Below are positions 1 through 55,433 of a DNA stretch of 55,433 bases, one piece after another; within the stretch, counting starts at the first letter, position 1, and every line of letters starts with the position of its first letter. The DNA is taken from positions 1 to 55,433 of the forward strand of contig DASSFC010000020.1 of the NCBI GenBank assembly GCA_035694865.1. The letters are read 5' to 3'. A program made the position numbers and the translations under genes. The notes beneath the pieces were generated by a model. The model had not been told where the DNA came from. It did not search any database and saw only the letters and a program-made list of their open reading frames with translations. This DNA comes from Candidatus Saccharimonadales bacterium. Its GTDB lineage: Bacteria; Patescibacteriota; Saccharimonadia; Saccharimonadales; UBA10212.

Positions 1-950
1 TCGTTTGCTGCGGACTCATCGGTTTACGCTTTCGTTATACCCGCGGCGTTAACTTTGCCAGCCAGGACTTCAAGCATATTCTGCGCAACCTGCCTCCACG
101 CTCAATCGACCAGGGGCTTGACTCCATTAACTCGATAGTTGAAACCAACCGGGCCAGCACTTTGTCACCGGGGTCAATAACGATTTATGAAAACGCCTAC
201 ACATTGCACTTGGCACCGATTTTGCTGGTTGGCACGGCGATTTCAACGGCGGCCTTCCCGCGCCTGAACGAACGGCTGGCCCAGGGGCGCCCCGATTTGT
301 TCAGGCGCGATTTCTTAATGGTCCTGCGGGCCATCATCTGGATCGTGGTGCCGGTGGTAGTTATCGCGTTCTTTACGCGGGCATATCTGGCCCGACTGAT
401 TTTTAAGAACCCCCAGCCGGAAATTGCCGGCGCTTTAGGCTTCTTAACCGGCGCTATTTTCTTCCGGACAATCTATGCGCTGATCAGCCGCTGGTTTTAC
501 GCCCAAAAAGATACCCGTACGCCACTGTTTGTTTCGCTTTTTACAATTGCACTTAACGTTTACCTTGCTTTCACTCTGGTTCGCGAAACCCACGATGTTG
601 TCAGTCTGGCGCTGGCCCAATCGATTGTTGCGGCCGTTGAGGTGTTTATACTGGTAAGCATTATGCTTTATCGTGACCATAAGCTGTTCGATGCCGAATT
701 TTGGAGCGGTATAACCCGCATTTTATCGGTCACCGGCTTCACGGTGCTGGTGACCTATATCATGGTCGAGCTCATACCGCTCAGCGTATCCGACCGCGGT
801 TTCATTAAACTGGCCACAAAACTGCTGGCTATCGTTATACCGACACTGTTCTTGCACATCTGGCTGTCGGCCTTGTTTGGCCTGGAAGAAGTCCGGCCGG
901 TCATCAATAAGCTTAAAGCACTCGTACTCAAGCCTGTCCGCATCCAGTAA
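1..950 (+). CDS. murJ: Lipid II flippase MurJ/MviN, C-terminal part (5' end lies outside the window)
   Basis: The reading frame is open from the window edge into the 162..950 ORF. Multi-TM protein with the RWFYAQKDTRTPL motif typical of MurJ. Confidence 0.7.
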   Translation, partial: VCCGLIGLRFRYTRGVNFASQDFKHILRNLPPRSIDQGLDSINSIVETNRASTLSPGSITIYENAYTLHLAPILLVGTAISTAAFPRLNERLAQGRPDLFRRDFLMVLRAIIWIVVPVVVIAFFTRAYLARLIFKNPQPEIAGALGFLTGAIFFRTIYALISRWFYAQKDTRTPLFVSLFTIALNVYLAFTLVRETHDVVSLALAQSIVAAVEVFILVSIMLYRDHKLFDAEFWSGITRILSVTGFTVLVTYIMVELIPLSVSDRGFIKLATKLLAIVIPTLFLHIWLSALFGLEEVRPVINKLKALVLKPVRIQ

Positions 951-973
951 CTACCTCTGTTATAATCAGTTGG

Positions 974-2749
974 ATGGATCAGGGACATATCCGTAATTTT
1001 TGTATTATCGCCCATATCGACCATGGCAAAAGCACACTGGCCGACAGATTACTGGAATTGACCGGCACGGTTCAAAAGCGTGAGATGAAAGCCCAGCTGC
1101 TCGACAAAATGGACCTGGAGCGCGAGCGGGGGATTACCATCAAGCTGGCACCGGTACGCATGAAGTACAAAGATTACGAACTCAACCTGATTGATACGCC
1201 CGGCCACGTTGATTTCAGCTACGAAGTCAGCCGATCACTGGCGGCGGTAGAGGGGGCCATCTTGGTAGTCGACGCCAGCCAGGGCGTCCAGGCCCAGACC
1301 TTAGCCAACGTTTATTTGGCACTGGCGGCCGAGCTCAAGATAATTCCGGTGCTGAATAAAATCGATTTGCCGGCGGCTGATATTGAGCGGGTCAGCGCTG
1401 AGCTTATCAACCTGCTGGGATGTAAAAAGGAAGATATTTTGTTGGTCAGCGCTAAAACCGGAGAAGGGGTAAGCCAGCTGTTGGATAGAATTATCGAGGA
1501 TGTGCCGGCGCCGGCCGGCGCCCCGGCCGGCGCCCCACGTGCCCTCATTTTTGATTCCTATTATGACGATTATCGTGGGGTTATTCTCTATATCCGCCAA
1601 TTCGACGGCCAAATCGCGAAAAATTCGCAGATAAAGATGTTAGGAACTCAAGCCGAAGGCCTGGCGCTTGAGGTTGGCTCTCTCAGCCCTGAAATGAAAA
1701 CAGCTGACAAATTAAACAGTGGTGAAATCGGCTACATAGTTACCAACCTCAAAACTACCCGCTCCGGAAGGGTCGGTGACACGGTGACTGTGGTCGGTTC
1801 TAAGGCTAAGCCGCTGGCTGGCTACAAAAATGTCCAGCCTTTCGTTTACGCCGGCTTCTTCCCGGAAAGCCATGAGAATTACCAAGCACTAAAAGATGCC
1901 GTCGAACGGCTCAGCCTCAGCGACTCGGCCCTGCAATCATCGCCTGAGAATTCGCCCGTTCTGGGTTTTGGCTTCCGAATCGGCTTTCTCGGACTTCTGC
2001 ATATGGATATCGTCCGTGAACGGTTAGAGCGTGAGTATAACCTTGATTTGATCGTTACTAACCCCTCGACCGATTACAAAGTTGGGCTAACGGACGGTAC
2101 CGAAATCGACATCAAGTCCGCCTCTGAGCTGCCCGATATCAGCCAGGTCGCGGAAATTAAAGAGCCATGGGTCAAAGGTGAAGTAGTCTGCCCGTCCCAG
2201 TATGTCGGCAGGGTCTTGCAATTAATCGTGGCGGCCCGCGGCCTGCAGAAACACATCGGCTATATGGATAACCTGGCAGTCATAGACTTTGAGGCGCCGC
2301 TGGCGAATTTGCTGACCGACTTTTACGACCAGCTTAAGAGCATTACCAGCGGCTACGGCTCGTTCAACTATGAATTAGCCGAGTACCGGGCCGAGGAGCT
2401 GGTCCGGCTGGATTTTTATGTGGCCGGGGATAAAATCGATGCCTTGTCGGTCATGGTGCATAAAACAGAGGCGGAGCGGCTGGCGCGGAATGCCGTGTCC
2501 AAGCTAAAAGAGGTAATTCCGCGCCAGCAGTTCAAAGTAGCCCTGCAGGCGGCGGTTGGCGGCAAATTCATCGCCCGTGAAGATATAAGCGCTTACCGCA
2601 AAGATGTGACAACGGGTCTTTATGGCGGCGACGTTACGCGCAAGAAAAAAGTTTTGGCCAAGCAAAAAAAAGGCAAGGAGCGGATGAAGCGTTTCGGCAA
2701 AGTCGATATACCAGCCGAGGCATTCGCTGTTATGCTAAGGAGAGATTAA
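974..2749 (+). CDS. lepA: Translation elongation factor 4 (LepA)
   Basis: GTPase motifs AHIDHGKST, DTPGHVDF and NKID. Full-length EF4 layout with the basic C-terminal LepA tail. Confidence 0.97.
   Translation: MDQGHIRNFCIIAHIDHGKSTLADRLLELTGTVQKREMKAQLLDKMDLERERGITIKLAPVRMKYKDYELNLIDTPGHVDFSYEVSRSLAAVEGAILVVDASQGVQAQTLANVYLALAAELKIIPVLNKIDLPAADIERVSAELINLLGCKKEDILLVSAKTGEGVSQLLDRIIEDVPAPAGAPAGAPRALIFDSYYDDYRGVILYIRQFDGQIAKNSQIKMLGTQAEGLALEVGSLSPEMKTADKLNSGEIGYIVTNLKTTRSGRVGDTVTVVGSKAKPLAGYKNVQPFVYAGFFPESHENYQALKDAVERLSLSDSALQSSPENSPVLGFGFRIGFLGLLHMDIVRERLEREYNLDLIVTNPSTDYKVGLTDGTEIDIKSASELPDISQVAEIKEPWVKGEVVCPSQYVGRVLQLIVAARGLQKHIGYMDNLAVIDFEAPLANLLTDFYDQLKSITSGYGSFNYELAEYRAEELVRLDFYVAGDKIDALSVMVHKTEAERLARNAVSKLKEVIPRQQFKVALQAAVGGKFIAREDISAYRKDVTTGLYGGDVTRKKKVLAKQKKGKERMKRFGKVDIPAEAFAVMLRRD
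1514..1537 (+). repeat. Tandem 12-nt duplication (gccggcgccccg/gccggcgcccca) encoding AGAP-AGAP inside lepA
   Basis: Read directly from the sequence. It sits in the low-complexity linker after the G domain (PAPAGAPAGAPRALIFDS). Confidence 0.8.
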
Positions 2750-3436
2750 ATGACAAGAGATGACTTTTTAAAGCAGTTGCCCGAGCTGGTTAAGGATTAC
2801 CAGCCCTTACCGGAGGTTGGGGCCAGGATCGCCAACGTCGATCTTTTGATGGTGGTAGGTGCGACGGGGGTGGGCAAAACCAGCATCATTAAGCGGCTAA
2901 ACATACCCTTTGTCATTACGGACACAACCCGTCCCTCCCGGCCAGACGAAATCGATGGCTCAGATTACAATTTCCGTTCGGATTACGACCAGATTGTCGC
3001 CGAAATAAAGGGGCGCAAATTCGTCCAGGTCAATATTTTTCCAACTGGCGACTTTTATGGCACCAAGGCCAGCGCTTATCCAGAACTAGGTTTCGCTGAC
3101 TACGCCATTGTGGCAGATAGGGTGCCGGAATTTAGAAAGATGGGCTTTAATGAAACGATTACCGCCTACATAACACCGCCGAATTTCTTAGAATGGATGA
3201 GCCGGATTGATCGCCATAACGCCGAAAGCGACCAGCTGGCCCAGCGGCTGGAGGAAGCCAAACGCTCGTTTAATTTCGCCCTGAACGATAAAGACACGCA
3301 CTTTATACTTAATGACGATTTAGATATGGCGGTCCACCAGACCGAAATGCTACTTAACGGTAAAACCGACCCGGCCCGCGAAGCCAAAGCCCGGGAGAAT
3401 GCCGAGCAGATCTATAAAGAGCTAACCTTTGCTTAA
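2750..3436 (+). CDS. Guanylate-kinase-like P-loop NMP kinase (divergent)
   Basis: P-loop GATGVGKTS plus TDTTRPSRPDEIDGSDYNF, which matches the guanylate-kinase TTRxxRxxExxGxxYxF signature. The start abuts the lepA stop. Confidence 0.6.
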   Translation: MTRDDFLKQLPELVKDYQPLPEVGARIANVDLLMVVGATGVGKTSIIKRLNIPFVITDTTRPSRPDEIDGSDYNFRSDYDQIVAEIKGRKFVQVNIFPTGDFYGTKASAYPELGFADYAIVADRVPEFRKMGFNETITAYITPPNFLEWMSRIDRHNAESDQLAQRLEEAKRSFNFALNDKDTHFILNDDLDMAVHQTEMLLNGKTDPAREAKARENAEQIYKELTFA

Positions 3437-3444
3437 GGAAGCTC

Positions 3445-4173
3445 ATGCAGCTTAAGCACTTCAATGAATTCAAGGATATATTAGATAAATATAAGGTGTC
3501 TCCGCGTGCTCTGCAGGCCACTAAGGATTTGCGCCTTGTCATTTTAGTTGCGCCGACGTCGGCCGGCAAGAATACGATTATTCGGCATCAATCAGGTACC
3601 GGGCGTTACTATAATCTGGTATCTGATACAACCCGCCCGCCACGCCAAAACGATGGTGTGCTGGAACAAAACGGTAAGGAATATTGGTTCAGGACCGAAG
3701 AGGAGATGCTGAGGGACTTACACGCCGGAGAGCTGCTGGAAGCTGAGATTATCCATAAGCAACAAGTTTCAGGTATCAGTATCCGCGAACTGGAAAAAGC
3801 CCAGAACGAAGGTAAGATAGCTATTACTGATGTCGATCTCAAAGGTATTCACAATATTATGCGGATTAAGCCCGACACCCTAGCGATTATGCTGATTCCG
3901 CCCAGTTTCGAAGAATGGATGCGCCGATTCGCCAGCCGAGGCAAGATGAACCCCGATGAGCAAAAACGCCGGCTGCAAACAGCCCAAAAGCTTTTCCAGG
4001 ACGGGCTCGACCAGGATTATTATCACTTTGTCATTTCGGAAAACATTGAGCAGTCAGCCGCCCTGATAGACGCTGTGGTTGAGGGCAAAGCCAACCCACA
4101 CCAGGGAAGGGGGCGGGATTTACTGCAGCACTTAAAATCATCGCTTGAAGACAAACTCGACACTATTAATTAG
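3445..4173 (+). CDS. Guanylate-kinase-like P-loop NMP kinase, tandem paralog
   Basis: P-loop APTSAGKNT plus SDTTRPPRQNDG...KEYWFRTEEEM. Same family as the preceding gene. Confidence 0.6.
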   Translation: MQLKHFNEFKDILDKYKVSPRALQATKDLRLVILVAPTSAGKNTIIRHQSGTGRYYNLVSDTTRPPRQNDGVLEQNGKEYWFRTEEEMLRDLHAGELLEAEIIHKQQVSGISIRELEKAQNEGKIAITDVDLKGIHNIMRIKPDTLAIMLIPPSFEEWMRRFASRGKMNPDEQKRRLQTAQKLFQDGLDQDYYHFVISENIEQSAALIDAVVEGKANPHQGRGRDLLQHLKSSLEDKLDTIN

Positions 4174-4196
4174 CACTCTTGACAGGCGAGTGCCAA
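4170..4196. promoter_or_regulatory. CIRCE operator copy 1 (TTAGCACTC-N9-GAGTGCCAA)
   Basis: 17/18 match to the CIRCE consensus TTAGCACTC-N9-GAGTGCTAA. Overlaps the -35 box of the hrcA promoter. Confidence 0.85.
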
Positions 4197-4208
4197 CGTA
4201 TCTACAAT
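4179..4208 (+). promoter_or_regulatory. Sigma-70-type promoter of the hrcA operon (TTGACA-18 nt-TACAAT)
   Basis: TTGACA at 4179..4184 and TACAAT at 4203..4208, embedded between the two CIRCE copies. Confidence 0.6.
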
Positions 4209-4217
4209 AGTAGGTAC

Positions 4218-4244
4218 TTAGCAATATAGTTTTGCGAGTGCTAA
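4218..4244. promoter_or_regulatory. CIRCE operator copy 2 (TTAGCAATA-N9-GAGTGCTAA)
   Basis: 16/18 match to the CIRCE consensus. It ends exactly at the hrcA ATG (4245). Confidence 0.75.
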
Positions 4245-4949
4245 ATGACGGATAGACAAGCCAAGATTTTACAGGCGATAGTCGAGCAATACGCCGAAGT
4301 CGCCAGCCCGGTTGGCAGCAGTTTGCTGGCCAAGGTTTTTGATGTTTCCAGTGCCACCGTGCGGGCCGAAATGGCTGCCTTGGAGCGAGAGGGTTACATT
4401 AAACAGCCGCACACCAGCGCCGGCCGGGTGCCTACAGATAAAGGCTATCGATTTTACGTCAACCAGCTGGCCGAAAACACTGAATTACCGGGAGAAAAAC
4501 GGGCCCAGCGGGCTCTGACGGCTCGCGTCCAGCATGGTGGTTTACCAGAGCAGACCATCCGCAACGCAGTTGATACGCTGGTAGAGCTGACCCACAACCT
4601 GGGTATGGCGACCATCGGGAATCAGCTTTACATGAGCGGCTTATCCAATTTGTTCGGCCAGCCGGATTTCATGCATCCGGGTCAGGTCCAGGAGGTTGCG
4701 AGGCTCTTAGACAACCTGCAGCCCTGGCTGAACGAGGCCGCGCCGAACGAACCGCTTAGCGTATACATCGGCCGCGAGAACCCGATAGGCCGCAGTGCCG
4801 GCGCCAGCCTGATAATCAGCCGCTTCCGCAGCCCATTCAGCGACCGCAGTTATATCGGTGTTCTGGGGCCGACCAGGCAGAGCTATAAAGATGTCATGAG
4901 CCTGGTCGGCCGCGCCGGCCAAGCCCTGGAGGAAACGCTATATGTCTGA
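4245..4949 (+). CDS. hrcA: Heat-inducible transcription repressor HrcA (short, 234 aa)
   Basis: N-terminal wHTH segment SSATVRAEMAALEREGYIKQPHTSAGRVPTDKGYRFYV. CIRCE elements upstream; grpE-dnaK-dnaJ downstream. Confidence 0.85.
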   Translation: MTDRQAKILQAIVEQYAEVASPVGSSLLAKVFDVSSATVRAEMAALEREGYIKQPHTSAGRVPTDKGYRFYVNQLAENTELPGEKRAQRALTARVQHGGLPEQTIRNAVDTLVELTHNLGMATIGNQLYMSGLSNLFGQPDFMHPGQVQEVARLLDNLQPWLNEAAPNEPLSVYIGRENPIGRSAGASLIISRFRSPFSDRSYIGVLGPTRQSYKDVMSLVGRAGQALEETLYV

Positions 4950-5175
4950 AACAGTTAAATCTAGTGGAACCTATGATCACTTTACTAATGTTTTCTATGC
5001 CTCGCACGAACATGATCCGGAGGCTTTGGCATCTGCAAAGGCCGTAAATGATATGTTCAATCAATGTCTTATTAACCTTGGTATAGGTGACCCCAGTCAA
5101 TTACCTCAGGAAATTAGAGAATACCTTGAAAAAGAAGCTGAAGAAGTACTTAAGATGGGAGCACACCATGACTAA
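4942..5175 (+). CDS. Hypothetical 77-aa protein wedged between hrcA and grpE
   Basis: The ATG overlaps the hrcA stop (ATGTCTGA) and its stop overlaps the grpE ATG (ATGACTAA). GC is clearly lower than in the neighbours. No recognisable motif. Confidence 0.4.
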   Translation: MSETVKSSGTYDHFTNVFYASHEHDPEALASAKAVNDMFNQCLINLGIGDPSQLPQEIREYLEKEAEEVLKMGAHHD

Positions 5176-5632
5176 GAAGCCGACAATCAAAGAATTGGAA
5201 CATAAAATCGGTGAGCTGACCGAGGCGCTGCAGCGCGAACGGGCCGACGCCGAGAACTTGCGCCGCCGAACTCAAGAAGAAAAATCTAGGTTAGGTGAGT
5301 TCTATAAAGCTATGGTTATCCAGGAACTCCTCCCGGCTCTAGATAATCTTGAGCGCGCCTTTAAACACACGCCCAAAGAGCTCAAGGACAATGAGTATGT
5401 CAAAGGTTTAAGAAGTGTCATGAAGCAATTCGAACAATGCTTTGCCCAGCTTGGGGTCAAACGGATTAAAACCGTGGGAGAGGTGTTTGACCCCAGACTG
5501 CACGAAGCAGTCCACATGGAGGAAGGCAACGGCACGGTTGAAGTTGTTTGCGAGGAACTTCAACCGGGTTACCTCCTGGGTGACGAAGTTATCCGCCATG
5601 CCATGGTCAAAGTTAAGATGGAGAAAAAGTAA
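5168..5632 (+). CDS. grpE: Nucleotide exchange factor GrpE
   Basis: Coiled-coil N-terminus followed by LLPALDNLERA and DPRLHEAV motifs. I chose the internal ATG at 5168 (MTKKPTIKELE...) rather than the 5087 ORF start. Confidence 0.9.
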   Translation: MTKKPTIKELEHKIGELTEALQRERADAENLRRRTQEEKSRLGEFYKAMVIQELLPALDNLERAFKHTPKELKDNEYVKGLRSVMKQFEQCFAQLGVKRIKTVGEVFDPRLHEAVHMEEGNGTVEVVCEELQPGYLLGDEVIRHAMVKVKMEKK

Positions 5633-5868
5633 TGAGCAGACAGGAACGAATAAACACACCAAACGGCGACACTTTCAGGCCGGGTGAGGATTATTGGCCA
5701 AAACCAAAAATCCCAGCCACAGGTGAAACTAGCGAAGATCCTAAACCGGCAGTGACGGAAGCAGCCCTATCAATTAAAAGGCTACTCGGCAATCAAAGGT
5801 TAAGCCGTACCGAGGCTCAGGGCGCAAGAATACCGGTAAAGAGAAGAGAGGAGAATTCAGATGGCTAA
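5632..5868 (+). CDS. Hypothetical 78-aa protein between grpE and dnaK
   Basis: The ATG shares a base with the grpE stop (TAATG) and its stop overlaps the dnaK ATG (ATGGCTAA). Hydrophilic with no motif. Confidence 0.4.
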
Positions 5869-7789
5869 GATTATAGGAATCGATTTAGGAACAACCAACT
5901 CCGCGATGGCGGTGATGCAATCCGGTAAGCCGGAAATCATCGCCAATAGCGAAGGCAACCGCACTACGCCGAGCGTGGTAGCGATTAATAAAAACGGCGA
6001 GCGGCTGGTCGGCCAGGTGGCTAACCGCCAGCGCGTCACCAACCCGACCAACACCATTTTTGGAGTTAAGCGCCTGATTGGCCGCAAGTTTGAAGATAAA
6101 GAGGTCCAGCGTGACATCGAGCTGATGCCGTATAAAATCGTCAAAGCCGGTACCGGCGTAAAAGTAGAGATGGCCGGCAAAGAATATAGCCCCGAAGAAG
6201 TCAGCGGCATGATTTTGAGCAAACTTAAGGCTGATGCAGAGGCCTTTTTGGGCGAGCCGGTTACAGAGGCCGTGATTACCGTGCCGGCGTACTTTGATGA
6301 CAGCCAGCGGCAAGCTACCAAGGACGCCGGCAAAATCGCCGGCCTGGAGGTCAAGCGCATCATCAACGAGCCGACGGCCGCCGCCCTGGCCTACGGCTTA
6401 GATAAAGGCAAAGAAGAGAAAATTGCCGTCTTTGACCTGGGCGGCGGCACTTTCGATGTTTCAATCCTGCAATTGGGCGAAGGTGTCTTTGAGGTCTTAA
6501 GCACCAACGGTGATACCCACTTGGGCGGTGAGGACTTCGATATGCGTATCGTCAACCACTTCGTCGAGCAATTCAAAAAAGAGTCCGGTATAGATGTTAA
6601 AGACGACAAAGCGGCCATGCAGCGGCTCAAAGAAGAGGCCGAAAAAGCCAAGAAAGAGCTGTCAACAACGGAGGTAGCTGATATCAACCTGCCATTCCTA
6701 ACTGCTGACGCCGAGGGGCCAAAGCACTTTGAGTACAAACTGACCCGCGCCAAACTGATTGAGCTGGTCCAGGACCTGATTGACCAAACGGCTGTGCCAT
6801 GCGAAAAGGCTATCAAAGACGCCAAGCTGACAGCAAAGGACATCAATGAAATCGTCCTGGTCGGTGGCATGACCCGCATGCCGGCAGTTGTCGATAAGGT
6901 CAAGCAAATCTTCGGCAAAGACCCCTTGCAAGGAGTTAACCCTGATGAAGTCGTCGCCATCGGCGCGGCCATCCAGGGTGGAGTGCTGCAGGGCGATGTC
7001 AAAGACGTGCTGCTTCTGGATGTCACGCCACTGTCTTTAGGAATCGAGACGCTTGGAGGAGTTACTACCAAACTGATCGAGCGTAACACTACAATCCCGA
7101 CCAGCAAGAGCGAGGTTTTCAGTACCGCAGCTGACAATCAGAACAGCGTCGAAATCCACGTTTTACAGGGTGAGCGCGAGATGAGCGCCGACAATAAATC
7201 GCTCGGCCGATTTATCCTAGACGGTATTCCGCCGGCGCCGCGCGGTGTGCCGCAGATTGAGGTTGCTTTTAACATCGATGCCAACGGTATTTTAAATGTC
7301 ACCGCTAAAGACAAAGGCACCGGCAAGGAGCAGAGTATTACCATCCAGGGCAGCGGCAATTTAGATAAGGCCGAGGTAGAGAAAGCTGCCAAGGATGCCG
7401 AAGCCCACGCCGAAGAAGACAAGAAAAAACGCGAAGCCATCGAGGCCAAGAACATGCTCGAGAACGCGGTTTACCAGGCCGAGAAGATGAAGACCGACTA
7501 CAAGGACAAATTGTCTGAGGAAGATGTCAAAACTTTGGATGAGGCCGTCAGCGAGGCCAAAACACATCTTGAGGCAACCGATAAAGAAGAGCTGGAAAAG
7601 GCCGCTAAAGAGCTGAGTGACAAGCTCATGCCGATTGGCTCCAAGATGTACGAAGCTGCCCAGGCAGAATCTAAGCCCGAAGCTGAGAGCGGCGACAAAC
7701 CGGACGACAAGAAATCCGACAAAGACGAGCCGATTGAAGGCGAAGTCGTCGACGACAAAGATAAGAAAGAAGAAGGTGATGCCAAGTAA
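5861..7789 (+). CDS. dnaK: Chaperone DnaK (Hsp70)
   Basis: [17 protein letters not shown] and [10 protein letters not shown] signatures; full length at 642 aa. Confidence 0.98.
7735..7758 (+). repeat. Direct repeat copy 1 (TGAAGGCGAAGTCGTCGACGACAA), the dnaK 3' tail
   Basis: Identical 24-mer recurs at 8237..8260. Encodes EGEVVDDK. Confidence 0.95.
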
Positions 7790-8273
7790 AGGGTTGGAGA
7801 AATTACACAGTCATGAAATGGTAGGCAAATCTCTTGAAGAGTTGCTTAGACTATGTTTTGCAAATTATCCATTTTCCGGAATTGAGACTGAAGCAGACTT
7901 ACCAGTGGAGGTTTCGCGTCAACTTCAAATGGATTGGGCTAGCTCAAGAGAGCATCCTGAGGGTTACGGTAGAGAATTTCTAATTGTCAGAAATACCGCC
8001 AAAGCTCACCTGCATGGAGATGAGTATGTCACAATCCCTGGGACAGAAAGCTTCAGCATAAAGCACACTTATTTGGTCAGCAATCCGACTGATGATCCTC
8101 GTGTTTCCAGGTTTGAGGAAAGAAAAAATCGGGATTTTGCCTCTGGGTCATCAAATGCAAGCGGGTCGCTTTCAGAACCTGAATCCCTCGATCTAGTAAA
8201 AGAATATTTGTTACCCGCTTTTCGACCGGACTTGGCTGAAGGCGAAGTCGTCGACGACAAGAAAGAAGGTTAG
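7779..8273 (+). CDS. Hypothetical 164-aa protein inserted between dnaK and dnaJ; its C-terminus copies the DnaK tail
   Basis: The ATG at 7779 overlaps the dnaK stop by 11 nt. The body is about 40% GC versus about 50% in dnaK. The protein ends [12 protein letters not shown], encoded by the duplicated 24-mer. Confidence 0.5.
8237..8260 (+). repeat. Direct repeat copy 2 of the dnaK tail 24-mer
   Basis: Perfect match to 7735..7758. The similarity continues imperfectly (GAAAGAAGG) for about 10 more nt. Confidence 0.95.
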
Positions 8274-8435
8274 ATGAAGCCAGGTAATTTCCTGCGCTAC
8301 GTAGTTTTGCCGGCGGCCATGCTGGCCGCCGGCGTCAAGCTAGGTGTCAAATACGCCAAAGATAACTATGTATCTAAGGACCGCCGCTTCATCGAAGCCG
8401 AAATCCTAAAGCGAGAGAAACAGAAAAATGGCTAA
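8274..8435 (+). CDS. Possible 53-aa small protein ([25 protein letters not shown]...) upstream of dnaJ
   Basis: The ATG immediately follows the TAG of the preceding ORF, and its stop overlaps the dnaJ ATG (ATGGCTAA). One hydrophobic segment. It falls below the ORF-track length cutoff. Confidence 0.3.
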
Positions 8436-9513
8436 GCGGGACTACTATGAAGTCCTGGGCGTTGGTAAAAGTGCCAGCGCCGATGAGATTAAAAAAGCCT
8501 TCCGCCGTAAGGCTATCGAATACCACCCTGACCGCGGCGGCGATGAGACTAAATTTAAAGAAGTCAATGAAGCTTACGAAGTCCTCAAAGATGACTCTAA
8601 GCGCAAGCGCTATGACCAGTTCGGCCATGCTGGCGTTGGCTCAAGCGCCGCCAGCGATGGTAATCCGTTCGCCGGCTTTGGCGGTTTTGGCCAGGGTCAG
8701 GAATTCAATTTCGACTTCGGTGATTTAGGCCTGGGCGATATTTTCGGCAGCTTTTTTGGCGGTGATTTCAGCAGTGGCCGCCGTGGCCAAAAAAGCCGCG
8801 GCCAGGACGTCGAAACTAGTGTCGAAATCAGCTTTGAGGATGCCGTTTTTGGTACCGAAATCAGCTTGAGGCTGACTATGCAGGATACCTGCCACCACTG
8901 TTCGGGCACGACTGTCGAGCCCGGTTATAATCTAAAAACCTGCGATACCTGTAAGGGTAAAGGACAAGTTACCAATGTAATGCGGACAGTGTTTGGTAAC
9001 ATCCAGCAGGCGGCTCCGTGCCCGACCTGCCACGGCAGCGGCCGCGTGCCCGAAAAAATCTGCACAGTTTGTAGCGGTAAAGGCACAGAACGGCGTACCC
9101 AGAATATTAGCCTTAAAATACCGGCCGGTATCGATGACGGGGCGACCATCCGGCTGCGCGAGCACGGCGAGGCTATCGCCCGGGGGCCAAAAGGTGATTT
9201 ATACGTTAACGTCCGCGTCAGACCGCACAAAAAATTCACCCGTGAGGGCGACCTGATTTTATCGACCGAACACATCGGTATGGCTGATGCCGCTTTGGGC
9301 ACCGAGATCGATGTCGACACCGTCGACGGACCGGTCCGCATGAAAGTACCAGCCGGTACCCAAAGCGGCACCGACTTCAAATTATCCGGTCACGGCGTGC
9401 CACATCTAAATAAAAAATCCCGGGGTGCCCACATCGTGACCTTAGCTGTCCATACGCCCACCAAACTCAGCCGCGGCCAGCGCGATGCCCTCGAATCCCT
9501 CCGCGGCAATTAA
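8428..9513 (+). CDS. dnaJ: Co-chaperone DnaJ
   Basis: J domain with HPD (YHPDRGG), a G/F-rich linker, and four CxxCxG zinc-finger repeats. Confidence 0.97.
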
Positions 9514-10121
9514 TCGGGGTAGCCAGTCTTGAATAACACAATCGTAAAGTCCTTTTCTAGATAGTCAGTCTTTAAAACGACTCGCCGGCTCATCGTTTTG
9601 CAATAATCAAAAATCACCTGAGCATCAGCATAAGCTATAAGCGAATCATGTTTGGCTGGTCTTAACCCCCCGGCCATATTAAAAGCCAGCACTTCGCCGG
9701 TTTGATCCCAAAGGGCTTTTATCATCTTTTTTCGCTTTGCCAGCCAATTATCGATGTTGCCGTTCATAACACCTGAGGATAAGACCACATCAAACATCCC
9801 CTCGGCCCGCATAAAGGGGTCGCCAACTTTAAACCGGTGACCCTCGTATCTTTTTTTAGCGACTTCTATAAATTTTTCAGACCGGTCAATACCCAGATAG
9901 CGGAAGGTTGGTGACTTGGCGTATAGATATGGCAGCAAATCCCCCATGCCACAGCCGGCATCTAGAACAGACCTACCTTCAATCGGAACCTCTTTGGTAA
10001 GCTCGCGGAAACGGATAGCCATCGACCGGTAATCCCACCACAGCAGGGCCTTGGGCCCGGGGCCGTAATCATCGAAAGCGTCGTCGTAATCTTCCTGCAT
10101 CCGGGGCATAAAAAAGCTCAT
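9510..10121 (-). CDS. Class I SAM-dependent methyltransferase
   Basis: Motif [12 protein letters not shown] and a Rossmann-like layout. The substrate is not inferable. Confidence 0.75.
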
Positions 10122-10203
10122 TAATCTATTTTACGCCGGTTTTACCTTTAAAAACTTGACGGCGGTGATTATAATGGTAGGCAGACCAGGCAACATTAAA
10201 AAC

Positions 10204-10317
10204 GTGAAACAAAAACAGCTTCAATCCGGCTTTATTCCCATGTTGATTATCTTCCTGCTGTTGATAGGCGCAGTTGTTTATTTCGCGTTCGTAACGGTCC
10301 TCCACCATCAGAAATGA
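10204..10317 (+). CDS. Possible 37-aa membrane peptide (VKQKQLQSGFIPMLIIFLLLIGAVVYFAFVTVLHHQK)
   Basis: GTG start; its stop overlaps the next ATG (ATGA). The single TM helix is more plausible than the antisense 60-aa ORF at 10126..10308. Confidence 0.3.
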   Translation: MKQKQLQSGFIPMLIIFLLLIGAVVYFAFVTVLHHQK

Positions 10318-10883
10318 AAGTCTTAGTAGTCAACAACAATACCGCGCATATGAAAAACCTGCTTGGCGCTTTAGAGGGCCATGAGGTAGAAATCCAGAAT
10401 TATCTGCCGGGAATTAACTTTCATACCGACGGCAAAGACGTAATCGTTCTATCAGGCGGCGGCGGCGAAGGCCTCGAAGTTAACGATAACTATAAGCCCG
10501 GCCACCCCTGGTATCAGGACGAAATGAATCTGGTCAGAACAGCTACCAAACCAGTAGTGGGCATTTGCATGGGATTCGAAGTGATGGTCAGGGCATTTGG
10601 CGGTAAAGTCACCGGAATCGGCCAGCTGATCCAGGGCTTTAATAAAGTTGAAGTATCAGATTTTGCCTATCCGCTAGTGGGCGAAAAAAACTTAGAGCAG
10701 TTCGAATCGCACAGCTGGCGTGTCAAAGAAGAGGATGTACCCGAGCAGTTCCAAAAATTAGCTAAATCTGACATCGGCGTCGAAATTATTAAATATAACA
10801 ATCTGATAGCTACCCAGTTCCACCCTGAAAAGGGTGGAACTCTTAAATTACAGGATTTATTAGACATCGTTGTAGCCGCCTGA
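10314..10883 (+). CDS. Class I glutamine amidotransferase-like protein
   Basis: Nucleophile elbow GICMGFE and a C-terminal FHPE triad motif. Confidence 0.75.
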   Translation: MKVLVVNNNTAHMKNLLGALEGHEVEIQNYLPGINFHTDGKDVIVLSGGGGEGLEVNDNYKPGHPWYQDEMNLVRTATKPVVGICMGFEVMVRAFGGKVTGIGQLIQGFNKVEVSDFAYPLVGEKNLEQFESHSWRVKEEDVPEQFQKLAKSDIGVEIIKYNNLIATQFHPEKGGTLKLQDLLDIVVAA

Positions 10884-10920
10884 CTCCTGTCAGAACCGCC
10901 AAAAACGGAACTTTATCTGA

Positions 10921-10949
10921 TTGATAAAATTATTAAATTGTGTTAAAAT
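10921..10949 (+). promoter_or_regulatory. Promoter TTGATA-17 nt-TAAAAT (with TGT extended -10) for the rimK operon
   Basis: Hexamers at 10921..10926 and 10944..10949, about 30 nt upstream of the 10979 ATG. Confidence 0.5.
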
Positions 10950-10978
10950 ACTGTTAACTTTTATCTAAGAGGTAAGCC

Positions 10979-11404
10979 ATGCGGACAAAACGGATAATCG
11001 GCGCTTTTGAAAAGGTCAGCTTTCCTGACTTCGGTTTACTGGATGTAGTCGCTAAGATTGATACCGGTGCGACTTCCGGTTCACTGCACGCTACCCACAT
11101 TAAGGAAATCATGCTTCCCACAGGTGAAAAAGCCCTAACCTTCACACCTTACGGCAAACGCAAAAAAATGATAGTCAACTCTTTTGAGCTGCGCGAAGTC
11201 CGCAGCAGTAACGGCTCAAGCTCGCTGCGCTATTTCGTACCGACGACAATAATAATCAAAGGCGTACAATATCCTATCGAAGTCAGCCTGGCCGACCGTA
11301 CTTTAATGAAAAAAGCCGTCTTGGTCGGCCGCCACTTTTTACGCAGCCACGGTTTTGTTGTTGACCCCAACAAGGGAACAAAGTATCGTTACCACGTAAA
11401 GTAA
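10979..11404 (+). CDS. RimK-associated retropepsin-like/ATP-dependent zinc protease family protein (DUF785-like)
   Basis: VVAKIDTGATSGSLHA motif, and the conserved position immediately upstream of rimK. Confidence 0.7.
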   Translation: MRTKRIIGAFEKVSFPDFGLLDVVAKIDTGATSGSLHATHIKEIMLPTGEKALTFTPYGKRKKMIVNSFELREVRSSNGSSSLRYFVPTTIIIKGVQYPIEVSLADRTLMKKAVLVGRHFLRSHGFVVDPNKGTKYRYHVK

Positions 11405-11409
11405 AGCCC

Positions 11410-12321
11410 ATGAAAATCGCTATCTTATCCAAAGGACCAGCTAACTATTCCACCAAACGTTTAAAGGAAGAAGCCCTTAAGCGCGGCCACGAAGTGGAGG
11501 TTATTAATTATATCCACTGCGAGGCCAGAATTGAGCAGAGCAAGCCAATCATTCTGTACAAAGGCGAGGAGCTAAAGGGCTTTGACGCGATCATCCCCAG
11601 GATCGCTTCGTCTTACACCAGGTACGGCAGCGCGATTGTCCGCCAGTTTGAGATGCAAGGGGTATTTACCACTACAAGCTCGCTATCGCTGGTCCGTTCG
11701 CGTGACAAACTTCGCTCAATCCAGCTTCTGTCCCGGGCTGGCATCGGAATCCCAAAGACAATATTCTCGCGCGGTTTCGCTGATATTGATGACGTTATGC
11801 AGGAGCTCGGCGGCCCACCCATAATCATCAAGCTGGCACGGGGCACGCATGGCCGCGGTGTGGTCCTGGCCGAAAGCCGCAAAGCTGCCCGCTCAGTACT
11901 ACAAGGGTTTTACCTAATGGACGATGACGGCACGAATATCCTGCTGCAAGAGTACGTAGAAGAGTCGGCCGGTACGGATATCAGGGCACTGGTTGTTGGC
12001 GGGCAGGTCGTCGCCAGCATGAAGCGCCAAAGCCTGACAGATGATTTCCGCTCTAACCTTCATCAGGGGGGCGAGGGTGTTACTATCAAACTGACAGATG
12101 AAGAGCGCAAAACAGCTGTTAAAGCCGCTCGCTCGATGGGCCTTTCTATCAGCGGAGTCGATATGATGCGCAGTAAGCGCGGTCCGTTGGTGCTCGAGGT
12201 TAACTCCAGCCCCGGTTTCGGGATAGAACAAGTCACCGGCCGCGATGTAGCTTCGAAAATTATCGAATACGTAGAGCGTAATGCCAAGCAAAAGCCGCGG
12301 AAAGACAAAGTCGGTGCCTAA
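11410..12321 (+). CDS. rimK: ATP-grasp alpha-L-glutamate ligase RimK
   Basis: MKIAILS...STKRL N-terminus, ATP-grasp motifs, and the EVNSSPG C-terminal motif. Confidence 0.9.
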   Translation: MKIAILSKGPANYSTKRLKEEALKRGHEVEVINYIHCEARIEQSKPIILYKGEELKGFDAIIPRIASSYTRYGSAIVRQFEMQGVFTTTSSLSLVRSRDKLRSIQLLSRAGIGIPKTIFSRGFADIDDVMQELGGPPIIIKLARGTHGRGVVLAESRKAARSVLQGFYLMDDDGTNILLQEYVEESAGTDIRALVVGGQVVASMKRQSLTDDFRSNLHQGGEGVTIKLTDEERKTAVKAARSMGLSISGVDMMRSKRGPLVLEVNSSPGFGIEQVTGRDVASKIIEYVERNAKQKPRKDKVGA

Positions 12322-12811
12322 GCTTAACGCCAAACACCTGCCACTTATCACTATCTTTGTGGTTTTGATAATCGCCGTCGTTTTGGCTTTAGTTTTCGGC
12401 GGTTCTGGCTCCAGCAAGAAACAAACCGTTCAAAACTGCGGCCCATATCGTAATGACCGATTAGTCAAGATAAATGGCTTTACTTTCAAAGCCGAAGCGC
12501 CCAATAACCAGGCTGCTTTTGATAAAGGGCTGGGCGGGCGGTCGTGTATTTTACCTGACGAGGCGATGATTTTCCCCTTTAAATCACCAGGACAGTATGC
12601 GTTTTGGATGAAGGGGATGAAGTTTCCAATAGATATACTGTGGATTAGCTCTAACCACATCATCATTGCCGAACAGGTTAACCTGCAGCCATCCAGCTAT
12701 CCTAAAAAATACGCTAATCCAACCAACCTGCCAGCTCAATATGTACTTGAGATTAAAGCTAATCGAACTAAGGAACTAAAAATCGCGCCGGGCGCTATAG
12801 CCCAGTTCTGA
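12281..12811 (+). CDS. DUF192 domain protein with N-terminal TM anchor
   Basis: MIFPF...AFWMKGMKFPIDILWI core of DUF192. The start is uncertain: ATG at 12281, or GTG at 12314, which would give a GTGCCTAA overlap with the rimK stop. Confidence 0.65.
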   Translation: MPSKSRGKTKSVPKLNAKHLPLITIFVVLIIAVVLALVFGGSGSSKKQTVQNCGPYRNDRLVKINGFTFKAEAPNNQAAFDKGLGGRSCILPDEAMIFPFKSPGQYAFWMKGMKFPIDILWISSNHIIIAEQVNLQPSSYPKKYANPTNLPAQYVLEIKANRTKELKIAPGAIAQF

Positions 12812-12837
12812 AAAGCTCATGCTAAAATGAGCGCATA

Positions 12838-13317
12838 ATGACCGATGTTTACCTGGCTATACTGATATTTTTGCCAGCCGCTCTGACTTATCTGCTCAAA
12901 AGCAACGCATCGGCCGCTTTTTTGGCTCTCTGCGGCGGCTTTAGTTTATTCACATTATCAGGCAGCGATATCCAGCATTTGGTCGGCAAAACCCGGATAA
13001 CTTCTTTAACCTCAAATGATGTCGACCTAGCTTTATTGGTTTTGCCGCTGTTACTGACTTTGTTTTTGACTTATAGAGGCGTCACAGCTAAACGCCGCCG
13101 CTATCTCGAGTTGGTGCCGGCGCTGTGCGCCGGCGGCTTTCTGGCTATAGTGGGCGGCCCTATGCTCAACAGTGCTTTGTCTACTAATTTTTCACATTCA
13201 CAGGCTTGGCAGGACCTGCAGACAGCCCAAACCTATATTGTTGCCGTAGGACTGACTTCAAGCTTGCTGCTTTTTTGGGCGGGTACACGTGGACATCACT
13301 CTAAAAAACATAAATAG
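12838..13317 (+). CDS. Hypothetical integral membrane protein
   Basis: Four to five hydrophobic helices and no recognisable motif. Confidence 0.5.
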   Translation: MTDVYLAILIFLPAALTYLLKSNASAAFLALCGGFSLFTLSGSDIQHLVGKTRITSLTSNDVDLALLVLPLLLTLFLTYRGVTAKRRRYLELVPALCAGGFLAIVGGPMLNSALSTNFSHSQAWQDLQTAQTYIVAVGLTSSLLLFWAGTRGHHSKKHK

Positions 13318-13375
13318 GCCAATTTGAATTCTTATAGCAAATAACAGATAATGAAAGGTGATTTTTTGGGCTTGC

Positions 13376-13452
13376 GGGCCCATAGCTCAGTTGGTTAGAG
13401 CAGCGGCCTTTTAAGCCGCGTGTCGTGGGTTCGAGTCCCACTGGGCCCTCCA
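13376..13452 (+). tRNA. tRNA-Lys (anticodon TTT), CCA encoded
   Basis: Cloverleaf folded by hand: GGGCCCA acceptor, anticodon arm GCGGC-CTTTTAA-GCCGC, T arm GTGGG-TTCGAGT-CCCAC. Confidence 0.93.
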
Positions 13453-13485
13453 GAAAATCGCAACCAACCTAAGGTGAAGCTTTTT

Positions 13486-13511
13486 ATATAAAAAAACACC
13501 CGGCTCGGGTG
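13486..13511 (-). terminator. Rho-independent terminator (CACCCG-gct-CGGGTG plus T-run on the minus strand)
   Basis: Hairpin at 13497..13511, preceded on the plus strand by an A-run. Lies downstream of the minus-strand gene 13572..13874. Confidence 0.55.
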
Positions 13512-13519
13512 TTGCGGTT

Positions 13520-13557
13520 GGCCCGCGGCTCTAACTCTTGCGAGTGAGCCGCGGGCC
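13520..13557 (-). other. 12-bp perfect stem hairpin (GGCCCGCGGCTC / GAGCCGCGGGCC) just after the stop of 13572..13874
   Basis: Read directly; 14-nt loop. It is the first of two tandem hairpins downstream of the gene. Confidence 0.5.
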
Positions 13558-13571
13558 TAAGGTCCAAGTTC

Positions 13572-13874
13572 CTACTGGGCGAGCGAGAGCGTGACCACCT
13601 CGGTCATCTGGCCCGAAGGCGAGATAACCCCATGGAGGTTTGCACCGTCCAGCTTCGTCGTCTGTGAAACAGGCGCACCCGCCGTGAGTGTGGCATGACA
13701 GGTGTTGATGAAATGGTTGTCCGTGATGTTCGTCGTGCAAGTGCCTTGGTAAGTGCCACCGAACCCGGTGTAAGTGAACGGGCTCTGCGGATAGACAGTT
13801 GCCGATGCCGCGGCGGCGAAGGCCGCGAACACCATGGCAATGAGAGCGAAAGTGCAAAATGCTTTGCGAAACAT
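13572..13874 (-). CDS. Small secreted Cys-containing protein (100 aa) in a GC-rich islet
   Basis: Strong SD (GGAGGAAGTGAGG) ahead of an internal ATG. Signal peptide MFRKAFCTFALIAMVFAAFAAAASA. About 60% GC, with ORFs open in several frames. Confidence 0.55.
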   Translation of the reverse strand: MFRKAFCTFALIAMVFAAFAAAASATVYPQSPFTYTGFGGTYQGTCTTNITDNHFINTCHATLTAGAPVSQTTKLDGANLHGVISPSGQMTEVVTLSLAQ

Positions 13875-14030
13875 CTTTGCCTCACTTCCTCCCCGTAGGG
13901 ATAGATGAACCTTATTAAACTGCATGCTTCAGTAGTTTCCCACCTCAGCCTGTCTATATATTAACATAACTTTAATAAAAAAGCAATAGCAATTAACTTC
14001 TTAGCCTATCTGTGGGAATATTTTGTACAG

Positions 14031-15473
14031 ATGAGGACTTTCCGGCGTACAACCCTTATAACTGCATTTTGCCTATCTGTTTTAGGGGGCTTGGGGCTAG
14101 CTAGGCTTATCAATCTTACACCCCATTTATGGCTTATAACTTTAGCACCCCTGTTGCTACTCTTTAGGAGGCGTACCGTATTAACGCTTTATCTGTTAAT
14201 CCTGCTTGGCCTGAGCGTTGGGCTCTGGCGGGGTGAACTATATATGTCCCACATCAGGCAACTGCGTAATTTATCAGAGCAAAAGGTAACTATTGTTGCG
14301 ACAGCTTCCAGCGATTCGATTTACGGCAAACGCTCGCAAATTCAGTTCACTGGCAACCATATTAAGCTGATTGAGCCCCATCGGCAGGATTTAGCTGGAA
14401 CCTTCAAGCTGAGCGGCTTCGGCGAGAAAATGATTTACCGTGGTGACCAAGTCCAGGTTACTGGTAAACTGTTTCCGTCGCGCGGTTCCAACCAGGCAAC
14501 GATCGCCTACGCCAGGCTGGTCAGGTTATCGACTGGCAGCAGCTGGTATGCCGATACCAACCGAAAGTTCTCGGCAGGTATGCAAAATGCATTGCCCGAA
14601 CCAATTGCCTCGTTCGCTATGGGGCTATTGATTGGCCAGCGGACCAACTTGCCGGTTGATATCACGGCGGCGCTGACTGCCGTCGGCTTAATACATATCG
14701 TGGCAGTCAGTGGCTATAACCTGACAATTATTGTCAGGGCCGTCGGCCGGCTTAAACTCGGCTCTAAGTATCAAAAATTAGTAATTTCTTTGGGTTTGGT
14801 TGCTGCTTTTGTGATGATTACCGGCTTTAGCGCCTCAATCGTGCGGGCGGCTTTGGTATCTGTTCTAAGCCTTTGGGCCTGGTTTTACGGCCGCCGCATC
14901 AAGCCGGTGGCTTTAATTAGCCTGGCGGCGGCCGTAACGGCACTATGGAACCCGTTTTATATCTGGGGCGATTTAGGCTGGTACCTATCCTTCCTGGCAT
15001 TCTTTGGCGTTCTGGTCATAGCTCCCTTAATCTCGGCCCGTTTCTTTAAAAAGCAGCCTAAGCTGATAACGATGGTGCTGTTAGAAACCCTGTCAGCTGA
15101 GCTGATGACTTTGCCTTTGATTCTGATGACCTTCAGCCAGCTGTCTGTCATCGCTTTGGTTGCTAACCTACTGGTCGTTCCGCTCGTACCGCTGGCGATG
15201 CTGTTGTCGGCAGCAGCCGGTGCATCAGGTGTTTTGATACCCCAGCTGGCCGGCTGGGTGGCTCTGCCGGCCCGAATATTGCTTACCTACATGCTGGACA
15301 TCGTCCATTTATTATCATCGATTCCATCAGTCCTGCTTCACCGTTCGATAAGCCTGGCCGCGATGCTGTTTCTGTACGCAGTAGTCTTGGTTTTGGTTCT
15401 TATGGTTCAAACTAAACTATCACGTCGGAAGAACAAGCCCAAGGAAGCCCGCGAGGTTTATATAACACCTTAA
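14031..15473 (+). CDS. comEC: DNA internalisation channel ComEC/Rec2 (short form without metallo-beta-lactamase domain)
   Basis: Competence-domain core GLLIGQRTNLP...GLIHIVAVSGYNLTII and many TM helices; 480 aa. Confidence 0.85.
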   Translation: MRTFRRTTLITAFCLSVLGGLGLARLINLTPHLWLITLAPLLLLFRRRTVLTLYLLILLGLSVGLWRGELYMSHIRQLRNLSEQKVTIVATASSDSIYGKRSQIQFTGNHIKLIEPHRQDLAGTFKLSGFGEKMIYRGDQVQVTGKLFPSRGSNQATIAYARLVRLSTGSSWYADTNRKFSAGMQNALPEPIASFAMGLLIGQRTNLPVDITAALTAVGLIHIVAVSGYNLTIIVRAVGRLKLGSKYQKLVISLGLVAAFVMITGFSASIVRAALVSVLSLWAWFYGRRIKPVALISLAAAVTALWNPFYIWGDLGWYLSFLAFFGVLVIAPLISARFFKKQPKLITMVLLETLSAELMTLPLILMTFSQLSVIALVANLLVVPLVPLAMLLSAAAGASGVLIPQLAGWVALPARILLTYMLDIVHLLSSIPSVLLHRSISLAAMLFLYAVVLVLVLMVQTKLSRRKNKPKEAREVYITP

Positions 15474-15492
15474 AAATGATAAAATAACAGAT

Positions 15493-16224
15493 ATGAGCGG
15501 TCACTCCAAATGGTCGACGATTAAACGTCAAAAAGAGGCCAACGACGCCAAACGGGGCGCCCTATTTACTAAATTGGGAAATCAAATTGCGGTGGCTGCC
15601 CGAGCTGGCACAGACCCGGCTAGTAACTCGTCACTGGCTATGGTTATCGATAAAGCCAAAAAGTCAGGCATGCCCTTATCTAACATTGAGAGATCTATCC
15701 AGCGCTCAGCCGATAAATCGGCCGCCCAGGTAGAGCAGGCCATGTACGAAGGTTACGGCCCGGGCGGAGTTGCCGTATTGGTAGAAGTAGCAACCGACAA
15801 TAAAAACCGTACATTGCCCGAAGTGCGCCTGGCCTTTACAAAAAACGGCGGCAGTTTGGCCGACCAGGGCAGTGTGGCCTTTCAGTTCAGCCGCAAGGGA
15901 GTTATTAGGGTAAAAGGCGCCGGCGATGAGCTGGAGCTGGCCGCCATCGACGCCGGCGCCGAAGACATCTTCGAGGAACCCGAAACCGGCGAAACAGTCA
16001 TCCACACTGCGCCGACCGACCTGGCTAAAGTCCGCGATGCGCTCAGGGCTGGCAGTTATGAAGTTACCGACGCCGAACTGACCTACGAGCCCAATAATAC
16101 GGTTGAAATCAGCGACCCCGATACCGCCCGCAAGATTATCAAGATGATGGACGCTCTGGATGAGCTTGATGATGTGGCTGCCACCCACACCAACTTCGAT
16201 TTGGCCGACAGCTTAAATTTATAA
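15493..16224 (+). CDS. yebC: YebC/PmpR family DNA-binding regulator
   Basis: MSGHSKWSTIKRQKEANDAKRG N-terminus, diagnostic of the family. Confidence 0.95.
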   Translation: MSGHSKWSTIKRQKEANDAKRGALFTKLGNQIAVAARAGTDPASNSSLAMVIDKAKKSGMPLSNIERSIQRSADKSAAQVEQAMYEGYGPGGVAVLVEVATDNKNRTLPEVRLAFTKNGGSLADQGSVAFQFSRKGVIRVKGAGDELELAAIDAGAEDIFEEPETGETVIHTAPTDLAKVRDALRAGSYEVTDAELTYEPNNTVEISDPDTARKIIKMMDALDELDDVAATHTNFDLADSLNL

Positions 16225-16656
16225 ATGGAATCCCAACCAAGACAACCCGAATGGCTCGATTATAAAGGCCGTCAAAAACTTTCTAGGCTGTTAGCGACAG
16301 AGGCCGGTTGGCTCAGGCCGCGGTATGGTTTGATGCCCAGGTCATTCCGAGAGACCTATATCCCCCTCTTGGCTACCGGCAGGTTATTGGTGGCGAAGGA
16401 AAGGGAGCCAATCGAGGAAGAGCATTTGCGCAAAATGCTGGCAGTTCAAGCCGGCATTTTAAAAACAATACCAGCCTGGATTGGCGGTACAAGCGAGGTG
16501 CATCAATTTATAGAATCTGAAGCCGGACTTGAAAGACAGCAGTGGCAGCAATTAAGCCAAAGCGAAAAATTGCCGCAGCCATGGAAGAATGCAATAGCAG
16601 ATACTCAGAAACTGGCTGGATTGGTTGCGGCTGCAGAGAAGGATGTAGAAGAATAA
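16225..16656 (+). CDS. Hypothetical protein (143 aa)
   Basis: The ORF starts directly after the yebC stop. No motif recognised. Confidence 0.45.
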   Translation: MESQPRQPEWLDYKGRQKLSRLLATEAGWLRPRYGLMPRSFRETYIPLLATGRLLVAKEREPIEEEHLRKMLAVQAGILKTIPAWIGGTSEVHQFIESEAGLERQQWQQLSQSEKLPQPWKNAIADTQKLAGLVAAAEKDVEE

Positions 16657-17294
16657 TGCGCTTGTTTTTATCATCAGAGAATCTTGGTAGATACCCAGAA
16701 GAATTCTTACATTTGCTTGGCCCAAATAAAAAACTCGCCTTCGTCGAGAACGCTAAAGATGACTGGAATCCAAAAGACAGAAAAGCCAAAGTCGATGAAC
16801 ATCTTGAACAGTTTAGGGGACAGGGATTTGATGTTTTCGAGCTCGATTTAAGGGATTATTTTGGCAAGCCAAAAAAACTCAAACAGGAGCTTCCAAAATG
16901 CGCAGGGATATTCATCGCCGGCGGAAATACTTTCATACTGGCCCGGGCTTTAAGATACAGCGGTGCCGACAAATTACTTTACGACATGGTGCGTAAAAAT
17001 GAAATCGCCTTTGGCGGGTCGAGTGCCGGTTCTATCATCGCCACCCCATCCCTAAAAGGTGTCGAACTGGGAGATTCACCAAGTGTCACCCCTAAAGGTT
17101 ATAGTAACAATGTAATCTGGGAAGGGTTAGGCTTTGTTAACTTTCATCTGGTGCCTCATTACAAATCCGATTGGTTCGGCATAGAAGCCGAAGCCATGCT
17201 TGATTATTTCAAAAAACATAAAATGGATTATAGGGCTTTGATGGACGGCCAGGTTATTCTGCTAAACGGTGACAGGGAAGAGTTTTTAGAATGA
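16656..17294 (+). CDS. Peptidase S51 (dipeptidase E-like)
   Basis: IFIAGGNTF and GGSSAGSIIA motifs. I chose the internal ATG overlapping the upstream stop (TAATG). Confidence 0.7.
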   Translation: MRLFLSSENLGRYPEEFLHLLGPNKKLAFVENAKDDWNPKDRKAKVDEHLEQFRGQGFDVFELDLRDYFGKPKKLKQELPKCAGIFIAGGNTFILARALRYSGADKLLYDMVRKNEIAFGGSSAGSIIATPSLKGVELGDSPSVTPKGYSNNVIWEGLGFVNFHLVPHYKSDWFGIEAEAMLDYFKKHKMDYRALMDGQVILLNGDREEFLE

Positions 17295-17767
17295 GAATCA
17301 TCGGGATTGATCCCGGAACAGGAATTTTGGGTTTTGGTGTAATCGAAACTGACGGCTCTAAACACCAGTTGGTCGACGCCGGGGTTATTCGAACTCCGGT
17401 CAAAGAAGACGACGGCGTAAGATTGCAAACCATTTACGAAGAAATCAGCGACATTATCGCAGAAGCGAAACCATCCGAAATGGTGATAGAGAAGTTATTT
17501 TTTGCCCAAAACGTAACTACGGCGATGACGGTGGCTCAGGCCAGGGGAGTGGTACTGCTGGCTGGTATGCAAGCCGGACTTAAAATCCATGAATATACCC
17601 CTTTGCAGATAAAACAATCGCTGACCGGCTATGGCCGGGCCGAAAAAAAGCAGGTGCAGGAAATGGTGCGTGTTTTACTAAGCCTAAAAGAAGTGCCTCA
17701 GCCGGATGATTGTGCCGACGCGCTAGCGGCGGCACTGACATACGCGACCTCTCTTAAGGTAAAATAA
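17291..17767 (+). CDS. ruvC: Holliday junction resolvase RuvC
   Basis: MRIIGIDPGTGILGFGVIE start and a C-terminal DAADALA-like motif (DCADALAAAL). Confidence 0.95.
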   Translation: MRIIGIDPGTGILGFGVIETDGSKHQLVDAGVIRTPVKEDDGVRLQTIYEEISDIIAEAKPSEMVIEKLFFAQNVTTAMTVAQARGVVLLAGMQAGLKIHEYTPLQIKQSLTGYGRAEKKQVQEMVRVLLSLKEVPQPDDCADALAAALTYATSLKVK

Positions 17768-17771
17768 AGCG

Positions 17772-18344
17772 ATGATAGCCACGCTGGAAGGGAAGGTCAC
17801 GCAGAAATTGGGCGACATGGTAGTGATTGAGTGCGCCGGGATTGGTTATGGCGTAAACGTAACATTCGAAGATTTTGGTGCATTGAACACTGACGAAAAG
17901 ACCAAACTTTATATCTATGAGCACATCAGAGAGAACGCCCACGATCTATTTGGTTTCCGTAGTTTAGAAACCAAATTTCTTTTCGAGCAGCTTTTAACCG
18001 TCAATGGCGTCGGCCCGCGTATGGCTTTATCGATCCTTAGTATTGCTAACTCGACTCAAGTGCGCAAAGCTATTGCCGCCGGGGACACAAAGTTCATTGC
18101 CCAGGCTACAGGAGTAGGCAAAAGAGTTGCCGAAAGGGTCGTCGTCGACCTCAAGGATAAAGTAGGGTTAATGGCCGACGAAAACGCTACCGATTTTCTT
18201 ACCACAACCGCCAACCCTAATGACGAAGCACTACAGGCACTTGTTGCTTTGGGATATTCAGTTCAGGATGCGGCTGGCGCACTCAAGACAATCGATGCTA
18301 AACTACCGATAGAAGAACGCATCAAGCTCGCCCTAAAAAACTAA
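17772..18344 (+). CDS. ruvA: Holliday junction branch-migration protein RuvA
   Basis: OB-fold N-terminus, LLTVNGVGPRMALSIL HhH motif, and C-terminal domain III. Confidence 0.93.
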   Translation: MIATLEGKVTQKLGDMVVIECAGIGYGVNVTFEDFGALNTDEKTKLYIYEHIRENAHDLFGFRSLETKFLFEQLLTVNGVGPRMALSILSIANSTQVRKAIAAGDTKFIAQATGVGKRVAERVVVDLKDKVGLMADENATDFLTTTANPNDEALQALVALGYSVQDAAGALKTIDAKLPIEERIKLALKN

Positions 18345-18347
18345 AAA

Positions 18348-19502
18348 ATGACAGAAAAAAATCTAGTTCAGGAAAATGACCCTCTTTCTTATGAGGCTGC
18401 AGCCGACAATCTATCTTATTTCCTCCACCAAAGAGCGATTGACCCCGAAATTACCTCTGACTATGACTGCCAAGTAATGGCGAGCGTGCCGCTAATGGTC
18501 CAGCTCGAGCCACTGCGCACTAGTCTCGGCACACATTCAGAACGTGATAAATTAGTTTCCTATTTCGAGGCCAACGATTGGCTGCCTAAACAACTCCAGG
18601 AAGCCAACATCGCCGCTATAAAAGGGGTTGATGAGACTTTACGGCGAGCCAGCCACACCTCGCAGGGTGATAAAACCGAAGCCCAAAAAAGTACTCACAA
18701 CGCTGTAAAACGTTACTACTTGGATTCATTACACGATGTTAAGACTCTGAATCTCGTCCGGACGCGCCGAGAGGGCCAACAGATGATTCCCAATATCGGG
18801 AGCCTAAGAGTAACCCGACCGGCCCTGTATACGATAGCCGATATGTTACTGGCGCGCGAATTTCTCGATAAGACACAGTGGGCTAATTCTAACTGGGCAC
18901 AATACACTCACCGCCAAAAATACTGGCGAGGCTTCATGCTATTCGCGGCCCAGTACGGCAAAGATAAAGTATTAAACGACGCTTTTAATCATTTCTATGA
19001 AAAAGCCCAGAATCGCCGGAAATTTTGGTCTGAGGAGTTTGGCAAGATGGACCGCAAAATCGGGCATTTGGTGGCAGAAGGCCTCAAACAAGAGGGGGGT
19101 AGTGTTACCGAAGCAGAGGCGACTACTATTGCCGGTGAACCGGTTGATTGGGGCAATATGATTCCGGAAGGAGCAAAGCAGGATTTGGAGCGGGCCATAG
19201 TGAAATACGCTGATAAGGACACTCAAATCGATAAATATGTTAATGACCAGGGTATGACTCAAGCCAGGGCCGAAGAGATTGTGTTGGGCGGCCGTGCTTT
19301 GCGATACAACGGCCATGTGGTCGGGGTGGAAAGCGAAGAAGACGCTACTTCAGCTCCACCGCGCACCGATGGATCAAAGCAGGCAGGCCGGCGTCCACGC
19401 TATAGGGCCCGATACAAAGATACAACCGATTTCGTGGTTCGCGAGCAGAAGTCCTCTCCGACTTCGGATGAGGCTTCCGGTCCCGAAGAGCCTAGTCCAT
19501 AA
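18348..19502 (+). CDS. Hypothetical 384-aa protein occupying the position usually held by ruvB
   Basis: Long clean ORF with no motif recognised. Basic, low-complexity C-terminus. Confidence 0.6.
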   Translation: MTEKNLVQENDPLSYEAAADNLSYFLHQRAIDPEITSDYDCQVMASVPLMVQLEPLRTSLGTHSERDKLVSYFEANDWLPKQLQEANIAAIKGVDETLRRASHTSQGDKTEAQKSTHNAVKRYYLDSLHDVKTLNLVRTRREGQQMIPNIGSLRVTRPALYTIADMLLAREFLDKTQWANSNWAQYTHRQKYWRGFMLFAAQYGKDKVLNDAFNHFYEKAQNRRKFWSEEFGKMDRKIGHLVAEGLKQEGGSVTEAEATTIAGEPVDWGNMIPEGAKQDLERAIVKYADKDTQIDKYVNDQGMTQARAEEIVLGGRALRYNGHVVGVESEEDATSAPPRTDGSKQAGRRPRYRARYKDTTDFVVREQKSSPTSDEASGPEEPSP

Positions 19503-19510
19503 TAATTGGG

Positions 19511-20461
19511 ATGAGTTTTTTAGAGAGCTTGCCAAGGCCGTTTTTTGTGTTGGCACCGATGGATGATGTGACAGATACGGTTTTCAGGCAAATCATCATC
19601 GATTGCGCCAAGCCTGACTTAATGCTTACCGAGTTTGTTAATGTCGACGGCCTGCAAAGCCCGGGCAGGGAACATCTGCTGCATAAGCTCAAGCTGTCAA
19701 AAAAAGAAAAGCCAGTAATTGCCCAGCTGTGGGGATTAAAGCCGGATAATTTTTATAAGACCACCAAGGAATTGGCTGGGATGGGCTTTGAGGGGGTAGA
19801 CCTTAATATGGGCTGTCCGGTAAAGACTGTTATTAAAAACGGTGCCTGTGCGGCTTTGATAAATAACAGAGGTCTGGCAGGCGAGATAATTGATGCGACG
19901 GCCGAAGCGGCAGGGGATACCCTGCCCGTCTCTGTTAAGACGCGGGTTGGATTTACAACGGTAGACATGAGCTGGATTGAATTCTTGTTAAATAAAAAAA
20001 TACTTAACATGTTAAGTATTCATGCCCGGACGGCCAAGCAAATGTCTAAAGTCCCGCCCGATTATGATTTACTTGGTCAGGCCGTCCAGCTTCGTAATTC
20101 CCTGGCGCCCTCTACTCTAATTGTCGGTAATGGCGACATTATGAACCGGGCCCACGGCGAAATAATCGCTAAAAAATACGATTTGGACGGGGTAATGATC
20201 GGCCGCGGCGTTTTGCATGATCCATTCGCGTTCGCCGCGGCCAGCCCGTGGCCGGAGTGGGGCAAAGACCAGCGGCTGGGATTATTTAAGAAGCACATCG
20301 AGCTGTTCATTGAGACCTATAAGGAGGCCGAACGAAAATTCGAACCACTGCGTAAATTCTGCAAGCTGTATATTAATGGCTTCGAAGATGCATCCAAAAT
20401 GCGGGAATCATTCATGCATACAAATACTGTCGAAGAAGCACTCAAATCACTGACAGCCTAG
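19511..20461 (+). CDS. dus: tRNA-dihydrouridine synthase
   Basis: LAPMDDVTDTVFR, NMGCP and catalytic-loop motifs of the Dus TIM barrel. Confidence 0.9.
   Translation: MSFLESLPRPFFVLAPMDDVTDTVFRQIIIDCAKPDLMLTEFVNVDGLQSPGREHLLHKLKLSKKEKPVIAQLWGLKPDNFYKTTKELAGMGFEGVDLNMGCPVKTVIKNGACAALINNRGLAGEIIDATAEAAGDTLPVSVKTRVGFTTVDMSWIEFLLNKKILNMLSIHARTAKQMSKVPPDYDLLGQAVQLRNSLAPSTLIVGNGDIMNRAHGEIIAKKYDLDGVMIGRGVLHDPFAFAAASPWPEWGKDQRLGLFKKHIELFIETYKEAERKFEPLRKFCKLYINGFEDASKMRESFMHTNTVEEALKSLTA
19999..20020. repeat. Palindrome motif copy (AATACTTAAC-AT-GTTAAGTATT), perfect 10+2+10, inside dus
   Basis: Read directly; it encodes KILNMLSI. Confidence 0.9.
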
Positions 20462-20484
20462 CAGGCTAGCCATATTCTTTAATT

Positions 20485-21042
20485 ATGAGTAGTATAGCTG
20501 AAGCTTTTTCCACGATTGACCGGGCTAATTTTATCCCTGAAAATTTTAAATATATGTCTGGTGCTGATATGCCGCTGCCGATTGGTTACAGCCAGACTAT
20601 CAGTCAGCCGACCACCGTGGAGATGATGCTGGAATGGCTTGATGCCCAACCCGATGAAAAAGTGCTTGACGTCGGTTCGGGTTCGGGCTGGACAACGGCG
20701 CTGCTGTCGATCATCGTTGGGCCGAAGGGACATGTTTACGCCGTAGAACGGATATCGGAGCTGGTCGAGTGCGGCCGCGAAAACGTTGAACGACTCGGTA
20801 TGAGAAACGTCAGTTTTCATCAGGCGGGTAAAGAATTCGGTCTGCCGGCCGAGGCACCATTTAATCGGATTTTAGTCAGCGCCTCGGCCGATAAGCTGCC
20901 CCAGACCCTCATCGACCAGCTTAAACCTGGTGGCAAGCTGGTTATACCAGTCCATAATTCGATTTTTGAGATTTATAAAAACCCGGACTGCGGAATCGAA
21001 TCAACTGAGCATCCGGGATTTGTCTTCGTGCCACTACTTTAA
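20485..21042 (+). CDS. pcm: Protein-L-isoaspartate O-methyltransferase
   Basis: QTISQPTTVEMML and VLDVGSGSGWTTALLS motifs. Confidence 0.9.
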   Translation: MSSIAEAFSTIDRANFIPENFKYMSGADMPLPIGYSQTISQPTTVEMMLEWLDAQPDEKVLDVGSGSGWTTALLSIIVGPKGHVYAVERISELVECGRENVERLGMRNVSFHQAGKEFGLPAEAPFNRILVSASADKLPQTLIDQLKPGGKLVIPVHNSIFEIYKNPDCGIESTEHPGFVFVPLL

Positions 21043-21118
21043 TGGTGGGGGCGCCTGGATTTGAACCAGGGACCAATCGGTTATGAGCCGACTGCTCTAA
21101 CCACTGAGCTACGCCCCC
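21043..21118 (-). tRNA. tRNA with CAT anticodon, probably tRNA-Ile2 (lysidine-dependent), alternatively elongator Met
   Basis: The cloverleaf folds cleanly with a G1-C72 pair. The D arm, variable region and T arm (TTGGTCCCTGGTTCAAATCC) resemble E. coli ileX more than metT. Confidence 0.9.
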
Positions 21119-21121
21119 GCC

Positions 21122-21137
21122 AACAGAGGTAATTATA
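21122..21137 (-). promoter_or_regulatory. Conserved tRNA promoter block TATAAT-TACCTCTGTT (minus strand)
   Basis: The -10 hexamer lies 13 nt upstream of the tRNA 5' end. The same block precedes five other tRNA units. Confidence 0.6.
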
Positions 21138-21155
21138 GCGTATAATGAGCTTTAG

Positions 21156-21611
21156 ATGTTCGACAAAATCCAAACATTACTCAATAGTAAAAAGACCAAG
21201 CAGTTGCTCGAAATACGCAATATCGGCCTCTATATATTTGGCATCGTTGTATTAGCGATTGCCTGGAGCGGCGCTAAGACCGTACAGAGTAATTACGAGC
21301 TGCAAAAGAAAATCACAACCCTGCAGCAGCAAAACGTCGTTTTATCGCTGGAGAACCAGAATAACTCTTTGCAGAACCAGTATTATCAGACCCAGCAGTA
21401 TCTTGAACTTTCAGCGCGGCAAAACCTTGGTTTAGCTGCGCCCGGCGAATCTGTCTTATTAGTTCCGCAAAGCACGGCCCTAAAATATATCGATCCTTCT
21501 ATCGGTCAAAATTCAAGCCAGTCGGCACCGCCTGATACGCGGAAAAGCTATGTAAAGAACCTGGAAGCCTGGCGTGATTTTTTGCTTGGCCGCAAGTCCG
21601 CAACAGATTGA
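21156..21611 (+). CDS. Septum formation initiator (FtsB/DivIC-like)
   Basis: N-terminal TM, a Q/N-rich coiled coil, then ELSARQNLGLAAPGESVLLVP, typical of the family. Confidence 0.65.
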   Translation: MFDKIQTLLNSKKTKQLLEIRNIGLYIFGIVVLAIAWSGAKTVQSNYELQKKITTLQQQNVVLSLENQNNSLQNQYYQTQQYLELSARQNLGLAAPGESVLLVPQSTALKYIDPSIGQNSSQSAPPDTRKSYVKNLEAWRDFLLGRKSATD

Positions 21612-21636
21612 CAAACACCATTTAACAGATTAGAAT
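21608..21636 (+). promoter_or_regulatory. Promoter TTGACA-17 nt-TAGAAT for tRNA-fMet
   Basis: Hexamers at 21608..21613 and 21631..21636. The tRNA starts 17 nt after the -10 box. Confidence 0.6.
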
Positions 21637-21652
21637 ATTGATTCGGTAGTAA

Positions 21653-21727
21653 CGCGGGGTGGAGCAGCGGCAGCTCGCATGGCTCATAACCATGAGGTCG
21701 CAGGTTCGAGTCCTGCCCCCGCTACCA
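21653..21727 (+). tRNA. Initiator tRNA-fMet (CAT), CCA encoded
   Basis: CGCGGGG 5' end with a C1xU72 mismatch and an A11:U24 pair, both initiator hallmarks. Anticodon loop CTCATAA. Confidence 0.9.
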
Positions 21728-21739
21728 AGAGCTATTGTA

Positions 21740-21772
21740 AAAGACCCGGAAATAAATCCGGGTCTTTGTTTG
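21740..21772 (+). terminator. Rho-independent terminator (AAAGACCCGG-aaataaat-CCGGGTCTTT-GTTTG)
   Basis: A 10-bp perfect stem followed by a T-rich tract, directly after tRNA-fMet. Confidence 0.75.
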
Positions 21773-22114
21773 CAATCAGACTGCGTATCGTCTCAACCTT
21801 CTAGCGGTACGCCTAAACCTCCGTTTCTCAAAGAAACTGGTTGTCAGAAGTTCGGCATCCATTTCAGCTAATGTTCCACTGTATAGACTCTTTTCCCTCG
21901 GTTCATTTCTATGTGATAAATAAGCTTGGTCATGATGCCTAAAGCTGTTGTCGTAGTTGTTTTTGGTGTAAGTATGGGACATTTTTGTTGCCTTTCTTGA
22001 CTTAAACTTTATCGAACAATATCCGGCAATTTAGCAACATCCTCCTCCAAATGACGCCCCTATTCATGTCGACTAGATAAGCATAAGTATAGCTATCCGT
22101 ACTTATATAGTATG

Positions 22115-22128
22115 TGTGAACCATCACA
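22115..22128. promoter_or_regulatory. Inverted repeat TGTGA-N4-TCACA about 35 nt upstream of the first Crp/Fnr gene
   Basis: Read directly. The arms equal CRP half-sites, but the spacing is 4, not 6. Confidence 0.3.
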
Positions 22129-22161
22129 TCTTTTAGAGCCTACTGATTATATAGTTAGTAC

Positions 22162-22845
22162 ATGACTACAAGTATGCTGGCGGTTTTGCCAATCCGAAAA
22201 ACTGATGACGAAAGTATTGTGGCCCACTTTAGTGATGGGTCCAGCATGAAATTCTCAAAAAACGAAGGCCTAATACATGCTTATGAGGAACCTCAAGGGG
22301 TGTACCTGATTAAATCTGGGTTTGTTAAAGCATATTCCATATCAAGAAATGGTAGCGAAAATTTATTGTTGATCCATCAGGCCGGTGATTTTATACCGCT
22401 ACCTTGGGCCTTGGACGGGGAGCATACTACAGGCTTACGCTACGAAGCTATGAGTGACGTTAACGTTCTGAGAACGTCTAAGGATAAGCTACGCAGTGCA
22501 TTGGGTGATAATCCTTGGCTAGCCCAACAAGTAATGAGTCAGACCGTAAGCATGCTCGGTTTATATACTCAAAGAATACAAACTTTGGAATATAGGACAG
22601 CCCGAGGCAGGGTTATTTCGGAGTTGATACACTTGGCTGAAAGGTTTGGGAAAACTGGAGAAAAGGAAATTCTTATTAACGCCCCAATAACGCATCAAGA
22701 TATTGCAGATTCAATCAATATGACCCGGGAGACAGCCAGTAGAGCTTTAGAGTTACTCTTCGACGAAGACTTATTGGGCCAGGACGACCACTTTTTTACA
22801 GTGAAGGGATTGAACAAAATGTATAAGGCGCTTGACGCTGCTTAG
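22162..22845 (+). CDS. Crp/Fnr family transcriptional regulator (paralog 1)
   Basis: cNMP-binding-type beta barrel (GVYLIKSGFVKAY) and C-terminal HTH ITHQDIADSINMTRETASRALELL. Confidence 0.8.
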   Translation: MTTSMLAVLPIRKTDDESIVAHFSDGSSMKFSKNEGLIHAYEEPQGVYLIKSGFVKAYSISRNGSENLLLIHQAGDFIPLPWALDGEHTTGLRYEAMSDVNVLRTSKDKLRSALGDNPWLAQQVMSQTVSMLGLYTQRIQTLEYRTARGRVISELIHLAERFGKTGEKEILINAPITHQDIADSINMTRETASRALELLFDEDLLGQDDHFFTVKGLNKMYKALDAA

Positions 22846-23047
22846 CCTGTCCCTGTGGCTAGATTAAACTAACGGGCTAGTTTCTCCTGATAAGCTCTTC
22901 CATCTGCTTAACTCTGCCAAGATAACGTTCCAATTCGAATGGACTAGGGCTACCAAGTTTAAATAACAGATACGGATTGGCAAGAACGCTAATTCGTATT
23001 TTTAATTCATCCGGTTATTTAGGTACCAGTTCTTCTAGGTATGTACC

Positions 23048-23305
23048 TCATTTTTCGGAACGGATTTTAATCATGGTCCGTAAATTTGTGAGGTAGGAAA
23101 TAGGGTTTACTTTAGGATGTCCTCGCAGATACTCAAGGTGCTTTTCTTGAAAGGTTATGAGTCGTACAGATATGCCATCTTCCTTTACCAGGCTCACCCG
23201 AGTATCGAGCTCAGAGTCGTTTTCCATCAGAATGAGCTCCTGCCTAATAGCATCCTCTCCTAGCTGTGCGGCTTTGACAGGTAGTTCCCAATCCCGGCGG
23301 TTCAT
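23048..23305 (-). CDS. Hypothetical 85-aa protein
   Basis: ORF only; low GC and no motif. Confidence 0.4.
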   Translation of the reverse strand: MNRRDWELPVKAAQLGEDAIRQELILMENDSELDTRVSLVKEDGISVRLITFQEKHLEYLRGHPKVNPISYLTNLRTMIKIRSEK

Positions 23306-23371
23306 ATTACTTAACTTTAAGTTGCTTGGGCTTCTTGATTTCTTTACGGCCTCTGTCTTTTGGCATGATTA

Positions 23372-23689
23372 TTACCTTCGGCGTCCGCCGCCATATCCGC
23401 CCTGACTGTTCCCGTGCCCTCTCAAACCGCTCGGTCGGTCTTCCCTGGGCCTGGCTTCGTTAACAGATATCTTACGCCCGTCCAGCTCTTTTTCATTCAG
23501 CTGCTTAATAGCTTCCTTAGCTTCGTCTTCGGAAGACATTTCTACGAACCCGAAACCCTTGGACTGATTTGAAAACTTATCCAATATTACAGATGCTGAC
23601 ACGACTGTACCCGCAGTTGAGAAAAAGTCGTTAAGTTGACTATCGTTAACACTATAGGCAAGTCCGCCTACATATAATTTAGTTGCCAT
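23372..23689 (-). CDS. RRM-type RNA-binding protein with RGG/Gly-rich tail (paralog 1)
   Basis: RNP-2 LYVGGL and RNP-1 KGFGFVEM. The C-terminus reads RGHGNSQGGYGGGRRR. Confidence 0.85.
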   Translation of the reverse strand: MATKLYVGGLAYSVNDSQLNDFFSTAGTVVSASVILDKFSNQSKGFGFVEMSSEDEAKEAIKQLNEKELDGRKISVNEARPREDRPSGLRGHGNSQGGYGGGRRR

Positions 23690-23818
23690 TATTACTCCTT
23701 GTTAATTCGGAGTATCTGGCAATTCCAGTGAGCTGCTCTCCAAACGTCCTTAAATAAATCTAGAACTATCTACATACAGTTAAAGCAGCTTTTTCTAGTA
23801 ATATAAGTTTACCATTTT

Positions 23819-23834
23819 TTGAGTTTTACCTCAA
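23819..23834. promoter_or_regulatory. Palindrome TTGAG-N6-CTCAA in the divergent RRM/cupredoxin intergenic region
   Basis: A 5-N6-5 geometry like Crp/Fnr-family sites. It lies about 130 nt from both start codons. Confidence 0.25.
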
Positions 23835-23961
23835 GTTCCACCAGTACATCTAAAAGTGTTCAGTTAAATATGCAACATGGTATCCAGTTCATCCTGGAAT
23901 CAGCTCCTGCTCAGGAACCTATGATAGTAAAGTAAGTATTACAAATTCTTAGGAGGGGAAA

Positions 23962-24384
23962 ATGAATAAAGCAATCATAGCAATAGTAATCGTTATAATC
24001 ATAGCGGCAGGCGGGTGGGCTATATTTGGCAGGGGAAATAAATCGAATAATTCAATTTATGGTTCATCCAATAAAAATACTGCCCCAGTTAGTAATCAAT
24101 CTAATAATTCGGCTAGCCAAAGCCAGGGGACGGGTTCTGTTAGCATCCAGAACATGATGTTTACGCCGTCTCAAGTAACAGTTGCTAAGGGGGCTAAAGT
24201 AACCTGGACCAATAATGACAGCGTAACCCATACTGTAGTAGATGATTTGTCGAACGTTGGAGGACCAAATAGCGGCGATATTGCGCCTGGTGCGACCTAT
24301 AGCTTTACATTCAACAAGACCGGCTCGTATCAATACCATTGCAGTATCCACCCTTCTATGCGCGGAACAATAGTAGTAAGGTAA
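23962..24384 (+). CDS. Membrane-anchored cupredoxin (plastocyanin/amicyanin-like blue copper protein)
   Basis: N-terminal TM. Type-1 Cu ligand pattern: H (VTHTV) ... C-x2-H-x4-M (YHCSIHPSMRG). Confidence 0.8.
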   Translation: MNKAIIAIVIVIIIAAGGWAIFGRGNKSNNSIYGSSNKNTAPVSNQSNNSASQSQGTGSVSIQNMMFTPSQVTVAKGAKVTWTNNDSVTHTVVDDLSNVGGPNSGDIAPGATYSFTFNKTGSYQYHCSIHPSMRGTIVVR

Positions 24385-24515
24385 GCTTCCAATTGGAATG
24401 ACCAGGCAATCATTTTGCTTATGGTTAAATAAATGCCGCTAGCTTTGTATAGTTAATCGTAATTGACGCCGCTTTTTTGCGGCAGTATATTGTGGAAAAG
24501 GCCGAAATAAGGAAA

Positions 24516-24989
24516 ATGATAAAAATTAAATATCTAAAACTGAATAAAAAGGGCATCACTCAAATCCTGGCTCCACTAGCCTTTGTCGTAATCTTTGCTA
24601 TTGTTGGCAGCATTGTGCTTCTGAAAAGCCACGCAGCGACAAGCAATAGTAATGTAACCTGCAGTGCTAGTGCCAGCCCTAACCCGGTAGATTGGAATTA
24701 CAATTTTCAAGTTAAGTTAACCATCCATAACGGCAAAAGTGTCTATTTTACCCCTTTTGTAGGTTATAACATCATCTATTACACTCCCACTAGCTGGTAC
24801 GGGGGCGGTACTGCAACACAATTCAATATGAATGCAATACCACCGGGTGGGTCCGAGTCATATTATTTTACTAAGCAACTGCCAAAGCCGGACGTTAAAA
24901 TGGTCATCAGTTTTTCAGTCAAATGGGGACAAACCTCGACTACCTACGCAGCTCGCTGTTCGGTAACCATAAATCATAAAATCTTGTAA
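24516..24989 (+). CDS. Hypothetical secreted/anchored beta-rich protein (157 aa)
   Basis: I chose the internal ATG preceded by AAGGAAA. The signal/anchor ILAPLAFVVIFAIVGSIVLLKSHA is followed by a Ser/Thr/Tyr-rich domain. Confidence 0.5.
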   Translation: MIKIKYLKLNKKGITQILAPLAFVVIFAIVGSIVLLKSHAATSNSNVTCSASASPNPVDWNYNFQVKLTIHNGKSVYFTPFVGYNIIYYTPTSWYGGGTATQFNMNAIPPGGSESYYFTKQLPKPDVKMVISFSVKWGQTSTTYAARCSVTINHKIL

Positions 24990-25065
24990 AACTGACGCAA
25001 AAACTTCCATTACATTTCGGCAGAGTAACTTCGAATGGACAAGGGCTGCCGCGGTAAAATTCTGG

Positions 25066-25743
25066 TTAGTCTTGCGTAAGACCCCACAGGTTAAGGGTTA
25101 TCGGTTCGCTGAACTCATGGCTTAACTTTTCTACGTCATTGATTAAGATGTATTTTCCGGAATGGCTAATGATGCCGAGTTTTTCAAGATTTTCAATCTC
25201 GCGACTGACAGTTTCCCGGGCCAGATTAATCGATTGGCTGATAAGTTCATGGGTTAAGGGCGCTTTTATAATTATGGTTTTGCCTTGGTGCTCACCAAAC
25301 CGGCTGGCTAAGAACATCAGCCGGTAGGCTACCTTTTCTGACGCCGTCTTATATTCTAAGTTGTCCAGCCTGTCTGCAAAAACGTAAAATTGTTCGGCCA
25401 GCTGCTTTAATACATCGGTGGCAGCGCCGGCATTATGTTTTATAAACCTCAAAAAATCTTGTTTAGGGACCTCAGTCACCTCTAGTTCGGACAAAGCTTC
25501 GTAGAAGACGCGCCGCAAGATGTCATTAAAAGCCCATATCAACGGAAAAATTTCACCGGTTTTATAAATTATATGGACATAATGGTTGCCGTCATCGCTA
25601 ATCGAATAAACTCTTACGAAGCCCTTCCGGACAATAACTACGCCGGATGGCTCTTCGCCCCTCATAACAATTTCTCCGGCCGAAAACTTCCGTTGCCTCC
25701 CTGAGTCAAAAAATTCCGTCAGTCCTAGGTCAGTTATAGCCAT
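25066..25743 (-). CDS. Crp/Fnr family transcriptional regulator (paralog 2)
   Basis: Beta-barrel sensor (GVVIVRKGFVRVY) and HTH LTHELISQSINLARETVSREIENL. Confidence 0.8.
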   Translation of the reverse strand: MAITDLGLTEFFDSGRQRKFSAGEIVMRGEEPSGVVIVRKGFVRVYSISDDGNHYVHIIYKTGEIFPLIWAFNDILRRVFYEALSELEVTEVPKQDFLRFIKHNAGAATDVLKQLAEQFYVFADRLDNLEYKTASEKVAYRLMFLASRFGEHQGKTIIIKAPLTHELISQSINLARETVSREIENLEKLGIISHSGKYILINDVEKLSHEFSEPITLNLWGLTQD

Positions 25744-25775
25744 CTTAGTATCTCTATTACAATTTTACGCCTTAA

Positions 25776-25791
25776 TGTGACTTGGCGCACA
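25776..25791. promoter_or_regulatory. CRP-type site TGTGA-N6-GCACA in the divergent region between Crp paralog 2 and the 25837 operon
   Basis: 9/10 match to TGTGA-N6-TCACA, 33 nt upstream of the regulator's start codon. Confidence 0.35.
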
Positions 25792-25836
25792 ACGGCCCAC
25801 ATAAACACGTGCCAGGATGGGGGTGGAGGAATTATC

Positions 25837-25935
25837 ATGCGGACACCCACCAACACAACCATAAGTGGGAGGCCGCATGTTTTAATTTGGTCGATCTCCA
25901 AAATAAGAAAGGAGGATTATAGGAATGAGCAATAA
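25837..25935 (+). CDS. Possible 32-aa leader ORF (MRTPTNTTISGRPHVLIWSISKIRKEDYRNEQ)
   Basis: GGAGGA SD 6 nt upstream. The start codon sits in the hairpin ATGCGG..CCCAC/GTGGG..CCGCAT. Its stop overlaps the next ATG by 11 nt. Confidence 0.25.
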   Translation: MRTPTNTTISGRPHVLIWSISKIRKEDYRNEQ

Positions 25936-26149
25936 AGCCGTCTGGAGTGAATACGAATTTTACCGCAGTGAACCGCCGGAACAGAATCATAGTATGACCC
26001 GGTACGAGGAAGACAGGCTGTTAGATAACAGCGCGTTCCTTAAGCACCGGGTCTGGCGGAATATGCGGCATTTCAGACCGCCGCACTCGAGGTTTGGGTC
26101 CTATAAACCAATCCAGAAGTTACATCTGGTAGAAAGGGGCAGGCTATGA
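25925..26149 (+). CDS. Hypothetical 74-aa protein
   Basis: Strong SD AAGGAGG upstream; no motif. Confidence 0.45.
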   Translation: MSNKAVWSEYEFYRSEPPEQNHSMTRYEEDRLLDNSAFLKHRVWRNMRHFRPPHSRFGSYKPIQKLHLVERGRL

Positions 26150-26523
26150 AACTCACTTGGAAAGATGCCTACATCACCCTGTTTGCGGGAGGCGTAGTGG
26201 CCTCGCTGGTCGCGGCCTTACTTGGCTATGACTGGTCACTGTTTGCCAGCTGGAGAGGTGCCGTAGGCACAGTTGGAGCTTTGGGCGTTTTAATGCTTTT
26301 AGCTGAAAACACCGACTTGGCGAACATCAATGCGTGGGGAGTAGTTGAATGGACACTGTTTATCGGTGCCATCGGACTGGCCGTTGCCGGCCTGATTGTT
26401 GTCAGCAAGGTCTTGTTTGTCTTACTGGCCGCCGATATACTCGCCTTTTGGCTGACATCAGTCACCCGGCACATGTTCTCGCATGAATCGCATGTCAGGC
26501 ACATTACCTTCCCGGCGACATAA
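26146..26523 (+). CDS. Hypothetical membrane protein (4 TM)
   Basis: ATGA overlap with the upstream ORF; four hydrophobic helices. Confidence 0.5.
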   Translation: MKLTWKDAYITLFAGGVVASLVAALLGYDWSLFASWRGAVGTVGALGVLMLLAENTDLANINAWGVVEWTLFIGAIGLAVAGLIVVSKVLFVLLAADILAFWLTSVTRHMFSHESHVRHITFPAT

Positions 26524-26588
26524 ATATCAAACTTAACGGCGGCAGATGACCGTCAAAACGGCACCTGCCGCCTAGAAGGGGAAAAATC

Positions 26589-27326
26589 ATGCAAGGCACC
26601 AGCAACACTCCGTTTTTACAAAACGACGTATCGATAATCTTGCAAGGTGTTAAAGTTGCCTTGGCGAAATTCCCGAGGCTGAGGAATCCGGTATCACGGG
26701 CGCGGCTGTTTAAGAATTCAAAAAGTGAGCTGAAAGTTATCAAGCCAAGGCTTTATTATCGGATAGCACCAGCTTTTGAAAGGCCGCAAACCAAGGCAAA
26801 AAGAGTCAAAAGAGAGCTATTAGATGCCGGCGTAACGGTTTATGGTTTGCTCAAAGCTGAAAGCAGGTATCTGCCTAAAATCCTTCACGATAATGAGCAT
26901 ATAGAAGCTGTTATTTATGGTCAGCACAACTCCAGTTCGGCCATGCTGGTGGCAACCGATGAAAGGATTATCTATGTCGACAAGAAGCCAATGGTGGTAA
27001 TGTCCGACGAAGTCAGCTATGAGGTCATATCCGGCGTTGAGTTCGATGTCCACACCCTATTTGCGACGGTCGTACTGCATACACCGGTAAAAAATTACGA
27101 ATTTAAGTGTGTCAACTTACATTGCGCTGAAAAATTCTCCCGTCATATCGAAAAGCACCGCTTGGAGCGTGAGCATAAAGAGCCAGAATCAGTCATAGAA
27201 ATACTGCCGAATAGTGCCAGGAAACCGAAGATTAGCGAAATCCATGAGTTAAACGACATGGCCGGCTATTACTGGCTGCCGACTGATGAGGAAGAACGGC
27301 GCAAGGTTCAGCAAGTGGTTAGTTAG
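26589..27326 (+). CDS. Hypothetical protein with a bacterial PH-like (YokE-like) domain
   Basis: The segment LPKILHDNEHIEAVIYGQ...MLVATDERIIYVDKK resembles bacterial PH-domain proteins. SD GAAGGGGA upstream. Confidence 0.45.
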   Translation: MQGTSNTPFLQNDVSIILQGVKVALAKFPRLRNPVSRARLFKNSKSELKVIKPRLYYRIAPAFERPQTKAKRVKRELLDAGVTVYGLLKAESRYLPKILHDNEHIEAVIYGQHNSSSAMLVATDERIIYVDKKPMVVMSDEVSYEVISGVEFDVHTLFATVVLHTPVKNYEFKCVNLHCAEKFSRHIEKHRLEREHKEPESVIEILPNSARKPKISEIHELNDMAGYYWLPTDEEERRKVQQVVS

Positions 27327-27334
27327 GAATTGTA

Positions 27335-27532
27335 ATGGCAAGAGGGAAAGACCAAGTAAAGGTAATTAACCAAGGCGGCTTTGGTGGCGCCTATTTTTGC
27401 GCCATGATAGGCGCAGCCGTATATTTCGTACAGCATTCAGTCGGCTTTTGGGGCTTTATACTAGCTCTACTAAAAGCCTGTGTCTGGCCGGCCTTTTTGA
27501 TTCACACAGGCTTTAAGCTTATGGGTGTTTAG
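27335..27532 (+). CDS. Small membrane protein (65 aa, 2 TM)
   Basis: ORF with two hydrophobic helices, last in the plus-strand operon. Confidence 0.45.
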   Translation: MARGKDQVKVINQGGFGGAYFCAMIGAAVYFVQHSVGFWGFILALLKACVWPAFLIHTGFKLMGV

Positions 27533-27548
27533 CGATAGAGGCCTAATT

Positions 27549-27677
27549 TTATTGCGGATTTTGCTGGTTTTGGCCCTGGCTATTGTCCTTCTTATCAAAC
27601 CGCTCTTTTATATCACCCTCAATCTTTTGTTCGCCTTCTTGCTCATATTTTTTGACGTCGTCGTTGATATCTACCAT
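27549..27677 (-). CDS. Possible 42-aa acidic/hydrophilic peptide (MVDINDDVKKYEQEGEQKIEGDIKERFDKKDNSQGQNQQNPQ)
   Basis: A near-perfect SD AAGGAGGTGA ends 1 nt before the ATG. A candidate TTAACT-16 nt-TATATT promoter lies upstream. It is antisense to the track ORF 27525..27710. Confidence 0.35.
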   Translation of the reverse strand: MVDINDDVKKYEQEGEQKIEGDIKERFDKKDNSQGQNQQNPQ

Positions 27678-27781
27678 GTCACCTCCTTATTAATTGCTAT
27701 CGCAGTTTAATATAAAGACATATCTGCGGCAGTTAATGTTTTAACCAAGCATTGGTAATTTAAAACTAAACCAAGCCATAA

Positions 27782-27816
27782 AGCTCCCTGTCTCCATACG
27801 GAGACTGGGAGCTTTT
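27782..27816. terminator. 14-bp stem hairpin (one T.T mismatch) downstream of the LysM gene
   Basis: AGCTCCCTGTCTCC-atac-GGAGACTGGGAGCT, flanked by short A/T runs on both sides. Confidence 0.5.
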
Positions 27817-27845
27817 AAATAGGTGCGGGAAACTCTTTTAGCGAT

Positions 27846-28490
27846 CTACCACCAGCCGTGGGCGACCCAGAATGCGTAAGCGCCGGCCCAGCCGCCGTAC
27901 TTAGCCGAGTAGGCGGTAAAGAAAGCGTTTTGGCAGGCGTAGTCGGCGCCGCAGTAGGCGATTTTACTGGCCGGACAAGCCTGGCCGATACCGTAGCAAC
28001 CATTGGGGCTCATTGCCGTCGTACGGCAGCCTGATTCATGCATATAGATGAAGTTGGCGTAGGAATTGTCACCGCAGCCCGATACCGGGGCTGATTGGAC
28101 AATCGCCGGATGGCTAATGGCCGGCTGGCTGGCCGCCGCTGGGGCGGAAGGCTGCGCTGGTGCCGTATCGGCCGGCGCGGCGTCCGCAGGCAGCTGCCGA
28201 TCAGGCAGTTGCTCGCTTGGATCAGGCACGCGCAAGCTGTCACCCGGATAAATTAAATTCGGGTCACTGATTTTATCATTAGCGTCAAAAATCCTCACGT
28301 AAGTCGAGTTATGGGCGGTGGCAATGCTGGAGAGATTATCCCCTTCCGCTACCGTTACCATGACTGGCGGCTTAGTTTGACTTTTATTATTATTCTGCTC
28401 AGTCTGTGACTGTGCGTATGCGTGGTGACTGCCGGATATAGATAATACGGCGGCAGTCAAAACTCCCGCTGCAATAGCGGCTAATTTCAT
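27846..28490 (-). CDS. Secreted LysM-domain peptidoglycan-binding protein with Apf/SibA-like C-terminal domain
   Basis: Signal peptide, the LysM motif (VAEGDNLSSIA...IYPGDSLRVP), a Pro/Ala linker, and a Cys-rich C-terminus ending YSAKYGGWAGAYAFWVAHGWW. Confidence 0.8.
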   Translation of the reverse strand: MKLAAIAAGVLTAAVLSISGSHHAYAQSQTEQNNNKSQTKPPVMVTVAEGDNLSSIATAHNSTYVRIFDANDKISDPNLIYPGDSLRVPDPSEQLPDRQLPADAAPADTAPAQPSAPAAASQPAISHPAIVQSAPVSGCGDNSYANFIYMHESGCRTTAMSPNGCYGIGQACPASKIAYCGADYACQNAFFTAYSAKYGGWAGAYAFWVAHGWW

Positions 28491-28629
28491 ATAAACCTCC
28501 TAAACCCTCCCTAGAAGGGACCCCAATATTCTATTTGTTTGCGATTAAATTCTAGTTGTAGTGTTTGGATATTCCAGAAAAGGGATTTTTGCGCTCTCCA
28601 CCTCACAATTGTGAAAAGACACAAACGCT

Positions 28630-28657
28630 ATCTTAACGTGCTGAATTTTAATGTCAA
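28630..28657 (-). promoter_or_regulatory. Promoter TTGACA-16 nt-TAAGAT for the LysM gene, giving a ~130-nt leader
   Basis: Hexamers at 28657..28652 and 28635..28630 on the minus strand. Confidence 0.45.
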
Positions 28658-28694
28658 GCAAATATACATAAGTTTTTTGTGAAAAACACCTAAC

Positions 28695-28724
28695 AAAAAA
28701 CTCTCCAAGGAGGAGAGTTTTTTT
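28695..28724. terminator. Bidirectional terminator AAAAAA-CTCTCC-aagga-GGAGAG-TTTTTTT
   Basis: A 6-bp stem flanked by an A-run and a T-run, just downstream of the minus-strand RRM gene. Confidence 0.65.
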
Positions 28725-28744
28725 GACAACCGGACGTTAAAGTC

Positions 28745-29017
28745 CTACCAGTTGTTACTGCGGGGTCGGTCCTCTTTAGGACGGGCCTCGGCGACGGATA
28801 TCGAACGGCCGCCAACTTCAGAGCCATTGAGGGCTTTTTCAGCGGCTTTGCCTTCGGTTTCGTCTTCGAATTCAACGAAGCCAAAGCCTTTGCTGCGGCC
28901 ACTTTCGCGGTCACGGACGACGTTAGCGGAAGCCACTTTACCGTGGGCGGCGAACAGCTCGCGCAGTTCGTCGTCGGTGGTAGCGAATGGCAGGCCGCCT
29001 ACAAACATCTTGTACAT
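28745..29017 (-). CDS. RRM-type RNA-binding protein (paralog 2)
   Basis: RNP-2 MFVGGL and RNP-1 KGFGFVEF; 90 aa. Confidence 0.85.
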   Translation of the reverse strand: MYKMFVGGLPFATTDDELRELFAAHGKVASANVVRDRESGRSKGFGFVEFEDETEGKAAEKALNGSEVGGRSISVAEARPKEDRPRSNNW

Positions 29018-29344
29018 GTATTAGTTCCTTATTAATTCTTACTAGGCACGACCCTTATTGTCTGGATTTGAACTCTTGCACCGAGGGCCGAACATTCCTC
29101 ACCAAGAACAGATAAGCTCCTAATAGCGTAAGTAAACCACGAAACTAGAGTTAAAGCAACCAAAAACAAGTTGACAGTGGCCGCTGGCCTAAGGTTTAAT
29201 CTTAAGCAGGTTAAAAAAACAAAAACAAAAAGGACAAAGTAATGCCGCAGTTAGCATATATTGTATTGCCGACCACGGACGAGCAAATCTTAAAGCTCGA
29301 TCCGGTTTTGGACGAAGCCTGAAAGCGCTCGTTTAAGGAGGTGT

Positions 29345-29377
29345 AACAGATGTGATTATGGTATAATCACATCTGTT
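29345..29377 (+). promoter_or_regulatory. Perfect 15-bp inverted repeat (AACAGATGTGATTAT-ggt-ATAATCACATCTGTT) enclosing the extended -10 TGGTATAAT of tRNA-Met
   Basis: Read directly. TATAAT at 29362..29367 is followed by CACATCTGTT, a variant of the tRNA promoter block. Confidence 0.6.
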
Positions 29378-29385
29378 ATTTTTAG

Positions 29386-29462
29386 GCCAGGGTAGCTCAG
29401 TTGGTTAGAGCACAGGACTCATAAGCCTGCGGTCGGCGGTTCGAATCCGCCCCCTGGTACCA
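29386..29462 (+). tRNA. tRNA-Met (CAT), probably elongator; CCA encoded
   Basis: Good cloverleaf. The TAGCTCAGTTGGTTAGAGCACA...CTCATAA arm resembles E. coli metT. It has a G1.U72 wobble and an A31.G39 mismatch. Confidence 0.88.
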
Positions 29463-29466
29463 CTTT

Positions 29467-29979
29467 ATGGCGAAGAAACTATCTACAGATTACAATCCGG
29501 CTGAACGGCCACGGACGGCTACAGATAAAGCCTTCCGGATCAGTCTTTATGGTAAAGGCCTGGACGGACTGCTGGAAACCCTTGGCGGTATTTTACTGCT
29601 CCTGGTTAGTCCCAACCAAATCAATCACCTGGCCAGATGGCTTACACAAGGTGAACTGAGCCAGGATCCTCATGACTTCATCGCCCATCACATCCTTAAA
29701 ACGGCCCACCACTTAACGGGATCGTCTCTGGTGTTTGGAGCGGCCTATCTGTTAAGCCACGGTTTGGTAAAAGTGTTTTTGGTTTTTATGGTACTGCGCG
29801 ACAAAATCTGGGCATATCTGGCCTTAATCGGAGTTACCGGGTTGTTTGTCATCTACCAGCTATACCGTTTAATAGTCGACAAATTCTCCGTGAGCTTATT
29901 ACTACTGACATTATTTGACCTATTGATTATTTACCTTACCCAAAAAGAATACCGGCGGCACTTGGACGCTAAGGCTTAG
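29467..29979 (+). CDS. DUF2127-like membrane protein
   Basis: Four TM helices with the spacing and conserved hydrophobic pattern of DUF2127. The ATG lies only 4 nt after the tRNA CCA end. Confidence 0.5.
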   Translation: MAKKLSTDYNPAERPRTATDKAFRISLYGKGLDGLLETLGGILLLLVSPNQINHLARWLTQGELSQDPHDFIAHHILKTAHHLTGSSLVFGAAYLLSHGLVKVFLVFMVLRDKIWAYLALIGVTGLFVIYQLYRLIVDKFSVSLLLLTLFDLLIIYLTQKEYRRHLDAKA

Positions 29980-30235
29980 CCTTATCATCAGCTTTAGGCG
30001 GCGTATAGTCTGTGACTCCGCGGTTGCCGGGATCAGCCGTTTCGGTAGCGCCGGAAATGCCTTCGTCGTAATGTTCCATTGAGTCGACATTGGTATCGGC
30101 CTCCGGATGCGTAACGTCGGTCGTATCCTGGATGCCATTTGGTGCTGAGAAAGGCGTTGAATAATCCTCCGGCAGTTTCTCCTGCTCGTCTTCATCATTA
30201 GTAATTCCCTGTGGCGGCATATACCCTCCATTCAT
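29969..30235 (-). CDS. Hypothetical acidic 88-aa protein
   Basis: I chose the internal ATG (MNGGYMPPQG...). Very acidic and low complexity. The longer 140-aa version would run into the neighbouring promoter region. Confidence 0.35.
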   Translation of the reverse strand: MNGGYMPPQGITNDEDEQEKLPEDYSTPFSAPNGIQDTTDVTHPEADTNVDSMEHYDEGISGATETADPGNRGVTDYTPPKADDKAKP

Positions 30236-30345
30236 TACATTCTTATTAAAACACTGCTGGCAATTATAGAAGTTAAATAAATCACAGCTAAAGTCCCGGG
30301 TTGGGGATAGTCTGAAAAGACTATGAAAATGAGGAGTGCAGCAAT

Positions 30346-30888
30346 ATGGATGGGAGCCGGTTATCTGGCAGGAAAGTGGCGGTCGTCGCAACAGATTATT
30401 TTGAAGAAGCAGAACTGGTGGAACCTGTAAAAGCCCTGCGCGACGCGGGGGCTGAGGTTGAGATAATCGCGCCGAAGAGCGGCGAAATTAAGGGCTTAGA
30501 GCATGTCGAACCTGGTAAATCCGTCAAAGTTGATAAAACTTTGGACGAGGCCGACCCAAATGACTATGACGCTTTGCTTTTACCGGGTGGTGCGGTCAAT
30601 GCCGACCATCTGAGGATGGAGCAAAAAGCCCGCGATTTTGTGACCAAAATTATGGATGAACGGGGCAAGCCCACAGCGGTGATTTGCCACGCGCCCTGGA
30701 TGCTGGCCAGCACCGGTTTGGCGCGCGGTAAGAAGCTGACCAGCTATTTTACTATCCAGGACGATATGCGCAACGCCGGCGCTGATTGGGTAGATGAAGA
30801 AGTGGTGATAGACGGAAATCTAATAACCAGCCGCAATCCGGATGATATTCCGGCATTTAATAAAGTGCTGATTAAAGCCCTAAGCTAG
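30346..30888 (+). CDS. DJ-1/PfpI family protein (type 1 glutamine amidotransferase-like)
   Basis: Nucleophile elbow AVICHAPW, and the LLPGG and ITSRNPDD motifs. Confidence 0.9.
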   Translation: MDGSRLSGRKVAVVATDYFEEAELVEPVKALRDAGAEVEIIAPKSGEIKGLEHVEPGKSVKVDKTLDEADPNDYDALLLPGGAVNADHLRMEQKARDFVTKIMDERGKPTAVICHAPWMLASTGLARGKKLTSYFTIQDDMRNAGADWVDEEVVIDGNLITSRNPDDIPAFNKVLIKALS

Positions 30889-30912
30889 TATACCTCTGTT
30901 AAAATAGAGTTT

Positions 30913-31797
30913 ATGAAGGCTAGTTTGCCAGAGGGCAAATATGTGCTGGCTGTGTCGGGCGGGGTTGACTCCATGGTATTACTTGACTTGTTAAGTAATT
31001 TACGAGGAGTTGATTTGGTGATGGCGAATTTTAATCATGGCATTAGGGCTGATTCTGATGAAGATGAGAAGCTAATGGCTGTGGCGGCCAGCCGGTACGG
31101 CTGGCCGCTGGAGATTGGACATGGCAAGCTTGGCCCAAAGTCCAGTGAAGAAACATCCCGTCGGGCGCGCTATCAATTTCTTGAAGTCATCCGCATAAAG
31201 CACCAGGCTACAAAAATTATTACAGCCCATCATCAAGATGACTTGATTGAAACAGCGCTGATTAACATCTTAAGGGGGACCAACCGCCGCGGACTATCGG
31301 CCATCGCGGATAACACTAAGGTCTTACGGCCGCTGCTGAATGTCTCAAAGACAGAAATAGTTAAGTACGCCCGTCGGCATGGTTTAGCTTGGCGAGAGGA
31401 CAGCACAAACCAAAGCCCCGACTATCTTAGGAATTATATCCGTCTCGAAATCACCCCCAAGCTAAACGGCCATCAAAAAAAAGCTTTAATTGGCAGCCTG
31501 GCTAAAATCAAACAACTGAATTCGGAAATCGATGAGCAAATCAGGAGTCTGGGATTACTTATTAGGCCCAAAAAAGATATTGATCGCCAACTTTATGCCA
31601 GCCTGCCCGACAAAATCGCTGATGAGCTACTAGTTTATTGGCTGCGGGCTGGGCAGATGGGCGAAATTGACCGGAATGAGGTAAGCCGGCTTAAGCTGGC
31701 GCTAAAAACCGCCAAACCTGATACCCAGCACACTGTTAAAGGCTCTAACCAGCTGGTCGTAAAAGCCAGTACAGCCGGCTTTAAAGCAACCTCTTAG
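30913..31797 (+). CDS. tilS: tRNA(Ile)-lysidine synthase
   Basis: PP-loop VAVSGGVDSMVLLDLL, and the conserved position upstream of ftsH. Confidence 0.88.
   Translation: MKASLPEGKYVLAVSGGVDSMVLLDLLSNLRGVDLVMANFNHGIRADSDEDEKLMAVAASRYGWPLEIGHGKLGPKSSEETSRRARYQFLEVIRIKHQATKIITAHHQDDLIETALINILRGTNRRGLSAIADNTKVLRPLLNVSKTEIVKYARRHGLAWREDSTNQSPDYLRNYIRLEITPKLNGHQKKALIGSLAKIKQLNSEIDEQIRSLGLLIRPKKDIDRQLYASLPDKIADELLVYWLRAGQMGEIDRNEVSRLKLALKTAKPDTQHTVKGSNQLVVKASTAGFKATS
30978..30999. repeat. Palindrome motif copy (ATTACTTGAC-TT-GTTAAGTAAT), 9/10 arms, inside tilS
   Basis: Read directly. It overlaps the PP-loop-adjacent codons VLLDLLSN. Confidence 0.7.
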
Positions 31798-31831
31798 AAA
31801 CCTCTCAGGCTACTGGTATAATATTTTAGTA

Positions 31832-33700
31832 ATGGAGAAGAAGTCCTTCAGGTTGAGTGGCGGTAAAGACAATCGCGGCAATCATTTTAAGAATGCAGGG
31901 TTTATTGCCCTTATTGTTTTGTTCGGACTCATTATCTACGCCTCGCTGCATCAGCCCAGCTCCCTTAAAGACGTGCCGTTTTCCCAGGTTATTTCTGACG
32001 CTAACGGTGGTAAAATCCAGCAGATTACCGTCAAGGGTAATGAGCTGGAGATAACGCCGAAAGGGCAATCCAAGCCGACCGAGCGCTCGAATAAGGAAGA
32101 CGGTTCGAGCATCTATCAGCAAGGGCTTCAGCAGGGCAAGGTCGTACTGAATAACCAGCCGACCAACGACAATAACAATGCCTGGCTGAGCCTGTTGCTG
32201 GGAACTGTTTTACCGGTGTTGATAATCGGCGGGCTGTTGATTTTTATGTTCCGAAGTGCCCAGGGTCAGGGCAACCAGGCCCTTAGTTTTGGCAAAAGCC
32301 GGGCCCGGCTTTACGGCAACGAAAAAGACCGGATTGCTTTTAAAGACGTAGCCGGTAATAACGAAGCCAAACAAGACCTTGAGGAAGTCGTCGAATTTTT
32401 AAAGTATCCGAAAAAATTTGAAGGGGTCGGCGCCCGGATTCCTAAAGGAGTTTTACTAGTAGGCCCTCCGGGCACCGGTAAGACTATGCTGGCGCGGGCG
32501 GTGGCCGGAGAGGCTAACGCGCCATTCTTTTCTATCAGCGGTTCTGAATTTGTGGAAATGTTCGTCGGCGTCGGTGCCAGCCGGGTGCGCGATTTATTCA
32601 ACAAAGCCAAAAAGAATGCCCCCTGTATTATTTTCATAGATGAAATCGACGCCGTTGGCCGCCGCCGCGGCAGCGGTATGGGGGGCGGCCACGACGAGCG
32701 GGAACAGACTCTCAACCAGATATTGGTTGAGATGGACGGCTTTGAGCAGGGCCAGAACGTGATTGTTTTAGCGGCTACTAACCGGGCGGACGTACTTGAC
32801 CCGGCACTGCTGCGCCCCGGCCGGTTTGACCGCCGGGTAAATATTGATTTACCGGACCGCAAAGACCGCGAAGCTATCCTCAAGGTGCACTTCAGTGAAA
32901 AACCGGTCAGCAAAGACGTCGATCTGGATAGCCTGGCGGCCAAAACGGCCGGGTCATCGGGTGCCGACCTGGCTAACATAGCCAATGAAGCCGCCATTTT
33001 GGCCGCCCGCCATAACCGCAAAGTCATAGAGAACGAAGACGTCGTTTCAGCTTTTGAAAAAGTTGCTATCGGTCCTGAGCGTAAAAGCAAAATAATGAGC
33101 GAAAAGGAAAAAGAACTGACTGCTTACCACGAAGCCGGCCATGCCGTCGTTGGGCACGTTTTGCCTGATAGCGATATGGTCCACAAAGTAACTATAATCC
33201 CCCGCGGTGGCACCGGCGGTGTGACCTGGTTTATCCCGCCCGAAGATAAAAGCTACCACAGCATTATCGAATATAAGGACGTGCTGGCCCGGATGCTGGG
33301 CGGCCGGGTAGCCGAAGAGTTAATTTACGGACCGGAGCGCGTTACTACTGGCGCGGGCAGTGATTTACAAAAAGCCGCCGAGCTGGCCCGTGACATGATA
33401 GTTAATCAAGGTATGGGTAAGAAGTTGCGTGACCAAGTATTCCACACTGATGACGGTATGATGTTCGATAAAATGGTGCATGAGCGCCAGTATTCCGATG
33501 AGACTGCCAAGGTTATAGATGATGAAGTCGAGAATCTCATCACCGAAGCTGCTAACCGGGCCCGGGTAGTAGTTAAAGCCAACCTGCATAAACTGGAAGA
33601 TCTTAAGAAAGCTTTGCTGGATAAAGAAACGGTCGAAGCTAAAGAGGTTTCTAAGCTTCTCGAGGGTACTCATATGCCCAGAGCCGCCGCCCTTTACTAA
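31832..33700 (+). CDS. ftsH: ATP-dependent zinc metalloprotease FtsH
   Basis: Two TM helices, AAA+ Walker A GPPGTGKT, the SRH, and the HEAGH zinc site. Confidence 0.97.
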
Positions 33701-33758
33701 GTCACCCAATCGTTAAATCACAACAAAACAAGAACAAGCGCAATGGTAGAATAAACCT

Positions 33759-34787
33759 ATGGCGATTGAGCGGATAACTAACACCGCAGCCCAAGAAGAT
33801 CCGGCTGAAGAACAGCTTGAGCAGACCCTCCGGCCGCGCGACTTTAAAAATTACGTCGGCCAGGAGCGTTTAAAGAAAAATCTTAAACTGGCCATCGCCG
33901 CCGCAAAAAAACGTGGTGAGCCGATTGACCATATTTTGCTGTATGGACCACCCGGTCTAGGAAAAACCACCATGGCCACAGTAATTGCCAATGAGATGGG
34001 CGCCCAGGTGAGGGTGACCAGCGGACCGGCGATTGAGCGGGCCGGTGATTTGGCCAGCCTGCTAACCAACCTACAGGATGGCGATATCTTGTTCATCGAT
34101 GAAATCCATCGCCTGCACCGCGTGGTGGAAGAAGTCCTTTATGCTGCCATGGAAGATTTTAAGCTGGATATCATGCTGGGCAAAGGACCCAGTGCCCGCA
34201 GCTTGCGGCTTGATTTACCCAAATTTACCATCATTGGCGCCACCACCCGGACGGGCGCGCTGGCGGCGCCGCTGCGCGACCGGTTTGGCATGATTCATCG
34301 CCTGGAGTTCTATACACCAGAGGAAATCGCCCAGATTATTAACCGTTCAGCCAAGATATTGGATGTAGCCATCAATAAAAAATCTTCAGAACTTTTGGCA
34401 AAGCGGGCCCGGCTGACGCCGCGCATCGCTAACCGGCTGCTCAAGCGGGTACGTGATTACGCTGATATCAACGGCGACGGCATCATAGATGAGAAATTGG
34501 CCGGCGAAGCGCTGGCATTGTTGGAAATCGATGACTTAGGTTTAGACCCCGCCGACCGGCACCTGCTGTCGGTGATAATCGAACACCATAATGGCGGGCC
34601 GGTCGGTGTCGAAACCCTGGCAGCCCTGACAGCAGAGGAGCGCACAACCATCGAAGATTTTTATGAACCCTATCTGATGCAGATAGGCCTACTGGAGAGG
34701 ACACCGCGCGGCCGGAAGGTTACAAGCCGGGCCTGGCAGCATCTGGGAAAAAAACCGGTAACCAAGACTCAGCCGTCTTTACTTTAA
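33759..34787 (+). CDS. ruvB: Holliday junction helicase RuvB
   Basis: [13 protein letters not shown], Walker [10 protein letters not shown], and the DEIHRL sensor. Confidence 0.97.
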
Positions 34788-34807
34788 ATCGGATATAATT
34801 TAGCCTG

Positions 34808-35410
34808 ATGGAACCAACTGAAAATCCCAGCCAGCCGCCGGCTGCGCCGCCTCCTCTGAGGGGCATTTCCAAAAATGTTCATGAAGACATGCTGGAGCCG
34901 GGCGAATGCGTGCTGACAGTTGTCCACCGCTCTTTGGTCGGCCTGGCTGGTATCTATATCGTAGCGATAGTTGCTCTGGCTGCAATCTTCGGGCTGTTTA
35001 TTAGCATGTCGCCTGGCACCTTTGATACATCAAGCACTAACATTTCACCAGCTCTCAGCGCTGCTATGGTGCTGGGCGCGATCCTGCTGGTACTAATTTT
35101 GTTTACGGCGACTTACGTTTATCGGCAAAGCCGCCTGCTAGTGACCGACAAAAGCCTTGTCCAGGTCATGCAAAAGACATTATTTATACGTAAAGCCTCA
35201 CGCTTGAGCATGTCTAATGTGGAGGACGTCAACGAAGAGCAGAGAGGTATTTTGGCCAGCATCTTTAACTACGGCACTTTGACGGTCCAGACGGCTGGTA
35301 CTGAAGATAATTTTATCTTCACACTGTGCCCGAACCCGGCTGGCCTGGCCGACAGGATTATAGAGGCCCGCCAGGCCTACGCTAAATCACTCGAAGAAGA
35401 AACAAAATAA
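34808..35410 (+). CDS. Membrane protein with bacterial PH domain (bPH_2/YdbT-like)
   Basis: Two TM helices followed by LVTDKSLVQV...NYGTLTVQTAG, a pattern typical of bPH_2. Confidence 0.55.
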   Translation: MEPTENPSQPPAAPPPLRGISKNVHEDMLEPGECVLTVVHRSLVGLAGIYIVAIVALAAIFGLFISMSPGTFDTSSTNISPALSAAMVLGAILLVLILFTATYVYRQSRLLVTDKSLVQVMQKTLFIRKASRLSMSNVEDVNEEQRGILASIFNYGTLTVQTAGTEDNFIFTLCPNPAGLADRIIEARQAYAKSLEEETK

Positions 35411-35413
35411 GCG

Positions 35414-35453
35414 CCAGGAATAAATACTTAACTAGTTAAGTATTTATTCCTGG
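35414..35453. repeat. Palindrome motif copy, extended: perfect 19+2+19 (CCAGGAATAAATACTTAAC-TA-GTTAAGTATTTATTCCTGG)
   Basis: Read directly. It lies between convergent genes, and its right arm covers the last three codons and the stop of 35444..35749. Confidence 0.95.
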
Positions 35454-35749
35454 AAGGGATTATTGCGGGCTTGCTCAAACAATGTATGCACGCTCGTATT
35501 GTTCTGTTCAAGTGACTGAATCTGGTCAACGGCGCCCTTATCGATTTTCGGTATGGAATTGGTGATGGTGACCTGCTGTGAAGCATCGGGCTCGGCGTTG
35601 GCAAAACGGTTGATTTTAAAGACGACAAAAATGTAACACAGCAGCACAATCAACAGAGCCGCGAAGACCATATGTTTGCCGAACCGCTTTGTGAAATTGT
35701 TTATAAACGGGCCGAGCTTTATTGATTTTAAATCTATATTGGAGTTCAT
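35444..35749 (-). CDS. Single-pass membrane protein, last gene of the pilus operon
   Basis: ATGA overlap with the pilO-like gene; one TM helix and no motif. Confidence 0.5.
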   Translation of the reverse strand: MNSNIDLKSIKLGPFINNFTKRFGKHMVFAALLIVLLCYIFVVFKINRFANAEPDASQQVTITNSIPKIDKGAVDQIQSLEQNNTSVHTLFEQARNNPFQE

Positions 35750-36381
35750 GGCTTCATAAAGATATTAATTTGCAAAGACAGGTCGAGGCCGCCGGCATTA
35801 GCGTCCGGTTCGATACTAACTTGGGCTATCTGGGCGGTCCGTCGGCTCTTTTCAATCTGGTCCAAAAAATTGAGGATCTGAGCGTAAGTTATCTGCTGTG
35901 TGTTCGGGGGTGTTTTACTGCTATTAGCGGTCACGGTCAGCTCCAGGCTATATAGGCCGGCGATACCGCTGACCGGTTTGGCCTGACTAATGGCGCTGAG
36001 TGAAGACGAAGAGACCGCATTGGCAGTGCCGGACGCCCCTCCAAGAGTACTGGTCGGGAATGTAATGCTCTGCAGGGAAAAGCCGGCTTGCGAGGCCATC
36101 TGGTTAAGCTCTAAAACGGTCTGGGCCTGGTTTTTATCATTCGGGATAACTGATTGGGCTACGCTTTTAAAGTAAGAATACTTCTCTACGTCCTTTTTTG
36201 TCTGTTCTAAATTGGCTAACTGGGCGTCGGCGGTCTGGCTTTGGATCTTTAAATCGACTAGTTTGCGGCTCTTTGAAGATAACAAAGATAACCCCTCGAT
36301 CATGACCACGAAGAAGACGATAATTGATATACCAAGTGTGCACAGCAGGATCCAGCGCAACGTCTTGTTAGTCAATTTCAT
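35746..36381 (-). CDS. pilO: Type IV pilus assembly protein PilO-like
   Basis: N-terminal TM, a coiled coil, then an alpha/beta domain. Positioned after pilM-pilN. Confidence 0.6.
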   Translation of the reverse strand: MKLTNKTLRWILLCTLGISIIVFFVVMIEGLSLLSSKSRKLVDLKIQSQTADAQLANLEQTKKDVEKYSYFKSVAQSVIPNDKNQAQTVLELNQMASQAGFSLQSITFPTSTLGGASGTANAVSSSSLSAISQAKPVSGIAGLYSLELTVTANSSKTPPNTQQITYAQILNFLDQIEKSRRTAQIAQVSIEPDANAGGLDLSLQINIFMKP

Positions 36382-36383
36382 CT

Positions 36384-36980
36384 TCAGTTACCTTTGGCCA
36401 CACTTAAGAATTTGGTTTGCGCGGTTTTAGAGAATAAGGCTCGGTAGGTCGAGGTGCACTTATATGTCAGGGTGGCCGTAGTACCGCCGCAGTTAATACC
36501 GATAATATCGACCTTAGAGAATAAACTGTTGCTGGCCTGGCTTAAATTGACGGCGACCTGGGCTGCCGAGGCGTAACTAACGGTGTTAGCAGTGAGATCG
36601 AGAGCACCGCTGACGTTGTTGCTCAGGCTGAGTGATCCGAGAACCGCGCCGGATGGCATGTCGTTTCCGATGGCCTGGATAAGGTCGGAAAAACGAACCT
36701 CAGTACCCAGCACTTTGTTTATAACTTTAATATCGCCGGTGATTTCTTTGGCGTCTTTCTGCACCTGGCTGAGGTTCTGGGCTTTGAGTTCCTGCTTAGT
36801 ATTATCGATACCTTTGCTGTAGTTATGCTGTTGTCTGTCCAGATACACCCAGCCGCCGCCGACAATCAGCATCAGTCCGGCGATTGCACTGAAAAGCCCG
36901 AGCAACCAGTTGCGCAATTTTGTATTTTGGCGGCCGTAGCGGATAGAATCGGCCCGGACTGTCGGCAGTAAATTTATCAT
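36384..36980 (-). CDS. pilN: Type IV pilus assembly protein PilN
   Basis: MINLLP start and a single TM; overlaps pilM by 4 nt. Confidence 0.7.
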   Translation of the reverse strand: MINLLPTVRADSIRYGRQNTKLRNWLLGLFSAIAGLMLIVGGGWVYLDRQQHNYSKGIDNTKQELKAQNLSQVQKDAKEITGDIKVINKVLGTEVRFSDLIQAIGNDMPSGAVLGSLSLSNNVSGALDLTANTVSYASAAQVAVNLSQASNSLFSKVDIIGINCGGTTATLTYKCTSTYRALFSKTAQTKFLSVAKGN

Positions 36981-38044
36981 GTCAGGATCTCCGTCGGGCT
37001 GACTAAGGCTTCGCCGGCGACAATGGAAAACATCGCCAAATCAGCCTCTGATGGAGGTGTTAGTTTACCAAAACTAATTTTTTGCCAGATATCGAGATTG
37101 TAAGTGGGCAGCCTTAGCTCTTTAGACAGGTACTGGTTTAAACCAGGCATGACCGAGCCGCCCCCGACCGTTATGATACGCGTAATTTTACCGTGCGATT
37201 GGGAGTGTTCGGCATAATAGCGGACCGACTTTTCAATTTCCCTAACCAGCCCTTCTAGCTGCGGCTTGATAGCATCGACAATCCGCTGCTGCTTATCGCT
37301 GTAGGCTATGCCAAATTCACTACTCAGGTTAGATGCCTGTTCTATCGTCAGATGAAGATGCTGCGAGATAGATTGGACCATATTATCACCGCCACTGCTG
37401 ACTGTACTGGCTACCAGAAGTGTTTTGTCGAATACGGCGATGTCGGTCGTGACCGACCCGAGGTCGACTATTATTGCCGGCTGCTCATTAGCCTCACCCT
37501 GGAGCTGGACTAAGCGCGACGCGGCATTGATACTCGGTTCAAACGCCACCGGTTCGAGCGACAGCGCCTCAAAGAGCTGGGAATAGCTGTCGATTATATT
37601 TTTAGAAGCCGCTACCAGCAGAATATCCATACCGCTGTCATCTTGATGGGTTATTTCGTAATCCAGATAAAGGCTGTTAGTGGGAATGGGTATGTACTGT
37701 TCGGCTTCCAGGTGGATTGCCTCCATAATCGCAGCGTGGTCCAGCGGCGGCACTTTCATCTGCCGGCTGAAGGTTTTAGACGTTGGTATGCTGCAGGCTA
37801 CCCGCCGGCTGGTAATCGAGCCTTTCAGATTTTTCTCGAACAGGTCATGGACAGCTTTGGCTATGGAATCCGGCTTAACAATCACCCCGTTCTGGACAGC
37901 GGCTGACTCAAAAGATGACAACCCATAACCGGTAACCACAGGAGTTTTGCCATCAGAGCCATCTATCTGCATAGCCTTTAGGCTGGTGTGGCCTATATCC
38001 AACCCAAAGAGGGGTTCGTCACGATAAAATTTTAGATTGCCCAT
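36977..38044 (-). CDS. pilM: Type IV pilus assembly ATPase-fold protein PilM
   Basis: Actin-like fold motifs LFGLDIGHTSLKAMQI and VVDLGSVTTDIAVF. Confidence 0.85.
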   Translation of the reverse strand: MGNLKFYRDEPLFGLDIGHTSLKAMQIDGSDGKTPVVTGYGLSSFESAAVQNGVIVKPDSIAKAVHDLFEKNLKGSITSRRVACSIPTSKTFSRQMKVPPLDHAAIMEAIHLEAEQYIPIPTNSLYLDYEITHQDDSGMDILLVAASKNIIDSYSQLFEALSLEPVAFEPSINAASRLVQLQGEANEQPAIIVDLGSVTTDIAVFDKTLLVASTVSSGGDNMVQSISQHLHLTIEQASNLSSEFGIAYSDKQQRIVDAIKPQLEGLVREIEKSVRYYAEHSQSHGKITRIITVGGGSVMPGLNQYLSKELRLPTYNLDIWQKISFGKLTPPSEADLAMFSIVAGEALVSPTEILT

Positions 38045-38105
38045 CCGTTTGTGTTTAGGTTTATCCTAAATTTAAGTATAGCAAGCCTTTATCTGTTACA
38101 ACAGC

Positions 38106-39527
38106 CTACAGTCGCCGATAACGTTCAGCGTGCCAAGATAAGTTAATCGGCACGACCGATGAATCGAAGGTTGCATTTAGATTTAAGTCGAACGGCGTAC
38201 CCGGGTTGGTGGCGATGAATATATTCTTGCCGGACAAACCGCCTAGGGCTGGGGTAGCGCCAAACTTTGTTTGGTCCAGACAGATACCATTATTTGCTAA
38301 CAGATAAACCGCAGGTGCCACTGTTTGCCCGCTGTTACCTACGTAAATCGCATCACCCAAGGGACAGGCATTGGTATGAAGCGAGTTGTCCGCGCCGTAA
38401 CTTATCAGTACCAGGGGGCCGCTGCCGGCTGCGGTATTGATACTGTTAAAGTTGACGTAACCCTCGACAAAAATGTAATGGACATTGCCACTGGGATTGT
38501 AAAAAATAGGGTTACACGCAGTAGCTGAACACAGGTTGGCCCTTATATGAACGTTGTCAGTAATATTGTATTGATTACTGCCGAGGCTAAGATCCCCGGA
38601 GGTTCCGCAAGAAGTGCTAATGTTGCTGCCGTTGTCGGGGTAGTGGGTTTTTTTGCTGTTTAGGACAGATGGAATTTGCCTTGGTGATGTACCAGTCGTC
38701 CAGTCATTACAGTTGCCGGCGGCAATGTACGAACTGTCCATGTATTGCGACCATGGGATAAAAGTTGACTGTACTTTAGGTATCGAGGTTTGGTTTGCTT
38801 GTACGTTGAAATTGCTGTTGCTGGTGTTACCGGGAGGATTTATGCAGTTGTTATAGGCCACCGTAATATTAGTTTTGGTCTGGCCCGGGGTGTTAAATGA
38901 AGAGGGCTTAACAAGATTGCCGGATCCTCCGATTGAACAATTACTGGCCCCGGTATTTTTACCGGCTATTGTAATGTTCTGAGCCACGATGTTATTGGTG
39001 TTTTTCTCGGTGTTCAAATAGCCGTTTATGTAGAGATCTTTGGCGAAAACATTTTTAACGCCGCTGCCAACCTCGATGATGTTTCGGCTTAATATTCCGG
39101 TCACGGCCACGGAGTCCGAAGTATGTTGTGTTACCACTTCAATTTTGCGTATATAACTGGCGGTCGCAGCTGTAGCAGGGGAGTAGACTTTGCCGGTGGA
39201 AGTGATTATCTTCTCGTTGGCCGCCGAACCGGCTACGACAGTAGTCGAGAAAGTAGCTTTGTACTTACTATTGTTAAGAAGTGTAACCTCGCTGCCGCCT
39301 GTGCCGGTATAGGCCGCATTTGGGTCGGCATTTAAGTATCCGATGGCGGCATCAGCGCCGGACTCCGCCGCATATTGTGATTCCAGGCTGAGTACCCGGC
39401 TGCGCGCCCGACTTACGTTGGATGTGGCGTATACCACCAAGGCAGCCATGATTATGGACAGGCCGATACTGATAGTCAGGACGCTGATGATAACTAAACC
39501 CTGTTGATTGGTTTGTGGTTTTTTCAT
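38106..39527 (-). CDS. Large (473 aa) PilX-like pilus-associated protein, Asn/Ser/Thr-rich; candidate tip adhesin
   Basis: The hydrophobic N-terminus QQGLVIISVLTISIGLSIIMAALVV resembles a PilX_N segment. It lacks a G-F-T-x-x-E prepilin site, overlaps the upstream minor pilin gene by 4 nt, and has a long beta-rich N/S/T/G body. Confidence 0.5.
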   Translation of the reverse strand: MKKPQTNQQGLVIISVLTISIGLSIIMAALVVYATSNVSRARSRVLSLESQYAAESGADAAIGYLNADPNAAYTGTGGSEVTLLNNSKYKATFSTTVVAGSAANEKIITSTGKVYSPATAATASYIRKIEVVTQHTSDSVAVTGILSRNIIEVGSGVKNVFAKDLYINGYLNTEKNTNNIVAQNITIAGKNTGASNCSIGGSGNLVKPSSFNTPGQTKTNITVAYNNCINPPGNTSNSNFNVQANQTSIPKVQSTFIPWSQYMDSSYIAAGNCNDWTTGTSPRQIPSVLNSKKTHYPDNGSNISTSCGTSGDLSLGSNQYNITDNVHIRANLCSATACNPIFYNPSGNVHYIFVEGYVNFNSINTAAGSGPLVLISYGADNSLHTNACPLGDAIYVGNSGQTVAPAVYLLANNGICLDQTKFGATPALGGLSGKNIFIATNPGTPFDLNLNATFDSSVVPINLSWHAERYRRL

Positions 39528-40300
39528 GAATTTCTCAGCGCAATCCTGATTATAGTGCTGCTCTTGGTTAAGTTGGTCGATGAGTAATATGGTTGCTTAG
39601 AAAGGTTTAGTGTGAATTCAACCACCTCAACGGCCGGGAAGTCCGGTCCGGCGTACTGGCCGGTATTCGGGTCGATAATAGAAGTCCAGTCGATCAAGTT
39701 ACCTGTCCGTGAAAAGTAGCGCATACTGACTGACCCTAAATTAGAAGCTACAGTCTTGTCCGCCGGACAGGTAGAGCTGGATTGGGCCGGCGGGCAGGTA
39801 GTCTTAAGCGCATCACCATTAGCCGAGGGGTTGACCAGAGTCCTTAACATCAGAGCCTTTTGACTGCCGTCTAAGTACAGTATGTATTCATCTTCGTAGG
39901 GCTGGCTGCCGTTCATGATGTATTGTTTGGATGAATTGAAGCTGTAGCGCCTGAAGTAAATCAAAGGTTTATAAGTTCCGCTGGCGCCGACTTGGGTAGT
40001 GCCGGGAACCGCGTGAATGGGCTGCCAGTAATTATTGCCGGGGATGGATGTATCAGGCACCAAAGTATGGGCGTCGGAAATGCTGTTCTGGATGATCAAT
40101 CCGGCCGACGTACCTACTTCATCGCGTAAGGCATCCCCGGCGTTAAACCGGGTTACCAGCGTGTCGTTTTCGGACTCCAGTGTGGCGCTGCCGCGCCACA
40201 TATCGAAGGCGAACACCATAATGATAAGAGTCATGATGGTGGTTAGGATGATAGCTATCAACAGCTCGGTTATAGTAAAGCCAGACTCGGGCCGATTCAT
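39524..40300 (-). CDS. Minor pilin with prepilin-type N-terminal cleavage/methylation motif (PilW-like)
   Basis: The G/FTITELLIAII class III signal. Confidence 0.65.
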   Translation of the reverse strand: MNRPESGFTITELLIAIILTTIMTLIIMVFAFDMWRGSATLESENDTLVTRFNAGDALRDEVGTSAGLIIQNSISDAHTLVPDTSIPGNNYWQPIHAVPGTTQVGASGTYKPLIYFRRYSFNSSKQYIMNGSQPYEDEYILYLDGSQKALMLRTLVNPSANGDALKTTCPPAQSSSTCPADKTVASNLGSVSMRYFSRTGNLIDWTSIIDPNTGQYAGPDFPAVEVVEFTLNLSKQPYYSSTNLTKSSTIIRIALRNS

Positions 40301-40749
40301 AGCTGGCCGATACCGTTTCTGGTAATTAGCATTCTCAGCTCCATAGCCGGGGCCGAGCTGTTGATTCGGCTAACCTGGATATCGATAACTTTACTGTCAG
40401 GCACAGCCTGGAGCGGGTCGGTATTTGGCAGTGAACTAGACTGAGTAACGGTCAGGCTGGGGGTGTAATTATAGATTGCTACGCCGTTATTTTCGCCGTA
40501 AAAAGTATTATTCGGATAGCAATTGTTGGCGCCCGTGACAATATCATAGTCCAGTGCCCGGTCTATCTCAGGGCAAGCGCTTAAAATTGCGTAAATATCA
40601 TTATATTGCCGGGCTCGAGTGTAATCGGTTGAGATGGCTCTAAAAACAGCATAGGTTGAGATAACTACTAAAGGGAAAACCGCACACGCCACCGCGATTT
40701 CGATAACCGTGAATCCGGCTGGCTTTTTGTTTTTTAGAAAAAGCTTCAT
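40297..40749 (-). CDS. Minor pilin with prepilin-type N-terminal motif (PilV-like)
   Basis: The G/FTVIEIAVACAVF class III signal. Confidence 0.6.
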   Translation of the reverse strand: MKLFLKNKKPAGFTVIEIAVACAVFPLVVISTYAVFRAISTDYTRARQYNDIYAILSACPEIDRALDYDIVTGANNCYPNNTFYGENNGVAIYNYTPSLTVTQSSSLPNTDPLQAVPDSKVIDIQVSRINSSAPAMELRMLITRNGIGQL

Positions 40750-40791
40750 GCTTAAGCTTAATTATAAGGCTTTGGACTGTTATTTAAGCCA

Positions 40792-40826
40792 TAAACAAAA
40801 ACCGGGCACTTTAAAGTTAAGTGCCC
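40792..40826 (-). terminator. Rho-independent terminator after pilA (GGGCACTT-loop-AAGTGCCC followed by GGTTTTTGTTT on the minus strand)
   Basis: An 8-bp stem at 40804..40826, with the complementary A-rich tract at 40792..40801 on the plus strand. Confidence 0.65.
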
Positions 40827-40846
40827 AGTTTGGATAGCTTTAAGCT

Positions 40847-41317
40847 CTAGTTGTTGGACTGGACGGAGAACGTACCGCCGGTTTCCAGGTCGGCTGTCAG
40901 CACATAGTTTGTGCAGTCGCCGTTGGCGCCATTGTCGCAGTTGGCCGGTGTGGTGGAGTAACCGTAGCAGTTAGCCGCAGCAGAAGCGCAAAGCTGTTGT
41001 GAGCCTGCGTTCTTCGGATCGGCAAAGGCTGCCAGGTCTAAGCCCTTGAAGTTGTTGGTTCGGAATGTCGCATCGTTGGCTTGTGTAAGCGTCGGATACT
41101 TGGCATTGTCAGCCCAATAGGCTTCGAAGTGGCCTTGCAAAGCCTTTATGTCGGTCTTGCGCTCTGTATCGCGTGCTTTTTGCTGGATACCGTTATAGGT
41201 AACAATTACCAAAGCAGCCAGGATACCGATGACAACGATGACGATCAAAAGTTCGACAATCGTGAAACCGCCCCTGTCTTCTTGCAGGCGCTGCCTTAAG
41301 TTTTTAAATGAAGTCAT
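40847..41317 (-). CDS. pilA: Major type IV pilin
   Basis: G/FTIVELLIVIVVIGILAALVIVTYNGIQQKAR with Glu5. I chose the ATG at 41317 (SD AAGGGTGG upstream) rather than the GTG at 41329. A terminator lies downstream. Confidence 0.85.
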   Translation of the reverse strand: MTSFKNLRQRLQEDRGGFTIVELLIVIVVIGILAALVIVTYNGIQQKARDTERKTDIKALQGHFEAYWADNAKYPTLTQANDATFRTNNFKGLDLAAFADPKNAGSQQLCASAAANCYGYSTTPANCDNGANGDCTNYVLTADLETGGTFSVQSNN

Positions 41318-41428
41318 TTTATGACCCACCCTTCTTAATTTACTTTTTAATTTATTTTTAGGAACATCATTTGTTCTATGACCTTGATTATAAGCATAAC
41401 CCTTTGGTTGTCAAGCTGTTGCCGGCCC

Positions 41429-42646
41429 CTAACTGCCAATGTTCTTGGATAGTGAGGCTATGGGGCCCATAACAGAGGCTGCAATCAGGCCGACGACACT
41501 ACCCAAAACTATAATCATTATCGGCTCGATAATGCTGGCCAGGCCGTCGATTACAGCGTCGACCTCTTCTTCATAAAAGTCAGCGACCTTGATCAGGACT
41601 TCATCCACTTTACCCGTTTCTTCACCGACTGACAGCATCTGCCCTACTATTGGGGGAAAGAATTTAGCGGTTAGTAATTGCTTACCCAGCGGCTGGCCGT
41701 TTTTTACGGCCACAGCTACTTCACTCAGTTCTTTCTGGATTACCTTGTTACCCACAGCCCGGCCGGTGACCTCCAATGCGTCCAGCACACTGACGCCGGA
41801 GCCCATTAAGGAAGAGAAAGTTCTGGAAAAACGGGCAACAGCTACCTTGGTGACAATGTTGCCGACGATTGGCAGTCTAAGCAGGAAACCATGCCAGCGG
41901 TATTTTCCTTTCTCGGTCTTAATGTAGTGACGAAAACTAAAAATCAGTGCGGCTGAAATTATAACTATAAATATGATGTTATGAAGCATAAAATTACTGA
42001 TAGCGAGTAATAGCCTGGTCTGGACCGGCAGTTTAGCGTTAGGGCCGCCAAGGTCAGTAAATATCTTGCCGATTTTAGGAATGATGAAAAGCATGATTCC
42101 AAAAAAGGCGATAATCGTCACGCACATAATCACCACCGGGTAGGCCATAGCCGATTTTATTTTTTTACGGATCGAGGAGTCTTTTTCTACCTGCCCGGCG
42201 AGACGCTTTAAAATATCATCCAAAATGCCGCCGGCTTCGCCGGCGCGTACCATATTCACGTAAACATCATTGAATATAGTCGGGAATTTAGCCATGGCAT
42301 CGCCCAGCGGCTGGCCAGCTTCAACATCATGGTTAATGCTGGCTATCGTATCCTGAAAAACCTTATTGTCAAACTGGCTTTGCATGGTACTAAGAGCCCT
42401 GGGCAAAGGGACACCGGCGTTAATCATGGTTGATAATTCACGAGTAAAAATCACCAGATCCCTTAGCTTTACTTTGGGCTTGCCAAGGGCGAAATTGAAG
42501 CCTTTGCCTTTTGATATTTTGACACTTAATGGCCGCGATCCCTGGCTGCGCAGCTCAGTCACAGCCGCATCGCGGCTGCCGGCCGTAATCACACCCGATA
42601 TGTGTTCACCTTTGCTGTTTATAGCGTTGTATGCAAAATCAGCCAT
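41429..42646 (-). CDS. pilC: Type IV pilus platform protein PilC (GspF family)
   Basis: Two T2SSF repeats and three TM segments; 405 aa. Confidence 0.9.
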   Translation of the reverse strand: MADFAYNAINSKGEHISGVITAGSRDAAVTELRSQGSRPLSVKISKGKGFNFALGKPKVKLRDLVIFTRELSTMINAGVPLPRALSTMQSQFDNKVFQDTIASINHDVEAGQPLGDAMAKFPTIFNDVYVNMVRAGEAGGILDDILKRLAGQVEKDSSIRKKIKSAMAYPVVIMCVTIIAFFGIMLFIIPKIGKIFTDLGGPNAKLPVQTRLLLAISNFMLHNIIFIVIISAALIFSFRHYIKTEKGKYRWHGFLLRLPIVGNIVTKVAVARFSRTFSSLMGSGVSVLDALEVTGRAVGNKVIQKELSEVAVAVKNGQPLGKQLLTAKFFPPIVGQMLSVGEETGKVDEVLIKVADFYEEEVDAVIDGLASIIEPIMIIVLGSVVGLIAASVMGPIASLSKNIGS

Positions 42647-42647
42647 T

Positions 42648-44447
42648 TTAATGTTCGGCAGTTACCCTCATTATTTCTTCCAGGGTCGTCTGACCCTGCA
42701 GAGCCTTTATAAGTCCGTCGGTCTGCATCGTCACCATACCTTCTTTGACGGCTTCGTCTTGGATGGTTTCGCTGGTTGAACCGCTGATGATATGTCTCTG
42801 GATAGCCGGGGTTATAGGTAACACTTCATATACGCCGAGCCGACCTTTAAACGAGGCGGCACCAGCTTCGCCCTTCATTCGCCATAGCCGGCTGAAGCTG
42901 GTGCCGGTACTGGACGGCTCGGCGTGGGCCACAGCCGAAGTACTGCTTAGGACTTGCTCCATCTCGGACTTTATATAATCCTCCTCAAACTTATGTATCC
43001 GGGCCATGTCTTCATCGGAATTAATGTTAAAAGCGGCGCGAATCCGTTTGACTGTGGCTTCGTCCGGCCGGAATATCTCAGTACTTTCCGGGACTAATTT
43101 TCGGACCAGCCGCTGGGCAACAACTGCCCGGACTGTACTGGCGATTAAGAATGGCTCGATACCCATATCCAGTAAACGCGGCAGGCTGGTCGCTGCATTA
43201 TTGGTATGCAGAGTAGAAAAAACCAGATGGCCGGTCAGGGCTGCCTGGACCGCCAGATTAGCCGTTTCTGAATCCCGGATTTCTCCAACCATAATGATAT
43301 TCGGGTCCTGGCGCAGCAGGGCCCTCAGGCCGTTAGCGAAGGTCATACCGGCTAGGGGGTTGACCTGGACCTGGTTGACACCCGGGATTTTATATTCGAC
43401 CGGATCCTCGACAGTACTGATATTTACCGATGGCTGGTTCAGCCGGCTCAGGATGCTGAATAAACTGGTAGACTTACCCGACCCGGTCGGACCAGTAAAC
43501 AAAATCATACCGTGCGGGCTGGTGAGGCCATGCTCCAGGCTCTCGAGGTTAGTGCCCCAAAAGCCCAAATCTTTCAGACTGCTCGGCTTGCTTGATTCGT
43601 TTAAGATACGCATCACGACCTTTTCACCATCAACTATCGGCAGTGTGCTGACACGCAAGGCGTACTCGCCGCTGCCAAGGGTGACCTTAAAACGGCCGTC
43701 TTGCGGGGCGCGGCGCTCGTCAATCTTCAAGTTAGATAAAATCTTGATGCGGCTGACGAGCGCCGCGACTATCTTCTTTGGCAGCTGGTTGGTCTCGCGC
43801 AGCTGGCCATCGATACGATAGCGCACCGAAACATATTCCTCGCGTGGTTCGATATGTATATCGCTGGCGCCTTGTTTGATGGCATATTCGATAATCAGAT
43901 TGACTGTTTTGGCGACCGGGCTATCCTCGGCCACATCAGCCTCAGATACTTCCTCTTCTGTCGGCCCGGTACTGTCACTTTCGGCGATAACATCGGTCAA
44001 CTCGCTGCCGATATTCGAACGGTACTGGTCAATCGCCTGTTGGATATTGGTATGGGTAGCTATGTAAACCTTTATGTTGCTGCCGAGCTGTTTTTGTAAG
44101 AATGAAAAAGCCTGGACATCGTCAGGGTCTTCCATGGCCAGCAGCCGGGTGCCGTCTTGGGAAATATCAAACAAAACCGAATTATATTGCCGGGCGATAT
44201 GCTCTGGAATCAGGGTCAAGACTTCTTTGCGGATATTTTTAGGAATGATTTCGACGAATGGGACTTCGATCCGGGCGGCGAACAGCCGCGTCAAATCCGC
44301 TTCAGGCAGTAGGTTGTCTTTAATGACCAAATCCTGCAGCGGCTGCTTATCGGTTTTTTGTTCTTCGAGGAGCTTGTGGAGCTGTTCGTCGGTGACCTTG
44401 CGGCTCTCTTTAAGCAATCCAATAACTAGAGCGTCGCTAATACGCAT
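42648..44447 (-). CDS. pilB: Type IV pilus extension ATPase PilB (GspE family)
   Basis: N-terminal GSPII_E_N-like domain, Walker A GPTGSGKST, and Asp and His boxes. Confidence 0.93.
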   Translation of the reverse strand: MRISDALVIGLLKESRKVTDEQLHKLLEEQKTDKQPLQDLVIKDNLLPEADLTRLFAARIEVPFVEIIPKNIRKEVLTLIPEHIARQYNSVLFDISQDGTRLLAMEDPDDVQAFSFLQKQLGSNIKVYIATHTNIQQAIDQYRSNIGSELTDVIAESDSTGPTEEEVSEADVAEDSPVAKTVNLIIEYAIKQGASDIHIEPREEYVSVRYRIDGQLRETNQLPKKIVAALVSRIKILSNLKIDERRAPQDGRFKVTLGSGEYALRVSTLPIVDGEKVVMRILNESSKPSSLKDLGFWGTNLESLEHGLTSPHGMILFTGPTGSGKSTSLFSILSRLNQPSVNISTVEDPVEYKIPGVNQVQVNPLAGMTFANGLRALLRQDPNIIMVGEIRDSETANLAVQAALTGHLVFSTLHTNNAATSLPRLLDMGIEPFLIASTVRAVVAQRLVRKLVPESTEIFRPDEATVKRIRAAFNINSDEDMARIHKFEEDYIKSEMEQVLSSTSAVAHAEPSSTGTSFSRLWRMKGEAGAASFKGRLGVYEVLPITPAIQRHIISGSTSETIQDEAVKEGMVTMQTDGLIKALQGQTTLEEIMRVTAEH

Positions 44448-44518
44448 ATGCTTAAGTATAGAAGGAATCCATAAAAGTTTACATACATTAACTTGAGCAA
44501 TTTCTAAACTGTTGAGGT

Positions 44519-44527
44519 TGGTATAAT
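44519..44527 (+). promoter_or_regulatory. Extended -10 element TGGTATAAT upstream of recA
   Basis: It lies 34 nt upstream of the recA ATG. No good -35 box is visible. Confidence 0.45.
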
Positions 44528-44560
44528 ATAAGTAGCAATTTAGTGGAGTTTGGAGGAGTA

Positions 44561-45580
44561 ATGGCAGAGAGAAAAGTTAAAGACGCCCCGGTATCCAGCG
44601 GTAAGTCACAAGCCCTGGATTTAGCAGTTGCCCAGATAGAAAAGCAGTTTGGCAAGGGCAGTATCATGCGCCTGGGTGAGGCCCATACTGTTACTGTAGA
44701 AACTATACCCAGTGGCTCGATCGGACTTGATTTAGCCTTAGGGGGCGGTATTCCCAAAGGCCGGATCATAGAGATTTACGGACCGGAAAGTTCTGGTAAG
44801 ACCACTGTTTGCTTGCACGCTGTCGCTGAAGTCCAAAAGTCCGGCGGCACAGCCGCTTATGTCGATGCCGAGCACGCACTTGACCCGGCCTATGCTAAAC
44901 GCTTAGGAGTAGACACTGATAAGTTATTGATAAGCCAGCCGGATAGCGGCGAACAGGCTTTGGAAGTAGTCGAAACATTGGTGCGCAGCAACGCTGTCGA
45001 CATCATCGTCGTCGACAGCGTTGCTGCGCTGGTCCCCCAGGCCGAAATCGAAGGCGATATGGGCGATGCCCATATGGGTCTGCAGGCCCGCCTGATGAGC
45101 CAGGCCCTGCGCAAGCTCACAGGTGTAATTAACCGCTCCAAGACTACAGTTATCTTTGTAAACCAGCTGCGTATGAAAATCGGTGTCATGTTTGGCAACC
45201 CCGAGACCACTACCGGGGGTAACGCTCTCAAGTTTTACGCCAGCGTCCGTATGGACATCCGCCGCATCAGCCAAATCAAACAGGGCGACCAAGTCATCGG
45301 CAACCACGTCCGCGTCAAAGTCGTTAAAAACAAGGTGGCACCGCCATTCCGCGAAGCCGAATTCGATATAATGTACAACCAAGGCATCAGCAAAGAAGGC
45401 GACCTTATAGACCTGTCCGTTAACCACGGGATAGTCGAGAAGTCAGGCGCCTGGTACGTCTATAAAGGTGAAAATATTGCCCAGGGCCGTGAAGCCGCCA
45501 AGCGATACCTGGCCGAGCACCCCAAAGTTTACGACGAGATCGCCAAAACCACTATCGAATCTGCCCAAGCCGCGCAGTAG
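44561..45580 (+). CDS. recA: Recombinase RecA
   Basis: I chose the ATG after the GGAGGAG SD. Motifs: Walker [10 protein letters not shown], with loops L1/L2 conserved. Confidence 0.97.
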
Positions 45581-45589
45581 AATAGTCCT

Positions 45590-46045
45590 ATGACCGGTCT
45601 AAACCACGCGGTTACGGGGGCGCTGGTCGCAGCAGTGATTGATAAGCCGATTTTAGCTTTGCCGGCGGCATTGCTAAGCCATTTTGCGGCCGATGCTATA
45701 CCACATTGGAACTACGAACTTAAGCCGCATATCGCCCGCCGCCAGGTTGTCATACTTGCTGACTTGGTCTTAAGCTTGGCTCTGCTGCTGATACTTGCTT
45801 TGACCGTCGATGCTAGGCCATGGCTAATAATTGGTGGCGGATTGTTGGCTATATTGCCGGATACGATGTGGTTAAGATTTTTTATAACCGGCCGGCCGGC
45901 AATCCACGGCAGCCCCAAGCGGTTTATAAACCGGCTGCGCAAATTCCATTTCTGGATTCAGTGGAGCGAAACTAGCCGGGGACTGTTCATAGAAACATTA
46001 TGGTTTCCGCTGATGCTGCTGCTGATTTATCAAACCCATCAATAA
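45590..46045 (+). CDS. Membrane protein, possibly DUF457/YdjM-like metal-dependent hydrolase family
   Basis: Four TM helices with the His/Asp pattern NHAVTG...SHFAADAIPHW...ILPD. Placement between recA and recX. Confidence 0.4.
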   Translation: MTGLNHAVTGALVAAVIDKPILALPAALLSHFAADAIPHWNYELKPHIARRQVVILADLVLSLALLLILALTVDARPWLIIGGGLLAILPDTMWLRFFITGRPAIHGSPKRFINRLRKFHFWIQWSETSRGLFIETLWFPLMLLLIYQTHQ

Positions 46046-46049
46046 CCGT

Positions 46050-46661
46050 ATGAAAATCACCTCCATAAAACAGCAGGTCAAGAATCCTGAGAGAGCTAGC
46101 ATTTTTGTCGACGGCAACTACGAATTTTCGCTTAGCCTGGATGAGCTGGTTAAGTACAAGCTTAAGAACCATGATGAGATGGATAAGGCGGACATCAAGA
46201 AATTCAAGAAAATCTCTGCCGATGGCAAATTACGGGCCAGGGCGCTGGAATGGCTGATGAACCGGCCGCACTCCGAGCGCGAATTCCGGGACTATCTTTA
46301 CCGTAAAAAAGTTGAACCGGAGCAGATAGATGCGCTGGTAAGCGAATTCACTAAAAATAGCTACCTGGATAATCTCAAATTCGCGGCTTGGTTCACCGAG
46401 CTACAGGCCCGGCGGGGCAAAAGCGACCGGGCTATTAGGTCTGAGCTGTTCAAAAAGGGCATTAGCAGGGAAGTAGCAGACGAGGTCTTAGAAGAGGAAG
46501 CAGGGGACGAAGCTCAGCGGTTAAAGGCGATGATTGAAAAGAAACAAAAGCTCAGCCGCTATAAAGGTGACCCGGAAAAACTGGCAAAATACTTAACAAG
46601 TCAAGGATTTTCCTGGCAACTGGTCAAACAGGAATTATTTGCCAGGCGCGAAGATACTTAA
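46050..46661 (+). CDS. recX: RecA regulator RecX
   Basis: N-terminal IFVDGNYEFSLSLDELVKYKL followed by three helical repeats (ALEWLMNRPHSEREFRDYL...). Confidence 0.8.
   Translation: MKITSIKQQVKNPERASIFVDGNYEFSLSLDELVKYKLKNHDEMDKADIKKFKKISADGKLRARALEWLMNRPHSEREFRDYLYRKKVEPEQIDALVSEFTKNSYLDNLKFAAWFTELQARRGKSDRAIRSELFKKGISREVADEVLEEEAGDEAQRLKAMIEKKQKLSRYKGDPEKLAKYLTSQGFSWQLVKQELFARREDT
46587..46610. repeat. Palindrome motif copy, degenerate (AAATACTTAAC-AA-GTCAAGGATTT), 9/11 arms, inside recX
   Basis: It shares the 13-mer ATACTTAACAAGT with the copies at 46654 and 49209. Confidence 0.65.
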
Positions 46662-46675
46662 CAAGTTAAGTATCT
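46652..46675. repeat. Palindrome motif copy, perfect 11+2+11 (AGATACTTAAC-AA-GTTAAGTATCT)
   Basis: Read directly. It contains the recX TAA stop and overlaps the TAG stop of the convergent gene 46674..47198. Confidence 0.95.
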
Positions 46676-47198
46676 AGGCAGCAGCGATTGGCGCGTTGGC
46701 TAGCTCCTCAGCCCCGGCCATAATTTCTGTATCCCGAACCAGGATATACTTATCGGTTACTTCAAGGATTTGCTCACGGTCGATTATGAGTGTGTCCTCA
46801 GCAGTCAGTACTTTATGAAGCGGTTTGGCGACATACAGTTTTTGGACAAAGAGCCCGTCGTTATAGCTGAAGTCGCTGACTTTACCCAGTTTCTGGCGTT
46901 TTGTGCGGACCAGCTTGTCCATCAGTTCGAATTTTATATCCAGAATTTCTTTGTGGCGGACCAAATCCGCAGGGTCACTCAGGGCTTCCTCATTATTGAC
47001 CGCTAAGCCAGTCGGCATAGTTTCGCGGACGTCTTCGGCCAGCAGAACCTCACGCTTACCACCAGCTGCCGTACACCACCAGCCCAATATCTTCAAATTA
47101 TGCGGGTTAATCACTGGCTGCGCCGCAATGGCAATCTGTGTACCGGTACGCAGGCTCATAACCGGCCGGTTTCGTAGCGAACTGCTCAGCATCAACAT
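46674..47198 (-). CDS. Hypothetical protein, possibly PRC-barrel domain-containing
   Basis: Two repeats with a PRC-barrel-like pattern (RPVMSLRTGTQIAI... and KLGKVSDFSYND...). Weak call. Confidence 0.4.
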   Translation of the reverse strand: MLMLSSSLRNRPVMSLRTGTQIAIAAQPVINPHNLKILGWWCTAAGGKREVLLAEDVRETMPTGLAVNNEEALSDPADLVRHKEILDIKFELMDKLVRTKRQKLGKVSDFSYNDGLFVQKLYVAKPLHKVLTAEDTLIIDREQILEVTDKYILVRDTEIMAGAEELANAPIAAA

Positions 47199-47276
47199 AC
47201 TTTTCTTAGTATAAGCTTCGCCAAAATAATCCGCTACTGCTTGCGTTTACTGAAGATTAGCTGATAATTGGATTAA

Positions 47277-48647
47277 ATGAAAAAATATTTCATAGCTATA
47301 GTCCTTACGCTTAGTTTTGGATTCGCTATTTGGGGGTTTGGCGACTTGCGATTAGCAGAATCTGCTACTACCAGTCCGCAAATCATAATTGCCCAGATTA
47401 AAATCACCAGCAGTAATGGTCAGTTTATTACCCTGTACAATAATTCAAATTCTATCATCGACTTAAGCACCATCCAGCTCCAATACTTTAATAATTACGA
47501 CCTGCTCAAAGCTACCACCGGTAAACTTATCAGCCTGAGCGGCAAAGTACCACCGCACGGTTATGCCGTGATAGATGATGGACCAATCCAGGCCTGTTAC
47601 CAGATGACGGTTAATTCGGTTTCATTAGGGCTGTCTTCTACGGCCGGCTTTGTCCAGGTATCGCATTTCTTTGGCACCACTTCGCCGCAATTCATAAGCA
47701 CCTTAGATGATTATGTCGGCTGGAGCAAAACATCTGCCAGCGGCGCTCAGACTCTACCAGGCAGTACCAGTGCCTTTTTACAAAGGCAGGCTCCGGGCGG
47801 TGGCCAGGACTACTCAAAGATAGTTATTCCCGGCGCCGGGACCTGGACGTCTGTCAGCCAGCCGGACGGTTCCACGCCATGTGACGGTTCAACATCGGCC
47901 GGTGTTGCAGCCGGTGGTAATAAGCTGGCTACCAGCTCTGCACCGGTACCCTATTCGACCGCTGTGGTCGAAGCCGCCTCGACTTTCGCAATTCCGGATA
48001 GCGATGCCGGACTGGCGGCGCCGCAGATTTCAGAAGTACTGCCCAACCCGGCGCCGCCAGTTACCGATGCTGATGGCGAATTTATCGAGCTATACAATTC
48101 AAATAGCAGCCAATTTGATTTGAGCGGCTTTAGTCTGCAAACCGGAACCACTACATTTCATAAATACACTTTTCCTGATGGAACTTATATTGCGCCACAT
48201 CAATTCGTGGCATTTTACTCGGGTGACACTGGTCTTAGTCTCAGCAACAGCGACGGTCAGGTCAAGCTTCTCGAACCGGGCGGCAACGTCTTAGGTAAGA
48301 CCGATGAATATACCAATGCCAAAGATGGCTATGCCTGGGTGCCAGTTGATGGCCTGTGGCAATGGACCACCACAGCGACTCCAAATGCGGCTAACATCAT
48401 TACTACGCCACCGCTTGCTAAAAAATCAGCCAAAACTACAGCCACTTCTAAAAAGAAGTCATCGAATGGTGCAGTTGCCAGTTTATCCTCGTCTAATTAT
48501 CCGCCTAGCGGAACTGCTCCAGCTAACTTGCATCCGGCCATACTTGCCGGCATCGGCGGATTAGCCGTAGTATATGCCCTGTATGAGTACCGGCATGATT
48601 TGGCAAACCAGCTCTACAAGTTCCGCCGATACCGAGAGGCTCGGTGA
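47277..48647 (+). CDS. Surface protein with two lamin-tail (LTD) domains and a C-terminal TM anchor
   Basis: Signal/anchor at the N-terminus, LTD signatures IAQIKITSSNGQFITLYN and ISEVLPNPAPPVTDADGEFIELYN, and a C-terminal hydrophobic helix followed by a basic tail. Confidence 0.65.
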   Translation: MKKYFIAIVLTLSFGFAIWGFGDLRLAESATTSPQIIIAQIKITSSNGQFITLYNNSNSIIDLSTIQLQYFNNYDLLKATTGKLISLSGKVPPHGYAVIDDGPIQACYQMTVNSVSLGLSSTAGFVQVSHFFGTTSPQFISTLDDYVGWSKTSASGAQTLPGSTSAFLQRQAPGGGQDYSKIVIPGAGTWTSVSQPDGSTPCDGSTSAGVAAGGNKLATSSAPVPYSTAVVEAASTFAIPDSDAGLAAPQISEVLPNPAPPVTDADGEFIELYNSNSSQFDLSGFSLQTGTTTFHKYTFPDGTYIAPHQFVAFYSGDTGLSLSNSDGQVKLLEPGGNVLGKTDEYTNAKDGYAWVPVDGLWQWTTTATPNAANIITTPPLAKKSAKTTATSKKKSSNGAVASLSSSNYPPSGTAPANLHPAILAGIGGLAVVYALYEYRHDLANQLYKFRRYREAR

Positions 48648-49077
48648 GCTGCTGGGTAGCCAGCTGAAGGGTGGCGATATAATCGAACTGCGCTCCGATT
48701 TGGGCGGCGGCAAGACTACCTTTGTCCGCGGTCTGGCCAAAGGTGCCGGCAGCCAAGATAGGGTCTCCAGCCCGACCTTCACGCTCAGCCGCGTTTATAA
48801 AACCAAAGATTTTGAAATTTACCACTTTGATTTTTATAGGCTCGATGACCCGGGCATATTAAAGGATCAACTGGCCGAAGCGGTTCAGGCTAAAAGCGTA
48901 GTTGTGGTCGAATGGGCAGGGATTGTTAAGGATGTTTTGCCGAAAGAACGAATCACAATCGAATTCAAGCCAACTGCCAACAGCCCGGATGAGCGTGAAG
49001 TAGCGTTTACATACTCCGCAAACTACCGGCCGGCGATAGTTTTTGCCGAAAGTAATTACGGGGACGAGCGGCCATGA
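48574..49077 (+). CDS. tsaE: tRNA t6A37 biosynthesis ATPase TsaE
   Basis: The SDLGGGKTTFVRGL P-loop and YHFDFYRL motif. The start is uncertain (ATG at 48574, 48583 or 48595), and every option overlaps the LTD gene end. Confidence 0.8.
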   Translation: MPCMSTGMIWQTSSTSSADTERLGELLGSQLKGGDIIELRSDLGGGKTTFVRGLAKGAGSQDRVSSPTFTLSRVYKTKDFEIYHFDFYRLDDPGILKDQLAEAVQAKSVVVVEWAGIVKDVLPKERITIEFKPTANSPDEREVAFTYSANYRPAIVFAESNYGDERP

Positions 49078-49466
49078 AAATATTGGCATTACGAACGGAT
49101 AAACCAGAAGCTGAACTCTATATTTTCGACAATCAGAAGAAGCTAACCGAAATAAAATGGGAGGCCCATCGCCAATTAGCGGAGACCCTCAATTCAAAAA
49201 CGGATGAAATACTTAACAAGTCAAGTATTTCTTATAAAGATCTTGACGGTATAGCGATTTTTAAAGGGCCGGGCAGTTTTACCGGTCTTAGGATTGGTCT
49301 GAGCGTGGCAAATGCCCTGGCCTTCGGCCTGGGCGTGCCAATCGTCGCCTCCAGCGGCGACGATTGGCTTAATGACGCAATCAAGAAACTAGAGGCCCAC
49401 CAAAATGACAAAATCACCACACCAGAATATGGTTCGCCTGTGCACGTAACCAGACCAAAAAAATAA
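49074..49466 (+). CDS. tsaB: TsaB-like protein, N-terminal domain only (130 aa)
   Basis: ILALRTD...GIAIFKGPGSFTGLRIGLSVANALAFGLGVPIV. ATGA overlap with tsaE. Confidence 0.75.
   Translation: MKILALRTDKPEAELYIFDNQKKLTEIKWEAHRQLAETLNSKTDEILNKSSISYKDLDGIAIFKGPGSFTGLRIGLSVANALAFGLGVPIVASSGDDWLNDAIKKLEAHQNDKITTPEYGSPVHVTRPKK
49206..49231. repeat. Palindrome motif copy (GAAATACTTAAC-AA-GTCAAGTATTTC), 11/12 arms, inside tsaB
   Basis: Read directly; it encodes EILNKSSIS. Confidence 0.85.
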
Positions 49467-49649
49467 CTGGCTGACAAGCCGGTGTGATATATTTTATATA
49501 GGATTTTCTGTTCGTTTTTTTAAGATAAATCCACATTAATTTTACTAATATCTGAAAACCGAAAACTGCCAATTTAACGGACTAAAGAAGTGATAGTGAT
49601 CGTCAGTTAAAACCGGCAGCCCCTGCGGTCTTCTTTTGGAGGAGGAGAC

Positions 49650-51167
49650 ATGGAAATAGTACTACCTATTGTACTGGCAATAGTCGGCCTTGGCGTGGGC
49701 GGAGGCGGCACGTATGCCTACACCCGCCGTACCGGCGGTAAAGCTGCCGAAGACGCCAAAAAAGAATTAGCCAAAGCAAGAAAAGACGCGGCTGAAACAA
49801 TTCGTAAAGCTGAGGAAGACGCCGCCAAGCGGATTGAAGAGGTCCGCAAGGACGAACAAAAACGCCGCAACGAACTTAAAGAAGTCGAACAGCGTCTGCT
49901 TAACCGAGAGGAAAGTCTTGATAAAAAACTAGACGAGCTGGACAAGCGGGCTGAAGGCCTGCGTAAGTCCGAAGGTGAGGTCGAGGACCTAAAAAATGAA
50001 ATCAGGGACATCCGCAGCAAACAACAGGACAAACTTGAAAAAATCGCTAAGCTTACCAAAACCGCCGCCGCCGAAAAACTGATGCAAATGACCGAGCGTG
50101 ACATTAAAAATGACCTGCTTGGCTTGGTAAGTAAGATTCAAAACGACGCTAAAGAAAACGCCGAAGAACAGGCCGCCACGATTTTGGTAACCACAATGGA
50201 GCGGATGGCCAGCGAAGTCACAGCCGAACGCACTGTCACTGCGGTGAAATTAGAAGACGAAGAAATGAAAGGCCGGATAATTGGGAAAGAAGGCCGCAAT
50301 ATCCAGGCCCTGCAGCGGGCTACAGGAGTAGATATATTAGTCGACGAAACGCCCGGCATGATAGTTATGTCGAGCTTCGACCCGGTCCGCCGTGAAGTCG
50401 CCCGCCAAACCATGGAGATGTTACTAAAAGATGGCAGAGTCCACCCGGGAAGAATCGAGGAAGTAGTTGAAAAAGCTCAAAAACAGGTCCAGAAAGATGT
50501 CATCCGGGCCGGCGAAGATGCCGCCCGCGAAGTCGGGCTGGTTGGAATCCCCAAAGAAATCCTCCAGCTTATGGGTGAGCTAAAATACCGCACCAGCTAT
50601 GGCCAGAACGTACTTAAACACTCAATCGAGATGGCCCAGCTGGCCGGCGTGCTGGCCGAAGAGCTCGGTGCTAATGTAAAGACCACAAAATATGCCGCAC
50701 TTACTCACGACATGGGCAAGGCTCTCAGCCACAAAGTAGAGGGTAAGCACCATCACATTACAGGTGAAATGCTGCGTAAATATGGCGCTCCTGAGGAAGT
50801 CGCCCAGGCGGCCGAACAGCACCACGATGACATGGACGCTACCAGCTTAGAGGCACTAATCGTCCGGGTGGTCGATGCCATAAGCAGTGCCCGGCCGGGC
50901 GCCCGCAATATCAGTGCGGAAAACTTTGCCGAGCGCATGAAAGACCTTGAAAACACAGCACTTGGTTTCGATGGTATCGAAAAGGCTTACGCCATCAGCG
51001 CCGGCCGTGAGGTCCGGGTGTTTGTGCAGCCTAAATCTATCGACGACCTGCAGGCTATCCGTTTGGCCCGCGATATTGCTAATAAAATCGAGTCGACCAT
51101 GCAATACCCGGGGACTATCAAAGTCAACGTCATCCGCGAAACCCGGGCTGTCGAATTCGCCAAGTAA
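49650..51167 (+). CDS. rny: Ribonuclease Y
   Basis: N-terminal TM, a long coiled coil, the KH domain (GRIIGKEGRNIQAL), and the HD domain (HSIEMA...HDMGK). Confidence 0.95.
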   Translation: MEIVLPIVLAIVGLGVGGGGTYAYTRRTGGKAAEDAKKELAKARKDAAETIRKAEEDAAKRIEEVRKDEQKRRNELKEVEQRLLNREESLDKKLDELDKRAEGLRKSEGEVEDLKNEIRDIRSKQQDKLEKIAKLTKTAAAEKLMQMTERDIKNDLLGLVSKIQNDAKENAEEQAATILVTTMERMASEVTAERTVTAVKLEDEEMKGRIIGKEGRNIQALQRATGVDILVDETPGMIVMSSFDPVRREVARQTMEMLLKDGRVHPGRIEEVVEKAQKQVQKDVIRAGEDAAREVGLVGIPKEILQLMGELKYRTSYGQNVLKHSIEMAQLAGVLAEELGANVKTTKYAALTHDMGKALSHKVEGKHHHITGEMLRKYGAPEEVAQAAEQHHDDMDATSLEALIVRVVDAISSARPGARNISAENFAERMKDLENTALGFDGIEKAYAISAGREVRVFVQPKSIDDLQAIRLARDIANKIESTMQYPGTIKVNVIRETRAVEFAK

Positions 51168-51195
51168 AAATACTCGGCTGACCGGGTATTTATTG

Positions 51196-51272
51196 TGGTC
51201 GGGGTGAAAGGACTCGAACCTTCGACCTCCGCGTCCCAAACGCGGCGCGCTAGCCAACTGCGCCACACCCCG
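51196..51272 (-). tRNA. tRNA-Pro (TGG), CCA encoded
   Basis: CGGGGTG acceptor and anticodon arm CCGCG-TTTGGGA-CGCGG. Confidence 0.93.
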
Positions 51273-51276
51273 TTAC

Positions 51277-51292
51277 AACAGAGGTAATTATA
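51277..51292 (-). promoter_or_regulatory. Conserved tRNA promoter block TATAAT-TACCTCTGTT
   Basis: The -10 box lies 14 nt upstream of the tRNA-Pro(TGG) 5' end. Confidence 0.6.
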
Positions 51293-51397
51293 TAGCTTCG
51301 CACCTGGAAAGTCTTCATTCTTTTATTGAAGGACTTTCTTGGGCTCATCATATAATTCTCGCTAAACGCTCGAATTATAACAAAAAACAGGTAATAA

Positions 51398-52357
51398 TTA
51401 CTTTTGGTCTTTAAACCCGACGCTGATTTTCTCGGGTATAACTGAACGTTCACGTTTGGCCTGGCCTTTTAAGGCCTGGCGGTCGGCCGCGGTTAGGTTG
51501 GCTTTATCCAGACTGCGCGGCCAAAGCCGCTCATCATAAACTGCGCCAACCACAGCTGCGTACATAACTAGCCGGGCTTCAAGATATATCCAAAACAGCA
51601 ATCCTAAAGTAGCTGCGAAAGTTCCATATAGATGCTTTAATTTGCCCAGTTCGTGGGTTACAAGATAGCCGCCAAAGATCTGTAGGATTTGCACGCCGAT
51701 GGCGGCAGTTAAAGCGGTCCGGAATAAAGCGCCGTGGCTGGCTTGGGCAGCACCTGCAAGGCCTATCCTAAAGATAGTCCAAAAAACCAAATACAAAACC
51801 AAAATGCTGACCAGACTGGCGATTATCCTGAAAGCCCAGGTGTGGTCGATGCCGGCCGCCAGACCAGATAAGAGTGAGGCTGCCACAAGGCCGATTCCGC
51901 CCAATATAATTACTGCCAGGCTTTTAAGTAAGCCGCTTGGGAAACCCGGCCGTTTGATTCTGGGGACATGCCAGATATGGTTGAGGCTGTATTGAAAAAC
52001 GTCGGCGACGCCCTTTGCGCCCCAAAGTGTCAGCAACAGGCCGATGACTAAAGCAACGCCGGCACCGTGGGCAGTATGGACATTACTTTGCAGCTGCTCG
52101 CCCAGCACCGGGAAATACTGAGTAGCGTGCCCGATCACATCGCTTCTGATGTTTGGATGAGAATGCAGGATTATTTGTAAAACTGAAGTAGCAACCAGCA
52201 GCAAAGGGAAAAGTGATAAAAATCCATAATAAGTCAGTAAGGCTGCCTGGTAACCCCCATTGTCTTCGCCGTACTTTTTAATAACAGCGTACGGAAAAGC
52301 CAGAAACTTATGGCATTGCTGAAATCGGTCAGCACTGTTTACTAGACGATTTAAAAT
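51398..52357 (-). CDS. YihY/BrkB family membrane protein
   Basis: The AALLTYYGFLSLFPLLLV core and six TM helices. The track ORF's N-terminal 62 codons run through tRNA-Pro(CGG) and are rejected. No ATG, GTG or TTG is available, so the start is tentatively ATT at 52357, 6 nt after GGGAGA. Confidence 0.65.
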   Translation of the reverse strand: MLNRLVNSADRFQQCHKFLAFPYAVIKKYGEDNGGYQAALLTYYGFLSLFPLLLVATSVLQIILHSHPNIRSDVIGHATQYFPVLGEQLQSNVHTAHGAGVALVIGLLLTLWGAKGVADVFQYSLNHIWHVPRIKRPGFPSGLLKSLAVIILGGIGLVAASLLSGLAAGIDHTWAFRIIASLVSILVLYLVFWTIFRIGLAGAAQASHGALFRTALTAAIGVQILQIFGGYLVTHELGKLKHLYGTFAATLGLLFWIYLEARLVMYAAVVGAVYDERLWPRSLDKANLTAADRQALKGQAKRERSVIPEKISVGFKDQK

Positions 52358-52401
52358 GATAAATCTCCCATTTGCAGGAATTATATCAGTAACATATAAA
52401 C

Positions 52402-52478
52402 TGGTCGGGGTGAGAGGACTTGAACCTCCGACCTCAGCGTCCCGAACGCTGCGCGCTAGCCAACTGCGCCACACCCCG
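52402..52478 (-). tRNA. tRNA-Pro (CGG), CCA encoded
   Basis: Same acceptor and D arm as the TGG isoacceptor; anticodon arm CAGCG-TTCGGGA-CGCTG. Confidence 0.93.
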
Positions 52479-52483
52479 AAATT

Positions 52484-52499
52484 AACAGGGGTAATTATA
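52484..52499 (-). promoter_or_regulatory. Conserved tRNA promoter block TGT-TATAAT-TACCCCTGTT
   Basis: An extended -10, 15 nt upstream of the tRNA-Pro(CGG) 5' end. Confidence 0.6.
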
Positions 52500-52551
52500 A
52501 CAGAGTTATTAATAGCATCACAGCGACTAAAAGTGGAGTACAATTTAGGTA

Positions 52552-53202
52552 ATGCTTAACTTTGCCGCCTGCGTCATTGGCATATTCGGCCTCCTGATAA
52601 TCGCTGAACTGCTTGGTCGATATCGAATCCTAAAAGGTGAATATCATCGTAAGTTCTTACACATAACCGCCGGCAGCTTCATTGCTTTTTGGCCCTGGCT
52701 GGTGTCATGGCGGTCGATTGAAATCTTCGGCATAGTGGCGCTGGTAATTATGTTAGCCAATCGTTACGTGGACTTCTTAAACTACCGCGGCAGGATAGGC
52801 CGGGCGACATATGGCGATATTTTTCTGGCCCTGGCGATATTTTTAGCCGCCCGGATTACTCACAATAAGATTTTCTTTATGCTGGCTATATTAGAAGTAG
52901 CCTTGGCGGATGGGTTAGCAGCTGTGGCCGGCCGGGCTTATGAAAAGAACTGGGCTTATAAGATTTTTAAGCATAAAAAGACTGTTATTGGCTCAATGGT
53001 TTTTTGGCTGGCGTCGGTATGTATACTGGGTGCCGGTCTGTTACCGGCCCACGGACAAATAACTTTTAGGGATTACTTTTTGGTCTTGCTATTATTACCG
53101 CCTGCTCTGACGATAGTAGAGAACCTATCATTGCTTGGCCTGGATAATTTGTTTCTGGCTCTTTTGACTATAGCCGTTTTAAGATCACTCCAGCTTTATT
53201 AG
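52552..53202 (+). CDS. CTP-dependent polyprenol/dolichol kinase-like (CdsA superfamily) membrane protein
   Basis: HRKFLHITAG, ALADGLAAVAGRAY and KKTVIGSMVFW motifs; six to seven TM helices. Confidence 0.5.
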   Translation: MLNFAACVIGIFGLLIIAELLGRYRILKGEYHRKFLHITAGSFIAFWPWLVSWRSIEIFGIVALVIMLANRYVDFLNYRGRIGRATYGDIFLALAIFLAARITHNKIFFMLAILEVALADGLAAVAGRAYEKNWAYKIFKHKKTVIGSMVFWLASVCILGAGLLPAHGQITFRDYFLVLLLLPPALTIVENLSLLGLDNLFLALLTIAVLRSLQLY

Positions 53203-53729
53203 CTGGAACCGATAAGTATACCGGCTGCAAAAACAAGGCCGCCGCCGACAACCACCTGTAAGACAGACAACCAAAATTTCATATTGAAGAAGGTATAGCG
53301 TATATAAGCAATGGCCATCAATTCAATACCTACAACCAGATAGGCGATAACCAGCGCGTGGTTAATGTTGCTGAATAAAAACGGCAGGGTATGAAAAATG
53401 CCGCCGATAAAAGTCATTAATCCGATAATTAAACCCCTTCTAAACGGGGCGCCGCGGCCTGTTAATTTGCCGTCATCACTTAAGGCTTCGGCAAAAGCCA
53501 TGCTTATACCGGCGCCGACGGCCGCGGCGATACCGGTTACAAAGGCGAAATGGGGTTTATGCGTAGCGAAAGCCACCGCGAAAATAGGCGCCAGGGTACT
53601 GACCGAGCCATCCATGAGTCCGGCTAAAGCCGGCTGTACAGTTTGGAGCACAAACTGGTTGTGAGCCTCGACACTCCTATGGCGCTCTTTGCCTAGAGTC
53701 CAGGAAAATGGATTGATACTTCTTGACAT
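53199..53729 (-). CDS. VIT1/CCC1 family iron/manganese transporter
   Basis: GLMDGSVSTLAPIFAVA and AFAEALSD motifs. I chose the internal ATG because the longer ORF overlaps tRNA-His. Confidence 0.75.
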   Translation of the reverse strand: MSRSINPFSWTLGKERHRSVEAHNQFVLQTVQPALAGLMDGSVSTLAPIFAVAFATHKPHFAFVTGIAAAVGAGISMAFAEALSDDGKLTGRGAPFRRGLIIGLMTFIGGIFHTLPFLFSNINHALVIAYLVVGIELMAIAYIRYTFFNMKFWLSVLQVVVGGGLVFAAGILIGSS

Positions 53730-53737
53730 AACTATAA

Positions 53738-53815
53738 TGGGGCGAATGATGGGTCTCGAACCCACGGCCTCCAGTGCCACAAACTGGCGCTCTAACCAAC
53801 TGAGCTACATTCGCC
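53738..53815 (-). tRNA. tRNA-His (GTG) with encoded G-1 and CCA
   Basis: An extra 5' G opposite discriminator C73. Anticodon arm CCAGT-TTGTGGC-ACTGG. Confidence 0.92.
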
Positions 53816-53817
53816 TT

Positions 53818-53833
53818 AACAGGGGTGATTATA
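53818..53833 (-). promoter_or_regulatory. Conserved tRNA promoter block TGC-TATAAT-CACCCCTGTT
   Basis: An extended -10, 12 nt upstream of G-1 of tRNA-His. Confidence 0.6.
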
Positions 53834-53848
53834 GCAGTTATTGACTTC

Positions 53849-54052
53849 TCAGACTAGGCTATTTGGTTCCTCGACTTGATAAAGCTCGATTGCCAATTGG
53901 CCGACATGGCCACCCAATCGTTGTGCCTGGAGTCTCTGTTTTGCTTCAATCATTTCCTGGCTGCCTGACCACAACGAGCTGGATGTTGTTTTTTCGGCTT
54001 CGGGCATTGTCTCGGCTACCGAAGCAGGCATCTGTTCATTCTGACACTTCAT
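53849..54052 (-). CDS. Doubtful 67-aa ORF
   Basis: ORF only, with no SD and no motif. Confidence 0.2.
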   Translation of the reverse strand: MKCQNEQMPASVAETMPEAEKTTSSSLWSGSQEMIEAKQRLQAQRLGGHVGQLAIELYQVEEPNSLV

Positions 54053-54188
54053 CTTAAGCGTAAGTATAAAGAAAATCTTCAACGAGGAAAAGAAAATCCG
54101 TGCCAAATCACTCGGGCCTATGGAATTCTTGGTACAACACGGTGAACAAGGTTAGAACCGCACTCGTTGGAATTTCCTGAATTAGAAA

Positions 54189-54239
54189 AGCGCCCTTTTC
54201 AGGGCGCTATGGACGGAAGTCATCCATGCTTCCGTCCAT
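54189..54239 (-). terminator. Two tandem hairpins downstream of the TGA-interrupted ORF (AGCGCCC/GGGCGCT 7 bp; ATGGACGGAAG/CTTCCGTCCAT 11 bp)
   Basis: Read directly. On the minus strand the distal hairpin is followed by TTTTCT. Confidence 0.55.
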
Positions 54240-54250
54240 TGGAGGCGCGG

Positions 54251-54628
54251 TTATTCGACAACTGCCCAGTGACCTTCCTTGATCGGGATGAAAGTGATAG
54301 CGACCTGAGCGCTGGGGGGCAGGTTGAAGCCGCTCTTGATGGAAAGTGCGATCTTCTCGATTCGATCTCCGATGTCGCGCATCCTGTCCGGGAAGTCGTA
54401 GGCAGCGACTTCGATGATCATGCATGCGTTGTCGCAGTTGACGAACGGCTGAAAGACGGTGATGTCGACTTCCATGCCGTCGAGTTCGTACAGCTCATAC
54501 CCGCCAAGACTCGGCACTCAGCAGCTCATCCACTGGGCAACGACCGTCTTGATGTAATCGGTTATCTCCGTTACATCTTCCGGAACCTCAACGAGCTCTT
54601 CCGAATAGAAAAGCTTAACGTCGGGCAT
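54251..54628 (-). pseudogene. 125-codon tautomerase-superfamily-like ORF (Pro-1, DUF1904-like) interrupted by one in-frame TGA at 54518..54520
   Basis: A perfect SD AAGGAGGTG precedes the ATG at 54628. The product reads MPDVKLFYSEEL...AQWMSC-TGA-VPSLGGYELYELDG...ITFIPIKEGHWAVVE in a single frame, at about 55% GC. Confidence 0.5.
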
Positions 54629-54809
54629 GACACCTCCTTGTATAGGGCAAGCAGTTAGTTCCCCAACCACAATTCTTGTCACCCCTTTTGATGACTAAAA
54701 TACATTACCATAAATATAGAGAATAGTCAATACTATACCGTTCGAATCCTGTCTGGTCTGTGCGAGGGGTAGAAAAGTTAAAATAACAGAGATAAAATGC
54801 TTCCGGTTA

Positions 54810-54886
54810 TGGTACCCCCGGCAAGATTCGAACTTGCGACCTTGAGCTTAGAAGTCTCCTGCTCTATCCAGCTGAGCTACGGGGGC
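54810..54886 (-). tRNA. tRNA-Arg (TCT), CCA encoded, weak anticodon stem
   Basis: The acceptor, D and T arms are canonical and the loop is CTTCTAA. The anticodon stem has G27.A43 and A31.G39 mismatches, leaving 3 bp. Confidence 0.75.
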
Positions 54887-54889
54887 ATA

Positions 54890-54964
54890 TGGTGCGGGAT
54901 GGGGTAGTCGAAACCCCGTCTCAAGTTTGGAAAACTTGCATATTAACCGTTATACGAATCCCGC
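54890..54964 (-). tRNA. tRNA-Gly (TCC), CCA encoded
   Basis: GCGGGAT acceptor and anticodon arm CAAGT-TTTCCAA-ACTTG. It lies 3 nt upstream of tRNA-Arg on the same strand. Confidence 0.9.
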
Positions 54965-54980
54965 AACAGGGGTAATTATA
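54965..54980 (-). promoter_or_regulatory. Conserved tRNA promoter block TGA-TATAAT-TACCCCTGTT abutting tRNA-Gly
   Basis: Only 10 nt separate the -10 hexamer from the mature 5' end. Confidence 0.6.
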
Positions 54981-54996
54981 TCAAATTAGAGGTGTT

Positions 54997-55433
54997 TTAG
55001 TTTTGTACCCAGGCTACGTTGTCAACGTAAGCGACAATCCCGGAGTTGCCTACCAGGATTACCTGTAGGCTGGCAGACCTTACATTGGTAGAGGTCGGTG
55101 TGTAGTTAAAGCTGACTGTGCTTGTGCCAATAGCTCTGGCGCCAGTGATGTATTGGCCGGAAATCCAGTTGCCATTGGCGTCATATTCATCGATATAGAA
55201 GCCGACTTCACCGCTGGTCAACTGCTTAATATTTACATATGTGCTTATGTTATAAGTCTTGCCAGAGGTCAAAGTTATTTTAGGCGAGAACAAATGCTTG
55301 TTAACGGTAGTGGCAGTCATCTTTACTGAGTTGACAGGATTGGCCGGCGATCCGTTATTATTCGCATCAGCCACAATGTTAACCGGATCGTCAGTTGTCC
55401 AGCCCTGCGATATACCGGCATCAAAAGTGCCGT
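54997..55433 (-). CDS. C-terminal carbohydrate-binding-module-like domain (CBM4/9-like) of a larger secreted protein; 5' end outside the window
   Basis: The frame stays open to the window edge. GTFDAGISQGWTT... is followed by a beta-sandwich-like sequence. Confidence 0.5.
   Translation of the reverse strand, partial: GTFDAGISQGWTTDDPVNIVADANNNGSPANPVNSVKMTATTVNKHLFSPKITLTSGKTYNISTYVNIKQLTSGEVGFYIDEYDANGNWISGQYITGARAIGTSTVSFNYTPTSTNVRSASLQVILVGNSGIVAYVDNVAWVQN

Follow-up and report, generated by a model that had tools for sequence, protein, structure and literature searches.

The chaperone operon hrcA-grpE-dnaK-dnaJ of a Candidatus Saccharimonadales bacterium (GenBank contig DASSFC010000020.1; the whole stretch of 55,433 nucleotides that was analysed is called the window) carries at its dnaK/next-gene junction a scar that was probably left by a recent horizontal gene insertion, in which the target junction was duplicated. 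A gene whose body is foreign has been inserted behind dnaK and fused to the old dnaK tail, the corresponding empty site is present in relatives, and the pattern recurs in the order. At single-base resolution, the locus displays how foreign genes can enter an essential, densely packed operon of an ultra-small genome and leave it unbroken.

Organization of the dnaK region

The features of the region on which the analysis is based are as follows.

4179 to 4208, + strand: the region's strongest match to a sigma-70-like promoter, located 5' of hrcA (TTGACA-18-TACAAT, 11/12)
4245 to 4949, + strand: hrcA-like, first gene of the chaperone operon (named from its position and a reading of its sequence)
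5087 to 5632, + strand: grpE
5861 to 7789, + strand: dnaK, 642 aa, the last 3-4 codons of which (GDAK*) come from the upstream junction copy
7735 to 7789, + strand: upstream junction copy, consisting of a perfect 24-mer and a diverged extension (7759-7789); now the end of dnaK, and holding the start of the inserted ORF
7745 to 7756, no strand assigned: perfect 12-nt palindrome GTCGTCGACGAC (codons VVDD) within the 24-mer, with a second copy at 8247-8258
7779 to 8273, + strand: chimeric 164-aa ORF, P0001 (alternative start GTG at 7776)
7791 to 8234, + strand: foreign insert body (GC 43.9%), with homologues P0004 and P0005
8237 to 8287, + strand: downstream junction copy, comprising the ancestral dnaK 3' end, the TAGATG stop/start and the opening codons of the gene for the small hydrophobic protein
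8274 to 8435, + strand: gene for the conserved small hydrophobic protein P0002, 53 aa, which lies immediately 3' of dnaK in most of the family
8428 to 9513, + strand: dnaJ, the start of which, ATGGCTAAG, overlaps the stop of the preceding gene

The true start of grpE is probably the ATG of MTKKPTIKE, since homology to relatives begins only at about residue 28. The dnaK product is a DnaK (Hsp70) whose C-terminus bears the acidic motif conserved among bacteria; it shares 77-94% identity with DnaK of 26 relatives, in almost all of which P[IV]EGEVV is kept. From dnaK to dnaJ no promoter-like or terminator-like site was detected on the + strand, and no Rfam family matched at 7500-8600. The inserted ORF overlaps dnaK by 11 nt and abuts the small gene as TAGATG, while the small gene and dnaJ overlap as AATGGCTAA, and GAAAGAAGG is found upstream of both the inserted-ORF start and the small-gene start. 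Such stop/start junctions would fit a pattern of translational coupling. A programmed frameshift was considered and rejected: the frame of the ORF is open from 7617 across the end of dnaK, but it is likewise open in relatives, owing to the K/E/D codon composition.

The duplicated junction

The 24-mer TGAAGGCGAAGTCGTCGACGACAA, which the first-pass annotation had described as a duplication of the dnaK tail, occurs exactly twice, at 7735-7758 and 8237-8260 of the + strand, and no further match was found in a search allowing up to 3 mismatches. The repeat is not due to chance, as had been argued, since none arose in 100 dinucleotide-preserving shuffles. Both copies are read in the identical codon register, one in dnaK and the other in the 164-aa ORF, and the acidic motif claimed for both C-termini is indeed present (DnaK ...KKEEGDAK, 164-aa ORF ...DDKKEG). 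The weaker similarity reported past the 24-mer turned out to be longer than claimed and extends for about 27 further bases, crossing the dnaK stop and reaching the first codons of the next gene. Here GAAAGAAG--AAGGTGATGCCAAGTAA (7765-7789) and GAAAGAAGGTTAGATGAAGCCAGGTAA (8261-8287) match at 21/27 aligned positions, an alignment score that was equalled by 0/9621 purine-matched 35-mers drawn from the window. Taken over their length, the two copies are perfect in the first 24 nt and differ in the next ~30 nt by a 6-nt indel, a 2-nt indel and ~4 substitutions.

The ancestral dnaK end is the downstream copy, which adjoins the conserved 52-53-aa hydrophobic-protein gene as the dnaK stop does in relatives. 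Together with the ATGAAGCC that follows it, this copy can be aligned to the junction of dnaK stop and next gene in relatives such as L013.

Target duplications made by transposable elements are typically 2-14 bp. The duplication here measures 24 to about 55 nt, the two ends are linked by no inverted repeat other than the palindrome within the duplicated 24-mer, and the insert codes for one non-transposase protein, so that the locus does not qualify as a transposable element with a target-site duplication.

The inserted gene and its family

P0001 consists of three parts: 4-5 initial codons that look like the beginning of the small hydrophobic-protein gene, a foreign body and, as its last 12 codons, the ancestral dnaK tail. 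The spacing between the repeats is 478 nt, and ~445 nt between the copies are foreign. The insert had been described as about 40% GC; it is lower in GC than dnaK (52.8%), at a corrected figure of 43.5%. The contrast is far stronger in GC3, which is 36% (ORF 7779 to 8235), compared with 64% for dnaK and 59% for dnaJ.

The ORF, described earlier as an orphan, is not strictly one, since two metagenomic homologues exist, both from soil metagenomes. P0004 is 49% identical over residues 13-149 (E 1.5e-37, full HMMER scan) and P0005, recovered by a profile search, is 58% identical. The three proteins belong to one rare, unnamed accessory family with full-length similarity that includes invariant motifs such as NPT.D, and dS is saturated among them. 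Both homologues are free-standing genes, one located 29 nt 3' of a tRNA-Arg gene and the other on a contig shared with a ParE toxin gene, with a 150-aa ORF in between. Both end in WPAY.xS.LTK*, and P0001 departs to the DnaK-like tail two codons earlier; relative to the family gene, the insert is without ~3 first codons and without the last 2 codons and the stop. The dnaK 24-mer is absent from the P0004 and P0005 loci. As the homologues are free-standing and end in ...LTK*, comparison within the family indicates that the DnaK-like tail of P0001 is a product of fusion and not native to its family.

A word search of 5.8 billion proteins matched P0001 to itself only, genome and metagenome contigs scanned by pattern for the P0001 protein and the family alignment gave no match, and neither did tblastn of phage and plasmid records with P0001. 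Pfam, PHROG, NCBIfam and PADLOC contain no family for P0001, P0004 or P0005. The AlphaFold2 model of P0001 was poor when built with 2 sequences (pLDDT 41.5) and usable with 3 (pLDDT 69.9), and Foldseek comparison of the model with the PDB and BFVD libraries disclosed no similar fold. A likeness of P0001 to ORFs of L004 and L006 was rejected, there being no homology to any variable dnaK-dnaJ ORF of relatives. The possibility that the insert is a decayed partial duplicate of the dnaK 3' region was also discarded, as no repeat joins its body to dnaK and the body has foreign homologues.

Some of these features would be expected of the remnant of a site-specific integrative element, with the 24-mer as its att core, which, like elements that enter tRNA or protein genes at the 3' end, supplied a substitute dnaK end and whose integrase was subsequently lost. 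Low-GC foreign DNA lies between direct repeats, a perfect core has a diverged flank and contains a 12-nt palindrome, and the homologues adjoin a tRNA gene or a toxin-antitoxin module, which are typical island settings. As with elements that target 3' ends and are bounded by attL and attR, the low-GC cargo is flanked by direct repeats and the target gene retains a functional 3' end. This origin is nonetheless unlikely: the 478 nt between the repeats include no recombinase or other further gene, no inverted or element ends and no non-coding DNA. What they hold is the body of a single, truncated coding sequence that is joined in frame on either side. Beyond the core the similarity runs on, across the gene junction and into the start of the next gene, which is better suited to a duplicated target, and other stretches of the tail are involved in the remaining cases from the order. 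Integron gene cassettes are comparable in being promoter-less, gene-sized units arranged in series behind one promoter; unlike them, the locus has no attC-like hairpin between the repeats and no adjoining integron integrase.

Empty sites and recurrence in Saccharimonadales

The dnaK-dnaJ regions of relatives were inspected for the empty site expected from the earlier annotation. In L003, L005 and L030, of the same genus, dnaK, the small gene and dnaJ follow one another with one copy of the tail, and P0001 was not found in 40 relatives. Combined with the tail-less homologues, these results bear out the proposal made in that annotation that the 3' end of dnaK received an insertion with target duplication, and that the ORF inherited the tail.

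The same architecture is present again in other Saccharimonadales. An 84-aa ORF of L022 ends in a 36-nt copy of the tail, and in L048 a duplication of 314 nt, 88% identical, starts in the dnaK tail. The 68-aa ORF of L014 ends in PDKKEE*ATGAAGCC and the 60-aa ORF of L034 in KKVVDDKKGE*. In L016 a perfect 19-mer is common to the dnaK tail and the tail of the small protein, and L010 has GEVI in both tails, with different codons. The motif GE[VIL][VIL] occurs within the last 16 residues of 9/107 ORFs located between dnaK and dnaJ (39 genomes) and, as a control, of 0/327 other ORFs in the window; 6/9 of the former are members of the small-protein family.

Two further explanations were weighed against these data. 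Were the contig an assembly artefact or a strain chimera, joining DNA of different organisms at a short repeat, the independent assemblies would not be expected to show the same architecture. The sequence does derive from a metagenome-assembled bin (51 contigs, contamination estimated at 2.2%); yet 24 nt is short relative to assembler word sizes (related records have k141 in their contig names), the reading frame is kept at both junctions, and a chimera needs a foreign dnaK 24-mer at both ends of the gene, where the homologues have none. An artefact is therefore highly improbable. The second explanation, an old arrangement from which relatives shed the ORF when the DNA between the direct repeats was deleted, is equally hard to credit. 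Such a deletion across 24-nt repeats yields exactly the empty site observed, but many independent losses would be needed, as the ORF was found neither in the 40 relatives nor in the other fetched loci and scanned public collections. The atypical GC3 (about 60% would be typical) speaks for recent import, and 24 perfect bases are not expected in an old duplication.

Proposed course of the insertion

Under the preferred explanation, a recent insertion at the dnaK junction, the ~445 nt would represent a segment cut almost exactly to the coding part of a rare accessory gene, with no promoter, and the duplicated target of ~51-55 nt would comprise the last 14-17 dnaK codons, the stop and the first 4-5 codons of the small gene. 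The upstream copy would finish dnaK and keep EGEVVDD, after which purine-rich KKEE codons and a GTG/ATG would start the newcomer. The downstream copy would supply the 3' end of the newcomer and would still bring ribosomes to the TAGATG junction of the next gene. The shared tail would thus be inherited by position, because the old dnaK end became the 3' end of the newcomer. Retention of the duplication may be due to its preserving the DnaK motif and the stop/start junctions: with gene end, stop and next start all duplicated, the chaperone tail and the junctions are kept, and translational coupling probably with them. As a by-product, chimeric proteins bearing the terminus of another protein arise at once. 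For these reasons the chaperone operon of Saccharibacteria offers a good natural system in which to follow operon growth and the birth of new protein ends.

The event itself may have been illegitimate or short-homology recombination of imported DNA. One option is a template switch that returned upstream of its point of departure; another is homology-facilitated illegitimate recombination in which dnaK served as the anchor and a donor allele of the tail was introduced. The uneven divergence of the two copies is awkward for a single recent duplication and calls for a donor allele, for gene conversion or for selection acting on the downstream copy. A donor genome was not found, and when dnaK was examined in sliding windows for a mosaic structure, the nearest relative did not clearly change along the gene, all relatives being just 75-90% identical in DNA.

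Homology-facilitated illegitimate recombination that follows natural transformation classically replaces or deletes recipient DNA. The present locus resembles it in that foreign DNA is joined beside a conserved anchor gene via short homology, and pairing with a donor allele would explain a perfect core followed by a diverged distal tail; it differs in carrying a duplication and in having no identified donor. A second precedent is given by the orphan C-terminal modules and orphan immunity genes of Rhs and CdiA loci, in which recombination at a conserved coding stretch brings in a new module and pushes the old end downstream. In common with such arrays, a short conserved coding stretch is repeated, new DNA lies between the gene and its displaced old 3' end, and the process recurs and can stack. 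Unlike in those arrays, where the displaced end is an alternative toxin domain, only ~12 codons of a housekeeping chaperone gene have been displaced here and joined to the incoming gene, and toxin/immunity logic plays no part.

The shared acidic tail

The first-pass annotation had compared the DnaK tail with the partner-binding C-terminus of eukaryotic Hsp70 and suggested that the ORF might share a partner of that tail or compete for it, an idea that the data do not directly support. The EEVD end of the latter, bound by TPR co-chaperones and class B J-proteins, is likewise an acidic, disordered and conserved extreme C-terminus. The motif of the present DnaK is internal (EGEVVDD, then K/E-rich residues) and no terminal EEVD-COOH is present in it or in P0001, so that neither is a tail of the EEVD type. 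A TPR partner is not known for bacterial DnaK.

The bacterial DnaK tail contains a conserved acidic motif that is possibly an auxiliary client-binding site, its function being debated (PMC7918210). In Pseudomonas putida this motif aids fitness and the binding of the disordered N-terminus of a toxin (PMC7918210), which lends some plausibility to a functional alternative, in which the acidic tails of P0001 and the small protein were selected to engage the targets of the DnaK tail, be it the DnaK substrate-binding domain, DnaJ, clients or another partner. The operon-encoded proteins could then act as decoys, adaptors or preferred clients. It is consistent with this alternative that all 24 nt of the downstream copy are intact when the remainder of the duplication has diverged, that the tail of P0001 is disordered and exposed in the predicted structure, and that the two GEVI tails of L010 use different codons; on the other hand, the 24-nt identity may merely reflect a recent event, and the position of the insertion accounts fully for the tail. 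Given also that both homologues are without the tail, that the ORF occurs in one genome only and that a dedicated partner of bacterial DnaK tails is not known, selection for tail sharing seems rather unlikely.

A broader and similarly doubtful proposal, put forward as a speculation, is that the dnaK end is a recurrent landing pad in Saccharimonadales, each insertion displacing the old tail onto the incoming gene. A stacked record would result, made up of the current tail, an ORF with a young tail and a small protein with an old one; FIEGEVV of the small protein would be under selection, and a hydrophobic, possibly membrane-anchored peptide and a new protein would present the motif to the same binding site. 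If true, this would provide a testable partner logic for the enigmatic tail of bacterial DnaK, and a functional DnaK-like tail on the small protein would in itself give a handle on this poorly understood C-terminus.

The small-protein family bears on both proposals. Its DnaK-like segment is among its best conserved parts and is kept across genera, F39 being invariant and I40 and E41 conserved at 90% or more, which is the one hint in favour of tail sharing by the ORF. In other genera the tail reads FIEGEVV, like that of DnaK, and in one of them a perfect 19-mer shared with the dnaK tail encodes it, whereas in the genus of the window it has drifted to FIEAEIL, which argues against tail sharing.

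Duplication of the dnaK 3'-end around P0001

The 24-mer TGAAGGCGAAGTCGTCGACGACAA was found exactly twice in the window, at the end of dnaK (7735-7758, upstream copy) and at the end of the 164-aa ORF P0001 (8237-8260, downstream copy), with an identical codon register at the two C-termini. No third copy was present in the window even at up to 3 mismatches, and a 24-mer pair was obtained in 0/100 shuffled sequences, which confirms the perfect 24-bp duplication reported in the first-pass annotation. Its description of the insert as low in GC also holds relative to dnaK (43.5% between the copies versus 52.8%), and third codon positions have 36% GC between the copies versus 64% in dnaK and 59% in dnaJ.

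Genes around the duplication (coordinates on the + strand)
4245-4949, +, hrcA
between hrcA and grpE, 77-aa ORF
end at 5632, grpE
5632-5868, +, 78-aa ORF between grpE and dnaK
5861-7789, +, dnaK
7779-8273, +, 164-aa ORF P0001
8274-8435, +, small gene encoding the 53-aa hydrophobic protein P0002
8428-9513, +, dnaJ

Similarity continues past the 24-mer, as GAAAGAAG--AAGGTGATGCCAAGTAA (7765-7789) and GAAAGAAGGTTAGATGAAGCCAGGTAA (8261-8287) are identical at 21/27 positions, and none of the window's 9621 purine-matched 35-mers reached that score. The duplicated stretch is thus about 51-55 nt long; it holds the final 14-17 codons and the stop of dnaK plus the opening 4-5 codons of the small gene. In the alignment, ATG AAG CCA GGT AA of the small gene stands opposite GTG ATG CCA AGT AA at the start of P0001, and a 2-nt gap takes out the old dnaK stop, so that dnaK continues to GDAK*.

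Within the 24-mer, the codons for VVDD make up a perfect 12-nt palindrome, GTCGTCGACGAC (7745-7756 and 8247-8258), which includes a SalI site and is shared by the dnaK tails of many relatives. As a lead only, this palindrome might favour breakage, template switching or recombination at the dnaK tail.

The ancestral junction and the empty site

The window belongs to an assembly bin of 606 kb in 51 contigs, and the comparison covered the dnaK loci of 26 relatives and 12 further genomes reached via the small protein. In most of this family of Saccharimonadales, a hydrophobic protein of 49-62 aa (MKPANFLRYV...) begins at the dnaK stop or a few bases away. The downstream copy and the bases following it (GAAGGCGAAGTCGTCGACGAC AAGAAAGAAGGTTAG ATGAAGCCAGG) match the junction of the dnaK end and the small gene in these relatives almost base for base, for example GAAGGCGAAGTCGTCGACGACGACAAGAAAGAAGACTAA GTGAAGCCAGC in relative L013, and the downstream copy is therefore the ancestral dnaK end, still placed before its old neighbour. 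The empty site was found in three genomes of the same genus (L003, L005 and L030), in which dnaK, the small gene and dnaJ follow one another with one copy of the tail and a gap of 150-156 nt; no match to P0001 was detected among 40 relatives. The proposed insertion into the 3'-end of dnaK with target duplication is supported by these loci, with the refinement that the downstream copy is the ancestral one.

The small hydrophobic protein (..AGVKLGIKYAqdhYVxKDRKFIEGEVV...), encoded in the window and in loci L003-L016 and L030-L053 and in most of the family located directly 3' of dnaK, has no match in Pfam or NCBIfam. Its own C-terminus is DnaK-like, F[IV]EGEV[VI], in many genera, and this segment is among the best conserved of the protein, with F39 invariant and I40 and E41 nearly invariant in the alignment. 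At the nucleotide level, one perfect 19-mer, TGTAGAAGGCGAAGTTGTG, encodes both PVEGEVV in DnaK and FVEGEVV in the small protein in L016, and the two tail stretches are identical at 22/26 nt in L009.

The inserted segment and its family

Searching 5.8 billion proteins by word index returned the P0001 query alone. HMMER, run in full over 1.84 billion representatives, brought up P0004 (156 aa; 49% identity with P0001, over residues 13-149; E 1.5e-37), and a profile search P0005 (154 aa, 58% identity). In view of these two metagenomic homologues, P0001 is not strictly an orphan. It matched no family in Pfam, PHROGs, NCBIfam or PADLOC, and the moderately confident alpha+beta model built by AlphaFold2 on the three sequences (pLDDT 69.9, pTM 0.60), in which the DnaK-like tail is disordered, resembles no fold of the PDB or BFVD.

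Both homologues end in WPAY(K/N)xS(E/D)LTK*, while P0001 has LPAFRPDL before the old DnaK tail takes over, two codons short of the family end; the DnaK-like C-terminus is inherited, as first suggested. Since this switch marks one limit and the onset of nucleotide similarity to the homologues (about 7791-7796) the other, the foreign piece comprises about 7791-8234, lacking the first three or so codons, the last 2 codons and stop, and any flanking non-coding DNA. Judged from these alignments, P0001 is a three-part chimera of small-gene start codons, foreign body and old DnaK tail.

Both homologues lie on short metagenome contigs, neither near dnaK. P0005 starts 29 nt downstream of a tRNA-Arg(GCG) gene, and P0004 is preceded by a ribbon-helix-helix-like ORF, a ParE toxin gene and a 150-aa ORF. 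Such neighbours, a tRNA gene in one case and a toxin-antitoxin module in the other, suggest that the family comes from the mobile accessory gene pool. Between its genes, at about 255-290, 850-875 and 1930-1960, the contig of P0004 (L054, record labelled soil) also carries tRNA-3'-end-like fragments (GTTCGAATCC...CCA-like), none of which was called as a whole tRNA by ARAGORN, and a repeated CTCCCCAGCCAAG motif; together they look like stacked integration scars.

Proposed basis for tolerance and origin of the insertion

No promoter-like or terminator-like site was detected on the + strand between dnaK and dnaJ, the best promoter match being upstream of hrcA. The genes are tightly packed: dnaK and P0001 overlap by 11 nt, P0001 and the small gene abut as TAGATG, and the small gene overlaps dnaJ in AATGGCTAA. 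Ahead of the starts of both P0001 and the small gene lies a purine-rich stretch made of the tail's K/E codons (GAAAGAAGG). The duplication itself may make the insertion tolerable, in that the upstream copy would preserve the conserved acidic motif of DnaK and start the newcomer, the downstream copy would preserve ribosome hand-over to the next gene, and the DnaK-like tail of P0001 would come along with this arrangement.

One candidate origin is a template switch onto imported DNA with return upstream of the departure point; the other is anchor-based illegitimate recombination in which a donor would have supplied its own allele of the dnaK end. In relatives, the first part of the tail hardly varies and its distal part is hypervariable, and a donor allele, if involved, would explain a perfect first 24 nt beside a diverged distal stretch of about 30 nt. 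Along dnaK, a sliding-window mosaic test revealed no clear change in the closest relative, DNA identity to all of them being only 75-90%.

It had also been proposed that P0001 competes for a partner of the DnaK tail. Only two observations hint at this: the small protein has a conserved DnaK-like segment, and the downstream copy has kept its 24 nt intact. A dedicated partner of the bacterial DnaK C-terminus is not known, and the DnaK and P0001 tails do not terminate in EEVD, the motif invoked in that proposal, so that competition is an as yet unsupported possibility. According to PMC7918210, which cites Smock et al. 2011, the bacterial DnaK C-terminus is an acidic motif, conserved and disordered, that has been proposed as an auxiliary client-binding site and whose importance is debated.

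Recurrence in the order

Across 39 genomes the interval from dnaK to dnaJ measures 74 to >2000 nt and contains mostly unrelated small ORFs, and several of these intervals hold a copy of the dnaK end. L022, from another family without the small hydrophobic gene, has an 84-aa ORF directly 3' of dnaK whose end, RRGELVDDQGEE*ATG, is encoded by a 36-nt dnaK-end copy including the stop and next start (0/200 shuffles scored as high). In L048, 314 nt that begin 18 nt upstream of the dnaK stop have an 88% identical repeat downstream, with GEVVNNDDKKDK* before the repeat; this duplication (0-880 nt past the stop) comprises the dnaK end and a 97-aa ORF and flanks the small hydrophobic-protein gene, and L048 is a second genome in which the dnaK end moved together with an adjoining gene. 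A 68-aa ORF of L014 ends in PDKKEE*ATGAAGCC (DnaK, SDKKEE*), and a 60-aa ORF of L034 ends in KKVVDDKKGE* with the usual codons GTCGTCGACGAT; DnaK of L034 ends early (EGEVVDEK*) and its codons differ from the usual ones.

Among dnaK-dnaJ ORFs of at least 40 aa, counted without the window's ORF and L009 (skipped by the filter), GE[VIL][VIL] occurred in the last 16 residues of 9/107, versus 0/327 other window ORFs used as control; six of the nine belong to the small-protein family, and the nine therefore do not count as independent events. The arrangement in the window is an insertion scar with a displaced gene end, an already known kind of event that here recurs in one order. A protein of about 105 aa (M..FCQLWLTCA...EADKI...LHSYDTFVL), which we take by eye to be CutA-like, also recurs in the interval in several genera (L010, L011, L015, L025, L033, L045 and L052).

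In the order, grpE and dnaK are separated by gaps of 1-1011 nt, which marks this junction as a second insertion hotspot. The 78-aa ORF of the window overlaps grpE as TAATG and dnaK as ATGGCTAA, and has no equivalent in the 26 relatives' dnaK loci.

Just upstream of dnaJ, L013, L034 and L040 carry a hairpin-forming element of about 90 nt (CCCCAGCACnAAAAACTTGATG...GGTTTTnGTnCGGGG), conserved across three genera and placed between a dnaJ-start stub and the working dnaJ start (in L013, about 640-775 nt past the dnaK stop). The stub reads ATGGCnAArCGnGATTAyTAC (MAKRDYY) with Arg as CGN, and the working start has AGR instead; the element looks like a small mobile hairpin carrying a replacement dnaJ start.

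Follow-up and report, generated by a model that had tools for sequence, protein, structure and literature searches.

The Escherichia coli operator marO (TTGCC-N2-GGCAA) and the SlyA site (TTAGC-AA-GCTAA) share a 5-2-5 core geometry with the palindrome described here. Both are read by autorepressing winged-helix dimers, MarR and SlyA, which are often encoded beside an efflux or transporter gene and each recognise one or a few promoter sites of degenerate sequence. Noc-NBS, SlmA-SBS, RacA-ram and ParB-parS comprise tens of near-perfect palindromes per genome, placed in genes regardless of promoters. The zinc-responsive MarR-family repressors AdcR and ZitR of streptococci and lactococci bind the box TTAACNNGTTAA / TTAACYRGTTAA, which, in the operon encoding the repressor itself, overlaps the -35/-10 region (PMC6372160, PMC11580457). 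The uptake signals of Neisseria (DUS) and the Pasteurellaceae (USS) are clade-wide short words confined to certain reading frames and gene ends, whose inverted copies form hairpins. Here we analyzed a palindrome that recurs in a 55,433-nt stretch of Candidatus Saccharimonadales DNA (the window). We think it rather probable that this palindrome is the recognition dyad of a MarR-family winged-helix dimer conserved in Saccharimonadales and widespread in Saccharibacteria from soil.

Palindromic copies in the window

The 9-mer ATACTTAAC occurs eight times over both strands of the window. Dinucleotide shuffles gave an expectation of 0.33, with none of 100 shuffles reaching eight, and Markov models of orders 1-5, trained with the sites masked, predicted 0.36-0.67. 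The window holds six dyads of the form ATACTTAAC-NN-GTTAAGTAT, and a search for the 20-mer at up to three mismatches returned six sites compared with 0.04 expected. An earlier note had reported these six palindromes, and we reproduced all their coordinates and arm qualities. Its eight 9-mer copies against about 0.4 expected agree with our recount (8 against 0.3-0.7), and its three copies of the 13-mer ATACTTAACAAGT were found at 46589, 46654 and 49209. The solitary 8-mer half-sites that it listed at 3351, 31360 and 46149 are real, while a fourth at 23308 had been overlooked; 1.3 matches to the 8-mer are expected in all. Pfam bears out the gene names dus, tilS, recX and tsaB as well as the presence of RecA, ComEC and a type IV pilus (PilB/PilC/PilM). 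The dyads, listed without strand, are:

Dyad 1, 20000-20019: perfect (18/18), ATACTTAAC-AT-GTTAAGTAT, inside dus (19511-20461)
Dyad 2, 30979-30998: TTACTTGAC-TT-GTTAAGTAA, 15/18 positions (3 mismatches), inside tilS (30913-31797)
Dyad 3, 35424-35443: perfect (18/18), centre of a perfect 40-bp palindrome (35414-35453)
Dyad 4, 46589-46608: ATACTTAAC-AA-GTCAAGGAT, 2 mismatches, inside recX
Dyad 5, 46654-46673: perfect (18/18), at the convergent junction of recX (46050-46661) and an ORF on the minus strand (46674-47198)
Dyad 6, 49209-49228: ATACTTAAC-AA-GTCAAGTAT, 1 mismatch, inside tsaB (49074-49466)

Four copies thus lie inside genes, two at convergent junctions and none in a promoter. The dus copy is in frame 0, codes for ILNMLSI and extends with its flanking A/T to 10+2+10 (19999-20020); in a different species (L047), dus carries the same perfect dyad at the corresponding codon. 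The degenerate tilS copy codes for LLDLLSN. Six other tilS loci (five distinct sequences) have an aligned LLD/H-x-LA written in different codons with 9-11 mismatches to the motif and, judged from this comparison, the tilS copy is lineage-specific. The 40-bp palindrome occupies the gap between the convergent genes 34808-35410 (+) and 35444-35749 (-), the latter being the final gene of the type IV pilus cluster, and in a relative (L110) a copy is found at the 3' end of the gene orthologous to 34808-35410. The copy within recX spans codons 180-186 (KYLTSQGF) in frame 2, and many relatives have a copy with 2-3 mismatches at the same position, nearly all with the right half GTCAAGGAT. Dyad 5 supplies the TAA stop codon of recX and forms 11+2+11 with its flanks (46652-46675). 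Most relatives have a copy at this junction, either at the stop or ~25-60 nt past it, and some have lost it. The tsaB copy, in frame 0, codes for ILNKSSI and has extended arms (49206-49231).

Placement and selection

On either strand, two of the three frames of a perfect copy contain TAA. Of 124 perfect copies in relatives, 49 (~40%) lie inside ORFs, and because of these stops all 49 share the one frame ATA CTT AAC NNG TTA AGT AT (ILNxLSI). The motif is therefore not frame-independent, as had been proposed; the recX copy at 46589 is imperfect and deviates exactly where perfection would create a stop (GTCAAG, not GTTAAG). The accompanying claim that selection acts on the DNA rather than on the peptide is upheld. 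In 15-17 of 17 tsaB orthologues the codons GAA ATA CTT AAC do not vary, whereas synonymous sites elsewhere in the gene are saturated, so that only the motif codons are frozen, and all 62 ILNxLS[IM] peptides in the DNA examined are encoded by the motif. On this codon evidence, at least the tsaB copy is kept by nucleotide-level purifying selection.

Between genes, convergent junctions hold more copies than expected (26 vs 8-12) and divergent junctions fewer (5 vs 12-19). At gene 3' ends they often provide the stop codon, and the 79 genes that end at a copy include 57 singleton families. Generic copies showed no enrichment of a -10 box alongside.

Distribution of the dyad in relatives

A perfect-match scan returned at least 116 stretches from at least 67 assemblies, compared with ~9 sites expected by chance. 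Among the matches listed, at least 61 of these assemblies are titled Saccharibacteria, Saccharimonadales or Patescibacteria; the conservation in sister genomes that the earlier note had suggested checking is thus clade-wide. The assembly richest in perfect copies (DASTHV, at least 10 stretches) also has the marR gene and operator described below. In 772 kb of relatives' DNA chosen without bias towards the motif, 97 of 101 half-site 9-mers have a partner at fixed spacing, and the four solitary ones are at chance level (5.5-7.5 expected). The motif functions as a 9-2-9 dyad of fixed spacing and not as a single word. Of the 38 perfect 9-2-9 palindromes in this motif-unbiased DNA, 26 are copies of the motif, and its flanks are conserved A/T. 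Dyads occur roughly once per 10-40 kb, with ~23 extra copies (up to three mismatches, triggering site excluded) in 0.8 Mb of relatives' blocks. Long recX-centred loci contained no copy in the 10 kb upstream of recX. Orthologous copies persist down to ~61% identity of the RecX N-terminal segment.

A MarR-family gene carries the dyad in its promoter

In relatives, the dyad lies 12-87 bp upstream of all 14 genes of one MarR-family regulator. In GTDB-derived loci, the motif precedes 8/8 MarR-like genes by 14-45 bp with at most one mismatch, and in three of these the motif is not the site for which the locus was retrieved. All six independently chosen MarR homologues with contigs examined carry the dyad in the same orientation. 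The distal half reads TTGAC and serves as the -35 box in 9/14 marR promoters, seven of which have a -10-like hexamer (at least 4/6 matches) 16-18 bp further on. As the gene upstream differs (ksgA, DUF1996 or a divergent gene), the copy belongs to marR and not to the 3' end of a neighbor. These promoters show the arrangement classically found at an autorepressed operator. In four 20-kb stretches adjoining marR the operator is the sole copy, so extra copies vary among lineages. The marR gene is usually followed by an MFS transporter gene. Genes downstream of dyads include those for MFS, NRAMP and TauE transporters, and no Adc/Znu importer was seen among the neighbors inspected. Neither the window nor the recX-centred relatives contain a marR gene, and we assume that it lies elsewhere in the window's genome.

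The main subgroup of regulator proteins scores above the Pfam cut-offs for MarR/MarR_2, and PDB profile matches include MepR, SlyA, MarR and OhrR. The recognition helix LGQTEASISRQIK is almost invariant even at 23% overall identity, which fits an invariant DNA motif. The C-terminal tail contains His/Cys, a hint that release from DNA may respond to a metal or to redox state.

The likeness to the AdcR/ZitR box extends to the half-site TTAAC and the 2-bp centre, and the core of every perfect copy matches TTAACNNGTTAA. The predicted reader is likewise a MarR-family winged-helix dimer, with an operator in the promoter of its own gene, and the AdcR recognition helix is similar (TEASISRQIK against SQAAVTKAIK). 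However, 20 bp are conserved here compared with 12 in the AdcR/ZitR box, the regulator adjoins an MFS transporter instead of the Adc/Zit zinc ABC importer, and most copies lie away from promoters. Membership in the AdcR family was rejected, as NCBIfam NF038251 gives 22 bits at a cut-off of 175. AdcR and ZitR are not among the best 60 PDB profile matches of the regulator, hhalign, in which only the winged-helix part aligned, places F/K opposite the AdcR zinc ligands E41/H42, and the regulator has no His cluster at AdcR position 108-112. Unlike the sites of MarR and SlyA, which are PDB relatives of the regulator, the dyad recurs many times per genome in near-perfect form, chiefly within coding sequence and at 3' ends.

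Alternative explanations

The location of intergenic copies right at gene 3' ends, with convergent junctions enriched, could also reflect a hairpin in RNA or single-stranded DNA that acts as terminator, stabilizer or processing site, perhaps with an RNA-binding protein, the marR copy being a separate use. In 20 of 124 copies the palindrome continues beyond the 20-mer by at least 5 and up to 10 extra bp of variable sequence, and flank complementarity exceeds the permutation control to ~7 bp outside the 20-mer. This counts against the MarR reading, since a dimer on double-stranded DNA needs no such complementarity. Quasi-palindrome template switching could extend palindromes without selection, which weakens the hairpin reading. 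The hairpin at 35414-35453 reaches -24 kcal/mol on either strand, and the tsaB orthologues of three loci (L152, L159, L160) form 36-bp perfect palindromes in which the flanks differ and a change in the core is compensated. By itself the core hairpin is weak, though (-5.4 kcal/mol), and U-runs are inconsistent among copies. An intrinsic terminator, with its GC-rich stem and U-run, was rejected on these two grounds; 35414-35453 itself has no U-run on the plus strand and a weak one on the minus strand, and passes a simple terminator scan on the minus strand only. Furthermore, the loop dinucleotide is not oriented with respect to the gene upstream (AA 9, TT 8), the conserved copies inside tsaB mostly have an A-C mismatch in the sense RNA, Rfam returned no family match, and hairpin formation by itself leaves the invariance of 18 bases throughout an order unexplained. 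We consider a structure-driven hairpin element unlikely, but it is the foremost of the alternatives.

An uptake signal, as the earlier note envisaged by analogy to DUS and USS, would be spread by a type IV pilus and ComEC that favour motif DNA, with biased uptake and recombination placing copies wherever they are tolerated. The conservation across at least 61 assemblies, the restriction to one permissive frame and to gene 3' ends, and the different families of the genes that end at a copy, which is expected of drive, all suit such a process, as do the ComEC, pilus and RecA genes of the window and the natural transformability of Saccharibacteria (PMC10633639). That transformation used designed linear cassettes, with no mention of an uptake signal (PMC10633639), and our literature search found no paper connecting Saccharibacteria with uptake sequences. 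The analogy fails in that DUS and USS words are asymmetric, recur about once per kb and include no regulator's operator, whereas here the dyad is fixed, solitary halves are not enriched, the density is roughly 10-40 times lower and orthologous copies are conserved; the cognate marR promoter copy, oriented in 14/14 cases, finds no explanation under uptake. Such a signal is improbable. Slightly more so is a mobile REP/MITE-like element copied by a hairpin-specific RAYT-like transposase. The sequence is palindromic, many copies lie at differing 3' ends in different genomes, and in a close relative that lacks the copy at the recX end the junction is shorter by ~12 nt (L140 vs L125). This reading, also raised in the earlier note, is weakened because ~40% of perfect copies are intragenic rather than extragenic and the RecX alignment at the site shows substitution without an indel. 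Copies share nothing save the dyad itself, lack a conserved unpaired flank and persist at orthologous sites; among the neighbors inspected, no transposase adjoins any of them. A role as recognition sequence for restriction-modification or orphan methylation (core CTTAAC/GTTAAG) has the palindromic form as its sole support and can practically be dismissed: restriction targets are normally avoided and this motif is enriched, an 18-base specificity vastly exceeds known methyltransferase motifs, and no cognate enzyme gene adjoins the copies examined.

Proposed role of the dyad

Recognition by the MarR-family dimer, one of the options of the earlier note in the form of an operator of some regulator, is favoured because the dyad sits in the marR promoter in 14/14 cases. 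The protein would bind the 9-2-9 dyad with its core TTAAC-NN-GTTAA and A/T flanks. Most copies, however, lie inside genes or at gene ends, which is unexpected for a classical operator. They resemble the dyads of Noc, SlmA, RacA and ParB in being near-perfect and promoter-independent, with a reader from a regulator family. We know of no chromosome-organisation role for any MarR protein. A search of 1.4 Mb of these genomes turned up no canonical parS, an absence that speaks neither for nor against a replacement. The one link from the dyad to a reader that we found is to the MarR protein.

We infer that the six copies in the window may be extra high-affinity sites of the same protein, located where the sequence is tolerated, that is, in the stop-free frame (ILNxLSI) and in the few bases at gene ends or between genes, above all where these converge. 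The same sequence can also fold as a hairpin, in places lengthened to a strong stem. A permanent roadblock within essential genes would be costly. A symmetric dimer at these extra sites may stop RNA polymerase coming from either side. The non-promoter copies would then have a roadblock, boundary or architectural role, in which the bound dimer may insulate neighboring or convergent transcription units from one another and dampen transcription within some genes.

A conserved palindrome in the window and across the clade

The six palindromic copies picked out in an earlier note (in dus, in tilS, at 35414-35453, within recX, at the recX end and in tsaB) lie where it placed them, with the arm lengths and qualities it described. 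A scan for the 20-mer ATACTTAACNNGTTAAGTAT at 3 mismatches or fewer returned exactly these six places against 0.04 expected, and the element at 35414-35453 is a perfect 40-bp palindrome. The half-site, the 9-mer ATACTTAAC, occurs 8 times on the two strands of the window. Dinucleotide shuffles gave a mean of 0.33, with 0 of 100 reaching 8, and Markov models (orders 1-5, sites masked during training) predicted 0.36-0.67, in agreement with the excess claimed earlier (8 versus about 0.4). Pfam also bears out the gene names given for this DNA of ~49% G+C, identifying dus, tilS, recX, tsaE/tsaB, recA, pilB/pilC/pilM and a ComEC-type competence gene. We conclude that the palindrome is genuine, far from random and subject to selection at the DNA level.

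The motif is conserved in sister genomes, and clade-wide. Exact matches, sought in one genome for each bacterial and archaeal species, occur in at least 116 stretches from at least 67 assemblies; by our own arithmetic, chance would give about 9 sites in the whole collection. Among the matches listed, 61 assemblies are titled Saccharibacteria, Saccharimonadales, Saccharimonadia, Saccharimonas or Patescibacteria group, and two further ones, titled as 'Babeliales' and 'Verrucomicrobiia' bins, hold Saccharibacteria-type copies at orthologous positions. Single assemblies contain several stretches with a perfect copy (DASTHV at least 10, JBEKOJ and JAIFWC at least 7 each). The DNA related to the window comes from soil and groundwater Saccharibacteria. 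A scan of viral contigs gave 2 matches, both in contexts unlike Saccharibacteria and close to chance by a rough estimate of collection size. Our literature search returned no description of the motif string.

The dyad is the unit of the motif

We gathered 772 kb of DNA without regard to the motif, comprising 80 loci fetched via the RecX N-terminus, 15 via exact-protein look-ups (13 of them around marR, a MarR-family regulator gene of related loci) and the window. In this set 97 of 101 ATACTTAAC 9-mers have their partner half at a fixed 2-bp spacing, and the 4 solitary ones compare with 5.5-7.5 expected by chance. Of the 38 perfect 9-2-9 palindromes in the window and the recX-centred loci (~587 kb), 26 are copies of the motif or of its A7G variant (A to G at half-site position 7). 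The unit is the dyad, not a single word. Near-universal pairing and this dominance among palindromes argue strongly against an asymmetric signal of the type known as DUS in Neisseria and USS in Pasteurellaceae, the analogy preferred in the earlier note; the motif departs from two properties that define such signals, as solitary words stand at chance level and copies number roughly one per 10-40 kb, not about one per kb. Use of the motif as an uptake sequence by Saccharibacteria was a tempting but unsupported claim, which we have removed, and the literature searched holds nothing that ties Saccharibacteria to uptake sequences. Natural transformation now allows Saccharibacteria to be modified (PMC10633639), which makes the regulator-operator role proposed below testable where a cultivated strain carries the motif. 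A dyad as the unit suggests a dimeric reader, a hairpin, or both.

We considered a lineage 'dialect' for the symmetric variant ATACTTGAC-NN-GTCAAGTAT seen in two related loci (L152 and L160), and set it aside for the simpler explanation of A/G tolerance at position 7; marR promoters make this very substitution to form their -35 box. Quasi-palindrome correction is possibly an added cause.

Selection acts on nucleotides

The tsaB copy is common to 17 distinct orthologues. Synonymous sites outside the motif are saturated (major-codon share 0.29-0.87), while 15-17 of the 17 keep GAA ATA CTT AAC, the motif codons, unchanged. Distant tsaB orthologues have other residues and other codons at this place. 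In all DNA examined, 62 of 62 ILNxLS[IM] peptides are motif-encoded. As evidenced by these frozen codons and peptides, selection works at the nucleotide level and not on the peptide, as had been proposed from the sequence alone.

The single copies have different histories. ILNKLSI in RecX aligns without indel to LVSEFTK of the window protein, so that this RecX copy arose by substitution rather than insertion. Most relatives retain the copy at the recX end, between recX and the convergent gene, and some have lost it; its position varies from the stop codon itself to ~25-60 nt past it. The tilS copy, which may be of recent origin or in decay, has no conserved counterpart in relatives. In two related loci (L021 3459-3478 and L083 792-811) a perfect copy lies immediately next to the start codon of tsaB, both in species without the in-gene tsaB copy. 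The association may thus be with the tsaB 5' region and not with one exact position. The window TsaB (49074-49466) has only 130 residues, about equal to its orthologues in relatives, and its Pfam match spans just positions 24-86 of the TsaD-family profile (264 positions).

A MarR-family gene carries the dyad in its promoter

Screening of the 44 genes whose start lies no more than 200 bp downstream from an intergenic copy revealed 8 that encode small MarR-like proteins, assigned by Pfam to MarR/MarR_2. A tblastn search of the related DNA with these proteins gave 8 genes, each with the motif 14-45 bp upstream at 0-1 mismatch; for 3 of the 8 the motif was not the site that had brought the locus in. 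A database search yielded 1,634 homologues, whose sole organism-bearing source name is Candidatus Saccharimona[…]. The contigs of six homologues, picked solely for contig size, were fetched next, and all six have ATACTTGAC-NN-GTTAAGTAT in one orientation 12-87 bp upstream of marR, with 1-2 mismatches to the consensus. In all 14 cases the dyad lies in the promoter of this one MarR-family gene. Nine of the 14 upstream copies have TTGAC as their distal half at the -35 box position, and in 7 of these 9 a TATAAT-like hexamer (at least 4/6 positions) follows 16-18 bp on. An MFS transporter gene lies downstream of marR in 5/6 fetched contigs; the upstream neighbor varies. Judged from sequence, the layout is that of a textbook MarR operator under autorepression.

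AdcR and ZitR are zinc-responsive MarR-family repressors whose operators overlap the -35 and -10 boxes, and their published box equals the motif core TTAAC-NN-GTTAA with the same spacing (PMC6372160, PMC11580457). The core thus matches a known MarR-family operator. The Saccharibacteria protein, however, is by all sequence comparisons not an AdcR-family member. It scores 22 bits with NCBIfam NF038251 (AdcR family) versus a cut-off of 175, AdcR and ZitR are absent from its best 60 PDB profile matches, hhalign against AdcR (3TGN) aligns only the winged-helix part, and the zinc ligands E41/H42 are replaced by F/K. With the core shared but the protein unlike, the predicted site would work like an AdcR box under a regulator and a regulon that are not those of AdcR.

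In a 20-protein alignment reaching down to 21-23% identity to the query, the predicted recognition helix LGQTEASISRQIK hardly varies, which matches the invariance of the DNA motif. Many homologues end in an H-x3-C-x7-9-C/H tail (alignment A2 of the MarR homologues), some copies lie 32-130 bp upstream of NRAMP and TauE/SafE look-alikes (loci L048, L116, L034 and L118; N-termini placed by eye), and MFS transporters also follow some copies. The His/Cys tail and these neighbors hint at a metal- or redox-responsive signal or regulon, nothing more. Exact look-ups of two window proteins gave one without a record and one on contigs <3 kb only, and did not find the marR of this genome; the literature searched describes no MarR regulon for Saccharibacteria. 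Near marR in one related locus (L203 4019-7258), a UvrD-type helicase has 1,079 residues versus 708-734 in others and matches an intein-splicing domain.

The PrfA box has a half-site similar to that of the motif, and the window encodes two Crp/Fnr-type regulators 2 kb apart, each with a cNMP-binding domain and HTH_Crp_2:

22162-22845, + strand, Crp/Fnr-type regulator
25066-25743, - strand, Crp/Fnr-type regulator

We dropped these two as readers of the motif, as the PrfA-box spacing is 2 bp off and no palindrome copy lies beside either gene. Canonical parS was not found at up to 2 mismatches in 1.4 Mb of DNA (window and relatives). With the dyad in the marR promoter every time and a core known from MarR-family operators, an alternative that the earlier note had listed, an operator for an unidentified regulator, comes to the fore: the palindrome is best explained as the predicted recognition site of a conserved MarR-family regulator.

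Most copies lie inside genes or at gene ends

We classified the placement of 124 perfect copies. Those inside long ORFs (49/124) are without exception in the frame ATA CTT AAC NNG TTA AGT AT (ILNxLSI); in either of the remaining frames a TAA occurs on both strands. The remaining 75 are intergenic and overwhelmingly tight against gene 3' ends, often with the stop codon within or abutting the copy, as at recX in the window. Convergent junctions are enriched about threefold and divergent ones depleted (P <=2e-5): we observed 26 convergent, 34 tandem and 5 divergent copies versus 12, 42 and 12 expected by junction number and 8, 38 and 19 expected by intergenic length. The genes that end at a copy belong mostly to unlike families (57 singleton families among 79 genes). 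Generic copies are ruled out as promoters, since -10-like hexamers are not enriched at 16-18 bp on either side of them. The plain operator reading leaves this non-promoter placement unexplained; copies kept by selection in housekeeping genes and concentrated at convergent ends are not what regulon models predict, and the placement is unusual enough to merit experiment.

The same holds for palindromy beyond the 20-mer, which that reading also leaves unexplained. Palindromic flanks of variable sequence add at least 5 bp in 20 of the 124 copies (maximum 10) and exceed a permutation control significantly out to ~7 bp. The tsaB coding sequences of three related loci (L152, L159 and L160) contain 36-bp perfect palindromes with differing flanks, two of which (L152, L160) show a compensated core change. 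Nor does that reading account for the 35414-35453 hairpin, which reaches -24 kcal/mol on both strands, with no U-run on + and a weak one on -. We rejected a simple intrinsic terminator because the core hairpin alone gives -5.4 kcal/mol, the RNA loop (CUUG vs CAAG relative to the upstream gene) has no preferred orientation (AA 9, TT 8) and U-runs after copies are inconsistent. A gathering-threshold Rfam scan of the window matched 9 tRNAs alone, with no family at any of the copies. In our reading the conserved part is a protein-binding dyad, lengthened at some 3' ends; stem selection or quasi-palindrome template switching would do the lengthening.

Other features of the window

Other repeats and paralogues of the window are:

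2750-3436 and 3445-4173, two adjacent guanylate-kinase-family paralogues
4170-4196 and 4218-4244, CIRCE-like dyads TTAGCACTC-N9-GAGTGCTAA with 1 and 2 mismatches, directly upstream of hrcA
21043-21118, 21653-21727 and 29386-29462, three tRNA-Met(CAT) genes within 8.5 kb
29344-29378, 16-bp perfect inverted repeat TAACAGATGTGATTAT / ATAATCACATCTGTTA, 8 nt upstream of the tRNA-Met at 29386
44983-45001 / 45011-45029, 19-bp perfect inverted repeat with a 9-nt spacer inside recA

As hrcA (4245-4949) heads an hrcA-grpE-dnaK...dnaJ cluster, the CIRCE-like dyads are predicted to form an ordinary HrcA heat-shock operator arrangement. The three tRNA-Met(CAT) genes are presumably the initiator, the elongator and the tilS-dependent tRNA-Ile2; tilS lies near them at 30913. 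Eleven relatives have no inverted repeat of at least 13 bp upstream of recX, where recA is expected, and the recA repeat appears to be a chance product of codon choice in this lineage.

Proposed role of the dyad

We infer that the genome of the window encodes the MarR regulator, that this protein occupies the non-promoter copies and that occupancy blocks transcription. A symmetric dimer at 35424, the end of the pilus gene cluster, and at 46654, the end of recX, would stop polymerase arriving from either side at these two convergent junctions, and the in-gene copies in dus, recX and tsaB would attenuate or mark their transcription units in a ligand-dependent manner. It is conceivable, though on balance improbable, that reduced Saccharibacteria genomes have recruited a MarR-family dimer as a genome-wide, sequence-specific bidirectional roadblock/boundary or architectural protein. 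Near-perfect dyads, some under nucleotide selection within genes, would then mark convergent junctions and selected gene bodies, and they would act jointly with the hairpin into which their sequence can fold.

If true, a ligand-responsive DNA-bound protein and not ordinary terminators would set transcription-unit boundaries, and if the copies are bound they could show how very compact genomes keep transcription units apart. The 18-base signature is searchable in any metagenome, and the regulator-operator pair is conserved across an order-level clade. Gene regulation in Patescibacteria (CPR) is, to our knowledge, almost unexplored, and this conserved pair offers a concrete handle on it.

Follow-up and report, generated by a model that had tools for sequence, protein, structure and literature searches.

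A 40-bp palindrome between convergent genes of a Candidatus Saccharimonadales bacterium contains one copy of a recurrent 24-bp box, probably a MarR-family operator

Results

Genes and features at the junction

The window, by which we mean the whole stretch of DNA that was analysed (55,433 nucleotides), is one contig of a Candidatus Saccharimonadales genome (606 kb in 51 contigs, 50% G+C). The features of the junction studied here, and the copies of the box found elsewhere in the window, are summarized in Table 1. The membrane-protein gene, whose homologues are named YdbS or YdbT in the source records, ends with a stop codon at 35410, and the last gene of the pilus operon, which converges with it on the minus strand, encodes 101 amino acids and occupies positions 35444-35749.

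Table 1. Positions of the genes and sequence features at the junction and of the other box copies in the window
Feature	Position	Strand	Basis or remark
Membrane-protein gene next downstream of ruvB; product YdbS/YdbT-like, bacterial PH-domain match weak	34808..35410	+	Pfam bPH_2 E = 0.004, below cut-off
Operon of pilM, pilN-like gene, pilO and 101-aa gene, ending in the palindrome	35444..38044	-	Pfam PilM_2 E = 4e-33, PilO E = 7e-5; open reading frames
Perfect 40-bp palindrome (20+20)	35414..35453		Sequence; RNA fold -25.3 (+) and -24.4 (-) kcal/mol
Inner 24-bp putative MarR-type box AAATACTTAAC-TA-GTTAAGTATTT	35422..35445		Weight matrix; marR promoter match
Left arm extension CCAGGAAT, which is non-coding and mirrors the coding right flank exactly	35414..35421		No relative has it
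Right arm extension ATTCCTGG	35446..35453	-	Covers codons E and Q of the 101-aa gene plus the final base of its stop codon (35444-35446)
U-rich tail CGCUUAUUUUGUUUCUUCUU past the hairpin on the pilus-operon transcript	35394..35413	-	Terminator scan match, minus strand 35453..35414
Box copy in dus, peptide KILNMLSIH	19998..20021		100% conserved in L009
Box copy (1 mismatch) in tilS	30977..31000		
Degenerate box copy in recX, peptide KYLTSQG	46587..46610		
Perfect box copy containing the recX stop, second convergent junction	46652..46675		
Box copy (1 mismatch) in tsaB, peptide EILNKSSIS	49207..49230		Arose by substitutions, without insertion

An earlier note, made from the letters of this DNA, had described a perfect palindrome between the two convergent genes, and both the sequence and the positions of the open reading frames bear this out. 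Positions 35414-35453 form a perfect inverted repeat, CCAGGAATAAATACTTAAC-TA-GTTAAGTATTTATTCCTGG, with 20-nt arms and no spacer; the arms, CCAGGAATAAATACTTAACT and AGTTAAGTATTTATTCCTGG, are 100% complementary. Because the central TA is self-complementary, 19+2+19 and 20+20 are both valid descriptions of it. Only about 5e-8 perfect 40-bp palindromes are expected by chance in 55 kb. The palindrome lies in the middle of its 55-kb contig and the flanks on both sides are syntenic with those of relatives, so that a fold-back assembly artefact does not account for it. It is thus a real and non-random feature of this genome.

The two sides of the palindrome differ in coding content. The right flank, TTATTCCTGG, is coding-constrained, since in all close relatives it specifies the conserved NPFQE C-terminus and the stop codon of the 101-aa gene. 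The right arm had been credited with the last three codons of this gene plus its stop; it actually holds the stop, two codons (E and Q) and a single base of the third.

The 24-bp box in the genome and in relatives

The claim that the palindrome is built on a recurrent motif was also confirmed: its inner 24 bp is one of 31 sites that match ACTTAAC-NN-GTTAAGT with at most two mismatches genome-wide, and six palindromic copies of the motif lie within the 55-kb window. The recurrent unit is nevertheless not the 9-bp core that had been proposed. A weight matrix built from the 31 copies contains information at half-site positions -4 to +6 only and none beyond ±12 bp, and the unit is therefore a 24-bp box, aAATACTTAAC-WW-GTTAAGTATTt, made of two 11-bp half-sites around a W-W centre. 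Perfect arms are typically 10-12 bp long among the genomic copies, and they extend at least 10 bp past the 16-mer in only three of them, the junction copy, C3:4960 and C22:1972, all of which are non-genic and belong to the source genome. The eight additional complementary pairs that the junction copy has beyond the 24-bp box have a chance probability of 4^-8 per site, or about 5e-4 across the 31 sites.

An 18-mer search gave 27 matches in the source genome against 0 for the reversed control, and, with at most one mismatch, found the 18-mer in 26 of 30 relatives and the reversed control pattern in none. Copy number among these 30 relatives ranges from 19 to 33 per genome in the same genus, from 0 to 50 in the same family and from 0 to 6 in other families of the order. 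With respect to gene arrangement, boxes occupy 3 of 68 convergent, 1 of 64 divergent and 9 of 436 co-directional junctions. Contig C7 was considered as a possible duplicate of the window and rejected, its match being limited to the two box copies.

Some genes carry boxes in distant members of the order. One or two copies are present in recX in every genome examined across the order, at codon positions that differ (46587-46675 in the window, L002:3102, L003:3525 and 3618, L006:3252 and L007:3405; alignment columns ~64-70, 95-100, 181-186, and the stop codon); the presence of a box in recX is conserved and its exact position is not. A perfect box inside ruvA (L002:7068, L015:5942, L016:8626 and L017:8632) is conserved in a family of the order whose genomes have only about two strict copies each, the second one being in recX. 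The 3' end of glyA, the gene for serine hydroxymethyltransferase, bears boxes both in the source genome (C38:14035) and in G027, a relative from another family, where two of them (L004:3762 and 3833) are 71 bp apart. Finally, a copy with one mismatch (C48:5636) lies in the dnaA-dnaN spacer, the usual location of oriC, 89 nt past dnaA and 155 nt ahead of dnaN.

Intragenic copies and selection on the DNA word

Nearly half of the copies (15 of 31) are intragenic and lie in unrelated housekeeping genes: dus, tilS, recX, tsaB, mnmA, tlyA, folD, glyA and apbE, the genes for an exonuclease, RNase HII and a Mur ligase, and the valyl-, arginyl- and leucyl-tRNA synthetase genes. On both strands the box contains TAA in two of its three frames, and every intragenic copy is read in a stop-free frame. 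The encoded peptide is mostly (I/L)LN(K/M)LS(I/N), and the GTCAAG variant of the box gives YLTSQ. The predicted proteome contains seven instances of LNKLS where 0.29 would be expected; in six of them the spelling is exactly CTTAACAAGTTAAGT, for which codon usage predicts a fraction of 0.0008, and the seventh is one base off. The dus box is 100% identical to that of the L009 orthologue, compared with 73% for the 377 flanking alignment columns. The TsaB alignment is free of indels at the box, where substitutions have rewritten a variable loop. This bias in peptides and codons, the conservation in dus and the lack of an indel in TsaB exclude, in practice, an origin by insertion and show that it is the DNA word that is maintained, by selection on the box at the DNA level.

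A miniature mobile or REP-like inserting element would readily explain why a near-identical palindromic repeat is dispersed in the genome and why genera differ in the number of copies, from 0 to 50. Such an origin is scarcely credible, since intragenic copies replace codons without shifting the alignment, as in TsaB, since all of them fall in one of two stop-free frames, and since the copies have neither target duplications nor shared flanks.

The box at the marR promoter

The genome contains a single MarR-family gene, present in one copy (C28:433-837, minus strand). Its product is a protein of 134 amino acids without cysteine, which matches Pfam MarR_2 above the cut-off (E = 1.1e-8) and whose best match in the PDB is MexR (E = 1.5e-4). 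Box C28:880 sits 42 nt upstream of the start of this gene, in the layout TTGACT-17-TAGGCT, the 5' half-site being the TTGACT. In G029, a genome from another family of the order, a box is found 35 nt upstream of a MarR gene whose product is 36% identical. A metagenome scan with an alignment of two proteins yielded 53 MarR loci (27-90% identity) with 46 distinct upstream regions. The pattern CTTGAC-NN-GTTAAG, with at most 2 mismatches in 12, occurs in 42 of these 46 regions and in 1 of 41 control windows; as the scan used recognition-helix peptide patterns (QTEA[NS]VSRQ), the 42/46 figure is valid for regulators that share this helix. The metagenomic boxes end 19-84 nt (mostly 20-50) before the start codon, are uniform in orientation and are followed 16-18 nt later by TAnnnT. 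The centre of the box is W-W in the source genome, and AC, GT or CG in distant loci. marR is monocistronic, and is usually located downstream of rsmA (ksgA) and of genes for small secreted proteins, with no conserved partner gene.

A box that covers the -35 element and spacer of a regulator's own promoter is a standard comparative-genomics signature of an autoregulated repressor. Given that the box lies over a sigma-70-type promoter of single-copy marR in 42 of 46 loci, it is likely to be the operator of that regulator. The motif, whose identity the earlier note had left unstated, is thus most likely the operator of a conserved MarR-family regulator, although some other protein could recognise it. 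On the evidence of its sequence and promoter, the regulator would be a MarR-type autorepressor with an AdcR-like box, belonging to an uncharacterised subfamily. A literature search found no published description of the motif, of a Saccharibacteria MarR protein or of a LexA/SOS box in Patescibacteria. An SOS (LexA) box had been suggested by the copies in recX and ruvA; this reading was dropped because the sites are intragenic or at convergent gene ends and not upstream of recA, and because the link to marR explains the boxes better.

Among all box copies, the marR copy alone is followed by a TAnnnT -10 element at 16-18 nt, and the idea that every copy is a promoter was rejected for this reason. 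Since only the marR copy lies in a recognisable promoter, the role of the other 30 sites, the junction copy included, is not explained by classical repression. Two copies, one 60 nt upstream of an MMPL-type transporter gene (C22:1972) and one 35 nt upstream of an ABC-transporter ATPase gene (C15:13580), could be classical MarR targets; judging from their sequence, both are without a -10 element at the standard spacing.

The orthologous junction in relatives

The junction between the PH-domain gene and the pilus operon was compared in 12 genome loci and in 10 further contigs that carry the closest homologues. The box is present in 7 and absent or decayed in 6 of 13 distinct close relatives. It is found with 0-1 mismatch in the window and, with the identity of the PH protein in brackets, in L075/L076 (82%), L078 (83%), L079 (82%), L081 (80%), L010 (74%) and L011 (70%). 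It is absent or decayed in L074, the closest relative (93%), in L077 (84%), where one half-site is left, in L080, L082 and L083, and in L009 (78%), where it is decayed; it is absent from all of the more distant loci (L012-L020). In the box-bearing relatives the core is perfect or near-perfect, the perfect arms measure 11-12 bp and the central dinucleotide is TA, TT, AT or AA. Arms of 19-20 bp were encountered in none of the 13 distinct close junctions compared and in none of six more distant ones, and no compensatory change was seen in them; the absence of long arms in relatives therefore argues that the long helix is not maintained by compensation.

A comparison of the orthologous junction had been proposed in the earlier note; a palindromic box does recur in 7 of 13 close relatives, and its arms are not maintained by compensatory changes. 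These results run against the earlier argument that the length of the arms means selection on the palindrome itself, since the relatives have arms of 11-12 bp or have lost the box. An invariant sequence, a variable centre and the lack of information beyond ±12 bp are the signature of a protein site and not of an RNA helix. From these comparisons the junction site appears to behave as a protein-binding site, which is either kept intact or lost, and, as the closest relative (93%) has no box at this junction, the site is dispensable there. The long arms, in turn, are private to the source lineage and probably recent.

The end of the PH gene suggests how they may have arisen. In L010, L011, L075 and L078 this gene stops at a TAA located inside the left half-site, and the PH homologues are mostly 205 amino acids long rather than 200. 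In the window the half-site TAA (35429-35431) is still in frame, and the gene already stops at another TAA (35408-35410), seven codons upstream. The stretch released in this way exceeds that of L075 by 9 nt, and it mirrors the coding right flank exactly. The in-frame length difference of 9 nt and the mirror symmetry would find their simplest explanation in an intrastrand template switch that perfected a quasi-palindrome; selection for a stronger hairpin is the alternative.

Hairpin formation and possible termination

When the 81-nt region was folded, the energies listed in Table 1 corresponded to z = -4.8 on the plus strand and z = -5.8 on the minus strand, which confirms that a strong hairpin is predicted on both transcripts, as had been proposed. 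An ordinary copy of the box, that of dus, folds at -8.3 kcal/mol (z = -1.5). The minus-strand hairpin has an 18-bp stem with 5 G-C pairs, followed by 3 nt and by the tail CGCUUAUUUU, and a simple terminator scan flags this strand (35453..35414), where the stem is followed by CGC-UUAUUUUGUUUCUUCU. The statement that neither side has a U-tract is therefore true for the plus strand, where none was found at the palindrome, and wrong for the minus strand. The U-rich tail (35394..35413, minus strand) is complementary to the end of the PH gene, which is rich in Glu and Lys codons. It is possible that the lengthened hairpin and this tail together end the transcripts of the pilus operon. Taken together, the boxes are not a class of terminators, because boxes are found at 3 of 68 convergent junctions and because half of the copies are intragenic; the former count also led us to reject the box as a general terminator of convergent gene pairs.

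The palindrome could in principle be an RNA element in its own right, that is a factor-independent and possibly bidirectional terminator, or a stabilising 3' hairpin, selected as a helix. An 18-bp stem with a 4-nt loop and a folding energy of -24 to -25 kcal/mol on both strands, which no shuffled sequence equalled, fits this possibility, as do the minus-strand tail and the terminator scan. Two other copies outside genes (C3:4960 and C22:1972) have long arms, GC-clamped or AT, and few gene ends of the genome (14 of 587) have a strict GC-rich terminator. The junction also resembles known bidirectional intrinsic terminators in having a long hairpin between convergent stops and a U-rich tail on one strand; it differs from them by its AU-rich stem, its invariant core, the lack of a U-tract on the plus strand and a long stem that is not conserved. 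We consider an RNA element unlikely, because no relative has long arms or a compensatory change, because the core is conserved as a sequence, including in 15 intragenic copies where termination would be harmful, and because ordinary copies fold weakly, as exemplified by dus. In addition, the low frequency of the box at convergent junctions is not that of a terminator, and one of the two other long-arm copies, C22:1972, is in a divergent promoter region.

Discussion

We propose that the 40-bp palindrome is a copy of a MarR box located at a convergent junction, the extra length of its arms being young and private to the lineage, and we hold this reading to be probable. The inner 24-bp box would be a high-affinity site for a dimer of the cysteine-free winged-helix regulator encoded at C28:433-837, which would repress its own promoter via the same box, the 5' half of which would supply the -35 hexamer TTGAC. 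Genomes of the genus carry about 20-33 further copies, and selection at the DNA level has forced half of these into coding regions. The junction copy (35422-35445) would then be an orphan site, devoid of promoter, between two convergent units, recurring in about half of the close relatives, and a dimer bound there may act as a roadblock or as an insulator between these units. The outer 8 bp of each arm would be a recent addition restricted to the source lineage: the PH gene would have gained an earlier in-frame stop, after which its former last codons became a mirror of the coding right flank, presumably by template switching. The hairpin lengthened in this way, with the U-rich tail, might also help to end pilus-operon transcripts.

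Several known systems can be compared with this one. AdcR and ZitR are zinc-responsive MarR-family repressors of streptococci and lactococci. They bind TTAACYRGTTAA as dimers with the MarR fold, over the -35 and -10 boxes of zinc-regulated promoters, and their published core, TTAAC-YR-GTTAA, is matched by the identical core TTAAC-N2-GTTAA of the Saccharimonadales box, which likewise overlaps the -35 element at the marR promoter (PMC6372160). The Saccharimonadales box differs in being longer (24 bp) and in its roughly 30 copies, half of them intragenic, and no zinc-uptake regulon was seen. The proteins differ as well. The regulator scores 16.9 bits against the NCBIfam AdcR_fam_Zn_TF model, the cut-off of which is 175, and no AdcR or ZitR chain is found among its best 40 PDB matches (E <= 10). 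Zinc is reportedly bound in AdcR by E24/H42/H108/H112 and by C30/E41/E107. Inspection of the 134-aa sequence indicated that these ligands are absent from the regulator, which has no cysteine, has histidines at positions 11, 68 and 99 only, and lacks an HxxxH pair in helix 5.

Closer in general organization are E. coli MarR with marO, MexR, OhrR and SlyA, which share with the present system a winged-helix MarR domain and a palindrome over the regulator's own sigma-70 promoter. In contrast with these, the gene described here is monocistronic and has no efflux or stress gene as a conserved neighbour, and many copies of its box lie without promoter at gene ends and inside genes. Judging from the genomic distribution of the box, the departure from known MarR systems appears to lie in the number of copies that are promoter-less, partly intragenic and under selection.

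Tens of near-perfect palindromes per chromosome, coding sequence included, are also a property of chromosome-organising sites such as those of Noc (NBS), SlmA (SBS) and RacA (ram), and of parS, and the junction copy might be one anchor among others in a system of that kind. The 0.6-Mb genome has about 30 such near-perfect palindromes, of which the intragenic half is kept by selection at the DNA level; recX and ruvA carry sites in different families, at codon positions that are not identical, and one copy is in the dnaA-dnaN spacer of this genome, which has no convincing canonical parS. However, other families of the order have 0-6 copies, the only consistent genomic linkage that was found is to the marR promoter, and no protein of the ParB, Noc or SlmA type is tied to the box, the family of the putative binding protein being a different one. 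A role as a chromosome organiser of this type is thus quite unlikely. As for parS itself, the box is unrelated in sequence to the canonical site, TGTTNCACGTGAAACA, of which a single weak match (2 mismatches) was found genome-wide in the 51-contig assembly.

The DNA-uptake sequences DUS of Neisseria and USS of Pasteurellaceae resemble the box in that a DNA motif shapes proteins, and in that inverted pairs of them at gene ends form terminator-like hairpins. If the box were such a signal, enriched by biased uptake during natural transformation via the type IV pilus, one would understand an over-represented, USS-like motif that dictates a peptide, the pilus genes of this lineage and the copies in recombination genes (recX and ruvA). 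We nevertheless find this highly improbable: the density of one box per 20 kb (31 per 606 kb) compares with about one per kb for DUS and USS, which makes the box some 20-fold sparser, and this density, the strict symmetry of an obligate palindrome of the type bound by dimers and the link to the promoter of a cytoplasmic regulator all argue against an uptake signal, to which is added the presence of 0-6 copies in most families of the order.

Returning to the MarR box, we advance tentatively, with more doubt than conviction, that the MarR protein and its roughly 30 boxes constitute a promoter-independent system that operates chromosome-wide in soil Saccharibacteria, and that the 40-bp palindrome is one of these boxes which has additionally been converted into a hairpin terminator. 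Such a system might provide transcription roadblocks or insulators within genes and at their ends, buffer the regulator by titration, or anchor the nucleoid. We know of no description of promoter-independent, chromosome-wide use of a MarR protein. If this system exists, half of its boxes have been fitted into housekeeping genes at the price of changed amino acids, and boxes recur in recX, in ruvA and at the 3' end of glyA across families. Gene regulation in Saccharibacteria and other CPR bacteria is, to our knowledge, almost unexplored, and one conserved regulator with a sharply defined 24-bp box provides a concrete and testable handle on it. The many intragenic copies under selection at the DNA level suggest a role beyond classical repression. 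The perfection of the 40-bp palindrome, on the other hand, is best seen as a young, lineage-private embellishment of an ordinary copy of the box, and should not be taken for a conserved RNA structure.

Other signals and inverted repeats were noted in the window. A canonical GC-rich terminator with a T-tract (40799-40831) and a perfect TTGACA-16-TATAAT promoter (41387-41414), both on the minus strand, show that this genome has ordinary sigma-70 signals. A perfect palindrome of 16+3+16 at 29344-29378, TAACAGATGTGATTAT-GGT-ATAATCACATCTGTTA, is unrelated to the box and contains TATAAT; TTTTT comes next, and immediately after it a tRNA gene with the anticodon CAT. Lastly, an open reading frame of 345 amino acids (44543-45580) contains, at 44983-45029, a perfect inverted repeat of 19 bp (GCGCAGCAACGCTGTCGAC ... 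GTCGACAGCGTTGCTGCGC) whose arms are 9 nt apart.
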